DNA from: Vampirovibrionales bacterium
GTDB taxonomy: Bacteria; Cyanobacteriota; Vampirovibrionia; Vampirovibrionales; JAGQHJ01
Reading direction: 5' to 3'
Length of the DNA: 57,975 bases
Assembly (NCBI GenBank): GCA_025449835.1
Contig: JANWIO010000059.1
Coordinates: 1-57,975 of the forward strand
Each line of letters begins with the position of its first letter. Positions within the stretch are counted from its first letter, which is position 1. The position numbers and the translations under genes were made by a program. A model generated the notes under the pieces. It was given only the letters and a program-made list of their open reading frames with translations. It was not told the origin of the DNA and ran no database searches. Below are positions 1 through 57,975 of the stretch, one piece after another.

Positions 1-321
1 AACGACTGGGAAACAGTTCTGGAAGAGCAAGATGTTGTTCAGTTTTTCCCAGTGGGTTTTCATCCACGGGGAGCCATTGCTTGGTGGCCCTTTTTAGTGG
101 CTGGGTTTTGCCAATTGGGACAGTTTCTCGATGCAATTTCAGTGTTTTTTCCAGGACGCTACGAGCTTTCGCTTCGGTGGGGGCGTTGTTGGCTGATTCG
201 AGGAATTAAGCGTGATGATGTCACGTTGTTGACATAAAGCCATGGTAGGGTTGGGAAATTGAGTCACATGTTCATCAAAAAAGTGGAAGTACAATCAATC
301 GGTGGGGATGAATAAAATTTA

Positions 322-1290
322 ATGTATGTTCATAGAGCTTATCCGAAAATCCTCCAGCAGATGCCTGTATCTGCTAGGCCTAAGACTCAGTTGTGGAGCT
401 CAGAGCGTTTTCGGTTTTCACAAAACACTTTTTTTAATTTTGAGGGGCTTGATAGGGTTTTTAATGAGACAGGCTACCTGTCGAAGTGGAAAAAAGGGAG
501 TGCTATCCCTATTAATGGGCCTGTTGCAACAGAAAGCAGTTGGAATTACTTTTCACCTTCCTTGAAGCAAGAAATTTTGCCTTTTTTAAACAAAGATGCC
601 ATCCCGACCTTGGCAAAAATGTTGAAAAGAAAAAAATTAGGGGTTCTGGAAGAAGCCTCGGATATTTGGAATGAAAGTATTGCCCTTGCAGCTATGGAGG
701 TGGGTGCTTTAGACAATCTCCAGCTTCAGCGTACTGTGGAGTCCGTTTATCGTAAATCGGATCCCTCGAACCTAGCGCATTGTATCCAGGAAGTGGCCTC
801 CAAAATATCGAATCGCTTTGCAGAACAATTTGCGCAACTGTCGGATTTATCGACTCCAGAGGTAAAGGAAATTTTAGCATTGCATTATATCCGATTGGCC
901 TCGTTGCAACAGGAAGGGCGCTTTAAAAATTTAAAAAAGGATACCCTGACCCAACTCTTAGGGGAGTATCAAGAGCTGATGGAAAAGTTACCAACGGCAC
1001 CTTTACGGAATCATTTAAGAGATCTTCGTAAATATATGAAAAAAGGGCAAAAAATTTCGCCCAATCTCAAGCTGATTCAAGAAGGGTTAATTCAGATTTT
1101 GAGAGAAAGCTTGGGTAAAAAGGTGTCTGTTCAGCAGATGAATCAATTTTTGCAGGTGAAACACCGTTTGCGCCGAGGGTTACACCTTGTTCGCATTAAA
1201 GGGGAAAAGATTGATTATGATCGTCGTAAAGAGATGACCAAACCCTTTGAAGCCCTTGCTGAAGCGCAAATTGCCAACAACTGTTCTTAG
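322..1290 (+). CDS. Hypothetical protein (322 aa, basic, helical)
   Basis: Long ORF filling the space before the convergent murT; no family motif recognised. Confidence 0.7.
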   Translation: MYVHRAYPKILQQMPVSARPKTQLWSSERFRFSQNTFFNFEGLDRVFNETGYLSKWKKGSAIPINGPVATESSWNYFSPSLKQEILPFLNKDAIPTLAKMLKRKKLGVLEEASDIWNESIALAAMEVGALDNLQLQRTVESVYRKSDPSNLAHCIQEVASKISNRFAEQFAQLSDLSTPEVKEILALHYIRLASLQQEGRFKNLKKDTLTQLLGEYQELMEKLPTAPLRNHLRDLRKYMKKGQKISPNLKLIQEGLIQILRESLGKKVSVQQMNQFLQVKHRLRRGLHLVRIKGEKIDYDRRKEMTKPFEALAEAQIANNCS

Positions 1291-2654
1291 CGACTCCCCA
1301 ATGCTTTGCTCAGCTGAAGGAGGGCCGTATAGGTGGGTAAGATGTACAGCGTTTCATCGGTTGATGTTTCATTTAATCCCTGTTGAAAGGCTTTTAGGAT
1401 ATCGGGTTTTGTTTTAATCTGGTTGACAGGGACACCTGCATACTGAAGTCGTACAGCCATATCTTCAGCACGGTGCCCAGAAACGATAATTGGTTTGGAG
1501 GATTGCGCCAACAACTCAAAAGGGGCATCCCACAGCCAAGAGATATCCCTACCATCGGCATAATTATCATTAATCATAATGACAATACGGCTTTTAGGGT
1601 CAGCAGTAACCACTTTCAGGACTTCTGTTGCACCAATCGGGTTTTTAATCAGCAGAATCATGACGGATTTTCCTTGGATGTGTCGTTTTTCTGCCCGACC
1701 AAAAATACTATGGTAACTGGAAACCCCTTGCTCAATGGTTTGGGTGGGAATTTGAAGCCAACTTGCTGTAACCGTTGCTGCCAAAAGATTATATGCATTA
1801 AACAAACCAGGGAGGTCTAAGCAAATAGGGTCAAACGGTTGACCCTCGCACTGAAATTGGATCTGACTCTCATTGGCGGAAATATCAATATTTTCTGCTT
1901 CTAACCAGGGTGCCGGACGCTTAAACTTACAATTTGGGCATTCATAATGCCCTAAATGGCCATAAAGCACCTTGGTATAGTAAAGCGGCGCTTGGCATAA
2001 GGGGCAATCGGTCACTTCTTGAGGAAATTCTACGGGAAAATCAAGGGATAACGTTTTGGGGTAGGAAACGTTGTTGACCCCATAGTAAATAACGCGATCA
2101 GGGGGAAAATGCTGTCCAATACTGGCGACCATCGGGTCGTCTGCGTTTAAGGCCAGCATGCCACCGCCTAAACGAATTCCTTCTTGGATCAGCTTTGCTG
2201 TGGTATTCAGTTCTCCGTATCGGTCCAATTGATCCCGAAATAAATTGGTAACCACAGTAAGGTGAGGGTGAATGACCTTGGCAATACCCGGTAGTGAAGC
2301 TTCATCCACTTCAATCACCCCGTAATCGGCATCGAGTTTACCGCAAAAGTGACTTTCTAACAGTAAAGCTGCCGTAATCCCTGGGAGCATATTGGCCCCC
2401 AATTGGTTATGAACCACTTTGTACCCACCAGCTTCAATAAAAGCAGAGAGTAATCCTGCGGTGGTGCTTTTTCCATTGGTCCCTGTGATGGCAACCGTTT
2501 TTTCTCGAATTTGATTACCCAGGCGCCCTAAAAGATTATTATCCAGCTTTAAAGCGACTTTGCCAGGCAGGGATGTTCCGGATCCAACTTTAAAGGTTCG
2601 AACCAGTTGAGCACTGAGTTTTCCGGCAGTCACCGCAAGGGTGGTTTTAAGCAT
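1287..2654 (-). CDS. murT: MurT-family Mur ligase (lipid II isoglutaminyl synthase subunit, DUF1727)
   Basis: GTSLPG N-terminus, TGTNGKST P-loop, EVDEA, NLFRDQLDRYGE, CPLC..CPNC zinc insert, LIKNP and DGRDISWLWD motifs. Confidence 0.9.
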   Translation of the reverse strand: MLKTTLAVTAGKLSAQLVRTFKVGSGTSLPGKVALKLDNNLLGRLGNQIREKTVAITGTNGKSTTAGLLSAFIEAGGYKVVHNQLGANMLPGITAALLLESHFCGKLDADYGVIEVDEASLPGIAKVIHPHLTVVTNLFRDQLDRYGELNTTAKLIQEGIRLGGGMLALNADDPMVASIGQHFPPDRVIYYGVNNVSYPKTLSLDFPVEFPQEVTDCPLCQAPLYYTKVLYGHLGHYECPNCKFKRPAPWLEAENIDISANESQIQFQCEGQPFDPICLDLPGLFNAYNLLAATVTASWLQIPTQTIEQGVSSYHSIFGRAEKRHIQGKSVMILLIKNPIGATEVLKVVTADPKSRIVIMINDNYADGRDISWLWDAPFELLAQSSKPIIVSGHRAEDMAVRLQYAGVPVNQIKTKPDILKAFQQGLNETSTDETLYILPTYTALLQLSKALGSR

Positions 2655-3846
2655 GGGTAGTGGTGGGTTGCTTGGTGTTTGTAAATTGGATACCTTGGGC
2701 TTTCAGGCGACGAATGGCTTCTTCAATCCGGCTTTCATTCTGGGTAAGCGCAACCCGGAAAAAGCCTGTGCCTGCTTCGCCGTAACCTGTCCCAGGGGCC
2801 ACCACAATATCGCATTTATCCAGGAGTAAGGCCACAAACTCAACATCACTATAGCCGGAAGGAACGGGAACCCACAGATAAAAAGTGGCTTTGTTGGGTG
2901 GAAAATCCCAGCCCATTTCATTAAGCCCTTTTACAAAAATATCCCGACGCTTTGCATAGAGGGTATTCAGATTTGCGAGTAGTTCATCAGAACGGTTTAA
3001 ACCGGCAATGGCTGCCTTTTGAATGGCTTTAAAAACACCACTATCGCAGTTGTTTTTAATCAAGCCTAATGCATCCAGGGCAGACTGGTTGCCAACGGCA
3101 AATCCTACCCGCCAACCGGTCATGTTGTACATTTTACTGAGGCTAAACATTTCAATACAAACCGATTTAGCGCCAGGGGCTTCTAAAAAGCTGGGGGCCC
3201 GATAGCCATCAAAGGTCATCTCAGAGTAGGCATAGTCATGGCAGAGCAAAATCTCGTTTTCTTTACAGAATGCAATGGTTTCAGCAATAAAATCGGGTGA
3301 TGCAAGGCTCCCTGTTGGGTTGTTTGGATAATTTAAGAACAGGAGCTTGGCCCGTTTTGCGATGTCAGATGGAATTTTTGAATAATCGGGTAAAAAATTG
3401 TTTTCAGGACGTAAAGGAATGGTATAAGGCTCTCCACCACAGAGAATGGTGAAATTACGATAAACAGGATAGCCTGGTGAAGGGACTAAAACCACATCTC
3501 CTGGATCAACGTAGGCCATGATTAAGTGAGCAATCCCCTCTTTAGAACCAATGAGTGACATCACCTCTGTTTCAGGATTGACGTCCACACCAAAACGGTT
3601 TTTCATCCACTGAGATGCTGCGGTACGGTATTCAAGGGTGCCACGGTAAGGCGGATAATTATGAGTTGAAGCATCATCAATAGCCTCATGCATGGCCTCT
3701 AAAATAGGCTGTGGCGTAGGGAGATCAGGATCCCCAATCCCGAGGTTGATAATATCTCGGCCTTGGGCTTTGGCCGCATCAATTTTTTTATCCAGTTCTG
3801 CAAACAAATAGGGAGGGATTTGCGTCAATTTTTGTGAGGGGCGCAT
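2647..3846 (-). CDS. dapL: LL-diaminopimelate aminotransferase (class I/II PLP enzyme)
   Basis: PPYLFAELD, LGIGDPD, LIGSKEG, NYPNNPTG, DYAYSE, SLSKMYNMTGWRVG. Confidence 0.8.
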   Translation of the reverse strand: MRPSQKLTQIPPYLFAELDKKIDAAKAQGRDIINLGIGDPDLPTPQPILEAMHEAIDDASTHNYPPYRGTLEYRTAASQWMKNRFGVDVNPETEVMSLIGSKEGIAHLIMAYVDPGDVVLVPSPGYPVYRNFTILCGGEPYTIPLRPENNFLPDYSKIPSDIAKRAKLLFLNYPNNPTGSLASPDFIAETIAFCKENEILLCHDYAYSEMTFDGYRAPSFLEAPGAKSVCIEMFSLSKMYNMTGWRVGFAVGNQSALDALGLIKNNCDSGVFKAIQKAAIAGLNRSDELLANLNTLYAKRRDIFVKGLNEMGWDFPPNKATFYLWVPVPSGYSDVEFVALLLDKCDIVVAPGTGYGEAGTGFFRVALTQNESRIEEAIRRLKAQGIQFTNTKQPTTTHA

Positions 3847-3948
3847 CGGTTTTTATCCTTTTTGCTGATTAACTTCTATCTGGAGAACCTTTTCATCTTA
3901 TGATAGCTTGAATGTTAGCATAAATATAACGCCCTTGGAAACTATTCC

Positions 3949-4704
3949 GTGAAGATTGACGTTGCCATTACACCGGCTTTGCTCCCCCATCTGGATCTTT
4001 TGGATTCCATTGTGGTTGCTGTGGACGTATTAAGAGCAACGAGTAGTATGATTGTGGCATTTGAGAAAGGTGTTTCTCAGATTTATCCTGTCGAAACCGT
4101 TGAAGAAGCAATCAGTTTATCTCTGAAAATTTCAGAGAGCCTCTTGGTTGGAGAGGTTTCGAGTGTAAAACCAGTAGAATTTCAGTATGATAATTCTCCG
4201 GTGGCCCTTTATCACGCCGAGGATTTGGCTGGAAAAAGCCTGGTGATGCGAACCACCAATGGAACCGCTTTGCTAAAGCAATTGACTGCATTGGGTGTCC
4301 CGCAAGCCTATATTGGGAGCTTTTTAAACCTTCAGGATTTGTTACGTGTCCTTCAAGCTTACGAAAAGCCTATCTGTATCTGCTGTGCCGGGAATAGTGG
4401 TGAGGTGAGTGTTGAAGATTTGGGATTTGCCGGGGCCTTTGTGAGAGAATGGACTCAATTAAGGCAAAATGCTGAACTGACGGATGCTGCCAACGTGGCT
4501 TTAAGTCTGTGGGAAAATGTTGAGCAGAGTGTTGATGTTTTATTTTCAAGATCAACCCATGCCGAAAAACTGGAAGCCTTGGGACGAACGTCGGATCTGG
4601 TATTTATTGCCGAAAAAACGATTCCCTACGTGCCAGTATTTTTCTCCAAAGAAGGTGTTATAACCCTTCTACAAACAGAACAAAGAGTAGGACAGTTATT
4701 GTAA
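3949..4704 (+). CDS. comB: 2-phosphosulfolactate phosphatase family protein
   Basis: VDVLRATSS, DNSP, TTNGT, CAG..S.ED motifs. Confidence 0.85.
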   Translation: MKIDVAITPALLPHLDLLDSIVVAVDVLRATSSMIVAFEKGVSQIYPVETVEEAISLSLKISESLLVGEVSSVKPVEFQYDNSPVALYHAEDLAGKSLVMRTTNGTALLKQLTALGVPQAYIGSFLNLQDLLRVLQAYEKPICICCAGNSGEVSVEDLGFAGAFVREWTQLRQNAELTDAANVALSLWENVEQSVDVLFSRSTHAEKLEALGRTSDLVFIAEKTIPYVPVFFSKEGVITLLQTEQRVGQLL

Positions 4705-5591
4705 TGGTTAAAACACTGATGCGAACTTCTATTACCCTTACCCTGGTCTCTGATGAAAAGGCCACCTTTCTAGAGGAGATGCTCTGGACCCTGGATGGGG
4801 TTGAAAGTGTTACCTATCGATTAGATGGCGAAGAGTATTTTCAGGGTCTCCAAGTGATTGGAAACGCTCCAAATCTCTTGTCGCAGATTCAACAGCTTTG
4901 TGAAGAATATGGCTTGCAGCAAGCCGTGAGTATCCAGCCCCCTGTTGAGATCTCTGAAGCGGATTGGGCGGAGTGTTGGAAGCAATATTGGCATGTCAAT
5001 CGAATATTGCCGCATTTGGTGATTCAGCCGAGTTGGGAGCCCTTTACACCATTACCGAAGGATATTGTTTTAAAACTGGATCCGGGTTCAGCCTTTGGGA
5101 CAGGGACTCATGACACAACCCAATTGATGTTGTTTGTGTTAAACGAAATCATGCATTCTGCTGGGTCAAAACCTCAAAATCTTTTGGATGTGGGGACAGG
5201 GTCGGGAATTTTAGCTATCTATGGGGCTAAGCTGGGTATTTCAGATTGTGTGGCCATTGACAATGATTCCCATGCTGTGGATGTTGCTTGCGAAAATATT
5301 GCGTTAAATGGTGTCGCAGAACAAATTACCGGATCAACGCAAACGGTGGGTGAGATGGCGGGACAAAAACAATTTGACTTGGTGCTGGCCAATATTTTGA
5401 CACCCATTCTAAAAGACTTAATGCCGGATTTCGAGAAGGTTTTGTCACCACAAGGGATTTTGGTGATGAGTGGGATTACCCGTCGCCAATCCCCACAAAT
5501 TTTAGAAAGCATGCAAATCTATCATTTAGATTTAGTAAGGTTTATTCAGAAAGGGGATTGGGTTGCCCTTGTCTGTAAAAAGAAATCCTAA
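4704..5591 (+). CDS. prmA: Ribosomal protein L11 methyltransferase
   Basis: DW...WK, LDPGSAFGTGTHDTT, LDVGTGSGIL, ANIL. Confidence 0.95.
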   Translation: MVKTLMRTSITLTLVSDEKATFLEEMLWTLDGVESVTYRLDGEEYFQGLQVIGNAPNLLSQIQQLCEEYGLQQAVSIQPPVEISEADWAECWKQYWHVNRILPHLVIQPSWEPFTPLPKDIVLKLDPGSAFGTGTHDTTQLMLFVLNEIMHSAGSKPQNLLDVGTGSGILAIYGAKLGISDCVAIDNDSHAVDVACENIALNGVAEQITGSTQTVGEMAGQKQFDLVLANILTPILKDLMPDFEKVLSPQGILVMSGITRRQSPQILESMQIYHLDLVRFIQKGDWVALVCKKKS

Positions 5592-6360
5592 TCTGCATTG
5601 GTTTTTTGCTCGATTTTTGGTGCCATTAGGCTCTTTGCCAGCAACGGTTAAGCTCAATGATCCGGAGTTGGCCCACCATTTAAAAAATGTGATGCGACTG
5701 AAGCCGGGTGAAAAGCTTGTGTTGGTTGATGAACTTGAGAAACAACCTTATCTCTCTCAGATAGAAGCGCTTCAAAATCAACACGTTACGGTAACCGTCA
5801 TTCAGGCCCTGCCTGTAAATGTATCAGATGTCTCAACCTCTGTTGTTGCGGCAGTGTGCTTAATTAAAGGCCCGCGATGGGATTGGATGCTTCAAAAACT
5901 CACAGAACTGGGGATTTCTGAGATTATTCCTGTCATTTCAGAACGGACAATTATTGATGTGAAGAAGCCTGAAACAAAGCTTGAGCGATGGTCTCAAATT
6001 TTAAAAAATGCGGCTGAACAATCTGAGCGGGTTTTTATTCCCAAAATACGTCCACCCCTGTCTTTGACAGCTTTTGTTTCTCAGGCGCAACAGGAAAAGC
6101 GTTTATTAAAGCTGGTGGCCTCAGAACATGCCACGGTTCCACTTTCCCAGGCACTCCAGGGACGTGCAGATTATGGGAAAATGCTTTTTGTGGTGGGGCC
6201 GGAGGGGGGATGGAGCGATGCTGAATTGGGGCTGCTCCAAGACGGTGGTTTCCAATCTGTGAGCTTGGGTGATAAGATCCTCCGCAGTGAAACAGCTGCT
6301 TTGTATCTCGCAACCGTAGGTCATTATGTTACCTTTAAACCCCCTCATGAATCCCCTTGA
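5563..6360 (+). CDS. rsmE: 16S rRNA m3U1498 methyltransferase (start uncertain)
   Basis: HHLKNVMRLKPG, KLTELG, AAEQSER, VGPEGGWS, LGDKILRSETA; follows prmA. Confidence 0.95.
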   Translation: MPLSVKRNPNLHWFFARFLVPLGSLPATVKLNDPELAHHLKNVMRLKPGEKLVLVDELEKQPYLSQIEALQNQHVTVTVIQALPVNVSDVSTSVVAAVCLIKGPRWDWMLQKLTELGISEIIPVISERTIIDVKKPETKLERWSQILKNAAEQSERVFIPKIRPPLSLTAFVSQAQQEKRLLKLVASEHATVPLSQALQGRADYGKMLFVVGPEGGWSDAELGLLQDGGFQSVSLGDKILRSETAALYLATVGHYVTFKPPHESP

Positions 6361-7777
6361 TTTTGAGAGACGCTTTCAAGAAGTGCCTCAAGTTCAAGCG
6401 TTCTTGGAAGTTTGCCGCCAACATCAAGTGAAACCCTACCTGGTGGGGGGGGCTGTTCGAGATCTCCTTTATCAGGATATCTTGAGCAAGGATTTGGATG
6501 TTGTCGTCCCCGTTGAAGCTGCAAAAAGTATTGCAACAGCCCTTTCAGAGGTTTTGGATGCCAAGCTCATCTGCTTGGATGAGCAGTATCAGATTTATCG
6601 ACTGATAATTTTTCCCCAGATTGATATGATAGACATTGCAGGCTGTATGGGGGAGACCATTGAGCAGGATTTAAGGCGTCGGGATTTAACCATCAATGCC
6701 ATCGCTTATGATTTTGAGACGAAGGCGATTTTAGATCCCCTGGGCGGTCAGGACGATTTGGCTCATGGCATGATTCGGATGGTGGACGAGAAAAACCTCT
6801 TGGATGATCCCTTACGCTTACTTCGGGTGTTTCGGATTGGGGCGGATTTAGGATTTACGGAAATTGAACCTAAGACGCTAGAAGCAGTGACTCGCCATGG
6901 GGAAAAGTTGATTCATGCATCCTCAGAGCGGATTCACTATGAATTGATGCGGTTGTTTTCAGCGCCGTTGTGCTATTCCCATCTTAGAACAATGGGAAAA
7001 TGTGGCCTGTTAGAAACGATTTTCCCGGAGCTTTCGCCAACCCGTCAGATCCCTGCCAATTTCTATCATCATTTGGGGCTGTTTGATCATACCTTAGAAC
7101 TCTTACATCAACTGGAAGTGCATTTTCAGGATCTCCCCCAACCCATCCAAGGGGATCTGTTGAAGCCCATCAACCCGTTTACCAAGCGGATTGCCTTGGT
7201 TCGCCTGGCCTGCTTGTTTCATGACATTGGAAAGCCCGCCACTATGGAGTATGATGCCGAAATCCAAAAATACAAGTTTTACGGCCATGATCTCGTCTCT
7301 GCAGAAATGACCTGGGGCATTGCCCAACGTTTGCCTTGGGGAAAAGAGGTGACCAAAACCATTTGCCAGTTGGTTCGGTGGCATCTTTACCCTGGTGATT
7401 TGATTAAGCCGGGTATAACACCCAAAGGGTATCGGAAATTTTTTAGGCGTTTAGGGCCAGTTTTAACGGAGCTTATCCCGGTGGCCATTGCGGATCGCTT
7501 TAGTGCGCAAGGCCCTGCCATTTCAAAAGCCGATTTAGAAGCCTCTAAAGCAGGACTTATTGGTTTATGGCATCAATACCAAGACTTTTTGGTAGCTGAG
7601 CAACAAAAAACCAATTTATTAACCGGTAAAGACGTAATAATGCACCTCAAATTAGAACCAGGGCCTCAGGTTGGCGACATTTTAGAGGCTGTTCAAGAGG
7701 CGTATTTAAATGGTGAACTTAACACCAAAGATGAAGCCCTGACCTGGATTAAAGCGCATTACGCAACGTTACATTAA
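6326..7777 (+). CDS. Class II tRNA nucleotidyltransferase with HD domain (probably CC-adding)
   Basis: YLVGGAVRD, DLD, DLRRRDLTINA, DDPLRLLR, ERIHYEL, HDIGKP, FYGHD. Confidence 0.9.
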   Translation: MLPLNPLMNPLDFERRFQEVPQVQAFLEVCRQHQVKPYLVGGAVRDLLYQDILSKDLDVVVPVEAAKSIATALSEVLDAKLICLDEQYQIYRLIIFPQIDMIDIAGCMGETIEQDLRRRDLTINAIAYDFETKAILDPLGGQDDLAHGMIRMVDEKNLLDDPLRLLRVFRIGADLGFTEIEPKTLEAVTRHGEKLIHASSERIHYELMRLFSAPLCYSHLRTMGKCGLLETIFPELSPTRQIPANFYHHLGLFDHTLELLHQLEVHFQDLPQPIQGDLLKPINPFTKRIALVRLACLFHDIGKPATMEYDAEIQKYKFYGHDLVSAEMTWGIAQRLPWGKEVTKTICQLVRWHLYPGDLIKPGITPKGYRKFFRRLGPVLTELIPVAIADRFSAQGPAISKADLEASKAGLIGLWHQYQDFLVAEQQKTNLLTGKDVIMHLKLEPGPQVGDILEAVQEAYLNGELNTKDEALTWIKAHYATLH

Positions 7778-7786
7778 TTGATGATG

Positions 7787-8077
7787 TTAGACAGACTTTT
7801 GAGCGGCTTCTGCAATTCTTAATTCGGGGTAATATTGAGCGACTTGGCCCAAAGCGTGTTTTGCTCGATCCTGGGTGCCTTGAAGCGAGATATTTTGCAT
7901 GACGGGGCTTTTCTCTAATGGCAAAGCTGTGCCAAGGGATAATGAGTCGGTTTGGGGTTTCATTACGTTTTGAAATGCAACTTGGGTCTGCTTGTCAAAA
8001 GTTGGTTTTGAAACAGCTTTTTCCCCAGTGGTACCATTGGGACGCGAAAACGGTGAAAAATGGGCATTTATCGTCAT
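7787..8077 (-). CDS. Hypothetical protein (96 aa)
   Basis: ATG ORF with a GGGAG RBS-like sequence upstream in an otherwise empty interval. Confidence 0.55.
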   Translation of the reverse strand: MTINAHFSPFSRPNGTTGEKAVSKPTFDKQTQVAFQNVMKPQTDSLSLGTALPLEKSPVMQNISLQGTQDRAKHALGQVAQYYPELRIAEAAQKSV

Positions 8078-8491
8078 ACTGCAATCTCCCCTTGTTAATC
8101 GTTCTTCAATGTAAATCAGGAATAAAACGTCTCATGCTCCGCTTTCGAGCAGGCGTTGAGGTGTATTTTTGGGTTTAAAAAATTTTTTGCGACAAGCGAT
8201 AGAGACCTCCCCACCCATATAAAAACAATCTGAATTCTGTTTGTTGATAGTTTATGAAGGGGATGTTACATCGAGAAAACAGGATTTCCGTTGGAAGATC
8301 GTCATGCCTGTTTTATAAAGCTTTTTTCGTATTGAAAGTGGCTTTTTGCTTGATCTTAGGAGTTTTTTTGTCCTAACATAATGGGGATATGTTGAGACAA
8401 TGCCTTCACATTTCATTTTTTTTGAGAAATACTAATACGTTATCAATCGTTTCGTTAGAAAGCCAACATAACAAAAGAAGGTAGGTTATAT

Positions 8492-10324
8492 ATGGAAATC
8501 ACCAACCAGTTTTCGTGGATGATTGGCGGCCCGCAAGGAACAGGGGTGGATTCATCTGCCACCTTGTTTATTCGTTCTTGTGCAGTTGCTGGTTTAAACG
8601 TCTACGGAAAAAGAGAATACCACTCCAATATTATGGGAGAGCATAGCTACTTCCAGGTGCGTGTCAGTGAAAATCCTGTTCATTCCCATGTTGATCCGGT
8701 CCATTTACTTGCTACGTTTGATGATGAAACCGCCCGGATTCATGCCCATGAAGTGGTTCCCAATGGCTACTTTTTATATGACGCCAATGTGACCAAACCA
8801 GAAACTCTGGACTTACATCCAGATGTTAAAATCTTGGCCTTGCCTTATTCCCAAATTTTAGAAGAAGTTTCTGCTGAAACAGGCCAACCTTTAGCCAAGC
8901 TGCAAATTATGAAAAATACCATTGCTGTTGCAGCGTCTTTGGCAATGACATGCTTTGAAATTCAGTATATTGAAAAAGCCTTAAAAGGTATTTTTACGGG
9001 TGGCAAGGCAAAATTGGTGCCTTTAAACTTAAAAGTGGCCGAAAAAGCCTATGCTTGCATCACACAAGAAATTAAAAATGCATTTCCATATCGCTTGGTC
9101 GCCAAGCCCGATGCACCAGCTCAAATGATTGTCAATGGAACCACGGCTGTGGCACTCGGAAAATTAAAAGCAGGCTGCCGTTTTCAGTCGTATTACCCCA
9201 TTACCCCTGCCAGTGATGAAAGTGTCTATTTGGAATCTCACCCTGAGTATGGTGTAAACGTGGTTCAGTGCGAAGACGAAATCTCAGCTGTTTGTATGGC
9301 GGTCGGTGCCTCTTTAACAGGGGTTCGTGCTTCAACCTCTTCTTCCGGTCCTGGATTTGGTCTTAAAGCTGAAGGCCTTGGCTGGGCTGGTATTAATGAA
9401 GTGCCTGTTGTGGTTTTCAACTATCAACGGGGTGGCCCGTCTACCGGTTTGCCAACGCGGCATGAACAAGGTGACTTATTATTCAGCTTGTTTATCTGCC
9501 ACGGGGAGTATCCCAAAATCGTTGTGGCCCCTGGCGATATGACAGAGTGTTTCAACGATTCGTTTAATGCTTTTAACTATGCCGATCAATTCCAAACGCC
9601 GGTTATTGTTCTGTGTGATAAAGCATTGGCCAACAACACCGCATCCATTTTGCCTTTTGATGAAACCAATTTAAGAATTAACCGCGGAAAAAGGGCATCA
9701 GACGAATATCTGGCAGAATTGGCAAGTCGTCCTGATTTTAATGGCAAATATCCTCGGTTTGCAAATTCTGAAGATGGTGTTTCAACAAGATCATTGCCTG
9801 GTCAAGAAAATGGAATTTACTGGTGTACTGGTGATGAGCACGATGTCTATGGCCATATTTCAGAAGATCCTGAAAACCGGATTATGATGGATGACAAACG
9901 GATGCGTAAATTGGAACTTGCGGCTAAAACCATTCCACAAGATGAGCAATGGAAGCTGTATGGTCCAGAAAATGCAGACTATACCGTTGTAACCTGGGGA
10001 TCCACTAAAGGTCCGTTACTGGATGCACTGCCGATTCTTCAAAGCGATGGCATTTCCATCAACGTTCTTCAGATTCGGTTAATGAGTCCCTTCCCTGCTG
10101 AAGCGGTTTCTCAGATCTTGAATCGCGCCAAGGTTCGTATCGGTGTTGAACAAAACTTTACCGGTCAATTGGCGAAGATTGTTCGTATGGAAACAGGCAT
10201 TAAAATGGATCATATGGTTTCTAAGTACACCGGTCGTCCGATGTCGGAAACCGAGGTCGTTGCCGCTCTTAGAGAGATTACCAAGCAGAAAACAGAGAAA
10301 GTGGTGTTAACTTATGGTCACTAA
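8492..10324 (+). CDS. korA: 2-oxoacid:ferredoxin oxidoreductase alpha subunit (gamma-alpha fusion)
   Basis: GGPQGTGV, YYPITPAS, EDEI, SSSGPG, QRGGPSTGLPT. Confidence 0.93.
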   Translation: MEITNQFSWMIGGPQGTGVDSSATLFIRSCAVAGLNVYGKREYHSNIMGEHSYFQVRVSENPVHSHVDPVHLLATFDDETARIHAHEVVPNGYFLYDANVTKPETLDLHPDVKILALPYSQILEEVSAETGQPLAKLQIMKNTIAVAASLAMTCFEIQYIEKALKGIFTGGKAKLVPLNLKVAEKAYACITQEIKNAFPYRLVAKPDAPAQMIVNGTTAVALGKLKAGCRFQSYYPITPASDESVYLESHPEYGVNVVQCEDEISAVCMAVGASLTGVRASTSSSGPGFGLKAEGLGWAGINEVPVVVFNYQRGGPSTGLPTRHEQGDLLFSLFICHGEYPKIVVAPGDMTECFNDSFNAFNYADQFQTPVIVLCDKALANNTASILPFDETNLRINRGKRASDEYLAELASRPDFNGKYPRFANSEDGVSTRSLPGQENGIYWCTGDEHDVYGHISEDPENRIMMDDKRMRKLELAAKTIPQDEQWKLYGPENADYTVVTWGSTKGPLLDALPILQSDGISINVLQIRLMSPFPAEAVSQILNRAKVRIGVEQNFTGQLAKIVRMETGIKMDHMVSKYTGRPMSETEVVAALREITKQKTEKVVLTYGH

Positions 10325-11312
10325 TTTACCGTCATCCGAAGTTCAACGAAAACCCAAAGACTATAAATCAGACGTCCATCCTGATTGGTGTCCTGGTTGT
10401 GGTGACTTTGGGATTGTCAACGCCATTCAACAAGCAATGGCTGAGTTACAACTGAAACCTTCTCAGGTTTTAATGTACTCTGGTGTTGGGTGTTCTAGTA
10501 AAACCCCCCACTACATTAACACTTATGGGGTTCATACCCTCCATGGACGGAGCCTTCCCTTTGCAACGGGCTCTCACCTGGCAAATCCTGATTTGCAGGT
10601 AGTGGTTGCAGGTGGTGATGGTGATGGTTATGGGATTGGTGCCGGTCACTTTTTAAATGCTGGTCGCCGAAATGCGAATTTGGCATACATTGTGTATGAC
10701 AATGAAGTGTATGGCTTAACCAAAGGGCAAGCTTCACCGACCTTAAAACTCGGTGTGAAGACAAAGTCTTTGCCGTTACCCAACCCAAATGAGGGTATAA
10801 ATCCTTTGGCCATTGCTGTTTCTGCGGGATACACCTTTGTGGCTCGTAGTTATGCCTTTGATGCCAAGCATTTAAAAGAAACGATTAAGCGGGCGATTCT
10901 TCATAAAGGGATGGCCTTGGTGGACGTTCTTCAGCCTTGCCCGACCTACAACAACCTGCGCACCAAAGATTGGTTTGCTGAAGAAGTTGAAATTGGCGGG
11001 ACAAAATACCCCCGAACCTACCATCTGGATGAAAAAGGCTATGATGGTAAAGTTCATAACCCGGCTGATGAAAGGGAAATTGAAGCCAAGAAACTTCAAG
11101 CACTCCAAAAAGTAGAGGCATCAGAGCCTCAAATTGCCCTGGGTGTTTTTTACGAAGTGGAACTGCCGACCTTCTTAGAACGGGTAAAACCCAATATTCC
11201 ACTGTTGCAAAAATACACCAGTTGCAAAATGCCCATTGAAGATCCCAGCACCCACGTGCCCACCACGGATCTTTCGGCAGCCTACGCAGAGGTGTTAACC
11301 AACACCCACTAA
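10314..11312 (+). CDS. korB: 2-oxoacid:ferredoxin oxidoreductase beta subunit
   Basis: WCPGCGD, SGVGCS, LHGR, GGDGD TPP motif, YGLTKGQASPT, QPCPTYN. Confidence 0.93.
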   Translation: MVTNLPSSEVQRKPKDYKSDVHPDWCPGCGDFGIVNAIQQAMAELQLKPSQVLMYSGVGCSSKTPHYINTYGVHTLHGRSLPFATGSHLANPDLQVVVAGGDGDGYGIGAGHFLNAGRRNANLAYIVYDNEVYGLTKGQASPTLKLGVKTKSLPLPNPNEGINPLAIAVSAGYTFVARSYAFDAKHLKETIKRAILHKGMALVDVLQPCPTYNNLRTKDWFAEEVEIGGTKYPRTYHLDEKGYDGKVHNPADEREIEAKKLQALQKVEASEPQIALGVFYEVELPTFLERVKPNIPLLQKYTSCKMPIEDPSTHVPTTDLSAAYAEVLTNTH

Positions 11313-11341
11313 GGCGCTCATAGGGTTAAAACAAAACCAAT

Positions 11342-11382
11342 AAAAACCTGCCTGATGTTGAAACGCAAAAGGCAGGTTTTTT
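11342..11382. terminator. Bidirectional intrinsic terminator
   Basis: AAAAACCTGCCT ... AGGCAGGTTTTT inverted repeat between convergent genes. Confidence 0.8.
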
Positions 11383-11407
11383 AGTGCTTTACTGAGCGAC
11401 CTCGTGA

Positions 11408-11737
11408 CTAAACTTTAGCGGAAACCCCCTTAACGTGGGTTAAATAGGCTAAAATTTGTTTGTCCGCTATGTCGATATAGGGGTCTCGCCCAATATCAGA
11501 GCGAGAAGATGTTTTAAAGACAAATGAGTTTTTTTCTGTTTGATCGGTCGTTTTATTGCCACTATCATTAACCGAAATTGTTGTATGATCCCCTTTTACA
11601 ATGTCCAGGTCGACAAAAACTGGATTGTTTTTGCCGACAGCTTCAGCGGTTTGTCGTAAACCTTCAATTGCCTTTTGGCTACCGTTATGGGTGCCTTTAA
11701 TGGTCCCTGCAAAACGAATGGGGCTTATCATGGTCAT
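11408..11737 (-). CDS. Hypothetical protein with N-terminal ISPIRFAG motif
   Basis: 109-aa ATG ORF with AAGGA RBS, ending at the terminator. Confidence 0.65.
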   Translation of the reverse strand: MTMISPIRFAGTIKGTHNGSQKAIEGLRQTAEAVGKNNPVFVDLDIVKGDHTTISVNDSGNKTTDQTEKNSFVFKTSSRSDIGRDPYIDIADKQILAYLTHVKGVSAKV

Positions 11738-12005
11738 TGTTTTTGTCCTTTCAGTAATCGGTTTTATTCTTAAGAGGAATCTGAATTTAATTTAAGATAA
11801 AAGTTGCAGTCTTTGCAAGAAGACGGTAAATTGAAAATAAGATTTCATGCGACAGAGAAGCGTTTTGTTGAGGAGACGATGCCGCTTTTCTGATTTCAAC
11901 GTAAAATACGACGTGTGAAGATTTTGAAATCTTTCTTAGAGTGGATCGCTGAAAGCGACTTTAAAACAACTCAATTTTAATTTCCCCCTACAACCATGGA
12001 CAGCG

Positions 12006-13394
12006 TTGATGATGGTTCCAACAACACTTACAACGCCTCTTGATGAGAAAATAAAGCGTTTTTTAGAAACGCGTAACGGGTCAGCCTTACGGCGCTTACT
12101 GGTGCGCTATAACTTTGCGGACATCGCCGAAGTGATGGAGAATCATCTGACTTTAGAAGAGGCTGTGACCTGTTTTCAATATTTGGATGTGGGACAAGCG
12201 GCGCAAGTCTTAACCAGTTTAGATCAAGAGCGTCAAGTGGCCTGTCTTTCTTCTCTCCCCACTCTGATGAGTAGCCAAATTCTCCGCTTTATGGCGTCAG
12301 ATGATGCGGTGGATATTTTGCAAGAGTTGGATACCCAGCAGAGTCAGAAAATTCTAAAAGAAATGCCCTTTGATGTGGAAACCCGGATGATTCATCACCT
12401 TATGATGGAAGAACCCGATACGGCAGCAGGGCTTATGTCAACAGACTTTCTGCAAATTAACATTGAAAGTACTGTGGGGGATGCTTTAAATCTCATTAAA
12501 AACGCCGAAGAAAAAGATTTTGTCTACTATTGCTACTTGGTCGATGGCCAAAATCGCTTGGTGGGCATTGCGAGCTTAAAGCAGCTGATTCTTCATTCAG
12601 AAGATACTGAATTGCACAAAGTGGCTCAGTTTGATGTGAAGTCAGTGCAAATATCAGATGATCAGGAAGTGGTGGTCAACCTGTTCAGAAAGTACTATAA
12701 CCTGTTGGCTGTTCCGGTTGTTAATGAAAATGAGATTATTCATGGCATTATCACCCTCGATGATATTATCGAAATTATCGATGAAGAATCCTCTGAAGAC
12801 ATCTATCTGGCATCTGGGATTAATTTGGAGGAGATGGATGAAAAAAATCTACTGACAGGGCCGATGCTCAAAGCCGTTAAAGCGAGAATCCCTTGGTTGA
12901 TGGTGACAATGGTGGGTGAACTGTTTGCCTCTTCCATCACAGCTTCTTTTCATGAAACTGTTGCAGCGGCAGCCATTGCTATTTCATTTATGCCCCTCTT
13001 GTCAGGGCTTTCAGGCAATATGGGAACCCAAAGTGAAACCATTTCCGTTCGGGGATTGGCGTTAAATTTAGTAAATACAGAGAATATCAAAGAAAAGATA
13101 ACCCGGGAGCTGGGTGTCGGTATCGTCACCGGATTTATTTTTGCCTTTACAGTGGGGATGTACTCTTTGATTGTGTATCGTCATTGGGTGCTCAGTGTTA
13201 TCTTGTTTGTGGCCATTATTTTTTCACTCTGTTTGTCTGCTGCTTTGGGGATTACCCTGCCCTATGTGTTTCATAAGTACTTTAAGCAGGATCCGGCTGG
13301 AGTCGGTGGCCCCATGATTACGACGTTATTGGATATTTTGACTTTTTCAGCCTATTTGTATGTAATTACCCTGTTTTTGCACCAGATGATTTAA
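12006..13394 (+). CDS. mgtE: Magnesium transporter MgtE
   Basis: MgtE-N helices, TAAGLM + CBS pair, R.PWL, GNMGTQ, DPA..GPMITTLLD. Confidence 0.93.
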   Translation: MMMVPTTLTTPLDEKIKRFLETRNGSALRRLLVRYNFADIAEVMENHLTLEEAVTCFQYLDVGQAAQVLTSLDQERQVACLSSLPTLMSSQILRFMASDDAVDILQELDTQQSQKILKEMPFDVETRMIHHLMMEEPDTAAGLMSTDFLQINIESTVGDALNLIKNAEEKDFVYYCYLVDGQNRLVGIASLKQLILHSEDTELHKVAQFDVKSVQISDDQEVVVNLFRKYYNLLAVPVVNENEIIHGIITLDDIIEIIDEESSEDIYLASGINLEEMDEKNLLTGPMLKAVKARIPWLMVTMVGELFASSITASFHETVAAAAIAISFMPLLSGLSGNMGTQSETISVRGLALNLVNTENIKEKITRELGVGIVTGFIFAFTVGMYSLIVYRHWVLSVILFVAIIFSLCLSAALGITLPYVFHKYFKQDPAGVGGPMITTLLDILTFSAYLYVITLFLHQMI

Positions 13395-13399
13395 AAAAA

Positions 13400-14476
13400 T
13401 TAATTATTGTCGGGCTTTAAAGCAACTTTAACGGCTTTTCCCTCAGAAACCAGTTCGAGGGCTTCTGTCACACAGTGCAATGGCAGTTCAAGACTTATCA
13501 GTTGGGTTGGGTCAAGTTGCCCCTCAGTGATTAAGGTCAAAGCCTTTCTGAAATAACTCGGCGTATGATGAAAAGGACTTACTAAAGTGATTTCATCGTA
13601 ATGGATGCGTCGGGTTTCTAGCGCAACAGTACTCCCCGATTCACATCCTCCAAAAAGATTTACCAAACCTCCTCGGCGAACCATTTGGATGGCTTTTTCC
13701 CAGGTGGTGGGTAAACCTACTGCTTCAATCACAACATCAAACCCGTAACCCCCTGGCGTAAATTCTTCAACAATCTGTTGGGGATCTGAAAATTGGTTTA
13801 AATTCAGAACCGCATCGGCGCACGCAAAGGATTCTGCCATTTTTCGTTTTAGTGGGTTACGGCCAAGCCCCACAACATGGGCGCCACGTAATTTGGCGAG
13901 CTTGATCATAAATTGACCAATGGCACCAAGCCCAATCACAGCAACAGTATCACCTGGGTTGATATGGCAGGCCTCAATACCACGAAGACTCACCGATAAG
14001 GGTTCGGTAAAAGCGGCTGCTTCAAAGGGAACATGCTCAGGGATAATCAACGTATTGTGTTGCGCAATTTGGGCGGGGATTTTAATGTAGTCGGCATAGG
14101 CACCATTTAACAGATCGAGATGCTCACACAAATTATATTGGGCTTTTTTGCAGAAGAAGCAGGTTTGGCAGGGTGCAGAATTGGCCGCAACCACTCGATC
14201 TCCCACAGACAAATGCGAAAAACCTTTACCAATGGCAGTAACAATGCCAGAACATTCATGGCCAAAGGGGGCTGGAAAATTTTTGAGTAAAACGGGGTGA
14301 CCCCGCCGGAAGGCTTTTAAATCGGTTCCGCAGGTTAAAGCGGTTTCTACTTTAACCACAATTTCACCGGTAGCAGGTTTTGGCATTGGAACTTCTTCGT
14401 ATCGGACATCGCCCGGCTGATAGAAAAGTGCCGCTTTCATGGTGGTTTGGGTTTGTGGGTTTAATACAAGGGTCAT
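13400..14476 (-). CDS. Zinc-dependent medium-chain dehydrogenase (sorbitol/threonine DH-like)
   Basis: CGTD, GHE, CxxCxxC..C, GLGAIG Rossmann motif. Confidence 0.9.
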   Translation of the reverse strand: MTLVLNPQTQTTMKAALFYQPGDVRYEEVPMPKPATGEIVVKVETALTCGTDLKAFRRGHPVLLKNFPAPFGHECSGIVTAIGKGFSHLSVGDRVVAANSAPCQTCFFCKKAQYNLCEHLDLLNGAYADYIKIPAQIAQHNTLIIPEHVPFEAAAFTEPLSVSLRGIEACHINPGDTVAVIGLGAIGQFMIKLAKLRGAHVVGLGRNPLKRKMAESFACADAVLNLNQFSDPQQIVEEFTPGGYGFDVVIEAVGLPTTWEKAIQMVRRGGLVNLFGGCESGSTVALETRRIHYDEITLVSPFHHTPSYFRKALTLITEGQLDPTQLISLELPLHCVTEALELVSEGKAVKVALKPDNN

Positions 14477-15540
14477 AGGCTCACAAACACTTTGAGTGCT
14501 TCTCCATGTTGATAGTCTTGAATGGCATCATTGAGTTCGTTTAACGAAACAATCCGGCTGATAAGTGGGGCAACCGTAATGTGATGATGCATGATTAAAT
14601 CATACGCTTTTTGTAAATGCACTAGGGAAGGAGAGTAACTGGTGATGAGATTGATTTCTCGAAAGTAAAGTTCGTTCTGGTTAATGAGTGGTTCTCCCTT
14701 ACCATAAGAGGTAAACAACAGAAGGGTCCCACCATCTCGAACCGCTTTTAATGCTAAAGCAATGGTTGCTGGATTGACGATAGATAAGAAGACCAAGTCT
14801 GCACCGCGTCCTTCGGTTTTTTGGAACAATTCATCCAATATCTGGCCTTGATCTGTTGAACCACTTGTTACCATTGCATGGGTTTGCGCAAGATCTACCC
14901 GATCGGGTTTTAAATCAATGCCAAAAACGGTGTAGTCTTGATGTTTTAAATATTGAGACGATAAAAGGCCAATAAAACCCAGGCCGATCATAAAAGCAAC
15001 GTTTCCAATTTCTTTGGGGATTCTGTCAACAGCTCGAATACAACAAGATAAAGGCTCAATACAACTTCCAACGGGGTCTGAAATATCATCGGGTAATGGA
15101 AAAACCGTGTGTGCCAAATGTTCTTTTGAAATGGCGATATATTCGCAAAATCCCCCTGGGGTAATGTTACTTTGTTTAAAAGCTCTGCACATGGAAGGAG
15201 AGCCATGGGTGCAGTAATAACATTGCTGGCATGGGATGTGATGGGCTACACTCACTCTCTGCCCCTCTGCGTATTGGGGGGAATGAACTTTTGCGCCTTC
15301 AGATAAAGTTTCAATGACGCCCACCACCTCATGTCCGAGGACAGTGCCTTCTGCAAGAGTGCGATGTTGCAATTTATCCAGGTCAGATCCACAAATACCA
15401 CACCCGGTTACCCGAATAATGGCGCCGTCTTTGGGAAGGGAAGGTGCTTGGATATTCTGGACACCCAGTTTTTTTCCGGTTTCAATAACAGCTGCTTTCA
15501 TCATTTCTGTAATTTCTCTGGCCTGTTGTTTCTCTGGCAC
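14473..15540 (-). CDS. Zinc-dependent medium-chain dehydrogenase (paralog)
   Basis: GICGSD, GHEVVG, CQQCYYC..C, GLGFIG. Confidence 0.9.
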   Translation of the reverse strand: MPEKQQAREITEMMKAAVIETGKKLGVQNIQAPSLPKDGAIIRVTGCGICGSDLDKLQHRTLAEGTVLGHEVVGVIETLSEGAKVHSPQYAEGQRVSVAHHIPCQQCYYCTHGSPSMCRAFKQSNITPGGFCEYIAISKEHLAHTVFPLPDDISDPVGSCIEPLSCCIRAVDRIPKEIGNVAFMIGLGFIGLLSSQYLKHQDYTVFGIDLKPDRVDLAQTHAMVTSGSTDQGQILDELFQKTEGRGADLVFLSIVNPATIALALKAVRDGGTLLLFTSYGKGEPLINQNELYFREINLITSYSPSLVHLQKAYDLIMHHHITVAPLISRIVSLNELNDAIQDYQHGEALKVFVSL

Positions 15541-15643
15541 CTGATTGACAGTTGCAGTTTTTCAAAAAAGAATGAGTATGCTACAACTGATCACATTTCA
15601 TTCATACCGCAAAAATAATCAACTGACGATTGGTATTTGAAAA

Positions 15644-16072
15644 ATGACCTTAGAAAAAATCAAACTCAAAGATTGGATTCGAACCGGCAGGCGAGAAACA
15701 GACGTAGATGAGTCCTACACCTACGAAGATTTGCCTTTAAAAGTCCCAGCAGAGGTTCATATTCATTGTAGGCTCAATGCCACAGGGGTAGATGTTCGGG
15801 GCAACTATAAAACGGTGGTTGAAGAACCTTGCGATCGCTGTTGTGAGCTCTATGAACGCCCATTGGGAAATGCCTTTGATGAACGTTTTGTGTATCAATC
15901 GTTTATTGATGAAGCGCCTGCTGGGGATATGGAGCTTCATACAGAAGATTTTTACGAAACCATTGGCCCAGAAGGGGTTTTGGATTTAAAAGATCTGATC
16001 CATCAATATATTGTGATGGCCATGAGTACGGATCGGGTATGCAACCGAGCCACTTGCGAGATTCGACACTAA
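15644..16072 (+). CDS. yceD: YceD/DUF177 family protein
   Basis: PCDRC motif, LDL..LI, C-terminal Cys pair; upstream of rpmF. Confidence 0.8.
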   Translation: MTLEKIKLKDWIRTGRRETDVDESYTYEDLPLKVPAEVHIHCRLNATGVDVRGNYKTVVEEPCDRCCELYERPLGNAFDERFVYQSFIDEAPAGDMELHTEDFYETIGPEGVLDLKDLIHQYIVMAMSTDRVCNRATCEIRH

Positions 16073-16286
16073 TTTTGAGAAAAAAAACGGTTGTTACTGG
16101 GCTTATTAGGAGATTCCGTTTGACATACCATGGGGTTGCCAAATTAAAAGCTTGAAATTTTGAAAAAGGTTTGTTATAGATAGTCTGCGCTCAAAAGGAA
16201 AAAGCCTTGAGCTTTGATTTCTTTTCTGCCATAGTATCATTTAAGCGTTGTACTGACCCTTTAACACCAGAATGAGGTAATCCTTT

Positions 16287-16472
16287 ATGCCAGTTCCTAA
16301 GAAACGTGTGGGTAAATCAGACCAAGGACATCGACGATCCACCTGGAAAGCAACGGTTCCTAGCTTAATGACATGCCCTCAATGCGGTGACCAAAAACTG
16401 ACCCATGTAATTTGTCAGACCTGTGGCTATTATGGCGGAAAAAAAGTTTCCGAAAGATTTGGAATTTCCTAA
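16287..16472 (+). CDS. rpmF: 50S ribosomal protein L32 (Zn-binding form)
   Basis: MPVPKKR, CPQCG..H.ICQTCGYY. Confidence 0.97.
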   Translation: MPVPKKRVGKSDQGHRRSTWKATVPSLMTCPQCGDQKLTHVICQTCGYYGGKKVSERFGIS

Positions 16473-16473
16473 G

Positions 16474-16495
16474 AAGGGCTTCTTGAAGCCTTTTT
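16474..16495 (+). terminator. Possible intrinsic terminator after rpmF
   Basis: GGCTT-CTTG-AAGCC hairpin followed by TTTTT. Confidence 0.5.
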
Positions 16496-16575
16496 CTCTC
16501 TCAAATTGAATTTCCCCTTATCAAGGTCAGTTGATTCAGGGGAATTGTATGAGTGGTAAACGAATTGCATTTTGA

Positions 16576-17595
16576 ATGAGCAGTAAGCAACAGATTTGTA
16601 TCGCAATTGATTGTATGGGCGGCGATTATGCCCCCCAAGAAATTGTGAAAGGTGCTATTCTGGGAGCTCGACAATATGGTGTAGCCCTGCAATTGGTGGG
16701 GCAGCCAGATAAAATTCAAGCTGAGCTGGATGCATTAGAGACGCAAGGGATTCAGTACGAGATTGTGCCTGCCCTGGAGACCATTGATATGGGTGAATCT
16801 CCTGCGGCGGCTATTCGAAAAAAGAAAAATGCATCAGTGGTTGTGGCCAGTACCTGTGTTGCAAAAGGAATGTCTCAAGGGCTTGTTGCTGCCGGAAATA
16901 CAGGGGCAGCTATGGCGGCGGCCATTTTTAATATGGGACGGATTGAGGGTGTGGATCGACCTGCCATTGCCGTTGTGCTCCCCACTACCTATAAAACACC
17001 TTGTATATTGGTGGATGCGGGCGCTAATGCGGATTGCATTCCAGAAATGTTAATTCAATTTGGTCGGATGGGAAGTATTTTTTCCCAAGCCGTTTTACAG
17101 GTCAAAAACCCTCGAATTGGGCTACTCAATATTGGGGAAGAATCCTCTAAAGGAAATAGTTTTGCGCTCTCAACCTATAAGCTTTTAGAACAGCATGACG
17201 AACTGAACTTTATCGGCAATATCGAGGGGAAACACCTTTTTGATGGGTCTGCCGATGTGGTGGTTTGTGATGGCTATACAGGAAATGTGGCTCTGAAAAC
17301 CGCTGAAGGGGTTGGCAATATGGTGATGTCTCTCTTTAAAGAAGAAACCCAAAAAAGTCTTCGGGCCAAAGCGGGCGCCATTCTGGTAAAATCAACGTTG
17401 AGAAAAGTAAAACACAAAGTCTCTGATGAAGAGTTTGGAGGCGCTTTGCTTTTAGGTGTAAAAGGCATTTGTGTAATAGGCCATGGTGGCAGCAATGCCT
17501 ATGCCATTCAAAATGCAATCCGGGTGACGAAAGAAGCAATTGATCAGGATGTTATTGGGAAGATTGAAAGCAAAGTGTTGGAAGGATGTTTGTAG
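16576..17595 (+). CDS. plsX: Phosphate acyltransferase
   Basis: IAIDCMGGDYAP, AGNTGA, DAGANAD, LLNIGEE..KG, DGYTGNVALK. Confidence 0.97.
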   Translation: MSSKQQICIAIDCMGGDYAPQEIVKGAILGARQYGVALQLVGQPDKIQAELDALETQGIQYEIVPALETIDMGESPAAAIRKKKNASVVVASTCVAKGMSQGLVAAGNTGAAMAAAIFNMGRIEGVDRPAIAVVLPTTYKTPCILVDAGANADCIPEMLIQFGRMGSIFSQAVLQVKNPRIGLLNIGEESSKGNSFALSTYKLLEQHDELNFIGNIEGKHLFDGSADVVVCDGYTGNVALKTAEGVGNMVMSLFKEETQKSLRAKAGAILVKSTLRKVKHKVSDEEFGGALLLGVKGICVIGHGGSNAYAIQNAIRVTKEAIDQDVIGKIESKVLEGCL

Positions 17596-18657
17596 GTGAT
17601 GCATAAATATGGGGTTTCTGTAAAAGGCATTGGCGTTTCTTTACCCTCTACTGTGGTTAAAAATGAAGATTTAACTGCATTGGTGGAAACTTCTGATGAA
17701 TGGATCAGTAGCCGAACTGGGTTTCGAGAACGTCGGGTGGTTTCTGGCAACGAAAAAGTAACCGATCTTGCCATTGAAGCTGCACAGAATGCATTGGCCT
17801 ATGCTGGGATGACAGGGAGCGACGTGGATTTAATTATCAATGCAAGTTCTACCCCAGATTATATCTATCCTGCTGGGTGTGGTGTGGTGCAACAAGGGAT
17901 TGGTGCTCCTCAGGCCTTTGGCTTTGATGTGGCAATGGGGTGTAGTGGTTTAATTTATGCCTTAGGGATTGCCATTCAATTTATTGAAAACGGAACAGCC
18001 AAAACAGCACTCGTGATTGGGGCAGATACCCATTCTCGTTATACCGACTGGTATGACCGAAACACCTGTGTTTTGTTTGGGGATGGGGCCGGTGCTTTTG
18101 TGATTTCCCGAAATGAATCCCCCTCAGAAACAGATATTTTGGCGATGGACTTTATGTTGGATGGCACTAAAGGGCAGGAAATTCGCCTTCCCATTAATCG
18201 AGACAATTGCCCGTTGGTAGAACCCCGAAATTTTGAAGAGCAATCTTCGGTGTATATGAATGGCCGAGAAGTCTTTAAATTTGCGGTCGGGGAAGTTCCG
18301 AAAATTATTGAAGCAACTCTCCAAAAGGCGGGTTTAACCCCTCAAGAAGTCGATTATTATGTATTACATCAGGCCAATGTTCGCATCATGAATTCGATGA
18401 GCGAACGGATGAATGTTTCTCCGGAACAACTGATTGTGGGGTTGGAAAAATATGGAAATACCTCGGCAGCATCCATTCCGTTGGCTTTGTATGATGCTTT
18501 ACAGGCAGAACAAATTCAACCTGGGGCAACATTGGTGCTCTGTGGTTTTGGTGCTGGGCTTGCCGTTGCAACGGCCGTGGTGAAATGGAACTGTATTGAT
18601 CGCCGAAAGTCTTCATCAGCAGAGACCGTGACGGATAAATCTACTGAGAAAGTTTAA
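17596..18657 (+). CDS. fabH: 3-oxoacyl-ACP synthase III
   Basis: TSDEWI..RTG, catalytic C (MGCSG), LFGDGAGA, HQAN, GNTSAAS. Confidence 0.96.
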   Translation: MMHKYGVSVKGIGVSLPSTVVKNEDLTALVETSDEWISSRTGFRERRVVSGNEKVTDLAIEAAQNALAYAGMTGSDVDLIINASSTPDYIYPAGCGVVQQGIGAPQAFGFDVAMGCSGLIYALGIAIQFIENGTAKTALVIGADTHSRYTDWYDRNTCVLFGDGAGAFVISRNESPSETDILAMDFMLDGTKGQEIRLPINRDNCPLVEPRNFEEQSSVYMNGREVFKFAVGEVPKIIEATLQKAGLTPQEVDYYVLHQANVRIMNSMSERMNVSPEQLIVGLEKYGNTSAASIPLALYDALQAEQIQPGATLVLCGFGAGLAVATAVVKWNCIDRRKSSSAETVTDKSTEKV

Positions 18658-18674
18658 TAGAAGGAGTCTGAAAA

Positions 18675-19622
18675 ATGGCGAAAACCGCTTTTCTCTTTCC
18701 GGGACAAGGATCTCAGTCTGTTGGCATGGGGAAAGACCTGTATGAAAAATATCCCGCAGCCCGCCAAGTGATTGACCAGTTCACCCAATGGGTATTGCCT
18801 GATCTCAAACAAGTGATGTTTGAAGGGCCGGAAGAAACCCTTAAAAGAACCCTTTATGCCCAGCCCGCCATTTTGTCTGTGTCTTTGGCAGCACTGACGG
18901 TTTTTCGAGAAAAATATTATGATCAACCTATTCTTGCTGCCGGCCATAGTTTGGGAGAATACGGCGCACTATACGCGGCAGGGGTTATCGACTTAGAATC
19001 TGCGGCCAAGTTGGTTAAAAAACGGGCTCAACTCATGGAAGATGCGCCATCTGGTGCCATGGCGGCAATTTTGGGGCTGCCTGAAACACAATTGGACAAA
19101 GCCGTTTTGCACGTGAAAAATGAGAGCAATGGGATTGTGACCATTGCCAATTATAATACGGCCGAGCAATTGGTGATTTCGGGTGAAAGATCCGCTGTTG
19201 AAGCGGTTTGTGCTCTTGCAAAAGAGGCAGGTGCTTTAAAGGCTATTATGCTTCCGGTGGGGGGTGCTTTCCACTCTCCCTTAATGCAGCAAGCCAGTGA
19301 AGCTTTTGGTGAGTATGTGAAAACGTTTGAATTTCACGATGCTCGTTTCCCTGTGGTTACCAATGTGGATGCCCAATACACAACCCATGCACAGCAGTTC
19401 AGAGAAAAACTGGCTGATCAAATTCAGTCACCCGTGCGTTGGTTGGATTCCGTGAATTTGATGCGCCAGGAAGAAATCGACACTTTTGTTGAAATTGGGC
19501 CTGGAAAAGTCTTAACGGGGATGATTAAGCGAATTTATAAAGATGCAACTCTTTATAATGTCTTTGATTCAACCTCTTTAGAAACGACAATAGAGACGCT
19601 AAAAGAAAGGATACAGGTGTAA
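18675..19622 (+). CDS. fabD: Malonyl-CoA:ACP transacylase
   Basis: FPGQGSQ, GHSLGE, AFHS. Confidence 0.97.
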   Translation: MAKTAFLFPGQGSQSVGMGKDLYEKYPAARQVIDQFTQWVLPDLKQVMFEGPEETLKRTLYAQPAILSVSLAALTVFREKYYDQPILAAGHSLGEYGALYAAGVIDLESAAKLVKKRAQLMEDAPSGAMAAILGLPETQLDKAVLHVKNESNGIVTIANYNTAEQLVISGERSAVEAVCALAKEAGALKAIMLPVGGAFHSPLMQQASEAFGEYVKTFEFHDARFPVVTNVDAQYTTHAQQFREKLADQIQSPVRWLDSVNLMRQEEIDTFVEIGPGKVLTGMIKRIYKDATLYNVFDSTSLETTIETLKERIQV

Positions 19623-20356
19623 TGGCAGAAACCACCCAAAAAGTGGCCCTGGTAACAGGTGGTTCTCGTGGTATCGGGAGGGCATGTGCAGTTGCTTTAG
19701 CCGAGAACGGCTTTAATGTAGTATTAAGCTTTGTTTCAAACAAAAGCGCTGCGACAGAAGTTGAAAAAACCATTCAGGTTCTTGAAAGAGACTCGTTGGC
19801 CGTTCAAGGAGATGTTTCCAACGCGGCAAATGCGCAGTTTATTTTGGATGAAACCTTAAATCGCTTTGGTCGGCTGGATGTTTTGGTGAATAATGCCGGG
19901 ATTACTCGGGATAACCTCTTAATCCGAATGAAAGATGAAGACTGGCAAAAGGTGATTGACACCAATCTCACCGGAGCCTTTTATATGACTCGGGCTGCTT
20001 CAAAGGTGATGATTAAGCAAAGAAGTGGTTCCATTGTGAATATTACCAGTGTCTCTGGAATTTATGGTAATCCAGGACAGATTAATTATTCAGCCAGTAA
20101 GGCGGGGCTCATTGGGATGACCAAATCAGCTGCAAAAGAACTGGCAAGCCGAAATATTACCGTCAATGCTGTTGCACCGGGATTTATTGTGACAGATATG
20201 ACCGATGGTTTGGACACAACCAAGGTGCTTGAACATATCCCATTGGGGCGTTTGGGGACATCAGAAGATATTGCGAATGCAGTTCTTTTTCTGGTAACAT
20301 CAGGAAACTATATTACCGGGCAAGTCCTTCAAGTTGACGGTGGATTGGTTTTGTAA
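19622..20356 (+). CDS. fabG: 3-oxoacyl-ACP reductase
   Basis: TGGSRGIG, NNAGITRD, YSASK, VAPGFI. Confidence 0.96.
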   Translation: MAETTQKVALVTGGSRGIGRACAVALAENGFNVVLSFVSNKSAATEVEKTIQVLERDSLAVQGDVSNAANAQFILDETLNRFGRLDVLVNNAGITRDNLLIRMKDEDWQKVIDTNLTGAFYMTRAASKVMIKQRSGSIVNITSVSGIYGNPGQINYSASKAGLIGMTKSAAKELASRNITVNAVAPGFIVTDMTDGLDTTKVLEHIPLGRLGTSEDIANAVLFLVTSGNYITGQVLQVDGGLVL

Positions 20357-20401
20357 GTATACTAGGTCAACATTAAGTAGAAAATGGAGGTCACAAAAAT
20401 C

Positions 20402-20647
20402 ATGAGTACAGCTACATCCACACTAGAACGGGTTAAAAAAGTTGTTATTGAGCAATTGAGTGTTGAAGACAAAGAAGTCACTTCTGAAGCAAGCTTTCAA
20501 GCTGATTTAGGTGCAGATTCTTTAGATACGGTAGAATTGGTTATGGCTTTTGAAGAAGAATTTGGGCTTGAAATCCCGGATGAAGAAGCTGAAAAAATTG
20601 TTACCGTGCAAGATGCTGTAAACTATATTGAAAAGCACGCAAAGTAA
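20402..20647 (+). CDS. acpP: Acyl carrier protein
   Basis: [20 protein letters not shown]; start placed after the GGAGG RBS at 20386. Confidence 0.97.
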
Positions 20648-20707
20648 TTGGCTTTGCTGTTTCCCCTCTTAATTCATTTACAAACAACAGGATAACCTGC
20701 AAAAACG

Positions 20708-21973
20708 ATGGCAAATACACATAAACGCCGGGTTGTTATTACAGGTATCGGTGTCATAACACCTTCTGGCGTAAAATTAGAGCCTTTTTGGCAATCGCTC
20801 CTTGCTGGAAAAAGTGCCATTGGGCCAATGACATTGATTGATACCAGTGAACAAATCTGTAAAATTGCCGGTGAAGTCAAAGATTTTCATCCGGAAAACT
20901 ATATGGATAAAAAAGACGCCCGGCGTATGGATCGCTATACTCAGTTTGCCATGGCGGCTGCACGAGATGCTTATACAGATTCAGGATTAACCTCTGAGTC
21001 TGTTGCGCCTGAACGGTTTGGTGTTGTCGTGGGTAGCGCTGCCGGTGGCATTGGAACCATTGAAACCCAGTTACGAGAGGTTATAGCGAAAGGTTATCGT
21101 CGTTGTAGTCCTTTTTTGGTCCCCATGATGATTTGTGATATGGGCGCAGGTCGAATTTCTATTGAATATAATGCCAAGGGGCCAAACATGGCGGTTGTAA
21201 CGGCATGCGCAACTGGTGCTCATTCCCTGGGGGATGCGTTTCGGATTATTCAAAATGATGAAGCCGATGTTGTTTTTGCAGGTGGTGCAGAAGCCCCCAT
21301 TACCCCTATTTCAGTCTCTGGGTTTGCTGCAGCAAGGGCTCTATCCCTTCGCAATGATGATCCTCAGCATGCCAGTCGCCCTTTTGAAACTGGTCGAGAT
21401 GGTTTTGTTATGGCTGAAGGGGCCTGTGTACTGATTCTAGAAGAATTGCAACGGTCGATTGATCGGGGTGCCAAAATTTATGGTGAGATTATTGGTTATG
21501 GGCGTTCTGCCGATGCCCATGATATTGTTTCGCCCCCTTCAGACGGAAGTGGCGCTGTTTTTGCCATGAAGGCCGCGTTAAGAGATGCGGGGCTCTCTCC
21601 TGAAGAGATTTCTTATATTAATGCTCATGGAACCAGCACACCTTTAGGTGATCTGGCAGAGACGAACGCTATTAAGCATGTGTTTAAAGATCATGCCAAA
21701 AGTGGGAAGCTTTTAGTGAGCTCAACCAAAAGCATGACGGGGCATCTTCTCGGGGCTTCTGGGTCTACGGAGGCCGCAGTATCGCTACTGGCTTTAAGAG
21801 ATCAGTTAATTCCGCCTACCATTAATCTTGAAAATCAAGATCCGGCATGTGACTTGGATTATGTTCCTCATACCCCACGTAAAGTCAGTGGTTTTAAGGT
21901 GGCTATGTCCAACTCCTTTGGATTTGGTGGACACAATGCCTCACTCATTTTCCGGGCTTGGGAACAAAATTAA
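20708..21973 (+). CDS. fabF: 3-oxoacyl-ACP synthase II
   Basis: RRVVITGIG, TACATG, NAHGTST, KSMTGHLLG, SNSFGFGGHN. Confidence 0.97.
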   Translation: MANTHKRRVVITGIGVITPSGVKLEPFWQSLLAGKSAIGPMTLIDTSEQICKIAGEVKDFHPENYMDKKDARRMDRYTQFAMAAARDAYTDSGLTSESVAPERFGVVVGSAAGGIGTIETQLREVIAKGYRRCSPFLVPMMICDMGAGRISIEYNAKGPNMAVVTACATGAHSLGDAFRIIQNDEADVVFAGGAEAPITPISVSGFAAARALSLRNDDPQHASRPFETGRDGFVMAEGACVLILEELQRSIDRGAKIYGEIIGYGRSADAHDIVSPPSDGSGAVFAMKAALRDAGLSPEEISYINAHGTSTPLGDLAETNAIKHVFKDHAKSGKLLVSSTKSMTGHLLGASGSTEAAVSLLALRDQLIPPTINLENQDPACDLDYVPHTPRKVSGFKVAMSNSFGFGGHNASLIFRAWEQN

Positions 21974-22068
21974 TCTCTTTTTTTGACGCCAAGGCACCAT
22001 TAACAAGCTCAAGAGAAGCGTTGTTTTTGTGTTGTTCTTCTTGGTGGAGAGTCGGTTTATTAAAACAT

Positions 22069-23064
22069 CTAACTGACGGACATAACGTCATGGATACGGC
22101 CAATGGCTTCTCCCAATAGGCGAGCAAAACTGAGCAGCGTAATTTTTTGGGTTTGTGCACCAGCCGGGCTTAGGGGGATACTGTTGGTGACGATAATTTC
22201 ATCAATGGGGGATTCTGATAAGCGTTGGATGGCCGGGCCACTAAAGACAGGGTGAGCGGCACAGGCAAAAATCTGTTGAGCGCCTTGTTCTTTGAGCATT
22301 TTGGCGCCTGAGCAAATGGTACCTGCAGTATCAATCATGTCATCCACAATAATGGCGTTACGCCCACGGACATCCCCAATAAGGTTATACACTTCAGCAA
22401 TGTTATGGCCTACCCGACGTTTATCGATAATGGCAATGGGGCAATCCAGTTTTTTTGCAAACACTCTGGCCCGCTCAACGCCCCCAGCATCAGGGCTAAC
22501 CACCACTGGGTTTTCTAAGCGTTTTTGTTGAATATAGTCAATTAAAACGGGGGTTGCGTAAAGGTGATCGACTTTAATGTTAAAGAATCCTTGTAGCTGA
22601 CCGGTGTGAAGGTCCATGGCGATAATGCGATCAGGGCCAGCGGTGGTAATGAGATCAGCCACTAGCTTGGCAGAGATAGCTTCACGTCCAGCGGTTTTTC
22701 GGTCCTGTCGGGCATAACCATAGTAGGGCATTACAATATTGATGGTGTTCGCGCTGGCACGCTTAAACGCATCAATCATAATGAGCAGTTCCATGATATT
22801 TTCGTTGGCCGGGCTGCAGGTGGGTTGGATTAAAAAGACATCATTGCCGCGAATGCTTTCTTGGATTTGAACGTAAGTTTCACCGTCGCTAAAGTTTTTA
22901 ATTTGAATGGGGCTCAATGAGGTTCCCAAATAATGGGCAATCTCTTCGGCGAGTTCTGGATTGGCTCGCCCTGTAAATATTTTAACTTTACATGTTCCGT
23001 CTAGCATCCGATTACGCTCAAGCTGCGGAATATGCATTTCTACGGCCACTGAATGATCCTCCAT
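22069..23064 (-). CDS. prs: Ribose-phosphate pyrophosphokinase
   Basis: FSDGE, YYGYARQDRK, DLH, VSPDAGG, VDDMIDTAGT. Confidence 0.96.
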   Translation of the reverse strand: MEDHSVAVEMHIPQLERNRMLDGTCKVKIFTGRANPELAEEIAHYLGTSLSPIQIKNFSDGETYVQIQESIRGNDVFLIQPTCSPANENIMELLIMIDAFKRASANTINIVMPYYGYARQDRKTAGREAISAKLVADLITTAGPDRIIAMDLHTGQLQGFFNIKVDHLYATPVLIDYIQQKRLENPVVVSPDAGGVERARVFAKKLDCPIAIIDKRRVGHNIAEVYNLIGDVRGRNAIIVDDMIDTAGTICSGAKMLKEQGAQQIFACAAHPVFSGPAIQRLSESPIDEIIVTNSIPLSPAGAQTQKITLLSFARLLGEAIGRIHDVMSVS

Positions 23065-23487
23065 TCCATACCTTTCTGTTCATTTCATGTTGATAAACAC
23101 ATCGGGCAATCAAAAGTTGCGTTATTTTAGGTTCTTTTTTTAAAATACCAAAAAACCACCGCTTTAAAGCGGATGCGTTAACTTTTCTAAACTGTTTTTG
23201 TGTTGTCATAAAAATAGGAGGCATTGCCACCATATTTACCATATAAAAGAGACGTTTGTAGGAGCAAAATCTTCCCATCGTGCGAACACCACTCTCTATT
23301 GTATGCCGAAAATTGAGAAAATGCTTTATCTTGTTAGCGTATTTATAACCCAAAATATGAAACCAGGCTTGATCTTCTAGTAGTGTTGAAAGATTGCTGA
23401 GGTAGATGTTGGTATTTTAAGGGGACTTGGTCAAAATGGTCTATAGAAAAGCTTATTTTCATTCTTTGATGAGGTATAATAAGGGCT

Positions 23488-25281
23488 ATGGACTCATTGG
23501 ATTATGGCATTATCGGGAATGGACAGATTAATGCACTGGTATCCTCTGAGGGGAACATTGAATGGGCCTGTATGCCCGCATTTGATAGTCCATCTGTCTT
23601 TAGCGCCATTTTAGATAAAGAGCAGGGGGGCTGTTTTAAGGTCAAGCTAAAAGGCTTTTACGGGACCGAACAACAGTATTTAAAAAATACGGTTATTCTG
23701 GAGACCCGTTATTTGGGCCGTAATGGGGCGTTTAACATTATCGACTTTGTTCCCCGCTTTTATATCGATGCGGAGGCCATTTACAAACCTGCACAAATAT
23801 ATCGTTTAATTGAGGTGACCCAGGGAGAGCCGCAGGTTGAAATTTATTTTGATCCCCGCTTTGATTATGCCCGAGGTGAAACCCATTGTTCTATTGAGAG
23901 GGGCGTATTGGTTGCGGTACAGGGGGAACAGAAACTTTATTTGTACTCAAACCTTGATTATCAGAAGATTTTAGACCATGAAGAAATAACCTTAACCCAA
24001 GGAAGCTTTTTGGTCCTTTCTTACATGGAGCCATTGCAAGGGATTACCTATGAAAGTGTTATTGAAAAGTTTCAACGCACCACGCATTATTGGCGTGGTT
24101 GGGTAAAACATTGTTATCTGCCTGCCAATTATCAAAATGAGATTATTCGATCTGCTCTAACCCTAAAACTGTTGGTTTATGATGATACAGGTGGGGTTAT
24201 TGCAGCGCCCACCAGTAGTTTACCTGAGATTTTTGGGGAAAACCGTAACTGGGATTACCGCTATTGTTGGCTGAGAGACTCCTATTTTATTGTGAATGCC
24301 CTGATGAAACTCTCTCAATTTGAGGAGTTAGAGGGGTTTATTCGTTATTTAAAGCTGGTTTTAGGAAAAAAGGTGTATGAGGCGGGCAAAGATCTGGAAA
24401 ACTTACGGCCCCTTTACGCTATTTCAGGTCGGCCCGCGCCGATGGAAGAAATTTTATCTCATTTAAAAGGATTTAATGGGAGTCAGCCCGTGCGGATTGG
24501 GAACGATGCCACCAACCACTTTCAAATTGATATTTATGGTGAAGTGATCCAAGCGTTGTATCCCATGTTTTTTGATCAACGCATTGTTCGGGAAGATCTG
24601 GACCAACTGTGGAACATTGTCAAAGATTTGGTTGATCTGGCCATCAAAAAATTTCCAGATAAGGACAATGGGATTTGGGAGTTTCGCAATGCCCGGCGCC
24701 ATTACACCTTTTCAAAACTCATGTGCTGGGTGGCTGTTGATCGGGGCGTTAAGATTGCACGGCATCTTTCCAAGGCTGAGGTGAGTAAATGGACTCGGCT
24801 TCGGGATGTGATGCGAAACGATATTCTAAAAAAGGCTTGGAACCCTGATGTACAAGCGTTTACACAATCCTATGGGTCTCAATATTTAGATGCCAGTACG
24901 CTCTTAATGCCTGTATATGGTTTTATTTCGGCAAAAGATCCGAGAATGAAGAATACCATCACGCAAAGCGAGAATTTGCTCATGAAAAATGGCTTTGCAT
25001 TTCGTTACACGAATGAAGATGATTTGGGTGTGCCTCAAAATGCCTTTTTGGTCTGCACTTTTTGGTTTATTGATGCGCTTATTCTTGCAGGAGAATCGAA
25101 AAAGGCTTTATATTATTTCGAAAACGTTTTACAATATTCAAATCACGTGGGATTGTTTTCTGAAGATGTTGATCCCCAACTGGGTGTCCTGACGGGAAAC
25201 TTTCCGCAAGGGTATACACATGTGGCTATTATCAACACCGCGATGAAGTTGAATAATCATCATGAGGTATACAGCACGTAA
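23488..25281 (+). CDS. Glycoside hydrolase family 15 (trehalase/glucoamylase-like)
   Basis: IAAPTSSLPE..G..RNWDYRYCWLRD, GIWEFR, GLFSED, GNFPQ. Confidence 0.92.
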   Translation: MDSLDYGIIGNGQINALVSSEGNIEWACMPAFDSPSVFSAILDKEQGGCFKVKLKGFYGTEQQYLKNTVILETRYLGRNGAFNIIDFVPRFYIDAEAIYKPAQIYRLIEVTQGEPQVEIYFDPRFDYARGETHCSIERGVLVAVQGEQKLYLYSNLDYQKILDHEEITLTQGSFLVLSYMEPLQGITYESVIEKFQRTTHYWRGWVKHCYLPANYQNEIIRSALTLKLLVYDDTGGVIAAPTSSLPEIFGENRNWDYRYCWLRDSYFIVNALMKLSQFEELEGFIRYLKLVLGKKVYEAGKDLENLRPLYAISGRPAPMEEILSHLKGFNGSQPVRIGNDATNHFQIDIYGEVIQALYPMFFDQRIVREDLDQLWNIVKDLVDLAIKKFPDKDNGIWEFRNARRHYTFSKLMCWVAVDRGVKIARHLSKAEVSKWTRLRDVMRNDILKKAWNPDVQAFTQSYGSQYLDASTLLMPVYGFISAKDPRMKNTITQSENLLMKNGFAFRYTNEDDLGVPQNAFLVCTFWFIDALILAGESKKALYYFENVLQYSNHVGLFSEDVDPQLGVLTGNFPQGYTHVAIINTAMKLNNHHEVYST

Positions 25282-25317
25282 AGTTTAAATGAATTAATGA
25301 GACATTGAGATCTGAAA

Positions 25318-26808
25318 ATGATTGAAGTAGAGCCTGTAATACAACAAGAATCCTCGGTGCTATCTGGCCATCGCCTTATTATTGTGTCTAATCGTGAGCC
25401 GTTTCAAGTAGTCAGGGAAGAGGATAGTTTAAGACTGGAAAGATCTGCTGGTGGGCTTATTTCTGCCCTTGATCCTGTGGTTCAAAGCTCAAATGGTCTT
25501 TGGATCTGCTGGGATGGGGCTTTTCAAGAGGATGATTACAGTTTTGAAGACTTATCTCGCTTGGCAGAACTCAACAATATTGAGTTCCCTTACCCTTTAC
25601 AGATGGTAAAGCTGAGTGAAGAAGATATTGAACACTATTATTATGGATTTGCAAACCAGCAAATTTGGCCGCTGTTTCATTATTTCCCTTCGCGCTATGC
25701 CTTTCAGGAAAAAGAGTGGGCCCAATACACGGAAGTAAACCAAAAATTTGCTCAATCCATTGTGGAAAATGCAACGCCTGAAGATTTTATCTGGATTCAA
25801 GATTATCACCTTATGTTGGTACCCAGTTTTGTTCGGGAAAAACAGCCTGATTTAAATTTAGGTTTTTTCTGCCATGTTCCTTTTCCGCATTATGAGGTGT
25901 TTCGAGTATTACCCACCCGTCGTGAAATTTTAAGAGGGATGTTGGGGGCGGATATCATCGGATTTCATACACCTGACTACGCCAAGTATTTTATGGAATG
26001 TGCCGAAATGCTTCTGCCGGGAGAGGTAAAGGTGCTGGATGGGGAGACGCTTATGTTTCGATCTCGCCAGGTTCGGGTAAAAGCTTATCCCATTAGCATT
26101 GATTACGATTCGATTGATGCGATTTCTCGTCGACCTGAAACCGATGAAGCCGTGGCGCAATTGCGAAGCTCATTCCAGCCTGCCGAATTGATTGGTTTGG
26201 GAATTGACAGGCTGGATTACTCCAAAGGCATTTTTGATCGTATGGAGTGTATTTCGTTGTTCTTTGATCGGTATCCTGAATACCGTAAACGCCTTGTCTT
26301 CATTCAGATTGCGGTTCCCAGTCGAACCAAGGTGGAAGATTATCAGCAACTCAAACATGAAGTGGATGAAGCGGTTGGCCGGATTAATGGTCGGTTTAGC
26401 GAAGATGGCTGGGCGCCGATTCATTATTTATATCGTGGTTTTCCCATGGAAGAGCTGGTTGCCTACTATAAAGCTGCAGATTTTGCCTTAGTGAATCCAC
26501 TTCGGGATGGAATGAATCTGGTTGCCAAGGAATATTGTGCTGCACACAGCGATGATAATGGTGCTTTAATCTTGAGTGAAATGACAGGCTCTGCCTATCA
26601 GTTGAAAGAAAGCTTTTTGGTGAATCCTTACGATTATCCCAGTGTGGTAGAAGCCATGCATGCCGCTCTGAGTGCCTCGAATGAAGAAAAAAGGGAGCGG
26701 ATGATTCAGATGCGAAAGACGATTCAAGAAAACAATATTGAAAAATGGCTTAATGACTTTCTGGCTGATTTTAACGTGGCTATTCAGCATCGGTATGACA
26801 ATGCCTAA
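25318..26808 (+). CDS. otsA: Trehalose-6-phosphate synthase
   Basis: VSNR, AGGL, YYGFAN..WPLFH, WIQDYHL, DRLDYSKG, LRDGMNLVAKEY. Confidence 0.95.
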   Translation: MIEVEPVIQQESSVLSGHRLIIVSNREPFQVVREEDSLRLERSAGGLISALDPVVQSSNGLWICWDGAFQEDDYSFEDLSRLAELNNIEFPYPLQMVKLSEEDIEHYYYGFANQQIWPLFHYFPSRYAFQEKEWAQYTEVNQKFAQSIVENATPEDFIWIQDYHLMLVPSFVREKQPDLNLGFFCHVPFPHYEVFRVLPTRREILRGMLGADIIGFHTPDYAKYFMECAEMLLPGEVKVLDGETLMFRSRQVRVKAYPISIDYDSIDAISRRPETDEAVAQLRSSFQPAELIGLGIDRLDYSKGIFDRMECISLFFDRYPEYRKRLVFIQIAVPSRTKVEDYQQLKHEVDEAVGRINGRFSEDGWAPIHYLYRGFPMEELVAYYKAADFALVNPLRDGMNLVAKEYCAAHSDDNGALILSEMTGSAYQLKESFLVNPYDYPSVVEAMHAALSASNEEKRERMIQMRKTIQENNIEKWLNDFLADFNVAIQHRYDNA

Positions 26809-27571
26809 ACCCCTTTTGTTAATGCTAGACTACGATGGGACATTGACCCCCATTGTGCCCCATTTTGACCAAGCCCAGGTTTCTCAAGATCAGATTGACG
26901 TTTTAAGAAAATTGGCATCCTTGCCAGCGGTCCAATTGGCCATTGTCAGTGGCCGATCTGTTCCGCAATTGCGCTTTTTCTTAATGGACTTAGCCGGAGA
27001 GTCCCTTTATTTGGTGGGGCTTCATGGGGGAGAAGTGTATGACTTTCAGTCAGAGCAGTTTTTGGAAGAACCCGACTCAAGCTATAAGCATAGCATTGAA
27101 GCTTTAAAGCAGTATCTTGAAAAAGCTGGCATTCATCAAGTGAAAGGGGTTGCTCTTGAAGATAAAAATTATTCATTGGGCGTCCATTACCGACAAGCAT
27201 CCCCCGAAGATGCAGAAAAAGCCCTTGGTTGCTTAAGAGAGGGAATGAAAACATTAGGACTTTCCCTATCTTTTATTTTGCGTCCCGGCAAACAGCTTTT
27301 AGAGGCGGTTCCTAAAGGATTTAATAAAGGGGTTGCTGTTGATCATTTGCTACCCCTGGCGACAAAACGTTTTGGCCAAGGGCCTAGTCTGACTTATATT
27401 GGTGATGACGTGACCGATTTTGATGCTTTTCGCCAGGTAAATGCCCATGGGGGACAATCCATTTATGTGGGTCAAATTCTTCCCGAAGATTCACCACCTG
27501 TGGCTCAGGTTTTGCCGAATGTGCAAGCTGTGTATGATTTTTTAGAACGAAATATTCTTTCTGCGGTGTGA
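26801..27571 (+). CDS. otsB: Trehalose-6-phosphate phosphatase
   Basis: LDYDGTL, VSGRS, HYR, NKG.AV, GDDVTDFDAF; start taken at the ATG overlapping the otsA end. Confidence 0.93.
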   Translation: MPKPLLLMLDYDGTLTPIVPHFDQAQVSQDQIDVLRKLASLPAVQLAIVSGRSVPQLRFFLMDLAGESLYLVGLHGGEVYDFQSEQFLEEPDSSYKHSIEALKQYLEKAGIHQVKGVALEDKNYSLGVHYRQASPEDAEKALGCLREGMKTLGLSLSFILRPGKQLLEAVPKGFNKGVAVDHLLPLATKRFGQGPSLTYIGDDVTDFDAFRQVNAHGGQSIYVGQILPEDSPPVAQVLPNVQAVYDFLERNILSAV

Positions 27572-27714
27572 ATACTGCCGGAGATAACGGCCAATTATAC
27601 AGTGGGGATAGAATCCGCTTCTGGCAAAAGAAAGCGAGTTCCCATGAAATCAAAAGAATCGCTATAATGAAGTAACTAAATGATGGATATCCTTGGGAGG
27701 ACCCAATTTGTTCC

Positions 27715-28155
27715 ATGGGGAATAATCTTCCTGCAGATCAAGCGGCCCGGCGCTTTTATGCATCCTTGATGGAAAGTCAGTGCCAAGTGAGTTGGTCTTT
27801 TTTTTCAAAGACAACGCAAAATAAATTTGCGGAATGGGCCTTGCATGACCTCTACCAACGGAATCAGGAGGCTGCGAAAGCTGCCAATTTAGGAATTAAA
27901 GAAGTAAAGCTTATGTTTGAGCGAAATGACCCAATGCTCCTCAAGTTTTTTTGGCGCCGCTTTTTCTTTGCCAGTGGGGCAAATGAAATTTATCGCTTGG
28001 GCTATTTTAGTATCGACTCGGTGAAGGGAAAAACAGCCGTGGTTAAGGTAACATTAAAATATCCCAATGGGCAGGTTCGAGAGATTGGACTTCCCATGGT
28101 GGAAGAACGTGGCGGATGGAAACTGGCCTATGTTGAAAACAAATTGCCGTTTTAG
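27715..28155 (+). CDS. Hypothetical protein (146 aa)
   Basis: GGAGG RBS; first gene of a pair with the TPR protein. Confidence 0.8.
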   Translation: MGNNLPADQAARRFYASLMESQCQVSWSFFSKTTQNKFAEWALHDLYQRNQEAAKAANLGIKEVKLMFERNDPMLLKFFWRRFFFASGANEIYRLGYFSIDSVKGKTAVVKVTLKYPNGQVREIGLPMVEERGGWKLAYVENKLPF

Positions 28156-28170
28156 AAAGGATAGGTTGAA

Positions 28171-30420
28171 ATGGTAAGCAGTCGATTTTTGCAGTTTAAG
28201 GTTCACAAGGCCTTTTTATGGGCCAGTGCTTTAATTTGCCTGGTTCCCCTGGTGCAGATGCCATGTTTTGCGCAAGAATCCCAACTGCCTCCCATGAGTC
28301 AGCAAAACCAAAATGTAGAGAATGGGAATGGCCAGCAAGCCTCTAGCCAATACTATTATGACTACATGCAAAAGGCGATGGATTTTTATAATAAGTCCGA
28401 TTATGGTCAGGCCATTGATTTGATGAAAAAAGCCTTACAACTCTCTCCCAATAACCCCTCTGTTATTAACAATCTGGCAGCAAGCTTAATTCAACAAGGG
28501 GTTTATTACCAAAACACTAAAAAAGACTACAAAAAGGCCGTTGATGATTACCGTCAGGGGCTCTTTTACATGGTATATGACTGGCCTGATGGGGTGCTGA
28601 TGTCTCCTCAGGTGTCGCAAAATGTTAAAATTCTTCGCCTTAACATTGATAATGCCATGAAAAGCCTGAGAGAACCTACTGAAGACTGGAAATGGCATCT
28701 GAAAACAGCCTGGGACTTGAGACGTAAAGGGCAATTGGAAGAAGCCATGGTGGAGTATGGCTGGGTAACCCAGTTAAACCCCCGGGATTCAGAGGCATGG
28801 CTTGCCCAAGGTGATATTTATCGGGTGAAACAAAATCCGGGAAAAGCGGCAAGTGCTTATCAAAAAGCCATTGATACCGCATCATCTCCTACCGATGATT
28901 TATATGTGAAGCTGGGAACGGCTCTGTTGCAAAATGGTGATCCCGAAAAAGCCGTGACGATGTATAACAAAGCTTTGTCCATTAATCCGAAAAATCAAGA
29001 TGCTTTATTGGCCCTTGAACAGGTTTGGAACAAAGAAATTGTCTTAAACCCTCGCAATATGTCGGCGCATTTAAACTTAGGAGCTGTGTATCAGCAGTTG
29101 GGAAATTATGATGATGCCTTTGCCCAATATCAAGTGGCCGATCGCTTAACCCCCAATAATCCTTTGGTTAAGCTAGACTTAGGGAGTCTTTACCAGGCCA
29201 AGGGTCAGTTAAATCAAGCATTGTCCATGTATAACGCTGTTCTACAGCAGGATCCCAACAATACCCAGGCCATGTTGTATAAAGCCGATATCTTAGAGCA
29301 GCAAGGAAATCATCAGGAAGCAGCCCAATTGCTTCAAAACGCCTTACAGGGCAGTTCTGATAAAAAGCAAGTGTTAAATCAACTGATGGCGATTTATAAA
29401 ACCGAAGGGGATCCTCAAAAAATTAAAATGGGCTGGGAACGTTATGCCAACACGTTTCCCCAAGACGCCTCGATTCAGTATCAAGCTGGATTAGCCCTTC
29501 ACGAAATTAAAGATTATGCCGATGCGGTCACCTATTATCAGCGGGCGGCTGACTTAAATCCCCAGATGTCGGATGCTTATGCCAATATGGGCGCTGCCCT
29601 TCATGCCATGCATCAAGATAAAGAAGCGTTAACGGCTTTAAAAAGGGCGTTAAGTCTTGATCCTACTTTACAACAAGTTAAAAGCCTCATTGCGGCTATT
29701 GGGCAACAATCGGGCTCGGAAGCGTTGGTGAAGGCTGCACAGCTTCATGAACAGGGGAAATATCAAGAGGCGCTGAAATACTATGAACAAGCCCTTAAAG
29801 AAGATCCCAATAATGCCGATATCGAGGCTCGGTATGGCTTGGCCTTACAGGCTTTAAATAAAGATAAAGAAGCTTCAGCGGCCTATGACCAAGCCATTGC
29901 TTTGGCACCGGATAATGGGACCTATTATTATTACAAAGGCACCTTATTTGATTCGCAAAATCAAGATGATACCGCCAAAAAGCTTTATGAAAAAGCATTG
30001 GCGCTGGATCCCAGTTTAACCCAAGCCAAGCAAGCTTTAAGTGCCCTTGCAAGTACGGCCACGGATAGTCAGTTGGATGATGCATTGGCAGCCTACAACA
30101 AAAAGCAATATGAGACGGCTTTAAATACGATTGATACCGTTTTAAAGACAGATCCCAATAATGCAACCGCTTACTATTACAAGGGCTTGGTATATGATGC
30201 CCAGAAGAAGCTGGAGCCTGCCAGAAGCGCTTATGCCAAAGCCATTGCTTTAAACCCACAAAACAGTGATGCTGTTTATGCGTTGGCGGTGGTACTGGAT
30301 ACCCAAGGGGAAAAATTGGAGGCCAAGAAAGCGTATCAACAGTTTCTCGGCCTGAAAAAGAACCAGCCGGAAGATACCTACATGAAATATGCCAAACAGC
30401 GGGTCTCTTCTCTCAAATAA
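28171..30420 (+). CDS. Secreted multi-TPR protein
   Basis: Signal-peptide-like N-terminus (..MPCFA/QE) followed by many TPR units (A..Y.KAL.L.P.N..A). Confidence 0.9.
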   Translation: MVSSRFLQFKVHKAFLWASALICLVPLVQMPCFAQESQLPPMSQQNQNVENGNGQQASSQYYYDYMQKAMDFYNKSDYGQAIDLMKKALQLSPNNPSVINNLAASLIQQGVYYQNTKKDYKKAVDDYRQGLFYMVYDWPDGVLMSPQVSQNVKILRLNIDNAMKSLREPTEDWKWHLKTAWDLRRKGQLEEAMVEYGWVTQLNPRDSEAWLAQGDIYRVKQNPGKAASAYQKAIDTASSPTDDLYVKLGTALLQNGDPEKAVTMYNKALSINPKNQDALLALEQVWNKEIVLNPRNMSAHLNLGAVYQQLGNYDDAFAQYQVADRLTPNNPLVKLDLGSLYQAKGQLNQALSMYNAVLQQDPNNTQAMLYKADILEQQGNHQEAAQLLQNALQGSSDKKQVLNQLMAIYKTEGDPQKIKMGWERYANTFPQDASIQYQAGLALHEIKDYADAVTYYQRAADLNPQMSDAYANMGAALHAMHQDKEALTALKRALSLDPTLQQVKSLIAAIGQQSGSEALVKAAQLHEQGKYQEALKYYEQALKEDPNNADIEARYGLALQALNKDKEASAAYDQAIALAPDNGTYYYYKGTLFDSQNQDDTAKKLYEKALALDPSLTQAKQALSALASTATDSQLDDALAAYNKKQYETALNTIDTVLKTDPNNATAYYYKGLVYDAQKKLEPARSAYAKAIALNPQNSDAVYALAVVLDTQGEKLEAKKAYQQFLGLKKNQPEDTYMKYAKQRVSSLK

Positions 30421-30522
30421 GTTTCTTCAAACAAGAAAGTAATGATCGTTTGCATTTTGCAAAATCGAGCTTTTTCGATATTGTAAAATGACATTCATCA
30501 AATTTTGAGGGGGAGATACAAT

Positions 30523-32085
30523 ATGATTCAATCCATACCCTTGAGCCAGCCCGTTAAGCCCCGATTTGGAACGACGAAAAAAGCATGCACACGTCGCGGC
30601 TTTTTAAACGCGATGCTGTTGACTGCCGGGATTTCCTTGGTTGGAAATACGGGCATACAAAAACCACTGGTTGCCGATCAATTTACAAAAACTGCTGCAG
30701 CAACACCGGTTTCCAACGAAGATACCCCAAAAACCGCCCAACGCTTTGAGCAACTGGTGGGGCGTTATATCAATGAAGCGCCCGGCACACAGAAAGCATT
30801 GGAAAATTTTCAAAAAAACTTGCAGCTGATTAATCCAAAAGAACTCACACCGGAGTATCAAGGGCTTTATATGCTCTTTGATCATCACCTTCAGCGAAAC
30901 GTTTTTGACTTAGAAGAAGGCGATGCCTTAAAAGACCTTGGGGTCAAGCTGGTTCGTCCGAAAACACTTGAAGATCGACTTTGGAAACATCGAATATACC
31001 CCAAACCTTCAGAAAAGCTTTTAGCTGAAGGAATTGGGAAACGTCGTTATGATGCCCTTTTAAAAATTGATAATTTTGTGAATTTAGATAGCGAAGGGTT
31101 AATTCGCTTGGCAAAATCGCAATATGATGCCATTGAAGCCCAGATGAAAAAAATTGCCAAACAGATTGATCCCAATAAAGACTGGCGAGAAGTTTATCAA
31201 TCGATTCGTAAAGATCATCCCAAACAGGACGAACTTTTAAAAACATATCGGGATGAAGTTCAGAAAGCTCGCACTTTTTTACTGGAGAAAGACTTGGTCA
31301 CGATTCCGCCAGACCATTTGCGTGTCATTGAAACCCCAGATTATTATAAAGATTCAATTCCCTTTGCGGCGTATCTGGGAGGGCCCAATGGCTCTGGCAT
31401 CTTTATGGTGACCACGGTGTTGGACAAAGATCCGGCAAAAGCCGAAGAACAACTGCGAACCCATAATTATGGGTTTATTCCATCCGTGACGGTACATGAA
31501 ACCATGCCAGGGCATCATGTGCAGCATATTCACGACGATTTGGTCAATATTGATGTGACAAATCCCAAACAACAAACCTTTGCCCAGATTTTGGACATGG
31601 TTCCGGAAAGCACCTTTTTTGTGGAAGGGTGGGGCGTTTACAGTGAAGAAATGATGCATGAGCAAGGGTTTTTCAAAAAACCTGAGGTCGAGTTGGTGGC
31701 GATGCGCAATTTGTTGTGGCGGGCCGCACGGGCATGGATTGATCCGCAGGTTCACACCGGAAAGATGAAGTATGATGAAGCCGTTGATTTTCTCGTGAAA
31801 AATGTGGTCATGGAGCGAGATCGTGCAGAAGTTGAGGTCAACCGATACTTTCAGCATCCTTCAGCCGTGGCCAGCTATATGGTGGGAAGCCTTCAGATTC
31901 AGCAACTGCGAAAACAGGTTCAAAATGCGGAAGCCCAACAGTTCAAATTAAAAGCGTTTCACGATAATCTACTCAATGGCAAAGAATTACCGGTGCCGGT
32001 CTTGGCAAAAATGCGCTTTAATCAGGATTTGGTGTTGCAGAATGCACCGATAGCTGTAGAGCAATCGGCTAAAGTGAAACAATAA
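30523..32085 (+). CDS. DUF885 family metalloprotein with twin-arginine (Tat-like) signal
   Basis: HETMPGHHVQ, FVEGWGVYSE, LWRAAR, EVNRY, SYMVG, LKAFHD; TRRGFL plus hydrophobic stretch. Confidence 0.88.
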   Translation: MIQSIPLSQPVKPRFGTTKKACTRRGFLNAMLLTAGISLVGNTGIQKPLVADQFTKTAAATPVSNEDTPKTAQRFEQLVGRYINEAPGTQKALENFQKNLQLINPKELTPEYQGLYMLFDHHLQRNVFDLEEGDALKDLGVKLVRPKTLEDRLWKHRIYPKPSEKLLAEGIGKRRYDALLKIDNFVNLDSEGLIRLAKSQYDAIEAQMKKIAKQIDPNKDWREVYQSIRKDHPKQDELLKTYRDEVQKARTFLLEKDLVTIPPDHLRVIETPDYYKDSIPFAAYLGGPNGSGIFMVTTVLDKDPAKAEEQLRTHNYGFIPSVTVHETMPGHHVQHIHDDLVNIDVTNPKQQTFAQILDMVPESTFFVEGWGVYSEEMMHEQGFFKKPEVELVAMRNLLWRAARAWIDPQVHTGKMKYDEAVDFLVKNVVMERDRAEVEVNRYFQHPSAVASYMVGSLQIQQLRKQVQNAEAQQFKLKAFHDNLLNGKELPVPVLAKMRFNQDLVLQNAPIAVEQSAKVKQ

Positions 32086-32106
32086 TCCCTTTTCTCAAGA
32101 TTAAAA

Positions 32107-32922
32107 TTACGTTTTTGAGACAGGGATAGGCCGTTGCGACTTGGAAATGCCTAGTCCAAAAAGGGCAAAGTCGTATTTTGCCGGATCTTCTGGGCAAAAT
32201 CTGCGAAAGTATTGGGTAATTTCTTCAGCCGTTTTCCAGTCATTGGATTTTCGTCGGGTAATCTTGAATTCACGGGCCATGGTGGCCACGTGGGTATCCA
32301 GTGGGATGATGAGTTCTGAAGGGGGCGTAATATCCTTCCAAAGACCCAGATCGACGCTGTCATGACGAATCATCCAACGTAAAAACATATTAAAGCGTTT
32401 GGCTGCGCTATTTTGCAGTGGGTCGGCCAGCAGGAACTTTAGCCCGTAGGTGCTAGGTGAAGCAATCGTACCGCCTTCTAAAATAACTTGGCGAAACTCA
32501 TGAATACTGGTTTTAAGGCACTGTGTGTTGGTATAAACATCGGTCCAGAGGGCTTTAAGGCTCCCATAGGTTTGATAAACCTCAGAAAGCCGCTGTAGGA
32601 GAAAAAGCAGGTCTGTTTCTGTGTTGAATCGGTAATAAAACCCGTTGAACTGTTTTTTGAGATCTTTGGGAGAAGCCTGCAATAGAGAAGAAACCGGTTG
32701 CTCACCAAAGGGCTGAAAAAGCTGTGTTAGGGTCTCTAAGATTTTTTCACGTCGCCCGTAGCTAAATAGCGCCGCGAGAAAAGCAACCATTTCAGCATCT
32801 CGCCAATCCGGGCTTTGGAGATAGCGATGCGGAAAAGAAATGGGATCGTTGGGAATAAACGCTGGGTTGTTATAACGCTCGCTCAGATCATCCCAGTCTT
32901 GTTTTGAAAGCTTTGAAGGCAT
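32107..32922 (-). CDS. TIGR02757/DUF2400 family protein
   Basis: FI..DPISFPHRY, SAAKRFNMFLRWMIR, LIIPLDTHV, DPAKYDFALFG. Confidence 0.9.
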   Translation of the reverse strand: MPSKLSKQDWDDLSERYNNPAFIPNDPISFPHRYLQSPDWRDAEMVAFLAALFSYGRREKILETLTQLFQPFGEQPVSSLLQASPKDLKKQFNGFYYRFNTETDLLFLLQRLSEVYQTYGSLKALWTDVYTNTQCLKTSIHEFRQVILEGGTIASPSTYGLKFLLADPLQNSAAKRFNMFLRWMIRHDSVDLGLWKDITPPSELIIPLDTHVATMAREFKITRRKSNDWKTAEEITQYFRRFCPEDPAKYDFALFGLGISKSQRPIPVSKT

Positions 32923-33698
32923 TATAAACTCAATTCAAGGCTTACAGGGCAATGATCCGACCCCATCACCCCTTGATGAATGTCCGCATGGGAGAGTTGT
33001 GATTCTAAATTGGGAGACGTAAAGAAATAATCGATGCGCCACCCGACGTTTCGCTCCCGGGCTCGGCTTCGTACATTCCACCACGAATATTGATGCGGTT
33101 CATCCCCATGGACCATCCGAAATGTATCTTGGTACCCTTCATTAACAAATTTATCCATCCAGGCCCTTTCAATGGGGAGAAAACCCGAAATTTTTTCATT
33201 TTCCTTAGGTCGGGCCAAGTCGATGGGTTTGTGGGCCGTGTTGAAATCCCCACAAACAATGAGTTTCTTTCCTTGCGATTTATACTGATTAAATACGTCT
33301 AAAAAGGCGTCGTAAAAGGCCAGCTTGTATTGAAGCCTATCGTCTCCTCGTTGTCCGTTGGGGAAATAGATATTAAACAGTGTGAAATCCGGGTATTCTG
33401 CAATGAGTGTTCGTCCTTCGGTATCAAACGGAGGAACACCAAGGCCTTCTTGAACCTTTAAGGGCGCTTCTTTGGTAAAAATCGCAACGCCACTATAGCC
33501 TTTTTTCTCTGCATGGGTCCAATAAGAAGTATAACCAGGAATATGCATTAAGGCCGGTGTTAAGAGATCACTGCTAATTTTGGTTTCCTGAAGCCCTAGA
33601 ATGTCTGGTTGTGTTGCTTCAACCCATTCTAAAAACCCTTTTTTATGAACAGAGCGGATTCCATTGACATTCCATGAATAAAGTTTTTGTTTTCCCAT
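32922..33698 (-). CDS. xth: Exodeoxyribonuclease III (AP endonuclease)
   Basis: SWNVNGIR, LQETK, GYSGVA, CGDFNTAH, GWRIDY, SDHCPV. Confidence 0.96.
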   Translation of the reverse strand: MGKQKLYSWNVNGIRSVHKKGFLEWVEATQPDILGLQETKISSDLLTPALMHIPGYTSYWTHAEKKGYSGVAIFTKEAPLKVQEGLGVPPFDTEGRTLIAEYPDFTLFNIYFPNGQRGDDRLQYKLAFYDAFLDVFNQYKSQGKKLIVCGDFNTAHKPIDLARPKENEKISGFLPIERAWMDKFVNEGYQDTFRMVHGDEPHQYSWWNVRSRARERNVGWRIDYFFTSPNLESQLSHADIHQGVMGSDHCPVSLELSL

Positions 33699-33916
33699 AC
33701 AGCGGTGACTCCTTGCGACTCAGCATGATAGCTGCTTATACGCTACCACATATTGAGGATGGAAAAAACAAAATAGATTTTGAGGCGTGAAGCAAAGGAA
33801 ATGACTTCTGTAGCCGGGTCCTTTCCCTCCCCGGCACCCCTCCCTCTTTTTGTGGGCTTCGTCCCACGTCCCCTTTATTGTTTTCCTTTTGCACTTCGTT
33901 CCAATTTTTTAAGGCA

Positions 33917-35539
33917 TTACAGAGCTGATTCATTGGGAATATTTCCCGTTAAGGCTTTAAGTTTGGTTTTAAGCTGTAAAACATCGGCTTTAAGCTGCTC
34001 ATATTCTTGTTCTCGTTGTTGTTGCTCAAGTTCAAGCTGTTTTAAATGTTCTGTTTCAGCTTTTTCGTGTTCTGCTTTTTCTTTTTCCAAACGCTCTTGT
34101 TCAGCTTGATCAAGTTTATTCTGCATAATTTGCGCAATCATCTTTTGCTCAAAGGCTGCCTGAAGCTTGTTTTCTTGCGCTAAGAATTTTTCTTTATCCA
34201 CCTGTTTTGCTTCGTCCGGCGTCATCATCGGAATATGCCATAAGTATTCCAGCGCGCCCTTAATGCGTTCGTTAGGAATGATAAAGCTAAAGCCGAAATC
34301 ATCTTTCAGGGTGGCTATACCCAGAAGTTTGCCATTGACCCCACTAAAGGCGCCTCCCCCAGAATTTCCACGATTTATCAACATATCAGAGGCCCAGAAG
34401 GGAGCGATACCATTGGGATATTGTTCTTTATGGCTTAAGATGCCCAAAGTGACTGTATCTTTTCTTCCAATAGGGGTGCCGATGGTAATGAGTGGGTGCC
34501 CCACATCGGTGTTTTCTGTTAAATCCGAAAACTCAGCGGGTTGGGTTAATGAAAGGAATTTGGTGCGTTCTTGTTTCTCGTCTTCAGTACCGTTGGGATC
34601 CCCTGGAACCTTAAGAAGCGCCAAGTCCAGAATATTGCCCTCTGAAAGGGCCTCATTGCCAGCATGGGTTTTGAGAACCTGAGTGGTGAAGGCAGAGTAA
34701 TTCAAAGTGCCAATGTAGGGCGCGACGCAAATAACATGGGGATTATTATCTTGGGCGAGTCCTTGCCACCCTTGCACAACATGGCCCGCGGTCAGTACAT
34801 AAGGCTGCTTGTTTTTATCTTGAATGACAACGCCAGCTCCAATGGGCTTAAGCTCTTGTGTTGCTTCATTATAATCAACGATGGTGACGGTAGAGGGTTT
34901 AATTTTTTGAACAATAGACTCAATCCGACTGGTGCCCAAGGTTTCCTGGAGCTTTTGAATCTCTGCCTTTAAGCCCTGCCCCAGGGTGCTTTGCGCCGCT
35001 TCAAGCTGTGTGTTCGAGGTGGTTAACTGGGACGAGATTTGTTGGGCTTGTGATGACAATTGACCAATGGCATTTGCGTTTCGAGTAATTTCAAAAGGAA
35101 GGCTTCTGAGTCGATTTAAGCGGTTTTCGGCGGAGGACACTCTATCTTCTACCACAAAGTGCCTTTCTGTGGCTTTTGCCTGAAATTCTTGAAGCTGAAG
35201 GTTTAGTTTATTGGAAAGATTGGTTTCCAGGTTTGCCAGTTGCGTTTTTTGATTATTGTTTTCTTCTCGGAGCGTTGAGATAGCTGTTTGAGCGTTCTGC
35301 ATCTCGTGTTGATGGGTTTTACTTTCGAGGGTGGTGTATCCGCCAAGCCCTGCAATGGTGAGGAGCCAGGCTGCCCAAGGGACCACTCGACGGGCTTTCG
35401 ATTTTAGACCGGAAGCTGGATTAGACGCTTTAGATTTTTCACTGGAAGGCTTTTCACCAAATCGGATGCGAGAAGCAGACTGTTTTAAGTGTGTTGAACG
35501 CTGTACCTGGGGTTGAAATTGAATGGGACGTGTCACCAA
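33917..35539 (-). CDS. Membrane-anchored trypsin-like serine protease with coiled coils, no PDZ domain
   Basis: One TM segment, long coiled coil, triad LTAGHV / DLALLK / GNSGG, charged coiled-coil C-terminus. Confidence 0.85.
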   Translation of the reverse strand: MVTRPIQFQPQVQRSTHLKQSASRIRFGEKPSSEKSKASNPASGLKSKARRVVPWAAWLLTIAGLGGYTTLESKTHQHEMQNAQTAISTLREENNNQKTQLANLETNLSNKLNLQLQEFQAKATERHFVVEDRVSSAENRLNRLRSLPFEITRNANAIGQLSSQAQQISSQLTTSNTQLEAAQSTLGQGLKAEIQKLQETLGTSRIESIVQKIKPSTVTIVDYNEATQELKPIGAGVVIQDKNKQPYVLTAGHVVQGWQGLAQDNNPHVICVAPYIGTLNYSAFTTQVLKTHAGNEALSEGNILDLALLKVPGDPNGTEDEKQERTKFLSLTQPAEFSDLTENTDVGHPLITIGTPIGRKDTVTLGILSHKEQYPNGIAPFWASDMLINRGNSGGGAFSGVNGKLLGIATLKDDFGFSFIIPNERIKGALEYLWHIPMMTPDEAKQVDKEKFLAQENKLQAAFEQKMIAQIMQNKLDQAEQERLEKEKAEHEKAETEHLKQLELEQQQREQEYEQLKADVLQLKTKLKALTGNIPNESAL

Positions 35540-35661
35540 CCTATCACTCCTACAATTGTCGATGTTAAAGTCATAACATCAAGGCGGTTGGATTGGAACC
35601 ATTTGGGGAAAGATTGTATAAAATATTTACAAATTTGAATTTAAAATTGAATTTTGGCTTA

Positions 35662-36085
35662 AAAAGCTCCGCCGATTCCGGCTCCGCTGGTGCGGAGGCT
35701 GTCGGGTAAAAATGGGGATAGCAACAAGGGTAAAGAAAGCTTTTCGTAGTATTTTAATAATAAAATCCCTTGTTGCGTAAGGGGCAATGGCCCCTTCGAA
35801 TGCGTCTCTTGCTAAAGAGTGGTGGGCGCTGAGAGGCTCGACTCCCGACACTGCCCCACTCGTCAGGTCTCGTGGGGACCCCTATTCCATTTTTTAAAAG
35901 CTCCGCCGATTCCGGCTCCGCTGGTGCGGAGGCTGTCGGGTAAAAATGGGGATAGCAACAAGGGTAAAGTAAACATTTCGTAGCGTTTTAAAAATTAAAT
36001 CCCTTGTTGCGTAAGGGGCGGCGGCCCCTTCGAATGCGTCTCTTGCTAAAGAGTGGTGGGCGCTGAGAGGCTCGAACTCCCGACA
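35662..36085 (-). repeat. Two ~190-bp tandem copies (35662-35850, 35896-36085) of the tRNA-Val 3' end plus downstream structured sequence
   Basis: Near-identical direct repeats with 234-bp period, each containing the last ~31 nt of tRNA-Val. Confidence 0.95.
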
Positions 36086-36129
36086 TCCTCCTTGTAAGGG
36101 AGGCGCTCTACCAACTGAGCTAAGCGCCC
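36054..36129 (-). tRNA. tRNA-Val(TAC)
   Basis: Reverse complement GGGCGCTTAGCTCAGTTGGTAGAGCGCCTCCCTTACAAGGAGGATGTCGGGAGTTCGAGCCTCTCAGCGCCCACCA; full cloverleaf, encoded CCA. Confidence 0.98.
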
Positions 36130-36310
36130 ACATGTAAAAGGCTCCTAAAAGCATATAAGAATCGGGGGACAAAAATCAATCACATCTCAAAAATGGATTC
36201 TCGGCGTCGATTTTTTGTCACGCTCCCCGGTGGTGGATGGCCTTCTGCGGGCAAGGTGTGATAGGCTGGAATCGCATCCGTCAGAAAATCAAGCGGAATC
36301 GAGAAATCTC

Positions 36311-37174
36311 ATGGCGCTTTTAGGGGCACATATTTCAGCTTCAGGTGGGGTGGATAAAGCCCCACAACGGGCTGCCGATATCGGATGCCAGTCCATGCAG
36401 ATTTTTACCCGAAATCAAATGCGATGGGATGCAAAACCCCTGACCGATGAAGCCGTATCTGGCTATAAAGCGGCCTTAAAAAAGCTTCCTCCATCATTTT
36501 CAGTGATTGTGCATGATTCCTATCTCATTAATCTGGGCTCCCCTGAGCCAGAGAAACTCAAAATGTCTCGTGACGCCTTTTTAGATGAGCTAGAGCGGGC
36601 CGAAAAATTAGGTGTCATGGGGCTGGCCTTTCATCCAGGTGCCCACTTAAACCAAGTTTCAGAGCAGGAGTGTCTAAAAATTGTTTCGGAGAGTCTGAAT
36701 TGGGTGATGCAACAATGTCCCAAGGGAAAGGTCAAAATCTTAATTGAAAACACCGCAGGGCAAGGCAGCACTATTGGGTATCGGTTTGAACATTTGGCTG
36801 AAATTATTGAAGGGACGGATTATCCAGAGCGCCTCGGCGTGTGCTTTGATACCTGCCATGCCTTTGCTGCCGGCTATGATTTTCGAAAAAAATCCAGTTA
36901 TCAGCAGGTTTTTCAGGATTTTGACAACATCATCGGCCTCCAGCGCCTCAAGGCATTTCATTTAAATGACGCCAAAAAGGGATTGAACAGTCGGGTGGAT
37001 CGTCATGAAGATATTGGCTTTGGTCATGTGGGACAAGAAGCCTTTGCATTGTTGGTGAATGATCCCCGCTTTGAGGACATTCCCATGGTGCTGGAAACGC
37101 CAGGAAGTCATCTGGATTATGAAAAAACCCTGGTGTTGCTTAAAAGTTTGGTGAAGGTGCCTCAGCCTTCCTAA
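36311..37174 (+). CDS. nfo: Endonuclease IV (AP endonuclease)
   Basis: LGAHIS, QIFTRN, HDSYLINL, HPG, ENTAGQG, DTCHAFAAG, HLND, DRHE, LETP. Confidence 0.96.
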   Translation: MALLGAHISASGGVDKAPQRAADIGCQSMQIFTRNQMRWDAKPLTDEAVSGYKAALKKLPPSFSVIVHDSYLINLGSPEPEKLKMSRDAFLDELERAEKLGVMGLAFHPGAHLNQVSEQECLKIVSESLNWVMQQCPKGKVKILIENTAGQGSTIGYRFEHLAEIIEGTDYPERLGVCFDTCHAFAAGYDFRKKSSYQQVFQDFDNIIGLQRLKAFHLNDAKKGLNSRVDRHEDIGFGHVGQEAFALLVNDPRFEDIPMVLETPGSHLDYEKTLVLLKSLVKVPQPS

Positions 37175-37178
37175 TCTT

Positions 37179-37550
37179 TCAGGCAGATTCAACGGCAATA
37201 TTGTCCAGGTCAGTGGTTTTATTCCAAAGGGTAATAGGGCCATAAAGTCCAGGGACGAAATTATCGTACCCTTTTAGTTTGAGTTCCCTGAGGGCTTCTT
37301 GAACTTGCCGATCTGTGGTTCCAAAAAGGTCTTTTAAACTGCTCAGGGAGGGTAAAAAGACACAGGTTTTAAACTCCGTTTGATGAATATCGCCAATGAG
37401 TTTGCTGAGATAGCTTGTAATGGCCATCAGCGGATGATGCCATTCAGGACAAAAAGGGGGCATATCCTCAAACTTGAGGACTTTTGCAGAGCGGGCCGGT
37501 TCTATGGGAAGGATAAACTGGAGTGGGGTGTTGTGAGGGGGATGGGTCAT
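37179..37550 (-). CDS. Small protein with GntR-like winged-helix pattern
   Basis: LPSLSSLKDLFGTTDRQVQEALRELKLKG; AAGGAG RBS. Confidence 0.6.
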   Translation of the reverse strand: MTHPPHNTPLQFILPIEPARSAKVLKFEDMPPFCPEWHHPLMAITSYLSKLIGDIHQTEFKTCVFLPSLSSLKDLFGTTDRQVQEALRELKLKGYDNFVPGLYGPITLWNKTTDLDNIAVESA

Positions 37551-37611
37551 CTAAAAGCTCCTTGTTGATACGTTGCGTGGACTGGAAAGTTTGTAAAATC
37601 CAATTAAGCCG

Positions 37612-37911
37612 TTATAGAGAGTGAAACCGGAGGTCTCTTTCGTCTTCCTGAGGCTCTAAAATACTCTGCTGCTCGGTTTCACCTACCTCATCCAGATCGA
37701 GGCCGTTTTGATCCCACACCGCAAACAATCCCATTTTAGAGAGATATGCCAAAGCCTGATTAATGGTATTTTCAGGAGTTTCCTCTGACGTTACCGGATA
37801 AAAAGGAAACGGAAGGAGGGGCCTTTTAAAGTTGTAGGGAAAAAAACTATGAGCAGAGGCAGTCATGATGATTCTCCTTTCATGTAAGGCAGGCAACACA
37901 AGATAATGCAT
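37612..37911 (-). CDS. Hypothetical acidic small protein (start probably ~37866)
   Basis: ORF with AAGGAG RBS before MTASAH. Confidence 0.55.
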   Translation of the reverse strand: MHYLVLPALHERRIIMTASAHSFFPYNFKRPLLPFPFYPVTSEETPENTINQALAYLSKMGLFAVWDQNGLDLDEVGETEQQSILEPQEDERDLRFHSL

Positions 37912-37936
37912 TGAACCACTAATTTGGAATGAGAGG

Positions 37937-38266
37937 CTATCTTACAGCTGCAATGGACTGGAAGGCGTTTTTATCCACATGAAGAATGACGTTTTGATGA
38001 TCCACTTCAAAATAAAACACAGACGGGCCATTTTCCGAATCGGAGTCATCTCGTGAGCCATCCAAATGCAGGGAATTCTCAAAAGAAACATTGGGGTGAT
38101 GAAACCGTTCATAGTCACTCCCAAATTCTGCATTGGATAATTGCTGCCATTCCGTCTTGGTAATAATGGTAGAGTGAGCCTTCTTCGGATTGGTGGCCGT
38201 GGTTTGGTAAGATAAAGTTGGATCTTTTAAGAGGGATGACGCATTTTGTTTGCATTTTTTTTGCAT
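37937..38266 (-). CDS. Hypothetical protein (109 aa)
   Basis: ATG ORF with GGAG RBS, co-oriented with its neighbours. Confidence 0.55.
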   Translation of the reverse strand: MQKKCKQNASSLLKDPTLSYQTTATNPKKAHSTIITKTEWQQLSNAEFGSDYERFHHPNVSFENSLHLDGSRDDSDSENGPSVFYFEVDHQNVILHVDKNAFQSIAAVR

Positions 38267-38462
38267 TCTCTAGTGACTCCGGGGTAATAAGGTGTGTATC
38301 TGCGTAGAGGATGGCAAAGATCTTTTTATCCCAACCGGTTCATCATCTTCGACATTGATAATAATAGTTTAGAGTCCGTTTTACCCCACCAGTATTGCCC
38401 ACTTGGGGGGATTTTTGGGTGAAACCAATTTAGGGAGACGACATGTTTTGGCTCTAAAAACC

Positions 38463-38494
38463 AAAAATAGCCGTAGCAATTCACTACGGCTATT
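38463..38494 (-). terminator. Intrinsic terminator for the KGG genes
   Basis: AATAGCCGTAG-N7-CTACGGCTATT stem with a U-tract on the minus strand. Confidence 0.8.
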
Positions 38495-38544
38495 CAATAG
38501 AGGTACCCTATCACAAGTTTTTTACCTCTCTCGGAAGAGAGATG

Positions 38545-38769
38545 TTAAACTTTAAGGCGTTCTTCGGGGTGTTTCCGAAAGTATTCTGCGGCTTCATGAA
38601 TTTCTTTTCCCCGAATTTCTCCGCCTTTTTGACCGATCTTGGAGTAAAACTCAGGGCCATATTTTTCTTTTACAGTGTTTCCGCCTTTACGTCCGGCTTC
38701 TTGTACCGTCATACCGCCTTTTTTCTCTTTTGATTTAGGTAAGGGTGCTTTTTGCTTTTTTCTTGGCAT
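38545..38769 (-). CDS. KGG-repeat general stress protein (GsiB/Em-like hydrophilin)
   Basis: MTVQEAGRKGG..YGPEFYSKIGQKGG; AAGGAGG RBS. Confidence 0.88.
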   Translation of the reverse strand: MPRKKQKAPLPKSKEKKGGMTVQEAGRKGGNTVKEKYGPEFYSKIGQKGGEIRGKEIHEAAEYFRKHPEERLKV

Positions 38770-38801
38770 AACATGCCTCCTTTGCTTAATGCTTTAGCAA
38801 G

Positions 38802-39008
38802 TTACACTTTCCCGAGTTTTTTAAGCTCTCGAAATCTTTTTGCTTCGGCTTGAACTTTAACGCCCCCTTTTTGACCGATTTGAGAATAAAACTCGGGGCC
38901 ATATTTTTCTTTCACAGTGTTTCCGCCTTTACGTCCGGCTTCTTGTACTGTCATTGGTTTTGATTTTGCAAGCTTTTGTTTGCTGCTTCCCCTTCCTCGT
39001 ACAGGCAT
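38802..39008 (-). CDS. KGG-repeat general stress protein (tandem paralog)
   Basis: MTVQEAGRKGGNTVKEKYGPEFYSQIGQKGG; GGGAG RBS. Confidence 0.85.
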   Translation of the reverse strand: MPVRGRGSSKQKLAKSKPMTVQEAGRKGGNTVKEKYGPEFYSQIGQKGGVKVQAEAKRFRELKKLGKV

Positions 39009-39359
39009 AAACCATATTCTCCCATTGTTTCTAATATCTAACAGATGACATCCCATAATAAGCTTTATCTTTATTTAAATGCATTGGCCTTGTGGACACT
39101 CTTGTATGGAAGACGCATTCACCATAAGAGGGATTTCTGAGCATGCCCATGTTCTGAGATGCCATTTTTCTGTTCAAGGCCTTGGGTAGAAATGATGAAA
39201 GGTATCCTTGGGATGGACCTCGACCATAAGGCCATGGCTTGGTTATTGCAGATTGACCAGGGGGTGAGGTAGAATAGGCTGGCCGATAAAAATGATAGGT
39301 GCCGGGTAAATTGGCGTTTAAACACTAAAAAAATCGGCTTAGAAAGGCTCATTGTACAA

Positions 39360-40220
39360 ATGGCCGAGCAAAAGCAAACCATTGATATTTTGTTTTTTGG
39401 GGATATCGTGGGGCGTCCAGGCCGACAGGCTGTAAAATGGTATCTTAATTCTTTAAGCGACTCCGCAAAGCCGGATGTGGTGATTGGCAATGTTGAAAAT
39501 GCCTCGCATGGCTTTGGGTTGAATGAAAAAAATTACCAGGAACTGCTCAGTGCTGGCTTGCAGATTATGACCAGCGGTAACCATATTTGGGATCGTCGTG
39601 AAATTTTTGATTACATTTATTCCGCCGATTGCTTGTTGCGTCCTGCTAATTTCCCTACGCCCAGTGTAGGCATTGGTGCGAGGGTGTTTGAAATCGCAGG
39701 CGTTAAGGTTGGCGTGATTAATTTAATTGGCCAAGTGTTTATGGGCAATTATAATTCTCCCTGGGAGCAAATTGAGGCGTTGGTGCCCCAGATGCTCTAT
39801 GAAACCCCCATTATTTTTGTTGATTTTCATGGGGAAGCAACGGCTGAAAAAATCGCTTTTGCTCGATATGCCAGTACCCTTGGCGTTAGTGCTTTTACGG
39901 GAACGCATACCCATGTGCAAACGGCCGATGAACGGCTTTTAAATGATCGCATGGGCTTTATCACCGATAGTGGTTTTTGTGGAGCGTATGAAAGCGTGAT
40001 TGGAATGGCCCCAGAGAGCGCCATTGAACGGTTAAAAACCATGTACCCCACTCGTCTGGATGTGGCGGATGGTTCTCTGGTTCAGGTGAATGCCAGCCGC
40101 TTTACCATTGAGGTTAAAACCGGGATTTGTCAACGTGTCAGCAGAGTGAATCTGGTTCACGACTTGGATGAAGTGGATGTGAAATTTAAAAATACTGCCG
40201 ACCGTCATTTGTCGGTTTAA
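39360..40220 (+). CDS. ymdB: YmdB/TIGR00282 metallophosphoesterase
   Basis: GDIVGRPGR, NVENA, TSGNHIWD, VDFHGEATAEK, GTHTHVQTAD. Confidence 0.93.
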   Translation: MAEQKQTIDILFFGDIVGRPGRQAVKWYLNSLSDSAKPDVVIGNVENASHGFGLNEKNYQELLSAGLQIMTSGNHIWDRREIFDYIYSADCLLRPANFPTPSVGIGARVFEIAGVKVGVINLIGQVFMGNYNSPWEQIEALVPQMLYETPIIFVDFHGEATAEKIAFARYASTLGVSAFTGTHTHVQTADERLLNDRMGFITDSGFCGAYESVIGMAPESAIERLKTMYPTRLDVADGSLVQVNASRFTIEVKTGICQRVSRVNLVHDLDEVDVKFKNTADRHLSV

Positions 40221-40236
40221 AAGAAAGTTTTTTCTG

Positions 40237-40257
40237 GAAAGCGGAGAATCCGCTTTC
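40237..40257. terminator. Hairpin between convergent genes
   Basis: GAAAGCGGA-GAA-TCCGCTTTC. Confidence 0.6.
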
Positions 40258-40280
40258 AGGCAACAGATGATTTGTTTCCC

Positions 40281-40814
40281 TTAAACGTGGTGAAGCAGTT
40301 CCTCGTATTCTTCCTGACGTTGTTTAATCACGGATTTTAAGTCAGTTAGAATGGCTTGCGGCTGATTTTGAAGGGTTGCAAAGTAATACTGGCGACTAAT
40401 CTGTTTTAGGCGAAACACGGCAAAATTCAGGAGCAAAGGCTGAATCTGCTGATCCGCATAGATAAAAGGCACTTCTTCCTGAAGAAAATGTTGGGCTTCT
40501 TCAGTCAGTTCTCGATGAAGATCGGATAAATGAATAAAACTATCCACAGAGTCTTGATGAGAAAGCGCTTTGCCTTCTTTTGTAAACTTCAAAAATGCAG
40601 ATGCGAGGGTTTTTGAAAATTGGCCATTGTGAGAATGTGGGATGCCAACTTTGATAAACCCGGGGATAAGCTTTGGACTATTTTCCAGTGTGAGCTTGAT
40701 ATCCTCTGTTGGAAGTTCAACACCTCTATTGGCCACTGTGATGCTCCTTATGCTGATGAAGGATCGTTCTATATAGATTTTAAAACTATTCTTCCCGAAC
40801 AATTGCGCTTTCAA
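40281..40814 (-). CDS. Hypothetical protein (177 aa, start uncertain)
   Basis: Longest ORF in the interval; no motif recognised. Confidence 0.6.
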   Translation of the reverse strand: MKAQLFGKNSFKIYIERSFISIRSITVANRGVELPTEDIKLTLENSPKLIPGFIKVGIPHSHNGQFSKTLASAFLKFTKEGKALSHQDSVDSFIHLSDLHRELTEEAQHFLQEEVPFIYADQQIQPLLLNFAVFRLKQISRQYYFATLQNQPQAILTDLKSVIKQRQEEYEELLHHV

Positions 40815-40953
40815 CCAAAATTGAAACGTTTCTTAACGTTGCATCCTCTTGTTAGATGTTAAATAAGCATATTTCTATAGTTCCTATATCCTTAATAGTT
40901 TTATTCTATCATCATTCATTTACAGATGATAGAGGGTAAAGAGAGAAAATAGG

Positions 40954-41553
40954 TCAGTTGTCTGGGGAAATTGTAGTGACATTGGGAAAAGATACAATTC
41001 CGGTTTCATAAATTCCCCAGTGCACCTTCACATCCCATGGGTCCTGAGGAAGTTCATCCATCCATAATGCAGACGGAATTGGGCAGCATAGGATACTTTT
41101 ATCGTGGTATTCGACCAAAAACCGATCATAGTATCCGCCACCAAATCCCAATCGAGTTCCATGGCGATCGATGAGGAGTGCTGGGATAAAAATAAGATGA
41201 AGGGGGATCTTGGGATCCAAAATTGGGGCTGTTGGCAAAGGTTCTAAGATTCCAAACGCGTTGGACGCCAGAGGCATCTGCGGAGAAGCTTGATGAATCT
41301 GTAATTTTTTTTGAGGGAGAACTCTTGGGAGATACCAGTGTTTCTCTGGAAATTGTTCGATCAAGGGAATCAAGTTAATCTCATCAGGAAGGGCCGCATA
41401 GGTGAGGATGTGAGTGGCCTTTTGAAATGTTTCCCATTGTGTAATTTGATTGCAGATTACTTGGCTGAGGGAAGCCATATCCAAATGAGCACGCTTCTCT
41501 CGTGCGTCTTGTCGAAGTTGTTTTTTAGCTTCTGCCGTGGATGGGGGCATCAA
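40954..41553 (-). CDS. ygfA: 5-formyltetrahydrofolate cyclo-ligase
   Basis: K..LR..R, YLPRV, FGILEP, RLGFGGGYYDRFL, DPWD. Confidence 0.93.
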   Translation of the reverse strand: MMPPSTAEAKKQLRQDAREKRAHLDMASLSQVICNQITQWETFQKATHILTYAALPDEINLIPLIEQFPEKHWYLPRVLPQKKLQIHQASPQMPLASNAFGILEPLPTAPILDPKIPLHLIFIPALLIDRHGTRLGFGGGYYDRFLVEYHDKSILCCPIPSALWMDELPQDPWDVKVHWGIYETGIVSFPNVTTISPDN

Positions 41554-41643
41554 TCAAACCATCTTTCATCAATGCGTATTTATATGAGGGGACCTGATCA
41601 TTATTGTACTTAAAGTTTAGGGCAGAACGAACGATATGGAGAT

Positions 41644-41997
41644 ATGGAAGAAACACGAGTGACTTTAGGGGCGAAGCTGAAACAGGCTCGCCAGGAAGCA
41701 AACCTGAAGCAGGAACAAGTTGCCCGATATTTAATGGTTCCCACTTCAGCGGTTTCAGCCATGGAGAAGGGGCAGCGCAAGATTGATGCCGTGGAATTAT
41801 TTTATTTGAGTAAGCTTTATGCCAAGCCGTTAGACTGGTTTTTTGAAGATTCTCTGCCGTTAAGCGCTGCCAAAGGAATTCGATGGTACGATAATGATCC
41901 GTTGATTCGAGAGATTGTGGTTCTATTGGAAAAAGCGCCTTCTGACTTAAGAAAGCGGGCTGCATATGGTGTTTTAGGGTTTCTCAGTGAACGTTAG
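41644..41997 (+). CDS. XRE-family HTH transcriptional regulator
   Basis: LGAKLKQARQEANLKQEQVA..SAVSAMEKGQRKID. Confidence 0.9.
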   Translation: MEETRVTLGAKLKQARQEANLKQEQVARYLMVPTSAVSAMEKGQRKIDAVELFYLSKLYAKPLDWFFEDSLPLSAAKGIRWYDNDPLIREIVVLLEKAPSDLRKRAAYGVLGFLSER

Positions 41998-42089
41998 CAA
42001 TATTTTTGCGCCGTTTTTATACCAAACATGAAAAAATGACTTGTTTCTGAAAAGTTTATTGTGCTATAAGGGGATACGTACCAACTTAT

Positions 42090-42166
42090 GGGGCGGTAGC
42101 TCAGTTGGTTAGAGTACCTGCCTGTCACGCAGGATGTCGCGGGTTCGAGCCCCGTCCGCCCCGCCA
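42090..42166 (+). tRNA. tRNA-Asp(GTC)
   Basis: GGGGCGGTAGCTCAGTTGGTTAGAGTACCTGCCTGTCACGCAGGATGTCGCGGGTTCGAGCCCCGTCCGCCCCGCCA; full cloverleaf, encoded CCA. Confidence 0.98.
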
Positions 42167-43600
42167 TTTTTCAAAATCCCTGAATTTATAAAAATATTCA
42201 AACGCTGGATTCCATACAGGACTTAAGTTTTCACCCTCCAATAAATAGTTCGATGAGATAAATCTCAGAAGTCTTCGCCGATTGGTAAAATTTTGATGTT
42301 CATAAAGCACCAGTGCTTTTTCGGCGAGTTCTATGAGTTGGATACCCATTTCGATATAAGAAACGCTACCCCTTTTATGCTCTTCTAAGGTTTTGAGGAG
42401 TTTTTGTTGTTCCTCAACATATTGTTGATGTTTTCTCCTCCAGAGTTCTTCAGGGATGATTCCCTCAAGCTTATCTTCGTATATCTGATCAAGCTTGGTC
42501 TGCACTTTAGATAGTTGGGCTTGGACGTGAGAAGTAGACTCTTTATGAAACACCTTTTCCTCAGCATGGTGTTCTTTTAAGGCTTTAATCACTATTTCAC
42601 TGTCGGGTTTCCCTATCTGAATCCCTTTTAAAAGTGCCAAAAATTGTTGTTCTAGCTTCTCTTCACGTACATGCTTTGCTCTTTGTGAACATTCCTTGTT
42701 CGAACAGTGATAGTAGATATAGCGGTTTTTCTTGAGCTCTGCGGTAATTGCACGTCCGCAGACAGCACAAGAAATTAAACCCGTATATTGGAATTCTCGT
42801 TTTGTGGTTTGCCCTTTATAGCGATTTTGAAGAATACTTTGAACCTTTTCAAAGTGTTCAACTGTAACAATCGGCTGATGTTTGCCTTTGTAATACTTCC
42901 CGGCCCAGTAAAAATCACCGATATAAATAGGATTTTTAAGCATTCTTTCGAGTGAAGTGGCTGGAATTCTCAATAAAGAAGAAGAATAGCGAAACCCTTC
43001 TTGAAAAAGTTTATTTCTCAAGGTAACTAAGGAAAACTCTTGTGATGCATAAAGTTCAAATGCTCGTTTTACCAGAGTAGAGGTCTCTGGATGAACCTCA
43101 ATCAGATGTGTTTCAAGGTTATTTTTATACCCATAAGGGGCAACTGAAGGAAAATGACCTTGTTCGGCTTTTTCTTTTTGTCCTTTTTTTACTTCCTCAG
43201 AAAGATTGTCAATATAATTTTTTGCCATGAGAACTTTAATGCCATGGATAAATTTTTCATGGGATTTTGCATCTTTGCTAAGGATTTCCCCTTCTTTGAC
43301 GAGATGGATTTCAACATCCAACTCCTCTAATCGAACATAGTCTTTGAAGTTTCGATACAAGCGATCAGTTTTTTCAACCAAAATACAATGGGGCTCTTTC
43401 GTGGATTTTAAGAAATCAAGCATTTTGTTAAACTGCTCTCTTCCAGAAGATTTGGCAGTTTCAGCCTCAGTGAAGGTGGTTGAGACGGTTAAGCCATTTT
43501 TGTCAGCATATTCTTGAAGTAATTTTAATTGCGCTGGGATGGAAAAGCCCTCTTTTTCTTGCTCACGGCTAGATACACGTGCGTAAATAACAGCTTTCAT
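42125..43600 (-). CDS. Large serine recombinase (integrase)
   Basis: IYARVSS catalytic Ser, DRLYRN, APYGY recombinase domain, CAVCG..YYHC..C zinc ribbon, coiled coil. Confidence 0.95.
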   Translation of the reverse strand: MKAVIYARVSSREQEKEGFSIPAQLKLLQEYADKNGLTVSTTFTEAETAKSSGREQFNKMLDFLKSTKEPHCILVEKTDRLYRNFKDYVRLEELDVEIHLVKEGEILSKDAKSHEKFIHGIKVLMAKNYIDNLSEEVKKGQKEKAEQGHFPSVAPYGYKNNLETHLIEVHPETSTLVKRAFELYASQEFSLVTLRNKLFQEGFRYSSSLLRIPATSLERMLKNPIYIGDFYWAGKYYKGKHQPIVTVEHFEKVQSILQNRYKGQTTKREFQYTGLISCAVCGRAITAELKKNRYIYYHCSNKECSQRAKHVREEKLEQQFLALLKGIQIGKPDSEIVIKALKEHHAEEKVFHKESTSHVQAQLSKVQTKLDQIYEDKLEGIIPEELWRRKHQQYVEEQQKLLKTLEEHKRGSVSYIEMGIQLIELAEKALVLYEHQNFTNRRRLLRFISSNYLLEGENLSPVWNPAFEYFYKFRDFEKWRGGRGSNPRHPA

Positions 43601-43605
43601 TGTAT

Positions 43606-43791
43606 TTAAACTCCTTGGAGTGATAACAAAACTTGTTTAAGGTCTTCTTTTTGGTAGAGTCGGTATCCATTGAGAGGGTGTCTGATACCCTTGAGCTTAC
43701 CAGAGCGATCCCAACGACGGAGGGTCTCAGCACAGACTCCTATATAGTCAGCAGCTTGTTTGACCGTGAGATAGTCAGAAAGCTTGTTCAT
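43606..43791 (-). CDS. MerR/excisionase-type HTH protein (candidate recombination directionality factor)
   Basis: YLTVKQAADYIGVCAETLRRWD..G.L...R...GYRLY; immediately upstream of the integrase. Confidence 0.85.
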   Translation of the reverse strand: MNKLSDYLTVKQAADYIGVCAETLRRWDRSGKLKGIRHPLNGYRLYQKEDLKQVLLSLQGV

Positions 43792-43951
43792 GGCGGTAGA
43801 CCTCAATATAAACAACGTTACACAACCTATTATATGCAGATGGGCTTTTAAAGAGAGCCTTTCCTAAGCGTTCCTTACAAAAAGTTAGCATTTCACTTGC
43901 CAAGCCATACTCTTTCGATTCGTCTTCGGTTTTCTGCCGGTGAGTTGTCTA

Positions 43952-44284
43952 TTAATAATGATTTGGCAAACCTTTAATAAACTTCTCCTGCCTAACGATA
44001 CCGTCAATCGGATTACCCGTTTCCTGCCAGCTGCATTGGGTCTTGAGCCAGAACATTGTCATTGCCGGGCATTTTCCAGACAATGCCAACTTGTAAGCGG
44101 TCTGCATAACACCGACTTTGGCTTTGGCTTTACCCTGGTAAAGTTGTTCATTGGCGTATTTTTTCAACGTATCAAGGCACATGCCTTTGAGTCGGGCAAT
44201 ATCTTCAAACCGCATGCCCAGACCTGCCATCATTTCAACCTCTGCCAACTCTTTTTCGGTCATTTTCTTAGCGGGATTGCTCAT
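43952..44284 (-). CDS. HTH protein resembling phage terminase small subunits
   Basis: N-terminal HTH (EDIARLKGMCLDTLKKY), G.AKAK..V...YKLA.SG...M.FWLKT...WQE pattern typical of phage packaging-region proteins. Confidence 0.6.
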   Translation of the reverse strand: MSNPAKKMTEKELAEVEMMAGLGMRFEDIARLKGMCLDTLKKYANEQLYQGKAKAKVGVMQTAYKLALSGKCPAMTMFWLKTQCSWQETGNPIDGIVRQEKFIKGLPNHY

Positions 44285-45303
44285 TTTTTATAACTCCGAA
44301 GTTGGGACGAAAAATTGGGTATTTTTGCCAGAATCTCTTTACGGATATGGCTGGCGATCGCCTGCATCAACAGTGGTGGAACACTGTTTCCAATTCGAGC
44401 CCACTGCTGCTCAATGGTTCCTTGAAATTTGTAGTCATCTGGGAAAGAAGCAATCTGCTTAAGCTCAGCAATGGAGAGATAGCGGTTCTCATCAGGATGG
44501 AGAAGGCCACACATCCCAGGCCGTAAGGTTTTACAGATGGTTGGCGCAACCTCAAACCAGCTTAATCGCTTCAGGGAGTAATAGCTTGCTTTTGCACCAA
44601 AACGGCTGTGCAACTGAGAACCATCTTCACCAGGTTTAAGGCATTGGGCAATTTGAGCAGCTTTGCCTGTGGGGCGCTCAAATTCAGATGAAGCTGGGAG
44701 ACTTTGCAGGGCCTCTTTTAAACAAATAGGAATGCCTTGTGGTGTTGGATGAGAGGGTAAAATGCCCAGGTCTTGTCGAACACCAATAAAAATAACGCGT
44801 TGACGGCTTTGTGGGACACCATAGTATTTTGCGTTCATCAGTCGGACAGAAACGTTGTAACCACTCTTTTTCAGGGTTTGGAGGATCTCAACAAAAATAG
44901 GCTTCATTGGCCCCTTGGCCATGCCAGAAACGTTTTCCATCACGAACACCTTTGGAGAAAGTGCCTGAAGTATCCGGATATATTCTTCAAACAATCGATT
45001 CCGGGAGTCTTTAACACATCGCTTCCCTGCGGTACTAAACCCCTGGCAAGGGGGTGAACCATCCAGGATGTCTAACTCGCCAGGTTTTAACCCCGTTTTC
45101 TCAAGGATCTCTTCACCTGTAACTGTAGCAATATCCTGATGAAATAAAAGGGTTTGAGGATGATTTAACCGATAGGTTGCCGCTGCGTTTTCATCCCACT
45201 CAACCGCTAAAAGCACTTTTCCCCCAGCCAGCTGATACCCCATTGAGGAGCCACCACAGCCCGCAAACAATGAAACCACATTGAATAACGGGTTACTCGA
45301 CAT
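44281..45303 (-). CDS. DNA cytosine-C5 methyltransferase
   Basis: SLFAGCGG, GSPPCQGFS, ENV, QSRQRV, IGNSVPP; start placed at MSSNPL. Confidence 0.95.
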   Translation of the reverse strand: MSSNPLFNVVSLFAGCGGSSMGYQLAGGKVLLAVEWDENAAATYRLNHPQTLLFHQDIATVTGEEILEKTGLKPGELDILDGSPPCQGFSTAGKRCVKDSRNRLFEEYIRILQALSPKVFVMENVSGMAKGPMKPIFVEILQTLKKSGYNVSVRLMNAKYYGVPQSRQRVIFIGVRQDLGILPSHPTPQGIPICLKEALQSLPASSEFERPTGKAAQIAQCLKPGEDGSQLHSRFGAKASYYSLKRLSWFEVAPTICKTLRPGMCGLLHPDENRYLSIAELKQIASFPDDYKFQGTIEQQWARIGNSVPPLLMQAIASHIRKEILAKIPNFSSQLRSYKK

Positions 45304-45817
45304 AGAAGGACTCCTGGCAGTTGGGACAAGTGACTTGTTTAAAGTTGTTCGGATCTTCTTTTTCCAGGATGGATTCATCCAATTCTGGTTCACTTTCTGG
45401 CAGTGATGGGACACTGCTTAAATTACTTAACTCTATCTCCCGAAAGCCGGTTAATTGAAGGTCTTTAAAGTCCAGTTCCTTCAACGATTCAAATTCAGTT
45501 CGTAAAAGCTCTAAATCCCAGCCGGTATTTAATGTCAATTTGTTGTGAGCAAGGGCATATGCTTTTCTTTCCGCCTCGGATAAATGCCCCAATTGAATAA
45601 CAGGGATTTTTTCCAATCCCAACTTTTGTGCAGCCAACAGGCGTCCATGGCCTTCGATGATGACATTTTCTGTATCAATCCCGATGGGGTCATTAAACCC
45701 AAAAGCTTGAATACTGGCAGCAATTTGGTCAATCTGTTCCGGTGGATGTTGTTTTGCATTATTGATGTAAGGGATTAAGGTCTCTATTGAAATCCATTTA
45801 ACGGTTAATGTGTTCAA
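45293..45817 (-). CDS. ParB/Srx N-terminal domain protein with C-terminal CPxC
   Basis: LIPY.NNAKQH, SIQAFGFNDPI, IIEGHGRLLAA, HNKL. Confidence 0.85.
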   Translation of the reverse strand: MNTLTVKWISIETLIPYINNAKQHPPEQIDQIAASIQAFGFNDPIGIDTENVIIEGHGRLLAAQKLGLEKIPVIQLGHLSEAERKAYALAHNKLTLNTGWDLELLRTEFESLKELDFKDLQLTGFREIELSNLSSVPSLPESEPELDESILEKEDPNNFKQVTCPNCQESFYVE

Positions 45818-45927
45818 AACGAAAACTCCTGTGTAATTATTAAAATTAATATCGATACTTACAGCGTAACAGAGGGAATCTGGTTTCTTGAAGCTTTATT
45901 ATTTAAAACGGGTTTTTCTGAAATTGT

Positions 45928-46007
45928 CTTTAACACTTTAACTACGGGGTTGTTACTTAATAATGGCTAGGCTTTTAGGTTTTCATGCTGAAGGTAAAGT
46001 GTTAAAG
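45928..46007. repeat. 13-bp perfect inverted repeat with internal TAAAGTG iterons (candidate ori)
   Basis: CTTTAACACTTTA (45928-45940) and TAAAGTGTTAAAG (45995-46007), 54 bp apart, at the primase-helicase 3' end. Confidence 0.6.
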
Positions 46008-48539
46008 TGGTTTTTCCAACTTTTTATCAAATCGATACCAAGTGACATTCCCACTGCGACGTTCTGTTTCAATTACCATAAAGCGTTCAATATTGGGTTT
46101 AAGACGTTGTAACTGGCGTCCCAATGACTTAGCATTTTTGATGTGGTAAGGGATTTTCAGATTCTCTGCCAGGATTAAAAGCTTTTGGTGAAGCGTTTTT
46201 GTGTCCATCCAATAATTGGGATACTCCTCCACAAAAAGCGTTAAGCACTCAAATAAGCTGTCCATTTCAAGGGTAAACTGAGATTGGCTATCGGAGAGCT
46301 TTTCAAGCAGTTTAATTAGCTCATCTTCATTACCTTGATATTTGGCAATTCGATAACAGAAGCTTGCAAAATCAGCCATCCTAAAATTGGTTTGAAAACC
46401 TTCTCCTGGGACAGAAGCCAAGGCTTTTAAAATGTTTTGGAGTTCTGGTATCAAGTCAGATAAAAAGGCATTTCGTGTTTCTAGAAGTTCTCGATTTAAA
46501 TCCGATTCGGGACGCTTTTCAGCTCCCCATGGCTTTAAACTTAATAGTAATAGGCGATCTGCAACATCATCCCTACGGTAATTTGGGGTCCGACTATTTA
46601 AAGCCAAAAAGGACTTAATTTGGATTTCTGTTTCTTCTGCCGTGGTGTACAGGGTTCGCATGCGGATTGTACCCCCTGTGGCGCAGATGGCCAAGGTGTC
46701 ATTTAACCATTTGGAGCGTTCATCCACATTGTCAAAGGCTAAAAAGTGATGATTAGCCAATGCTACCTGAAAATCTTGTTGTTTTTCAGGTAAGGGTGTT
46801 ACATCGAACCCTTTGCCAATCAAGAGCCTCCCAATTCGCCTTAATAAGGATGTTTTACCACTGCCTTTATCTGCCACAGGACAAAGAATAGGCCGGGTTT
46901 TCATCAAAGTGGGAAAGAACAAACTTAAAAAGTAAAATTTTAAAACGGTCTTTTGCTCATCCGGTGTTAGAAGGTATTCTTCATTAAAATTAATTTGGTC
47001 AAGCAACAACTCTGCAAGGTAGTCTCGGCCCAGATCAAATGGCACTTGTGTAAAGGGCTCATACTTATTATTTTCCACAAATAAAAAGCCATCCGTTCCA
47101 TTGGGTACGGATTCAATCATTGATGTTGTTATTTTCAAAATGGCTTGATTACCATTAGCCCAATAGAGTGTATTGGTAGCCTTTTCATAATGGAGTAGGT
47201 CGTGTACTTCAGTAAGTTTGCCATTACGAAAGGCCTCATTGAGTAATTCTTTGAGGATGTAGCCATGGATAGCTTCAATGGGATTAAGGCCAAGCTGATG
47301 GAGGAGGTGAAGAAGGCTTTGGGATTCCTTGTGAATGAGCATCAATTGGCATTTTTCATTATCAAAATAATAAAGAGCCAGCTTTGTTTTATAGAAAGTG
47401 CCTCGGTCTCGCATTTCTCCAATAACAAGCTTAGAGGCTCTTTGATTGACCTCAAATTCTTTTAATTTGGTTTCATTCTTCCGGATACCATGAAGCTCAA
47501 CTGTAATGGCACTTAAAAAGCGATATCGTGCCTTTGCTTCCATTGTAAGTTGTTGCAAGGCGATTAAAGCTTCATGAGGTGAACCATATCCCCGAAGAAA
47601 ACTATCAAGATCACTATCTGGAAGAGAAGCTTGAGTTACCCAGAAAGTCCGATGTTGTTGCATCTCCAACGCCAGATAGTCCCCAGCTTCATCATGATCC
47701 TGGAACAACAGCCATTTTCCTTTGTATGTTTTCAGTGTTCCCCAATCCACTGCAGAAGAGCTCCCAAGGGCAATACATGGTTGATAGGACTGCCCAGCTT
47801 TCAGAAGAGTACTTTGCAGCATCAATATGTTTATTTCCCCTTCAACAAGAAGGATATAGGGTTCTAAGGTGGCATCCTTCGTTGGATCTAGTTGTGGGTT
47901 AAACACACCGCATTTTGGAAAGGGCTTAAACCATGAAAATCGCTTGGAGAAGGGCTCTCTAAAACGGATTGAGGTAATTTCATTTTTAGAGCCGGTGTAA
48001 ATAAATGCCAGATTGCCGGGGTGGGTTACCTCTTTTAACTTTTCTAACATCTCATCAAAGTTGGATATCGCCTGTTCAAGACGTTCCTTGCGCTTTTTAT
48101 CCACAATCCCCTTCTCTAAAAGCCTTTCTAACTTCTCCCTGAAGGGGGCCGCCATGGTGTCAAGGTTAAGTTCTTGAGGGACTGTTCCGACCAAGCTTTC
48201 TTGAATTACCTGGGGATGGATTTTACGCTCATTTGTCAGATATTGCCAGGCAAAGCTGTAATGATCATCCGGGTTTTCGCCTTGCCTCAATATCTCTCGC
48301 TTGAGGTTCCCCACCAGTTCCCACAAAAATCCTTGAACAGGGTTTTTGTCCCCATCCAATGCCTGTGGGCTAATAAAGCGCCCACAGGTTGGATGGAAGC
48401 ATTTTGCAAGCTGGTCATTTTTCGCCACACTCATGGTGCCATGACTGCAAAATGGACAATTTACCTTTCCTTTTCCTTTGGTTGAAATACCATGTACTTC
48501 TGAGAGGTATGCTTTTGCAGAAAAATTAGTCTTTGTCAT
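46002..48539 (-). CDS. Primase-helicase replication protein (Zn finger + TOPRIM + P-loop)
   Basis: CPFC..CFH..C, LLVEGE and QDHDEAG (TOPRIM), ADKGSGKT Walker A, LAFDNVD Walker B; AAGGAG RBS. Confidence 0.85.
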   Translation of the reverse strand: MTKTNFSAKAYLSEVHGISTKGKGKVNCPFCSHGTMSVAKNDQLAKCFHPTCGRFISPQALDGDKNPVQGFLWELVGNLKREILRQGENPDDHYSFAWQYLTNERKIHPQVIQESLVGTVPQELNLDTMAAPFREKLERLLEKGIVDKKRKERLEQAISNFDEMLEKLKEVTHPGNLAFIYTGSKNEITSIRFREPFSKRFSWFKPFPKCGVFNPQLDPTKDATLEPYILLVEGEINILMLQSTLLKAGQSYQPCIALGSSSAVDWGTLKTYKGKWLLFQDHDEAGDYLALEMQQHRTFWVTQASLPDSDLDSFLRGYGSPHEALIALQQLTMEAKARYRFLSAITVELHGIRKNETKLKEFEVNQRASKLVIGEMRDRGTFYKTKLALYYFDNEKCQLMLIHKESQSLLHLLHQLGLNPIEAIHGYILKELLNEAFRNGKLTEVHDLLHYEKATNTLYWANGNQAILKITTSMIESVPNGTDGFLFVENNKYEPFTQVPFDLGRDYLAELLLDQINFNEEYLLTPDEQKTVLKFYFLSLFFPTLMKTRPILCPVADKGSGKTSLLRRIGRLLIGKGFDVTPLPEKQQDFQVALANHHFLAFDNVDERSKWLNDTLAICATGGTIRMRTLYTTAEETEIQIKSFLALNSRTPNYRRDDVADRLLLLSLKPWGAEKRPESDLNRELLETRNAFLSDLIPELQNILKALASVPGEGFQTNFRMADFASFCYRIAKYQGNEDELIKLLEKLSDSQSQFTLEMDSLFECLTLFVEEYPNYWMDTKTLHQKLLILAENLKIPYHIKNAKSLGRQLQRLKPNIERFMVIETERRSGNVTWYRFDKKLEKPL

Positions 48540-48744
48540 TGGTAGTATCTCCTTTAAACTCATAAACGTTATGCAAAACATCTCTTAATGCTTGCTGAAA
48601 AAGGGGATGCTCTTTTAACCGGTCCCAAACCTCTATGGGGATTGGGCTCCAAAATCGCAACTCCAGATAAGGGCCATCATGCTTGTTGGACATTGAATCG
48701 CCCTCCCAAATACGCTATGATTATTTTGAAATTATTATTTTTGC

Positions 48745-48773
48745 CTACTGGTACCCGCCAGTAGCTTTTTTTT
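48745..48773 (+). terminator. Intrinsic terminator oriented antisense to the element's operon
   Basis: CTACTGG-TACCCG-CCAGTAG followed by C and T8. Confidence 0.65.
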
Positions 48774-48780
48774 CGTTTTT

Positions 48781-48981
48781 TCATTGTTGACCTCCTTTTG
48801 CCTCTGCTTCTTTTTGGGCGTCTTCCTGAGCCCATTTGTGTAAAATTCCGAAAAATCCCTTGAGGTTTGTTCCAATCTCTAGCCGATCCGCTTCAGATAG
48901 CGGATGACCATATAGCTTTTCCCAACCTGCATAAGGATCTAGGTGGGGAGTATTAGTACTTTCTTTAAGAGAAGTTTTCAT
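48781..48981 (-). CDS. Small hypothetical protein, paralog of 48965-49159
   Basis: WEKLYGHPLSEADRLEIGTNLKGFFGILHKW; AAGGA RBS. Confidence 0.7.
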   Translation of the reverse strand: MKTSLKESTNTPHLDPYAGWEKLYGHPLSEADRLEIGTNLKGFFGILHKWAQEDAQKEAEAKGGQQ

Positions 48982-49159
48982 TTTTGTCCTTTCTATGGTT
49001 TGTTTCTGATTCATATTCTTGATTCCACTCCCATAAGAGGGAGAAAAAGCCTGTAAGATCACTGAGCAAGTTTTGAGCTTCGCTTTCAGAAACCTGTCTA
49101 CCTAGCCGCTCTTCCCAGAGGAGCTGAGTGTCTTCAACCAGTTTTTTACTGAAGGGCAC
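48965..49159 (-). CDS. Small hypothetical protein
   Basis: WEERLGRQVSESEAQNLLSDLTGFFSLLWEW; GGAG RBS and GTG start. Confidence 0.7.
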   Translation of the reverse strand: MPFSKKLVEDTQLLWEERLGRQVSESEAQNLLSDLTGFFSLLWEWNQEYESETNHRKDKNENFS

Positions 49160-49334
49160 AGGTCGCTTCTCCAAGCTTGAGAATGTTAAGCGCAGCACAC
49201 TTAGGACAAGCTGTTACAGCTTCTCCAGAACCTTGAAAACGAAACTGAAGTTGATCAGTTTGCAGTAATAGAAAACCTGGTTGGTAAGTCCCAAGCCCTT
49301 TTTTACAGCGATAACATAGCCAAAGTCGTTTCAA
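49146..49334 (-). CDS. Small zinc-ribbon protein (Com-like)
   Basis: CYRCKK.LG ... CPKCAALN. Confidence 0.65.
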   Translation of the reverse strand: MKRLWLCYRCKKGLGTYQPGFLLLQTDQLQFRFQGSGEAVTACPKCAALNILKLGEATCALQ

Positions 49335-49452
49335 TCTTCAAGTTCCTTGGTTACTGAACCTGAGAGTAAAATACCTTAGGATGTTTTCTGTATTCCCCCG
49401 TTTGGAATCTGTTTTTTATCTGTTTTCTGGAAACTCTTTTGTAAATTTAACT

Positions 49453-50439
49453 TTAGAGATATGGCTCTAGTAAAAAGTTCTCTATATCAATATCTTGTGC
49501 CTTAAGATTTAGGCTAAATCCTTTATTGATAGTGGTAATAAGATGTTTTTCAAAGTCTGGGCGAATGCCTTTCTTTCCATGTAGTTTTGAAAAGGTCTTT
49601 AAAACGCTTCTTTTATGCTGATCTAATTGTTTTATGAGGCTTGGTTCATTCTCAATATGCCATAAATGAACTGCTATTTCATCATAACCACACCATTCTG
49701 AAGCCTTATGAGCTAAAAAGCAAAGCAATTTAAATGGTAAAGGGGAAAGTGTAAATGAATGCCCTTTGTAAATTACGATATTGGGAGACTTGAGAACTAA
49801 TGTCTTAAGTTCTGTATCCGTTTCTTTGTTTAGAGGGGATGGAATAGTCAACATAAGAGTTCTTGAATCAAAAATATCTTTAAGTGAGCTTACATAAATT
49901 CCTTCAGCCAATAAAGTAGACTCGATTGACTTATTCCGAGTTGGTTGAGGGAGAAGTAAAAATAATTCTGAGGCATTAAAGTGTCTTTTTGCGAGAGATG
50001 CACTGGAAACCAACAACTCTTTGGCAATATTGCCATAAGCTAAAACCATATTTCGCTGAGGTATAAGCCCAAAGGTATGCCATGGTGAGCAGGATGCATC
50101 CTCATATATGGTTGCACTTACAGAATTTTTGAGCAGCATAAGGAGTCGGTCAAAATCGACTTGAAAACCATTGATGTAGCGTTTATCAATCCATTGTAAG
50201 CCCCGAAGAAAGCCTGTTGGACAGGAAAAATAGGGCTTATTATCCTCATATTCTACCGGTAAAATGCATTGTTCATAGCATTCAAAGCAGTCATAATGTT
50301 TGAACACCAATGGTTTCAAAAGACGATTTTGTTCAAGAAATTGCCTTACCTCTTCAGGCAGCTTTGTAAACTCCTCCTGGTTTAAGGGGTTAAGGGGCAA
50401 TGACTCAAACCAGCAATGGTAAAAGTTGTTGTTTTCCAA
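49453..50439 (-). CDS. Hypothetical protein with N-terminal Cys cluster and C-terminal OmpR-type winged helix
   Basis: CFECYEQC..CP; YKGHSFTLSPLPFKLLCFLA..YDEIAVHLW..ITTINKGFSL. Confidence 0.75.
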   Translation of the reverse strand: MENNNFYHCWFESLPLNPLNQEEFTKLPEEVRQFLEQNRLLKPLVFKHYDCFECYEQCILPVEYEDNKPYFSCPTGFLRGLQWIDKRYINGFQVDFDRLLMLLKNSVSATIYEDASCSPWHTFGLIPQRNMVLAYGNIAKELLVSSASLAKRHFNASELFLLLPQPTRNKSIESTLLAEGIYVSSLKDIFDSRTLMLTIPSPLNKETDTELKTLVLKSPNIVIYKGHSFTLSPLPFKLLCFLAHKASEWCGYDEIAVHLWHIENEPSLIKQLDQHKRSVLKTFSKLHGKKGIRPDFEKHLITTINKGFSLNLKAQDIDIENFLLEPYL

Positions 50440-51559
50440 TCATAATCCCCCATTGAAATAAGTTTTTTTCAATACAGCAGTCAACTTGTGTGTCATTTAA
50501 ATTGGTAGTGTTTGTCTGTGATAGCGTAATGGTTCTATTCTTTGTTCTTCCATTATCCTGAAGGAAGGTAAATTGAATCCATGCTTTTTGGATTACCATT
50601 AAGTTTGGATCAATGTTTCTGGCCCTTAAGGTTTCCTCAACATCTCCCGTGAATCGCAACTCGAAAGTCGTTTTATTTGTGGGAGAGACTTTCCCCCGAA
50701 ATCCAACAATAGCAACATTTACGATTTTATCAATCGGATTGGTTTCAAATTGCCTCAATGTTTTCAGTCGGTGGAGGTTCAGAATGATTTTTGAGTTCTC
50801 TTGTTCGAAGAAATAAGCGTCTTCTAAGTACACGGCGGCAAAGCATTGGCGTGTAATGTCTTCAAAATCCTTACGTTTTGCCTTGATTTTCAGCTTACCT
50901 TCTTTTGGAAAGTAAATAAGGGTTGATTCAAAAATGGGTCGCCGTGGCATTTCTGAGAGGATGCCTTGTTGAAATTCTTTAATGGGCCTAAGGTAGTCTT
51001 CGTTGGTGATTACCATGGTTAAAGTACCGTGTTCTTCATCGAAGTCAGTTTCAGTATGAATATTTTCCCCAAGCTCTTTACCCTTAATGTGGCCTAGAAT
51101 GGCTTGTTTTAGTTCAAACTCTTTTTCCTCAGTCATAATAGAGTTTTTGGGGCTTTTACCAAGATATTCGGAATAGCCTTTCAGGTGATTGAGTCTGAGC
51201 CGACGTCGGGCCATTGTAAATCCCATAGGGTGGTTTAGATAGAGTGTTGCGGAAAGATTCAGTGGCAATACATCATGACGTGGGATTCCGAGACTGTCTG
51301 CAATGAGTATCATATTTTCTAAGCCTTCATCACAGGCCAAGTCATTGATTTGAGTGAAGCAAATATCACATTTCCCTTTTATTTCAGAAGGCAACGCAAC
51401 GTATTGGTCATAAAGAGCTTTGTGTCCTTCTTGCTCAAGGGCTTGGTAAAACTCGCTGTCATCAGGAACACCCATTGTCTTCACAAGCTCCTGCAAAAGC
51501 GACTTATCAATTTGTCTCAAAAAAGCTTTGGGTCGAAATTCTCTTAAGATTCCTTTCAT
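50405..51559 (-). CDS. Hypothetical protein (~384 aa)
   Basis: Long ORF with AGGAG RBS, overlapping the downstream gene; no motif assigned. Confidence 0.8.
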   Translation of the reverse strand: MKGILREFRPKAFLRQIDKSLLQELVKTMGVPDDSEFYQALEQEGHKALYDQYVALPSEIKGKCDICFTQINDLACDEGLENMILIADSLGIPRHDVLPLNLSATLYLNHPMGFTMARRRLRLNHLKGYSEYLGKSPKNSIMTEEKEFELKQAILGHIKGKELGENIHTETDFDEEHGTLTMVITNEDYLRPIKEFQQGILSEMPRRPIFESTLIYFPKEGKLKIKAKRKDFEDITRQCFAAVYLEDAYFFEQENSKIILNLHRLKTLRQFETNPIDKIVNVAIVGFRGKVSPTNKTTFELRFTGDVEETLRARNIDPNLMVIQKAWIQFTFLQDNGRTKNRTITLSQTNTTNLNDTQVDCCIEKNLFQWGIMIGKQQLLPLLV

Positions 51560-51891
51560 AGAACGTCTCTCCTGTATAAATATTACATTTATAACAAAAA
51601 ACAATTTATGTCTTTTACGACAGTCATGTTACAACAAGCTCTTCAGTAAACAAATAAATTTATTGATTTGTTTTGAATTGTAAAGTTAATAGTCATTTAA
51701 CAGATAAATGAATAAACAAAAAGCAGTAAACAACAAATAGTTGATGATATTTTGATTCAGGTTGAAATCTCTTGTGTAGAGCGAGGAAACAGTTTTAACT
51801 AGGTTTTCATGTCCTCCTGAGGATGCAGGTTGGCATGCTTTGTGCTTGAATACTGATACTTGGAAGAGTGTTGATTCAATGGTGAAAGCAA

Positions 51892-54800
51892 ATGAAAATG
51901 GTCAAGGAAACTAAAGTTTCTTCAAGAAGAAAAAGTATTAATAAAACGCTTTATGAGACACATAAGCAACAATCTCTAAATACCAACCTGAAAGGGCAAC
52001 CTGTTAAGAGTAGTCGAACCGTCGTAGTTCGGGTTGCTGATCCAACCAATCCCAGGTTTGTAGATGTAAATCAAAAATTTTCATTTCCAGCCCGAGAACA
52101 GGATATTGCTCTTCTAAAGGATTTATTGAGTGATTTCGGATTGGCACGCCACTCCGTGATGGAAGACATTTGGCAAGACTTTCAACAAAATGAAGCCTTC
52201 TATATCCAGGAAGCACAGGAAGTTGAGTATGCTGAAAAGCATGGAACGAATATAAGCCGTTTTACCACTGAAGAAGGTGAGGTAATTTCTACTCCCTTTA
52301 GTTGCCAAGAATGTCAAAAACCTCTTTATGTTCATTATTATGACCCAATTCAGGATAAGAGTAAAAAGCCAAAACGCTATTATTTTGCAAGATGCATCGA
52401 AGAAACCCACAAACGTGGTATTAAACTATCTGACAAAAAGGATGTTAACGATTCTTCTAAAACTATGTTTGATATTAAAAAGTTTAAAGCCCAGCCATTA
52501 TCAAACCATTTCTCTGCTAAATACATTACTGGTAGTAAAACGAAAAATAGTTATGAAAATTGCTTAAAACCCTTTGAATTACCAAAAATAAAAAGACAAT
52601 GGGAACGTTCTGTTGGCGATTCACTTCGGCAAATTGCAGCTAGGGATTTAGCGGGGTTCCTGGACAAATATTATTCCGTCAAGGAGTCTATTCAAAAAAC
52701 GATTGAACATAATAATAAGCAGATTGATTCCAACAGCCTGAAATATGGGTTATCCAAATACCAAGTTTCACCCTTGAACCTCTCCTTGCTTTCATCTATT
52801 AATGGACGAGATGATATTGACGCTTATAATCGACTTGTCTCTACTTATAATACCTGGCTGAATGAAACCTGTTGGCAACACCCAGAGTATGGAAAAGAAC
52901 TTAAGGAAGCATTGCCTAAGTTAAAGCGTTTAAAAGGCTACCCCTCTTTTCCCATCATTGAAAAAGAGCAAAGTCGTTTTCAATATACGGAAGAAGAACT
53001 TGGACTAAAGTTTGAACAATTGATTGCTGACCTTGAAGCTAACTGGCATGTTCATCTTGAACAGTTGACCGATGGTATGTTTCATAATTTTTTAAAACGT
53101 CACAGTCCTCGGGTTATTTGGAAAAAACTACCAGAATATATTGATGATATATCCCCTCCTAAACGCCTCTATTTGAAAAGAAAAGATGAAAAGCAAAAAT
53201 CCCAAAAACAACCTCTGCAATTCAAAGCGACCGAACGCATTGGAAATTGGCTATTTTATGAGTATAAGCAAAAGAACCAGCCCTTGAAAACAGCGTTGAT
53301 AAATACACTGAAGCGTATTGACCAAAAGATTGGTGTACTGAAATTTCATTATCAGAAACAAAAACAGAATGATAAGGAAAATAGGGATATTCAGTCGTAT
53401 CAGCAACTTATCAAATGGTATCAAGCCAAGACAACCCTTCTTCTCGAAGCCCTCCATCCATCCTTGGATACGACAAGTGAGGAACAGAAAACGCTTTATT
53501 GGGAGGTTATCTCTCAAGCCAAAGATTTGTACGGATTGCTCAGAGGAGACCCTTTCAAAAAGAAATTAGAACGAAAAACATTTGAGGTTGTTGGGTTCTC
53601 ATCCTCTGGGAAAACGGGAAAAACTTCTCTTCAGTACGATGCAATCCTTTCAATTTATATCTCTGAAAAGAATGTACCGGAATATTACTTGCTGCTCCAA
53701 CCCCTGAAAAAAGAGAAAAAATGTAAATTTCTTTTAAATGTTGATGAACGGGTTAATCTGACCAGCCTATCCCCCGGCTGGTATGGTTTTTGGAAGGATG
53801 GAGGTAATGACACAACAGTTTTATCGCCCATGGAAGTGAATTTTACTGAAGAAGCTATTATCAGGCTTCCGTTAATCTTTGGTGAACGTCAAGGACAACG
53901 GTATTTGTGGAACAGAATATTCCCTTTAGCATCCTCAACAGAGATGGGCAAATTTCGACTCATGAATGCTCGTGTCATTGAGCAAAGCCTTGCAACTGAC
54001 TTGAAAGATGAAAGGCTAAGAAATAAATATCGCAAGCAAGAAGGACTTTATATTGCCATTGCTTTTGAGAAGGTGGCAGAACATGGGGTACTGGATGATA
54101 AAAGATGGCAATATCAAACAATTTTAGGAGTGGATCGGGGTGAGAAAATTCCTCTGGTTGCCAGATTACTTGATTTGGATGGTAATCCATTACTTGTAGA
54201 TGTTGAAAATGGACAAGATCCATCGATGGGGATACAAATTGGTGTGGATCATTATGCTATTCAGAAAAAATGGGCTGAGAAAATCAAACAGCAACAGAAA
54301 ATAGGTTCTGCTCAAGTCAATGTGGATAGTAACCGTGGGAAACATGTTGCTGATCAGATGATTAACAATGCTGTAGCCCAACTCTTGGATATTGCTAAGT
54401 CTCATAACGCCTTAATTGTATTTGAAGATTTGTCCAGAGGTTTTGGAAGGAGAGGCTCGAACACATATATGACACTCCAGCAGTATACCCGCTTGGAGGA
54501 TGCTTTAATCCGAAAGGCCCAGGAAGTCGGTTTATATCCAGCTAAAGGAGATCTTTTGACGAACTGTCGCAAGGGGATTTTAGCAAAAGTAATAGCTCAA
54601 CATACCTCTCAAACCTGTTCTGCTTGTGGCAGAATCAATAGCAAGGATGCTCTATCCAAAATCCTATTCTCAACCCTCCATAAAACGGACGGAAATTATG
54701 CTTTGAAACGTCCTGACGGTAGCTTGCTCTCTTTAAAAAAGACTGATTTAACCGAAGAAATAGATAAAATTCTAAAAAATGGACAATCCTTTCAGAATTT

Positions 54801-55224
54801 AACAAAGACAGCCCGTAAAAATTTGGTAAGCCTGCTAAACCAGGAATTACAATATAGACCGACCCAGGATCAGTTTCAATGTTTGTATTGTGACCATAAA
54901 GCACATGCGGATGCCCAAGCAGCCCTTAACATTGGACGAGCTTGGCTTTTTGTGCGGGAAGAGGAGGTCAAGGCTTTTCGAGATAGGAGTTCATTGCCTG
55001 GAGAAGCCAAGGGTAGCCAAGAACATCAGCAATACAAAAAGCAGCAAGAGAAGACTCAAAAAGCCAAAAACACTGGTAGGCATTCGAACGATATCGAGTA
55101 TTATCCAGAGAACGAATCGGAAGATATGCAAGGTGCAAAAGATATCAATCAAAAACAAGTTTCTTATGCAGACTTCTGGAGTCAGTTCTATCAAAAACGT
55201 CTGGAGCAAAAGCTATTTCAGTAG
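51892..55224 (+). CDS. cas12e: Type V-E CRISPR effector, Cas12e/CasX-like (1110 aa)
   Basis: RuvC-I GVDRGE, RuvC-II VFEDLSRGFGR, RuvC-III HADAQAALNIGRAWLF, TSQTCSACG; CasX-type motifs FSCQECQKPLYV..YFARC, LKRLKGYPSFP, LPLIFGERQG, QYTRLED, WSQFYQKRL (compared from memory). Confidence 0.9.
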   Translation: MKMVKETKVSSRRKSINKTLYETHKQQSLNTNLKGQPVKSSRTVVVRVADPTNPRFVDVNQKFSFPAREQDIALLKDLLSDFGLARHSVMEDIWQDFQQNEAFYIQEAQEVEYAEKHGTNISRFTTEEGEVISTPFSCQECQKPLYVHYYDPIQDKSKKPKRYYFARCIEETHKRGIKLSDKKDVNDSSKTMFDIKKFKAQPLSNHFSAKYITGSKTKNSYENCLKPFELPKIKRQWERSVGDSLRQIAARDLAGFLDKYYSVKESIQKTIEHNNKQIDSNSLKYGLSKYQVSPLNLSLLSSINGRDDIDAYNRLVSTYNTWLNETCWQHPEYGKELKEALPKLKRLKGYPSFPIIEKEQSRFQYTEEELGLKFEQLIADLEANWHVHLEQLTDGMFHNFLKRHSPRVIWKKLPEYIDDISPPKRLYLKRKDEKQKSQKQPLQFKATERIGNWLFYEYKQKNQPLKTALINTLKRIDQKIGVLKFHYQKQKQNDKENRDIQSYQQLIKWYQAKTTLLLEALHPSLDTTSEEQKTLYWEVISQAKDLYGLLRGDPFKKKLERKTFEVVGFSSSGKTGKTSLQYDAILSIYISEKNVPEYYLLLQPLKKEKKCKFLLNVDERVNLTSLSPGWYGFWKDGGNDTTVLSPMEVNFTEEAIIRLPLIFGERQGQRYLWNRIFPLASSTEMGKFRLMNARVIEQSLATDLKDERLRNKYRKQEGLYIAIAFEKVAEHGVLDDKRWQYQTILGVDRGEKIPLVARLLDLDGNPLLVDVENGQDPSMGIQIGVDHYAIQKKWAEKIKQQQKIGSAQVNVDSNRGKHVADQMINNAVAQLLDIAKSHNALIVFEDLSRGFGRRGSNTYMTLQQYTRLEDALIRKAQEVGLYPAKGDLLTNCRKGILAKVIAQHTSQTCSACGRINSKDALSKILFSTLHKTDGNYALKRPDGSLLSLKKTDLTEEIDKILKNGQSFQNLTKTARKNLVSLLNQELQYRPTQDQFQCLYCDHKAHADAQAALNIGRAWLFVREEEVKAFRDRSSLPGEAKGSQEHQQYKKQQEKTQKAKNTGRHSNDIEYYPENESEDMQGAKDINQKQVSYADFWSQFYQKRLEQKLFQ

Positions 55225-55306
55225 AAGTTTCCATGAAAAGGCAATTTTTACCTGCCCCTTGTGTTGATTGTTTTATTAGTCCCTTCTTGAGTAGCCTAAG
55301 TAAGCC

Positions 55307-55951
55307 ATGTTTGAAGAAGAAAACCCACTTCTACCTGTTTCCTGGGTTGCTGATTATGCATTTTGCCAATGGGCAGGATATGCTTTCTTTACAGGTTTGG
55401 AAAATTTTGAACAAAAGAATACGGTTTATCAGGATAGCATTGCAGGCCATTTGAGTGTTCATGAGCAACAAAGCCGTTACCGGGAAAAAGGAATTGTTCA
55501 GAAAACGGATGTTTCACTCTCCCATGACATGCTCTACCTAACCGGTAAGGCGGATATGGTTGAGCTTTGGCCTGAAGGGAAAATTGTTCCCATAGAATAC
55601 AAACGTTCCGTTCCTGCCGAAGGGCCACACTTCCATCATCAGGTTCAGCTTTGTCTCCAAGCGCTTTGTCTGGAAAAACAGTATCAAAAGGATATTCCAG
55701 AAGGAGTTATATACAGCATTACCAGCCATCAAAGGGTGCCTGTTCCCTTGACTCCACTATTACGGGAACAAACTCTCAACCTGCTCTCTGAACTCAAAAA
55801 CAAGCTGAAATCTGGAAATCCAAATATGTTCCAAAAACGAAATGATCTGCTCTGCCGACAGTGTACGTTTTTCGAAATCTGCCTTCCACCTGTTTTCTTT
55901 GATGAGTTGAGAAAGACTTCTTCAGATTTTGCAGACCAGGAGGAATTTTAA
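55307..55951 (+). CDS. cas4: CRISPR-associated Cas4
   Basis: DYAFC, LTGKADMVE, PIEYKR, QLCLQALCLE, CRQC....IC. Confidence 0.93.
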   Translation: MFEEENPLLPVSWVADYAFCQWAGYAFFTGLENFEQKNTVYQDSIAGHLSVHEQQSRYREKGIVQKTDVSLSHDMLYLTGKADMVELWPEGKIVPIEYKRSVPAEGPHFHHQVQLCLQALCLEKQYQKDIPEGVIYSITSHQRVPVPLTPLLREQTLNLLSELKNKLKSGNPNMFQKRNDLLCRQCTFFEICLPPVFFDELRKTSSDFADQEEF

Positions 55952-56944
55952 ATGCGATATGATGGTTTGGAGCGTGTCCCCTTATATCTTTACGCAAAAG
56001 AGGATTACTCTTTAAAAAAATATGGCGACTTATTTCGCTTGTTCCGGGGAGAGGAACAAATTCAGAAAATTCCTGCCATTAAAGTAAATGAGATTCTGGT
56101 TTTCGGTGGGCTCACATTAACTTCTCCCGTAATCCAACTTTGTCAAAAGCACAAAATTAATATTCATTTTTTATCCGGTTCTGGCCAGTATCATGGTTCG
56201 CTCATTTTTGATCCAGCTAAGAACCTCTTTATCCGAAAAGCACAAGCTGAAATCCACCTGGATGACAAACGGCGTCTGGAGTTTGCCAAAGAGTTTGTGC
56301 TAGGAAAAATAACAAACCAAAAATGGGTTTTAGACAGTTTTAGAAAAAAACACCGATTTAACCCAAATATTGATTGGAATAAAATTGAATCTCTTGATTC
56401 ACTTCGTGGGGTGGAAGGGACGTATAGTCGCTTGTATTTTCAAGAACTAGCCAAGCAACTTAAAAACACTGATTTTTCCTTCAACGGACGCTCGAAACGC
56501 CCCCCAGCTGATCCGGTCAATGCGCTTTTGAGTCTTGGGTATACTTTCCTATTCAGTCGCCTTTTCTCATATACAACATTGATCGGTCTTGATCCCTATT
56601 TAGGTTTTTTTCATGAAAACTATTACGGCCGTCCTTCATTAGTTTGTGACTTGATGGAGCCATGGAGACCCCTCTTGGTCGATAAATTCATCCTAACGAT
56701 ATTGAATAGGAATGAATTGTCATTGGAAGACTTTGAACGGGTAGACGACAGCATAAAACTGAATAGTGAAGGTTTCAAGAAATTTATTCAGAAGTGGTAT
56801 ACAAACTTTGAGGTAGACAACCATACTTCAGGACGGTTTGAAACAGAACTGACATACCAAAAAGCGCTAGAGCTTGATACAAGGTTATTTGGGAAATCAT
56901 TGACACAAGAGATTGAAGCATATAAGGCTTATACCAGACCATGA
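55952..56944 (+). CDS. cas1: CRISPR-associated Cas1
   Basis: LRGVEG..SRLYF, RPPADPVNALLSLGY, GLDPYLGFFH, SLVCDLMEPWR. Confidence 0.97.
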   Translation: MRYDGLERVPLYLYAKEDYSLKKYGDLFRLFRGEEQIQKIPAIKVNEILVFGGLTLTSPVIQLCQKHKINIHFLSGSGQYHGSLIFDPAKNLFIRKAQAEIHLDDKRRLEFAKEFVLGKITNQKWVLDSFRKKHRFNPNIDWNKIESLDSLRGVEGTYSRLYFQELAKQLKNTDFSFNGRSKRPPADPVNALLSLGYTFLFSRLFSYTTLIGLDPYLGFFHENYYGRPSLVCDLMEPWRPLLVDKFILTILNRNELSLEDFERVDDSIKLNSEGFKKFIQKWYTNFEVDNHTSGRFETELTYQKALELDTRLFGKSLTQEIEAYKAYTRP

Positions 56945-57216
56945 GGTACTTGATTTGTTATGATATTGAGGATGACAAACATCGTAATCGCCTTGTCAAA
57001 GTGCTTGAACAATATGGTGAAAGGGTCCAATATTCAGTTTTTGAAGTACAATTGCCGCCTAGCCTCCTGAAAACATTACGAAAGCGTCTGGTAGCGCAGA
57101 AAATAATAGGTAAACGGGATAGCCTGTTAATCTATCCTCTATGCGAAAGTTGCTACCCTAAAGTTGAACGAACCGGCAAGAACCCTTTGATCAATTCAAG
57201 CGGCATTGTGTTTTAA
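56941..57216 (+). CDS. cas2: CRISPR-associated Cas2
   Basis: YLICYDI.DDK.R, YGERVQYSVFE, DSL.IYPLC. Confidence 0.97.
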   Translation: MRYLICYDIEDDKHRNRLVKVLEQYGERVQYSVFEVQLPPSLLKTLRKRLVAQKIIGKRDSLLIYPLCESCYPKVERTGKNPLINSSGIVF

Positions 57217-57234
57217 TGGCTAAACTGTTATAGT
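57206..57234 (+). promoter_or_regulatory. Candidate sigma70 promoter for the tracrRNA
   Basis: TTGTGT-N17-TATAGT with extended -10 TG. Confidence 0.5.
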
Positions 57235-57251
57235 TCCTTCTGGAGCCACAA

Positions 57252-57340
57252 GCTCTGGGCCATTTATTGGAAACTCTTCCTTTGAGTCCCGAACCCAGCA
57301 CGTAACGTGTATGGACAAAGTTGCTTCCTTACCAAATCTT
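57252..57340 (+). ncRNA. CasX-type tracrRNA (ends approximate)
   Basis: CTTTGA (57280-85) complementary to the repeat 3' TCAAAG; scaffold stem CCAGCACGTAACGTGTATGG (57295-57314); anti-repeat TGCTTCCTTACC (57322-33); located between cas2 and the array. Confidence 0.8.
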
Positions 57341-57554
57341 TTATATTACACATCTAACTGTGTGTTTTGTACTTTGAGAAAAGAATAAGGCGAAAGCCCT
57401 TACCTTATAAGGGTTAAGAAGATTTTTGTAACTTGCAAGGGTTTGTTTTATGAAAATGCTTTGATTGATAAGGGTTTTCAGATTTTAGGGATAAACTTTT
57501 CTCAACTCTTTAAAAGGCCAATGCTAAAAACCCTGAATATACAAGGAAAATGAG

Positions 57555-57975
57555 GTCTGAAACCCTTATAAGGTAAGGAGCATCATCAAAGGTAATCCGT
57601 CGGTTAACAATTTCTAGGATTTCAGTCTGAAACCCTTATAAGGTAAGGAGCATCATCAAAGATACTACTACACGTCAAACAGCGCAAGAGTTTGGTCTGA
57701 AACCCTTATAAGGTAAGGAGCATCATCAAAGTAGAGTTCTGTTGAGGGGTCTCCCGGTGGGGTGACGTCTGAAACCCTTATAAGGTAAGGAGCATCATCA
57801 AAGTAAAGAGCTAGATATGATTGTAGATCTTTACGGCCTAGTCTGAAACCCTTATAAGGTAAGGAGCATCATCAAAGTTATCAACATAGCCACCTTCAAA
57901 ACAAAGACCCACCGTCTGAAACCCTTATAAGATAAGGAGCATCATCAAAGATCAGGATTGCTCTAACGCTCCCAC
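57555..57975 (+). CRISPR. CRISPR array with 37-bp repeat GTCTGAAACCCTTATAAGGTAAGGAGCATCATCAAAG; 6 repeats, 5 full spacers (33, 33, 35, 37, 36 nt) and 1 partial; truncated by the window end
   Basis: Repeats start at 57555, 57625, 57695, 57767, 57841 and 57914; AT-rich leader upstream. Confidence 0.99.

Follow-up and report, generated by a model that had tools for sequence, protein, structure and literature searches.

A CasX (Cas12e) system as probable cargo of a composite mobile island at a tRNA-Asp locus

In this work we describe a CRISPR-Cas system of the Cas12e (CasX) type which, with a probability that we put at roughly two in three, is the cargo of a composite mobile island of at least 24.8 kb, located at the only tRNA-Asp locus of its genome. 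The window, i.e. the whole stretch of DNA analysed (57,975 nt), is an entire contig (C59) of a 167-contig assembly and ends inside the CRISPR array. This reading is supported by a distal tRNA-Asp copy, by the lack of detectable capsid or tail genes after the array and of a repeat before cas12e, as well as by sister elements bearing other defence cargo and by the absence of Cas12e from the other genomes searched. The original prediction had placed the system on a tRNA-Asp-integrated, phage-satellite-like element. Its cargo part is upheld by the distal repeat and by the exchange of defence genes in sister elements, while its satellite part is weakened by the serine type of the recombinase and by the want of a convincing packaging or capsid-redirection gene. 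An integrative element, termed here E1 and the probable carrier of the cas genes, does form part of the island, but the island is not a single element, as it includes a second one, E2, whose tyrosine integrase is dead. CasX is found rarely and in scattered phyla, having spread by a mechanism not documented in the literature found by our search, and island-borne CasX would help to account for this patchy distribution.

The cas12e (casX) gene (positions 51892-55224, plus strand) encodes a protein of 1110 aa, which reaches 373.7 bits against the NCBIfam Cas12e equivalog NF045604 (cut-off 200) and matches the CasX chains of the PDB with E=5e-85 (PlmCasX) and 4.5e-73. Its RuvC triad, D (GVDRGE), E (FEDL) and D (HADAQ), is intact and aligned opposite alanines of the dead CasX chains, at positions which we take to be the RuvC catalytic residues. 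Downstream, on the same strand, are cas4 (55307-55951; Pfam Cas_Cas4), cas1 (55952-56944; Pfam Cas_Cas1, E=5.3e-84) and cas2 (56941-57216; Pfam CRISPR_Cas2), the whole operon (51892-57216) being divergent from a run of minus-strand ORFs at 42125-51604. Between cas2 and the array a blastn-short plus/minus match revealed an 18-nt anti-repeat (57398-57415, plus strand), a perfect complement to part of the CRISPR repeat and a putative tracrRNA marker; an Rfam search of this region matched no family. The array itself (57555-57975, plus strand) comprises six 37-nt repeats, separated by spacers of 33-37 nt, and reaches the contig end. The order of the minus-strand run, the divergent cas operon and the array from 57555 agrees with the original prediction. 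Judging from its sequence, the Cas12e is genuine and the locus is of type V-E, with the adaptation module cas4-cas1-cas2, a predicted tracrRNA and an array. A search of 5.8 billion proteins gave only three close homologues (57-59% identity), and the protein is a member of a branch of long proteins (about 1080-1110 aa) of which few have been sampled. Scores above the cut-off were obtained in one of 49 genomes of the order and in one of 401 genomes of the phylum sample, with no Cas12e in the other 48 and 400 genomes searched, respectively.

The left junction of the island (attL side) is a tRNA-Asp(gtc) gene (42090-42166, plus strand; ARAGORN), 100% identical to a copy on contig C94, these two being the only tRNA-Asp copies in the assembly. 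The host genes upstream of it (YmdB, a 177-aa protein, FTHF ligase and an HTH protein) are syntenic in genomes G001 and G004, in which no island gene was found beside tRNA-Asp; by this synteny the left flank is chromosomal. The gene of a large serine recombinase (SerRec, 491 aa; 42125-43600, minus strand) overlaps the tRNA-Asp 3' end by 42 nt with its own 3' end. Its Pfam domains Resolvase, Recombinase and Zn_ribbon_recom all score above their cut-offs, and the protein matches the PHROG integrase family phrog_95 (E=1.6e-70). The predicted integrase is hence indeed a recombinase at tRNA-Asp, but of the large serine type rather than the tyrosine type of P4 and PICI; the integrases of P4 and PICI, as described, are not serine enzymes. 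SerRec homologues adjoin or overlap a tRNA or tmRNA gene in eight of the ten loci examined in the order, the tRNAs at these eight being Val, Glu (three times), Ile, Ala and Pro (twice). The same was noted in 6 of 24 IMG/VR loci, and a Marinimicrobia locus (L065) has a homologue at tRNA-Asn with an adjoining primase-helicase; some SerRec relatives are found within complete phage genomes. In line with the loci of these relatives, attL would lie at the tRNA-Asp 3' end.

All ORFs between the recombinase and the cas operon are on the minus strand. The first one encodes a 69-aa AlpA/Xis-like DNA-binding protein of the HTH_17/MerR type (43606-43815; Pfam HTH_17, E=4.6e-10), with a putative role as regulator or directionality factor; it had been named excisionase earlier, and its PHROG matches are to excisionase/regulator families. 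It is followed by a 110-aa HTH protein (43952-44284), the N-terminal part of a phage-associated family of ~176 aa, of which the ORF spans only the first ~88 residues' worth. Its PHROG match is weak (phrog_309, E=0.0015), a fold search returned no PDB and no BFVD match at E<=0.001, and the weak BFVD matches are mostly unnamed phage proteins, with a few named terminase small subunit. Two homologues lie on contigs equal in size to those with primase-helicase homologues. Of the TerS-like HTH protein proposed originally the HTH part holds, whereas the terminase likeness is weak and the copy truncated. The predicted ParB-N/methylase pair was recovered, as a C-5 cytosine DNA methyltransferase of the Dcm type (44281-45414; Pfam DNA_methylase, E=1.9e-66; PADLOC MTase_II), an orphan with no restriction partner detected, and a 174-aa ParB_N-like protein (45293-45817; phrog_620, E=1.1e-51) with a Pfam ParB_N score under the cut-off of that family; the two ORFs share 122 nt.

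The 859-aa ORF at 46002-48581 (minus strand) had been called a primase-helicase, and its motifs and fold bear this out: a zinc finger and a DnaG-type Toprim primase are fused to an SF3/D5-like P-loop helicase. No Pfam or PHROG family was matched; conserved motifs are C..C, E/DxD and GxGKT, and the AF2 model (pLDDT 86.9) was aligned by Foldseek with Aquifex DnaG (2au3), the SaPI5 primase-helicase (7ola) and the ASFV/NrS-1 helicases. The family numbers 17 proteins, and in two of these a fusion to DnaG domains is seen. At 48781-49334 (minus strand) there are three short, overlapping predicted ORFs (93, 77 and 62 aa), which are kept beside the primase-helicase in relatives, with tblastn matches in loci L107, L075 and L065; they have no family match, which leaves their designation as small regulators unsupported. 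A 328-aa protein, p328 (49453-50439, minus strand), without a match in Pfam, PHROG, NCBIfam or PADLOC, is matched in size and position by an ORF of 317 aa in G012 and by one of 294 aa in G007, and its ESM Atlas neighbours are unnamed, phage-rich clusters. The adjacent p399 (399 aa; 50405-51604, minus strand) belongs to the conserved backbone of this family of elements, with tblastn homologues in G012 (contig C23), G013 and G007, a weak match to phrog_37634 and unnamed Atlas neighbours rich in phage members. Capsid, tail, portal, large terminase, relaxase and T4SS genes had no Pfam or PHROG match among the scanned ORFs of the ~25 kb island. This conforms to the claim of an element devoid of structural and conjugation genes, which should be read as none detected, because p328 and p399 have no assigned function. 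An integrative conjugative or mobilisable element was likewise considered, and no relaxase, coupling protein or T4SS match was obtained in the scanned ORFs, p328 and p399 being functionally unassigned.

This gene content bears on the proposal of a phage satellite like P4 or the PICIs, formed either by E1 alone or by the island as a whole. Upon infection by a helper phage such a satellite would be excised, replicated by its primase-helicase and taken up into the capsids of the helper, in which Cas12e would travel to other hosts. We consider this proposal unlikely. The layout of recombinase, AlpA-like HTH protein, primase-helicase and small HTH protein without detected structural genes speaks for it, as do the SaPI5-like helicase fold, the SerRec relatives in complete phage genomes, the phage-rich Atlas neighbourhood of p399 and p328, and the weak likeness of the small HTH family to phage proteins, a part of which bear the name terminase small subunit. 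However, none of the genes can be firmly assigned to packaging or capsid redirection: the likeness to TerS is weak, and the copy here is truncated to 110 of about 176 aa; a scan of nine IMG/VR stretches gave no relative of the primase-helicase (0/9), no helper phage was identified, and the recombinase is a serine enzyme, which the described P4/PICI integrases are not. According to the abstract of PMC13376191, phage satellites measure 7-20 kb, against at least 17.4 kb for E1 alone and at least 24.8 kb for the island.

The extent of the island depends on its continuation beyond the window. Outside C59, the end of contig C94 is the only place in the assembly with the CRISPR repeat, there in matching orientation and in five further copies, giving at least 11 repeats over both contigs, and from the repeats common to the two contig ends we infer that C59 and C94 are adjacent. 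Reading onwards, C94 carries the array, SoFic (PADLOC, E=6e-123), a split tyrosine integrase with an in-frame stop, a DnaB-like helicase, HigB and, ~9 kb on, a second full tRNA-Asp gene, followed by two truncated serine-recombinase 3' remnants. The presence of a SerRec-family remnant after the distal tRNA supports the C59-C94 link independently of the array. A further tRNA-Asp copy downstream of the array, which the original prediction had proposed to look for as attR, is present in the same orientation, and on C94 the array is not followed by capsid or tail genes. The two tRNA-Asp copies belong to a 184-nt direct repeat (blastn-short and alignment), with the proximal copy at 42084-42267 (plus strand) and the distal one at C94rc 9025-9208, which are 96.7% identical, cover the tRNA together with ~100 nt at the 3' end of the recombinase gene and, given the C59-C94 join, enclose at least 24.8 kb. 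The same join granted, direct tRNA-derived repeats flank a block that is missing beside tRNA-Asp in G001 and G004.

The distal repeat is the sole attR candidate, with no half-site symmetry found; it holds the full tRNA plus 6 nt upstream, a length not predicted by the short att identities of relatives. The earlier statement that no attR precedes cas12e is confirmed, since no tRNA-Asp piece of at least 9 nt beyond chance exists at 43.6-51.9 kb. None was found either at 51.6-51.9 kb or at the SoFic/tyrosine-integrase junction, and for this reason the right end of E1 itself is undefined. No empty site was seen among close relatives, and the right-flank genes of G001 map to another contig of our genome (C140). 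Island composition deviates mildly: GC is 0.40-0.42 versus 0.435 for the whole assembly and 0.425-0.442 for flanking host segments, and the tetranucleotide correlation r is 0.91-0.94 versus a null mean of 0.95-0.96.

Assembly of these parts could in principle be misleading, with C59 and C94 not being neighbours, the second tRNA-Asp unrelated and the island an assembly or binning artefact, or else the region could be a prophage, complete or defective. The assembly does have 167 contigs, and SerRec homologues are phage integrases (phrog_95), some in complete phage genomes. Yet no capsid, portal, tail or large-terminase match occurs across about 25 kb, the CRISPR repeat is confined to the C59 and C94 ends in consistent orientation, and the distal tRNA followed by a SerRec-family remnant provides a contig link independent of the array. 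We regard such explanations as very improbable.

More serious, but in our opinion still improbable, is the view that the cas12e-SoFic block belongs to the chromosome itself, as a resident defence islet within a tRNA-Asp integration hotspot, flanked by independent insertions of E1 and E2 that do not move it. The cas genes lack an att junction linking them to E1, from whose genes their operon is divergent; the locus resembles a graveyard of repeated insertions (two serine-recombinase 3' remnants and a dead tyrosine integrase), and the minimal relative L065 has no cargo identified. Against residence, no recombinase gene belongs to the block itself, and its absence from the other 48 order and 400 phylum-sample genomes searched argues that it arrived by transfer. 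Moreover, in the E2 relatives of G030 and G040 the tRNA directly adjoins the integrase, hence the stretch from SerRec to SoFic fills the whole gap between tRNA and E2, and what separates the E1 backbone from the E2 integrase is precisely the block. Defence genes are also present in all three sister elements.

Those sister elements are further support for cargo carried by E1. Four related elements with recombinase and primase-helicase were found in the order: E1, one on contig C144 of the same genome, and one each in G012 and G007. The C144 element bears a type ISP methylase, Schlafen/AlbA and a 1423-aa PLD-helicase, the G012 element (contig C23) a type I R-M system, and the G007 element, of 14.4 kb and bounded by a 78-nt repeat, a type III R-M system with Abi_2. 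Since no att repeat was found at the G012 and C144 elements, only the G007 one is repeat-bounded, and in the other two the position of cargo within the element is suggested by gene order alone. In all three the defence cargo lies between recombinase and replication module, while in E1 the cas genes are beyond the replication module, which is inverted, so the analogy is not positional. The minimal relative L065 is apparently about 8 kb long, with its upstream genes partly scanned.

According to the cargo reading, E1 would be an integrative, self-replicating element forming the tRNA-side half of the island, with its SerRec, whose gene reads into the tRNA, recombining within or at the tRNA 3' end. 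Its backbone would consist of the AlpA-like HTH protein, the DnaG-Toprim/SF3 primase-helicase, p399, p328, p93, the ParB-like protein and the orphan Dcm methylase, with defence cargo past the replication module, first cas12e-cas4-cas1-cas2-tracr-array and then SoFic. E1 would have brought the cas genes in; it could be excised by SerRec or by homologous recombination between the repeats, may replicate through the primase-helicase and might pass between cells by phage capsid hijack, mobilisation or transformation. The distal half, E2, would be an older tyrosine-integrase/DnaB element, whose integrase carries the in-frame stop, and the whole interval would be bracketed by the 184-nt repeat of full tRNA-Asp and recombinase gene 3' end. 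Only tentatively do we propose, beyond this, that there exists a so far undescribed family of replicating integrative elements, perhaps phage satellites, which use a large serine recombinase targeting tRNA 3' ends and swap whole defence systems, one having captured a complete adaptive system of type V-E (CasX). Were it true, CasX would be an immunity module that travels on mobile elements, which would explain why it is scattered over the phyla. The locus offers a concrete candidate vehicle for CasX, a serine-recombinase and primase-helicase element with relatives swapping R-M, Abi and other defence, and the clade of large serine recombinases at tRNA/tmRNA 3' ends could be of interest for integrase prospecting in genome engineering.

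Compared with known systems, the protein shares the NCBIfam equivalog family and conserved RuvC residues with DpbCasX and PlmCasX, and characterised CasX loci likewise combine cas4-cas1-cas2 with a tracr that lies between cas2 and array. It differs in size (1110 aa versus 978-986 aa) and in its apparent host, one of the Vampirovibrionales, DpbCasX and PlmCasX originating from Deltaproteobacteria or Planctomycetes. SCC elements, in which Ccr large serine recombinases insert cargo cassettes at the 3' end of the conserved gene rlmH/orfX and give rise to tandem or composite arrays with leftover repeats, resemble the island in the use of a large serine recombinase to move cargo into a conserved gene 3' end, in composite structure and in leftover repeats. 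The NCBIfam matches of SerRec include CcrA, CcrB and CcrC, far under the cut-offs (85.7 versus 900 bits), and E1 is distinguished by a tRNA target, a replication module and another host phylum. With P4 and PICI/SaPI the common features are a tRNA-type site, an AlpA-like HTH protein, a dedicated primase-helicase (P4 alpha combines a Toprim primase with an SF3 helicase), the lack of structural genes and swappable defence cargo. Unlike them, E1 has a serine and not a tyrosine recombinase, it lacks sid/psu/delta, cpm and ppi genes as well as a credible terS, and its cargo is a full adaptive CRISPR-Cas system. Defence-cargo hotspots of P4 are covered by PMC13586616, where, in the part available, no CRISPR cargo is described, as the term appears only as Anti_CRISPR. 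CRISPR-Cas loci linked to a mobile backbone include plasmid-borne type IV systems, Tn7-like CASTs and phage-encoded systems, with PMC9071438 and 10.64898/2026.04.20.719267 among the literature on such loci. A literature search with CRISPR terms gave no report of type V-E on a serine-recombinase integrative element; the present locus shares with those systems the linkage of CRISPR-Cas to a mobile backbone, and differs from them in joining type V-E, with a complete adaptation module, to an integrative element of the serine-recombinase kind.

Here we consider the cas genes of the window, together with the array that follows them, as cargo of a mobile island located at tRNA-Asp, a reading to which we assign a probability of about two in three. 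The window is the entire contig C59 of an assembly of 167 contigs (2.9 Mb). Its layout as originally predicted is real, since ORF calls, tRNA, cas genes and array were found in that order, with a minus-strand ORF run beyond tRNA-Asp followed by divergent plus-strand cas genes and the array.

The tRNA-Asp(gtc) gene (42090-42166, plus strand, ARAGORN) is accompanied on the minus strand by a 491-aa ORF (42125-43600) matching Resolvase, Recombinase and Zn_ribbon_recom, as well as the phrog_95 integrase (E=1.6e-70). The claimed integrase is therefore present as a recombinase at tRNA-Asp, its identity being that of a large serine recombinase, and the supposed excisionase (69 aa, 43606-43815, minus strand) is HTH_17/MerR-like by profile. 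For the 110-aa protein described as a TerS-like HTH protein (43952-44284, minus strand), the tie to terminase small subunits is weak: the profile match is to phrog_309 (E=0.0015), comparison of folds found nothing at E<=0.001 in either PDB or BFVD, and the weak BFVD matches are unnamed phage proteins and a few named terminase small subunit. Only the conserved N-terminal part of its family (~88 residues' worth out of ~176 aa) is covered by the ORF. Both a C-5 cytosine methyltransferase (377 aa, 44281-45414) and a ParB_N-like protein (174 aa, 45293-45817) were matched by profiles on the minus strand, in agreement with the prediction. Within 44281-45817 the two ORFs share 122 nt in different frames, and fused ParB-methylase profiles of PHROG and PADLOC match both of them; the pair may represent a split or frameshifted fusion. 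The minus-strand run also contains three small overlapping ORF calls (48781-49334) and ORFs of 328 aa (49453-50439) and 399 aa (50405-51604), the nearest ESM Atlas clusters of the latter two being unnamed and phage-rich.

Pfam, PHROG, NCBIfam and PADLOC gave no match to the 859-aa protein (46002-48581, minus strand). Its family has 17 members, in two of which DnaG primase domains were detected, and the zinc-finger pattern, the Toprim acidic residues and the Walker A motif GxGKT are kept across the family. In its AlphaFold model (16-sequence alignment, pLDDT 86.9) the N-terminal half matches Aquifex DnaG primase and the C-terminal half SF3/D5-type helicases, including the SaPI5 primase-helicase. 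These motifs, with the modelled fold of both halves, confirm the predicted primase-helicase. In the order this protein occurs only in the genome studied here (twice) and in G012; five distant loci from other phyla were found in the species-level genome collection, and viral contigs yielded no relative.

The plus-strand part begins at 51892 with the 1110-aa Cas12e ORF, followed by Cas4, Cas1 and Cas2, and an array of 37-nt repeats, from 57555 onwards, is cut by the contig end. The identity of Cas12e rests on the NCBIfam equivalog NF045604 (373.7 bits, cut-off 200) and on matches to PDB chains of PlmCasX (E=5e-85) and DpbCasX (E=4.5e-73); in the alignment, D, E and D stand at the positions that are Ala in catalytically dead PDB chains. 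Between cas2 and the array, an 18-nt stretch (57398-57415) is perfectly complementary to the repeat and fits a putative tracrRNA, for which region an Rfam search gave no matching family. The protein is ~125-130 residues longer than CasX proteins with solved structure, and a search of 5.8 billion proteins gave just three close homologues (57-59% identity, 1079-1082 aa), all of them Logan proteins from contigs of 7.8-17 kb, a pattern pointing to a separate long branch within the family. Close relatives with genomic context were found in neither genome-contig nor metagenome-contig searches. Above the cut-off, Cas12e was detected in one of 49 genomes of the order and one of 401 in the phylum sample, in both cases the studied genome itself; four weaker matches in the phylum sample are other Cas12-like proteins of ~1220-1236 aa.

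The CRISPR repeat is present in the assembly only at the ends of C59 and of a second contig, C94, in matching orientations, from which we infer that C59 continues into C94. In reverse-complement coordinates (C94rc) the latter carries five more repeats, a Fic protein, a split tyrosine integrase, a DnaB-like helicase, several ORFs, HigB and a tRNA-Asp(gtc) gene. The Fic protein 3' of the repeats is SoFic (PADLOC model, E=6e-123). The 9 full spacers and one partial had no match elsewhere in the genome, and both array pieces lacked a match in the phage collection.

The tRNA-Asp copy expected 3' of the array is thus a full second gene in the same orientation. The proximal and distal tRNA-Asp genes, the only two in the whole assembly, are identical, and the likeness extends ~100 nt past both, giving a direct repeat of 184 nt (96.7% identity; window 42084-42267 and C94rc 9025-9208). 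The enclosed block amounts to 15,809 nt on C59 and 9,030 nt on C94, so that with the inferred join the island measures at least 24.8 kb, plus the missing part of the array. Among island ORFs, those after the array included, no match to capsid, tail or portal proteins, to large terminase, or to relaxase or T4SS components was obtained. A full prophage was rejected, with no structural genes detected across ~25 kb.

Past the distal tRNA-Asp lie GtrA, glycosyltransferases and sugar-nucleotide enzymes. The same side of the tRNA retains part of a related recombinase gene, 52 codons long, which spans residues 440-491 at 88% identity and contains one stop, and ~1.1 kb further a second remnant (residues 445-466), both within positions 9690-10900 of the C94 locus record L001 (C94rc ~9108-10306). 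These two remnants indicate that the site was used repeatedly and that elements decayed in place.

The island is composite. The block from serine recombinase to SoFic (at least 17.4 kb) comprises the serine-recombinase/primase-helicase element (E1) with its cargo, and occupies the whole gap between the proximal tRNA and the integrase of a neighbouring tyrosine-integrase/DnaB-like element (E2). The E2 integrase gene (L001:17113-18318, minus strand) is split by one in-frame stop and has an HTH_17 region near the N-terminus; a HigB-family toxin gene (L001:11376-11675) lies at the tRNA-proximal end of this decayed element. Islands of 10-11 kb at tRNA-Asp in two genomes of the same order, G030 (L016, G030:C16:1-14000) and G040 (L015, G040:C10:12000-25547), are each bounded by a 51-54-nt 3' tRNA fragment. 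The tyrosine integrase, which directly adjoins tRNA-Asp there, the DnaB-like helicase and two more of the E2 ORFs all have homologues in these islands. E2 is therefore an independent family of elements using this gene, and the two islands represent the intact form of the decayed C94 element.

Targeting of tRNA genes is usually associated with tyrosine integrases. Homologues of the serine recombinase were detected at E<=1e-60 in 12 of 49 genomes of the order, and we inspected 24 of 26 IMG/VR loci and, within the order, 10 of 19 listed matches other than the query itself. In six of the 24 IMG/VR loci the recombinase 3' end faces a convergent tRNA-Gln, tRNA-Leu or tmRNA gene, and in 8/10 order loci a tRNA lies there, mostly overlapping (Val, Glu three times, Ile, Ala and Pro twice); the other two (L075, L099) gave no tRNA call, the L075 alignment showing a tRNA-like 3' segment. 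In a Marinimicrobia locus (L065), primase-helicase, 94-aa ORF, recombinase and tRNA-Asn are arranged as their counterparts are in the window. The clade converging on tRNA or tmRNA genes comprises L022, L026, L032-L034, L041, L065, L076, L097, L101, L102 and L104-L107, with tRNA genes for Gln, Leu, Asn, Pro, Val, Glu, Ile or Ala, or tmRNA, at the recombinase 3' ends. Beyond the recombinase gene of one complete, circular phage genome, likeness to a tRNA 3' end is limited to ~30 nt, suggesting that the crossover falls within the 3' part of the tRNA and that att sites normally share just a short identical stretch. Elsewhere in the window (36054-38266), small ORFs come after a tRNA-Val on the same, minus strand, one of them weakly GntR/HTH_36-like.

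Three sister elements were found. At tRNA-Pro(cgg) on contig C144 of the same genome (L107:3100-19950) are a recombinase (46% identical to that of the window), HTH_17, a type ISP-like methylase, Schlafen/AlbA, a 1423-aa PLD-helicase, a QueC-like protein, a homologue of the 93-aa E1 protein and a primase-helicase (42% identical). The element on G012:C23 encodes recombinase, HsdM, HsdS, HsdR, a 562-aa ORF, a homologue of the 399-aa protein, a 317-aa ORF, a homologue of the 93-aa protein and primase-helicase; G012 and G448 gave the same coordinates and scores. In G007 (L104) a 14.4-kb block with 78-nt repeat ends holds recombinase, type III R-M, a protein like the 399-aa one, Toprim primase, DUF3987 helicase and Abi_2. 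The gene content of the four elements shows a common backbone on which the defence cargo differs. Repeat ends were seen in G007 alone, so that for G012 and C144, where no att repeat was found, the cargo is placed inside the element by gene order. In the island studied here, cas12e, SoFic and the orphan methylase fill the role of the sister elements' defence genes. Its replication module is inverted relative to theirs, and the cas genes consequently lie distal to this module, not between module and recombinase.

The distal repeat contains the full tRNA and 6 nt upstream. It might stem from a full tRNA copy carried by the element, from homologous insertion of the Campbell type, or from capture via alternative excision. 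At the G007 tRNA-Ile site (L104:280-480) the order after a full tRNA is 35 nt left over from a recombinase 3' end, 35 nt of tRNA 3' sequence, and the intact recombinase gene, and the remnant-plus-piece unit recurs 14.4 kb away (L104:14715-14915). These nested fragments hint at capture via alternative excision for the distal repeat.

As predicted, no attR was found ahead of cas12e in the stretch from the serine recombinase. Nor was the right end of E1 located: no tRNA-Asp fragment of at least 9 nt was present in 51.56-51.9 kb, the cas2-array gap, the array trailer or the SoFic/integrase gap; elsewhere, 9-mers of tRNA-Asp occurred at chance level (2 and 1 observed, ~2 expected). For the attL arm, no inverted half-site partner was found with up to 4 mismatches in 22 nt, and, G007 excepted, viral records and most order loci offered no useful attR repeats. 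No empty tRNA-Asp site was obtained from relatives, all of them too distant; right-flank genes of G001 map to a different contig of the studied genome. Island composition is mildly atypical, with GC of 0.40-0.42 against 0.435 for the assembly and 0.425-0.442 for flanking host segments, and tetranucleotide r of 0.91-0.94 against null means of 0.95-0.96 (sd 0.02).

The original observation was thus partly confirmed and its interpretation partly supported: carriage of CasX by a mobile island is likely, but identity of the island as a phage satellite is possible, though unproven and in our opinion unlikely. In the mechanism we propose, the recombinase would, by analogy with relatives, integrate the element into the tRNA-Asp 3' part with restoration of the tRNA, and the excised circle would be replicated by the primase-helicase with the 399-, 328- and 93-aa proteins. 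Possible roles of ParB and the Dcm methylase are in maintenance or in shielding the DNA from restriction. Cas12e with Cas4-Cas1-Cas2 would confer adaptive immunity on the host, and hence on the element, SoFic adding an innate layer, and transfer between cells could possibly occur by satellite-style capsid hijack.

In our literature searches we found no report of Cas12e on an integrative element or satellite. Satellites and other mobile elements are well known to carry defence systems (PMC13586616, PMC8791490), so the Cas12e island introduces no new principle.

Follow-up and report, generated by a model that had tools for sequence, protein, structure and literature searches.

A predicted tracrRNA gene between cas2 and the CRISPR array of a divergent type V-E (Cas12e/CasX) locus

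The DNA segment at positions 57241-57368 (forward strand) is very probably the tracrRNA gene of a type V-E (Cas12e/CasX) CRISPR system, with a core at 57255-57333 and a function predicted from its sequence and surroundings. It lies in a window of 57,975 nucleotides (the whole stretch of DNA that was analyzed), which corresponds to the complete contig C59 of an assembly of 2.9 Mb in 167 contigs. Four lines of evidence lead to this identification: homology, covariation, the ability to pair with the cognate repeat, and a promoter-like site that is conserved among related loci. Both the RNA architecture and the locus order are of the known Cas12e/CasX kind, and every defining feature that can be tested in silico was found here. 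New are the 1110-aa host enzyme, the 5′ extension, loop expansion, swapped stem pairs, repeat tail and short anti-repeat of the guide RNA system, and a set of antisense-repeat modules.

A type V-E locus encoding a large Cas12e

The last 6 kb of the window carry, all on the forward strand and in this order, cas12e, cas4, cas1, cas2, a gap and a CRISPR array:

51892-55224 (+): cas12e (CasX), 1110 aa; NCBIfam NF045604 and PDB matches
55307-55951 (+): cas4; Pfam Cas_Cas4, E 1.1e-12; TIGR00372, 85.9 bits
55952-56944 (+): cas1; Pfam Cas_Cas1, E 5.3e-84
56941-57216 (+): cas2; Pfam CRISPR_Cas2, E 1.7e-22
57555-57975 (+): CRISPR array, six 37-nt repeats separated by spacers of 33-37 nt, running off the contig

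All four cas genes are open and full length. The candidate tracrRNA sits inside the 338-nt gap between the end of cas2 (57216) and the first repeat (57555); the same order of cas2, tracrRNA and array is reported for the Vem, Les, Ckb and Plm2 Cas12e systems in the available text of PMC11685505. Just upstream of cas12e, two ORFs of 328 and 399 aa occupy 49453-51604 on the reverse strand, neither of them with a Pfam or NCBIfam match at E ≤0.01.

The 1110-aa product matched the NCBIfam Cas12e/CasX equivalog model NF045604 at 373.7 bits (cut-off, 200), with residues 53-1019 covering positions 16-886 of the 886 in the model. Its closest solved structures are PlmCasX (7way; E 5.2e-85) and DpbCasX (6ny1; E 4.5e-73), both of which it exceeds in length by more than 120 aa, while the matches to VemCas12e and LesCas12e are far weaker (E 1e-27 and 5e-25). 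In the alignment with dPlmCasX, the 'dead' construct, residues D748 and E845 fall opposite alanines; among 21 relatives, these two are invariant and D1007 is nearly so, corresponding to the D/E/D of RuvC. Residues 127-226 align to region 118-210 of PlmCasX, indicating a Cas12e of the NTSB-containing type, which is described alongside the NTSB-less type in the accessible part of PMC11685505. A protein search recovered a small family (60 representatives at E ≤0.001 and 16 at ≤1e-30), in which the only close relatives are three proteins with 57-59% identity, all from Logan assemblies. No other genome with a Cas12e above the cut-off was found among 400 genomes sampled from the phylum, 48 from the order and 400 from the class to which the genome of comparison locus L022 belongs, and a viral scan for Cas12e relatives returned distant TnpB-like matches only. 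The host enzyme is an unusually large, previously uncharacterized Cas12e within a clade of four sequences.

The 37-nt repeat is GTCTGAAACCCTTATAAGGTAAGGAGCATCATCAAAG, with the 3′ end TCAAAG. Six copies in the window and five at the end of contig C94 of the same assembly give a count of 11, of which 10 are identical. The array continuation on C94 (29369-29691, locus L050) is in the opposite orientation and comprises five repeats and four spacers, with AT-rich non-repeat sequence after the last repeat. The variant copy is the sixth repeat (57914-57950), where a single change at repeat position 18 turns GGTAAGG into GATAAGG; this base is the one that pairs with the last C of the anti-repeat designated A below, and it also falls inside the pairing with a second anti-repeat, B. 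The array had 0 matches in 50,697 phage records, nine spacers searched against the organism's own genome gave self matches and short chance matches only, and two spacer 24-mers had 0 matches each among viral contigs, with no PAM derivable.

Recognition by a covariance model of related tracrRNAs

Metagenome and genome contigs supplied at least 13 Cas12e-type loci that carry arrays with repeats ending in ...AAAG. The long 'CasX proper' type is represented by three of them (the Plm-like L004, L018 and L022), and a short type by the other ten. The tracrRNAs of L004, L022 and L018 were read upstream of their arrays and aligned to build a covariance model, R1, with two helices and no sequence from the window. 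The best R1 match on both strands of the window was 57255-57326 (+), covering model positions 1-67 of 67 with 29.2 bits and a rough E-value of 0.0013, the calibration of R1 having been short. The covariance comparison with CasX tracrRNAs, which the earlier note had named as a check on its reading, thus favors that reading. The runner-up in the 57,975 bases (~116 kb over both strands) reached 11.5 bits, with a similarly rough E-value of 4.5. Across 24 sources (199,569 bases), R1 gave eight matches; those with E <0.01 were the four tracrRNAs, and the remaining four had E ≥1.2. The ten short-type loci have a TATTTA-CTTTGA motif in common but are not recognized by R1. A scan for CTTTGA[GT] preceded by a U tract in the array-less L005, L006, L008, L009, L020, L021, L002, L003, L023 and L024 yielded no convincing tracrRNA.

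Sequence-only searches of the window with the tracrRNAs of the three relatives returned nothing with nhmmer and nothing in the core with blastn-short, whose sole match in the gap was a 10-mer at 57370-57379 (E 3.3). Rfam, which holds no such family, gave seven weak matches over 57000-57975, all below the gathering score and none of them in 57241-57340. The minimum free energy (MFE) of -23.6 kcal/mol corresponds to a z-score of -0.87, with 39 of 200 shuffles folding equally well, so that folding energy alone is unremarkable.

Closing helix, triplex elements and scaffold stem

The elements of the predicted RNA and its promoter are given below; the motif coordinates claimed in the earlier note were all confirmed by direct reading.

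57206-57234 (+): promoter-like site TTGTGT, 17 nt, TATAGT; pattern common to four of four loci, probable start ~57241
57241-57256 (+): putative 5′ extension, absent from relatives; hairpin GGAGC-CACAA-GCTCT possible (MFE fold, promoter distances)
57255-57260 (+): CTGGGC, by direct reading
57257-57261 (+): 5′ strand of the closing helix P1, GGGCC, pairing with 57286-57290 (model alignment)
57263-57265 (+): first U tract, TTT, invariant in the four loci
57269-57280 (+): expanded triplex loop, five inserted bases relative to the model; GGAA-ACTC-TTCC possible (MFE fold)
57280-57286 (+): CTTTGAG (CTTTGA, 57280-57285), second U tract and partner of the repeat 3′ TCAAAG, invariant in four of four loci
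57286-57290 (+): 3′ strand of P1, GTCCC (model alignment, pair counts)
57295-57314 (+): scaffold stem of eight pairs, CCAGCACG, loop TAA, CGTGT, bulged A, TGG (CCAG-CACG-TAA-CGTG-TATGG)
57315-57320 (+): ACAAAG, by direct reading
57322-57333 (+): anti-repeat A, TGCT(T)CCTTACC, facing repeat positions 18-28 (GGTAAGGAGCA); local alignment score 17
57347-57368 (+): hairpin TACACA-TCTAAC-TGTGTG (57347-57364) followed by TTTT, likely terminator; -7.7 kcal/mol

The first U tract, the loop and CTTTGAG all lie inside P1. In the window, P1 has four pairs and one C/U mismatch, three G-C pairs being consecutive and one more following the mismatch. Its strands read GGC/GCC in L004, GACTC/GAGTC in L022, GTGCT/AGCAC in L018 and GGGCC/GTCCC in the window, with three of the five pairs changed on both sides across the four loci, which bears out the pairing of GTCCC with the 5′ GGGC proposed in the earlier note as a pseudoknot. 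For the scaffold stem, four of eight pairs have changed on both sides, bringing the two helices together to 7 of 13. Standard pairs fill 80.8% of cells, a share that drops to 23-45% once the 3′ partners are shifted by 1-3 columns, and the covariation score was reached by 1 of 500 shuffles; these values come from four sequences only, in an alignment that was fitted to the model and so leans towards structure. From the same alignment, RNAalifold predicted both helices unaided, recovering three pairs of P1 (the outer ones) and seven of the scaffold stem.

Relative to L004, the three inner pairs of the scaffold stem are swapped (CCAGCGAC/GTCGTATGG in L004 versus CCAGCACG/CGTGTATGG in the window), and all three differences are compensated, as had been anticipated for a covarying stem. 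The stem as a whole takes the form CCAGCACG / CGTGT-A-TGG in the window and CCAGCGAC / GTCGT-A-TGG in L004, and the bulged-A design is kept in L022 (CAAACTC / GAGT-A-TTG). The compensatory nature of the changes relative to L004 suggests selection on pairing.

The Cas12e triple helix is described in the available text of PMC11246509 as two tracrRNA UUU tracts that sandwich the AAA of the repeat. The two U tracts of the window, together with the AAA of the repeat UCAAAG, fit the published description as given in the accessible parts of PMC11246509 and PMC11685505, and the repeats of all four loci end in ATCAAAG. The triplex loop is expanded at one site, by five bases in the window and by six in L022. 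Within the expanded loop, GGAA-ACTC-TTCC could form 4 bp, its last C being shared with CTTTGA. Thus, the extra hairpin of the earlier note exists as a 5-nt loop expansion capable of 4 bp, but it is not unique to the window locus, L022 being expanded at the same place; a modest, lineage-specific expansion is a plausible interpretation.

Cognate anti-repeat and RNA ends

Anti-repeat A forms 11 bp and one bulged U with the repeat segment GGUAAGGAGCA. Its specificity was assessed in a 4×4 duplex matrix, in which the 32 nt after each scaffold stem were paired with each repeat. The duplexes with the own repeat measured -17.4 (window), -28.4 (L004), -12.1 (L022) and -21.4 kcal/mol (L018), compared with -4.2 to -12.5 kcal/mol for the non-cognate combinations, and the cognate duplex was the best in every row and column; the window anti-repeat reached only -5.7 to -7.8 kcal/mol with the three foreign repeats. 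Anti-repeat and repeat thus co-vary from locus to locus, and this preference for its own repeat indicates that anti-repeat A is real and within the family range, on the short side. The anti-repeat originally pointed out therefore stands as regards its specificity, but it is short (11 bp and a bulge), and a perfect 18-nt anti-repeat further downstream (B) had been missed.

Upstream of the tracrRNA, the pattern TTGnnn-16/17-TAnnnT occurs in four of four loci, and in the window takes the form TTGTGT-17-TATAGT, in line with the promoter-like sequence noted earlier at this place. With only three of six matches in its -35 hexamer, the site was not flagged by a generic promoter scan. The distance from the end of the -10 element to the model match is 21 nt in the window, in contrast to 4-5 nt in the three relatives, suggesting that the tracrRNA should carry a 5′ extension of ~15 nt. 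The sequence CTGGAGCC (57240-47) is a near-copy of CTGGGCC (57255-61), 15 nt away, and by promoter distance it is CTGGAGCC that matches the start of the L004 tracrRNA in position; a short stretch may thus have been duplicated in tandem where the RNA begins.

At the other end, the terminator-like hairpin at 57347-57368 has a z-score of -2.71, with 3 of 200 shuffles as good. Its counterpart in L004 is a strong hairpin with T7, while those of L022 and L018 are weak and no better than shuffles; a generic terminator scan did not flag the window hairpin, which is weak and too AT-rich. The best estimate is an RNA of ~128 nt spanning 57241-57368, with a start predicted from promoter position and an end from the hairpin and its T run.

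The covariance model, pair counts, RNAalifold, duplex matrix and promoter position all agree with the earlier reading of a CasX-type tracrRNA. Since the perfect 18-nt anti-repeat and two further modules had been missed, its suggestion of direct sgRNA design would hold for the core only; the natural RNA may end elsewhere and have a repeat:anti-repeat stem of another length.

Proposed mechanism

Homology with solved Cas12e guide RNAs suggests a mechanism in which transcription, the two ends of the RNA, the triple helix, the contacts with the protein and the activity of the system are all predicted. Transcription would start at ~57241 from the TTGTGT-17-TATAGT promoter, which overlaps the end of cas2, and the 3′ end would most likely lie at the hairpin and U run at 57347-57368. 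Pairing of GGGCC (57257-61) with GTCCC (57286-90) would close a loop holding the U tracts at 57263-65 and 57281-83. Within it, CUUUGA (57280-85) would pair with the UCAAAG at the 3′ end of every repeat, to which the first U tract would add a third strand, making a short triple helix. The REC lobe would hold the RNA by its bulged scaffold stem (57295-57314), and UGCU(U)CCUUACC (57322-33) and the repeat segment GGUAAGGAGCA would form the extended stem. The duplex with the pre-crRNA would then be trimmed to give the mature guide, loaded on the 1110-aa Cas12e; in the mature crRNA, a 5′ handle of ~23 nt with ...CATCAAAG at its end would be expected.

Antisense-repeat modules downstream of the core and alternative readings

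The remainder of the gap holds further sequence that is complementary to the repeat:

57372-57415 (+): module 2, with CTTTGAG (57372-57378), hairpin GGC-GAAA-GCC (57389-57398) and anti-repeat B (57398-57415)
57429-57444 (+): anti-repeat fragment C, imperfect, repeat positions 6-21; score 17
57446-57482 (+): module 3, with TTTTAT, 7 nt, CTTTGAT, TG and ATAAGGGTTTTCAGA; scores 14 and 23

Anti-repeat B is a perfect 18-nt complement of repeat positions 7-24 and the best in the locus, with a duplex energy of -35.0 kcal/mol versus -17.4 for A; in the genome, its 18-mer occurs only at B and in the repeats. A and B are 71 nt apart, which equals the array period (70-74 nt), and have CCTTACC in common; joined, they would give 22 bp with one bulge, continuous as in L004. 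Module 3 (57459-57482) corresponds to an antisense copy of the repeat with an internal deletion. In total, the gap has five antisense-repeat matches versus ~1 expected (four or more occur in 2% of 300 shuffles). CTTTGA occurs three times on its forward strand (57280, 57372 and 57459) versus 0.12-0.19 expected, and three or more copies were found in 0.025% of 20,000 shuffles. Each of the three is preceded by a U tract and followed by a piece of anti-repeat. Since CTTTGAT is also the start of the antisense repeat, the tracrRNA can be read as an antisense repeat into which a block containing the 3′ strand of P1 and the scaffold was inserted after CTTTGA. Among the relatives, CTTTGA occurs twice in L004 and once in L022, and L018 has extra antisense pieces of repeat positions 6-14.

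Three simple accounts of this part of the gap were tried and rejected. Module 2 is not supported as a second full tracrRNA, as R1 gave it only 6.0 bits (E 0.35, rough as above, with filters off); a mobile element present in many copies does not explain the 64 nt that separate A from B, there being no other copy in the genome; and a simple 71-nt tandem duplication, judged by eye, leaves the blocks out of register (CTTTGA offset of 17 versus 38).

Modules 2 and 3 are most simply explained as relics of an inverted repeat cluster. A further-reaching proposal, which we consider doubtful, is that the entire cas2-array gap represents an inverted mini-array, now decayed, whose first module became the tracrRNA upon insertion of the scaffold, the other two possibly being functional. 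Modules 2 and 3, B above all, may then act as extra anti-repeats in a read-through tracrRNA bridging two neighboring repeats; alternatively, they may belong to a leader RNA acting in cis, which would fold back on the first repeats and direct the processing of crRNA. If true, this proposal would offer a snapshot of the birth of a tracrRNA from repeats, as well as a second layer of pairing undescribed for type V-E.

The perfection of B would also be compatible with a long form of the tracrRNA or with a role in a leader RNA. Given the weakness of A (-17.4 kcal/mol) relative to B (-35.0 kcal/mol), the true pairing partner and the 3′ end may differ from those proposed above. In the long form, the functional tracrRNA would span ~57241-57430 and build its extended stem mainly with B, making 57334-57397 an inserted, outward-pointing domain within a once-continuous anti-repeat. 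As the top anti-repeat match in the locus, and a perfect 18-mer to a repeat that evolves in concert, B suggests either selection or recent origin; upon cofolding, the repeat pairs with B while the core folds are kept, and the repeat positions covered (7-24) match those of the L004 anti-repeat (12-26, extending to 7). Precedent for an insertion may be seen in the 'outward stem' of VemCas12e, extra and dispensable according to the available text of PMC11685505, and in L018, where a second anti-repeat piece lies ~50 nt past the first with ATGG in common. However, a hairpin and U run separate A from B, the L004 tracrRNA ends directly after its anti-repeat, and A alone is within the family range (-12.1 kcal/mol in L022). 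In addition, B is one of several relic-like antisense repeat fragments, along with C and module 3, is self-paired through a palindrome in the free RNA, and follows a 64-nt insert that is single-copy in the genome. On balance, the long form appears improbable, and the RNA of ~128 nt ending at 57368 is the preferred reading.

The anti-repeat pieces in L018 (9252-9352) are GAAGATGG at 9256-63, ATGGAGTTT at 9311-19 and ATGGAGT at ~9346; the same tracrRNA also contains a second CTTTGA, at 9243.

A different concern is that the gene is a relic, or the locus silent, so that the homology to CasX tracrRNAs is genuine and yet no working RNA is made. The short anti-repeat, the unusual 5′ extension (with the -10 element ending 21 nt before the core, against 4-5 in the relatives), the decayed antisense repeat copies adjoining the gene and the lack of a protospacer for the spacers tried would fit this view. 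This explanation is nevertheless very improbable, as the four cas genes are intact, the catalytic residues of Cas12e are kept, 10 of 11 repeats are identical with varied spacers, and the stem changes relative to L004 are compensatory. Chance resemblance in what would be the 3′ untranslated region of cas2, a terminator and the CRISPR leader might account for the unexceptional folding energy and for a 5′ hairpin (57239-57259) flagged as terminator-like after cas2, but it is practically negligible as an explanation in view of the covariation, the cognate anti-repeat pairing and an R1 match that is the sole good one in ~116 kb and falls within the 338-nt gap on the correct strand.

Comparison with known Cas12e systems and significance

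The systems most similar to the one described here are those of PlmCas12e and DpbCas12e (7way and 6ny1), for which L004 was used as a stand-in. The order cas12e, cas4, cas1, cas2, tracrRNA and array is the same, as is the order of RNA elements in the Plm-like L004 (closing helix, U tract, loop, CUUUGAG, bulged-A stem, A-rich linker and anti-repeat), and both the repeat end ATCAAAG and the NTSB-containing protein are shared with PlmCas12e and DpbCas12e. In contrast, the proteins are only ~30-34% identical, with 1110 aa in the window versus 978 and 986. Relative to L004, the tracrRNA has three swapped stem pairs, a triplex loop longer by 5 nt and a probable 5′ extension of ~15 nt; the repeat has three extra bases in its tail (CATCATCAAAG); the anti-repeat is 11 bp instead of ~20 bp; and additional anti-repeat modules lie downstream.

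The repeat 15-mer was found in none of the paper texts searched; the tracrRNA list of PMC11685505 (Supplementary Data 1) may include a member of the clade. The tracrRNA of Cas12k (type V-K) belongs to another effector family and has another scaffold.

The predicted guide-RNA scaffold should be usable with a divergent, NTSB-type Cas12e that is ~30% identical to enzymes used in genome editing, and with a divergent 1110-aa Cas12e and its scaffold in hand, PAM, activity and orthogonality could be tested. The natural compensations in the stem and the tolerated expansions of the loop and 5′ end point to the parts of the CasX scaffold that vary freely. The tandem antisense-repeat modules, in turn, provide a small, concrete case for the origin of tracrRNAs from inverted repeats.

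[quoted passage not shown] A lineage-specific extra element, the 'outward stem', is described for VemCas12e in the same portion of that source. At L015 (6590-6616), a short-type Cas12e locus, an extra hairpin, CTGTCTC-TTCG-GAGGCAG, directly precedes TTTA-CTTTGA and represents another lineage-specific stem in Cas12e tracrRNAs.
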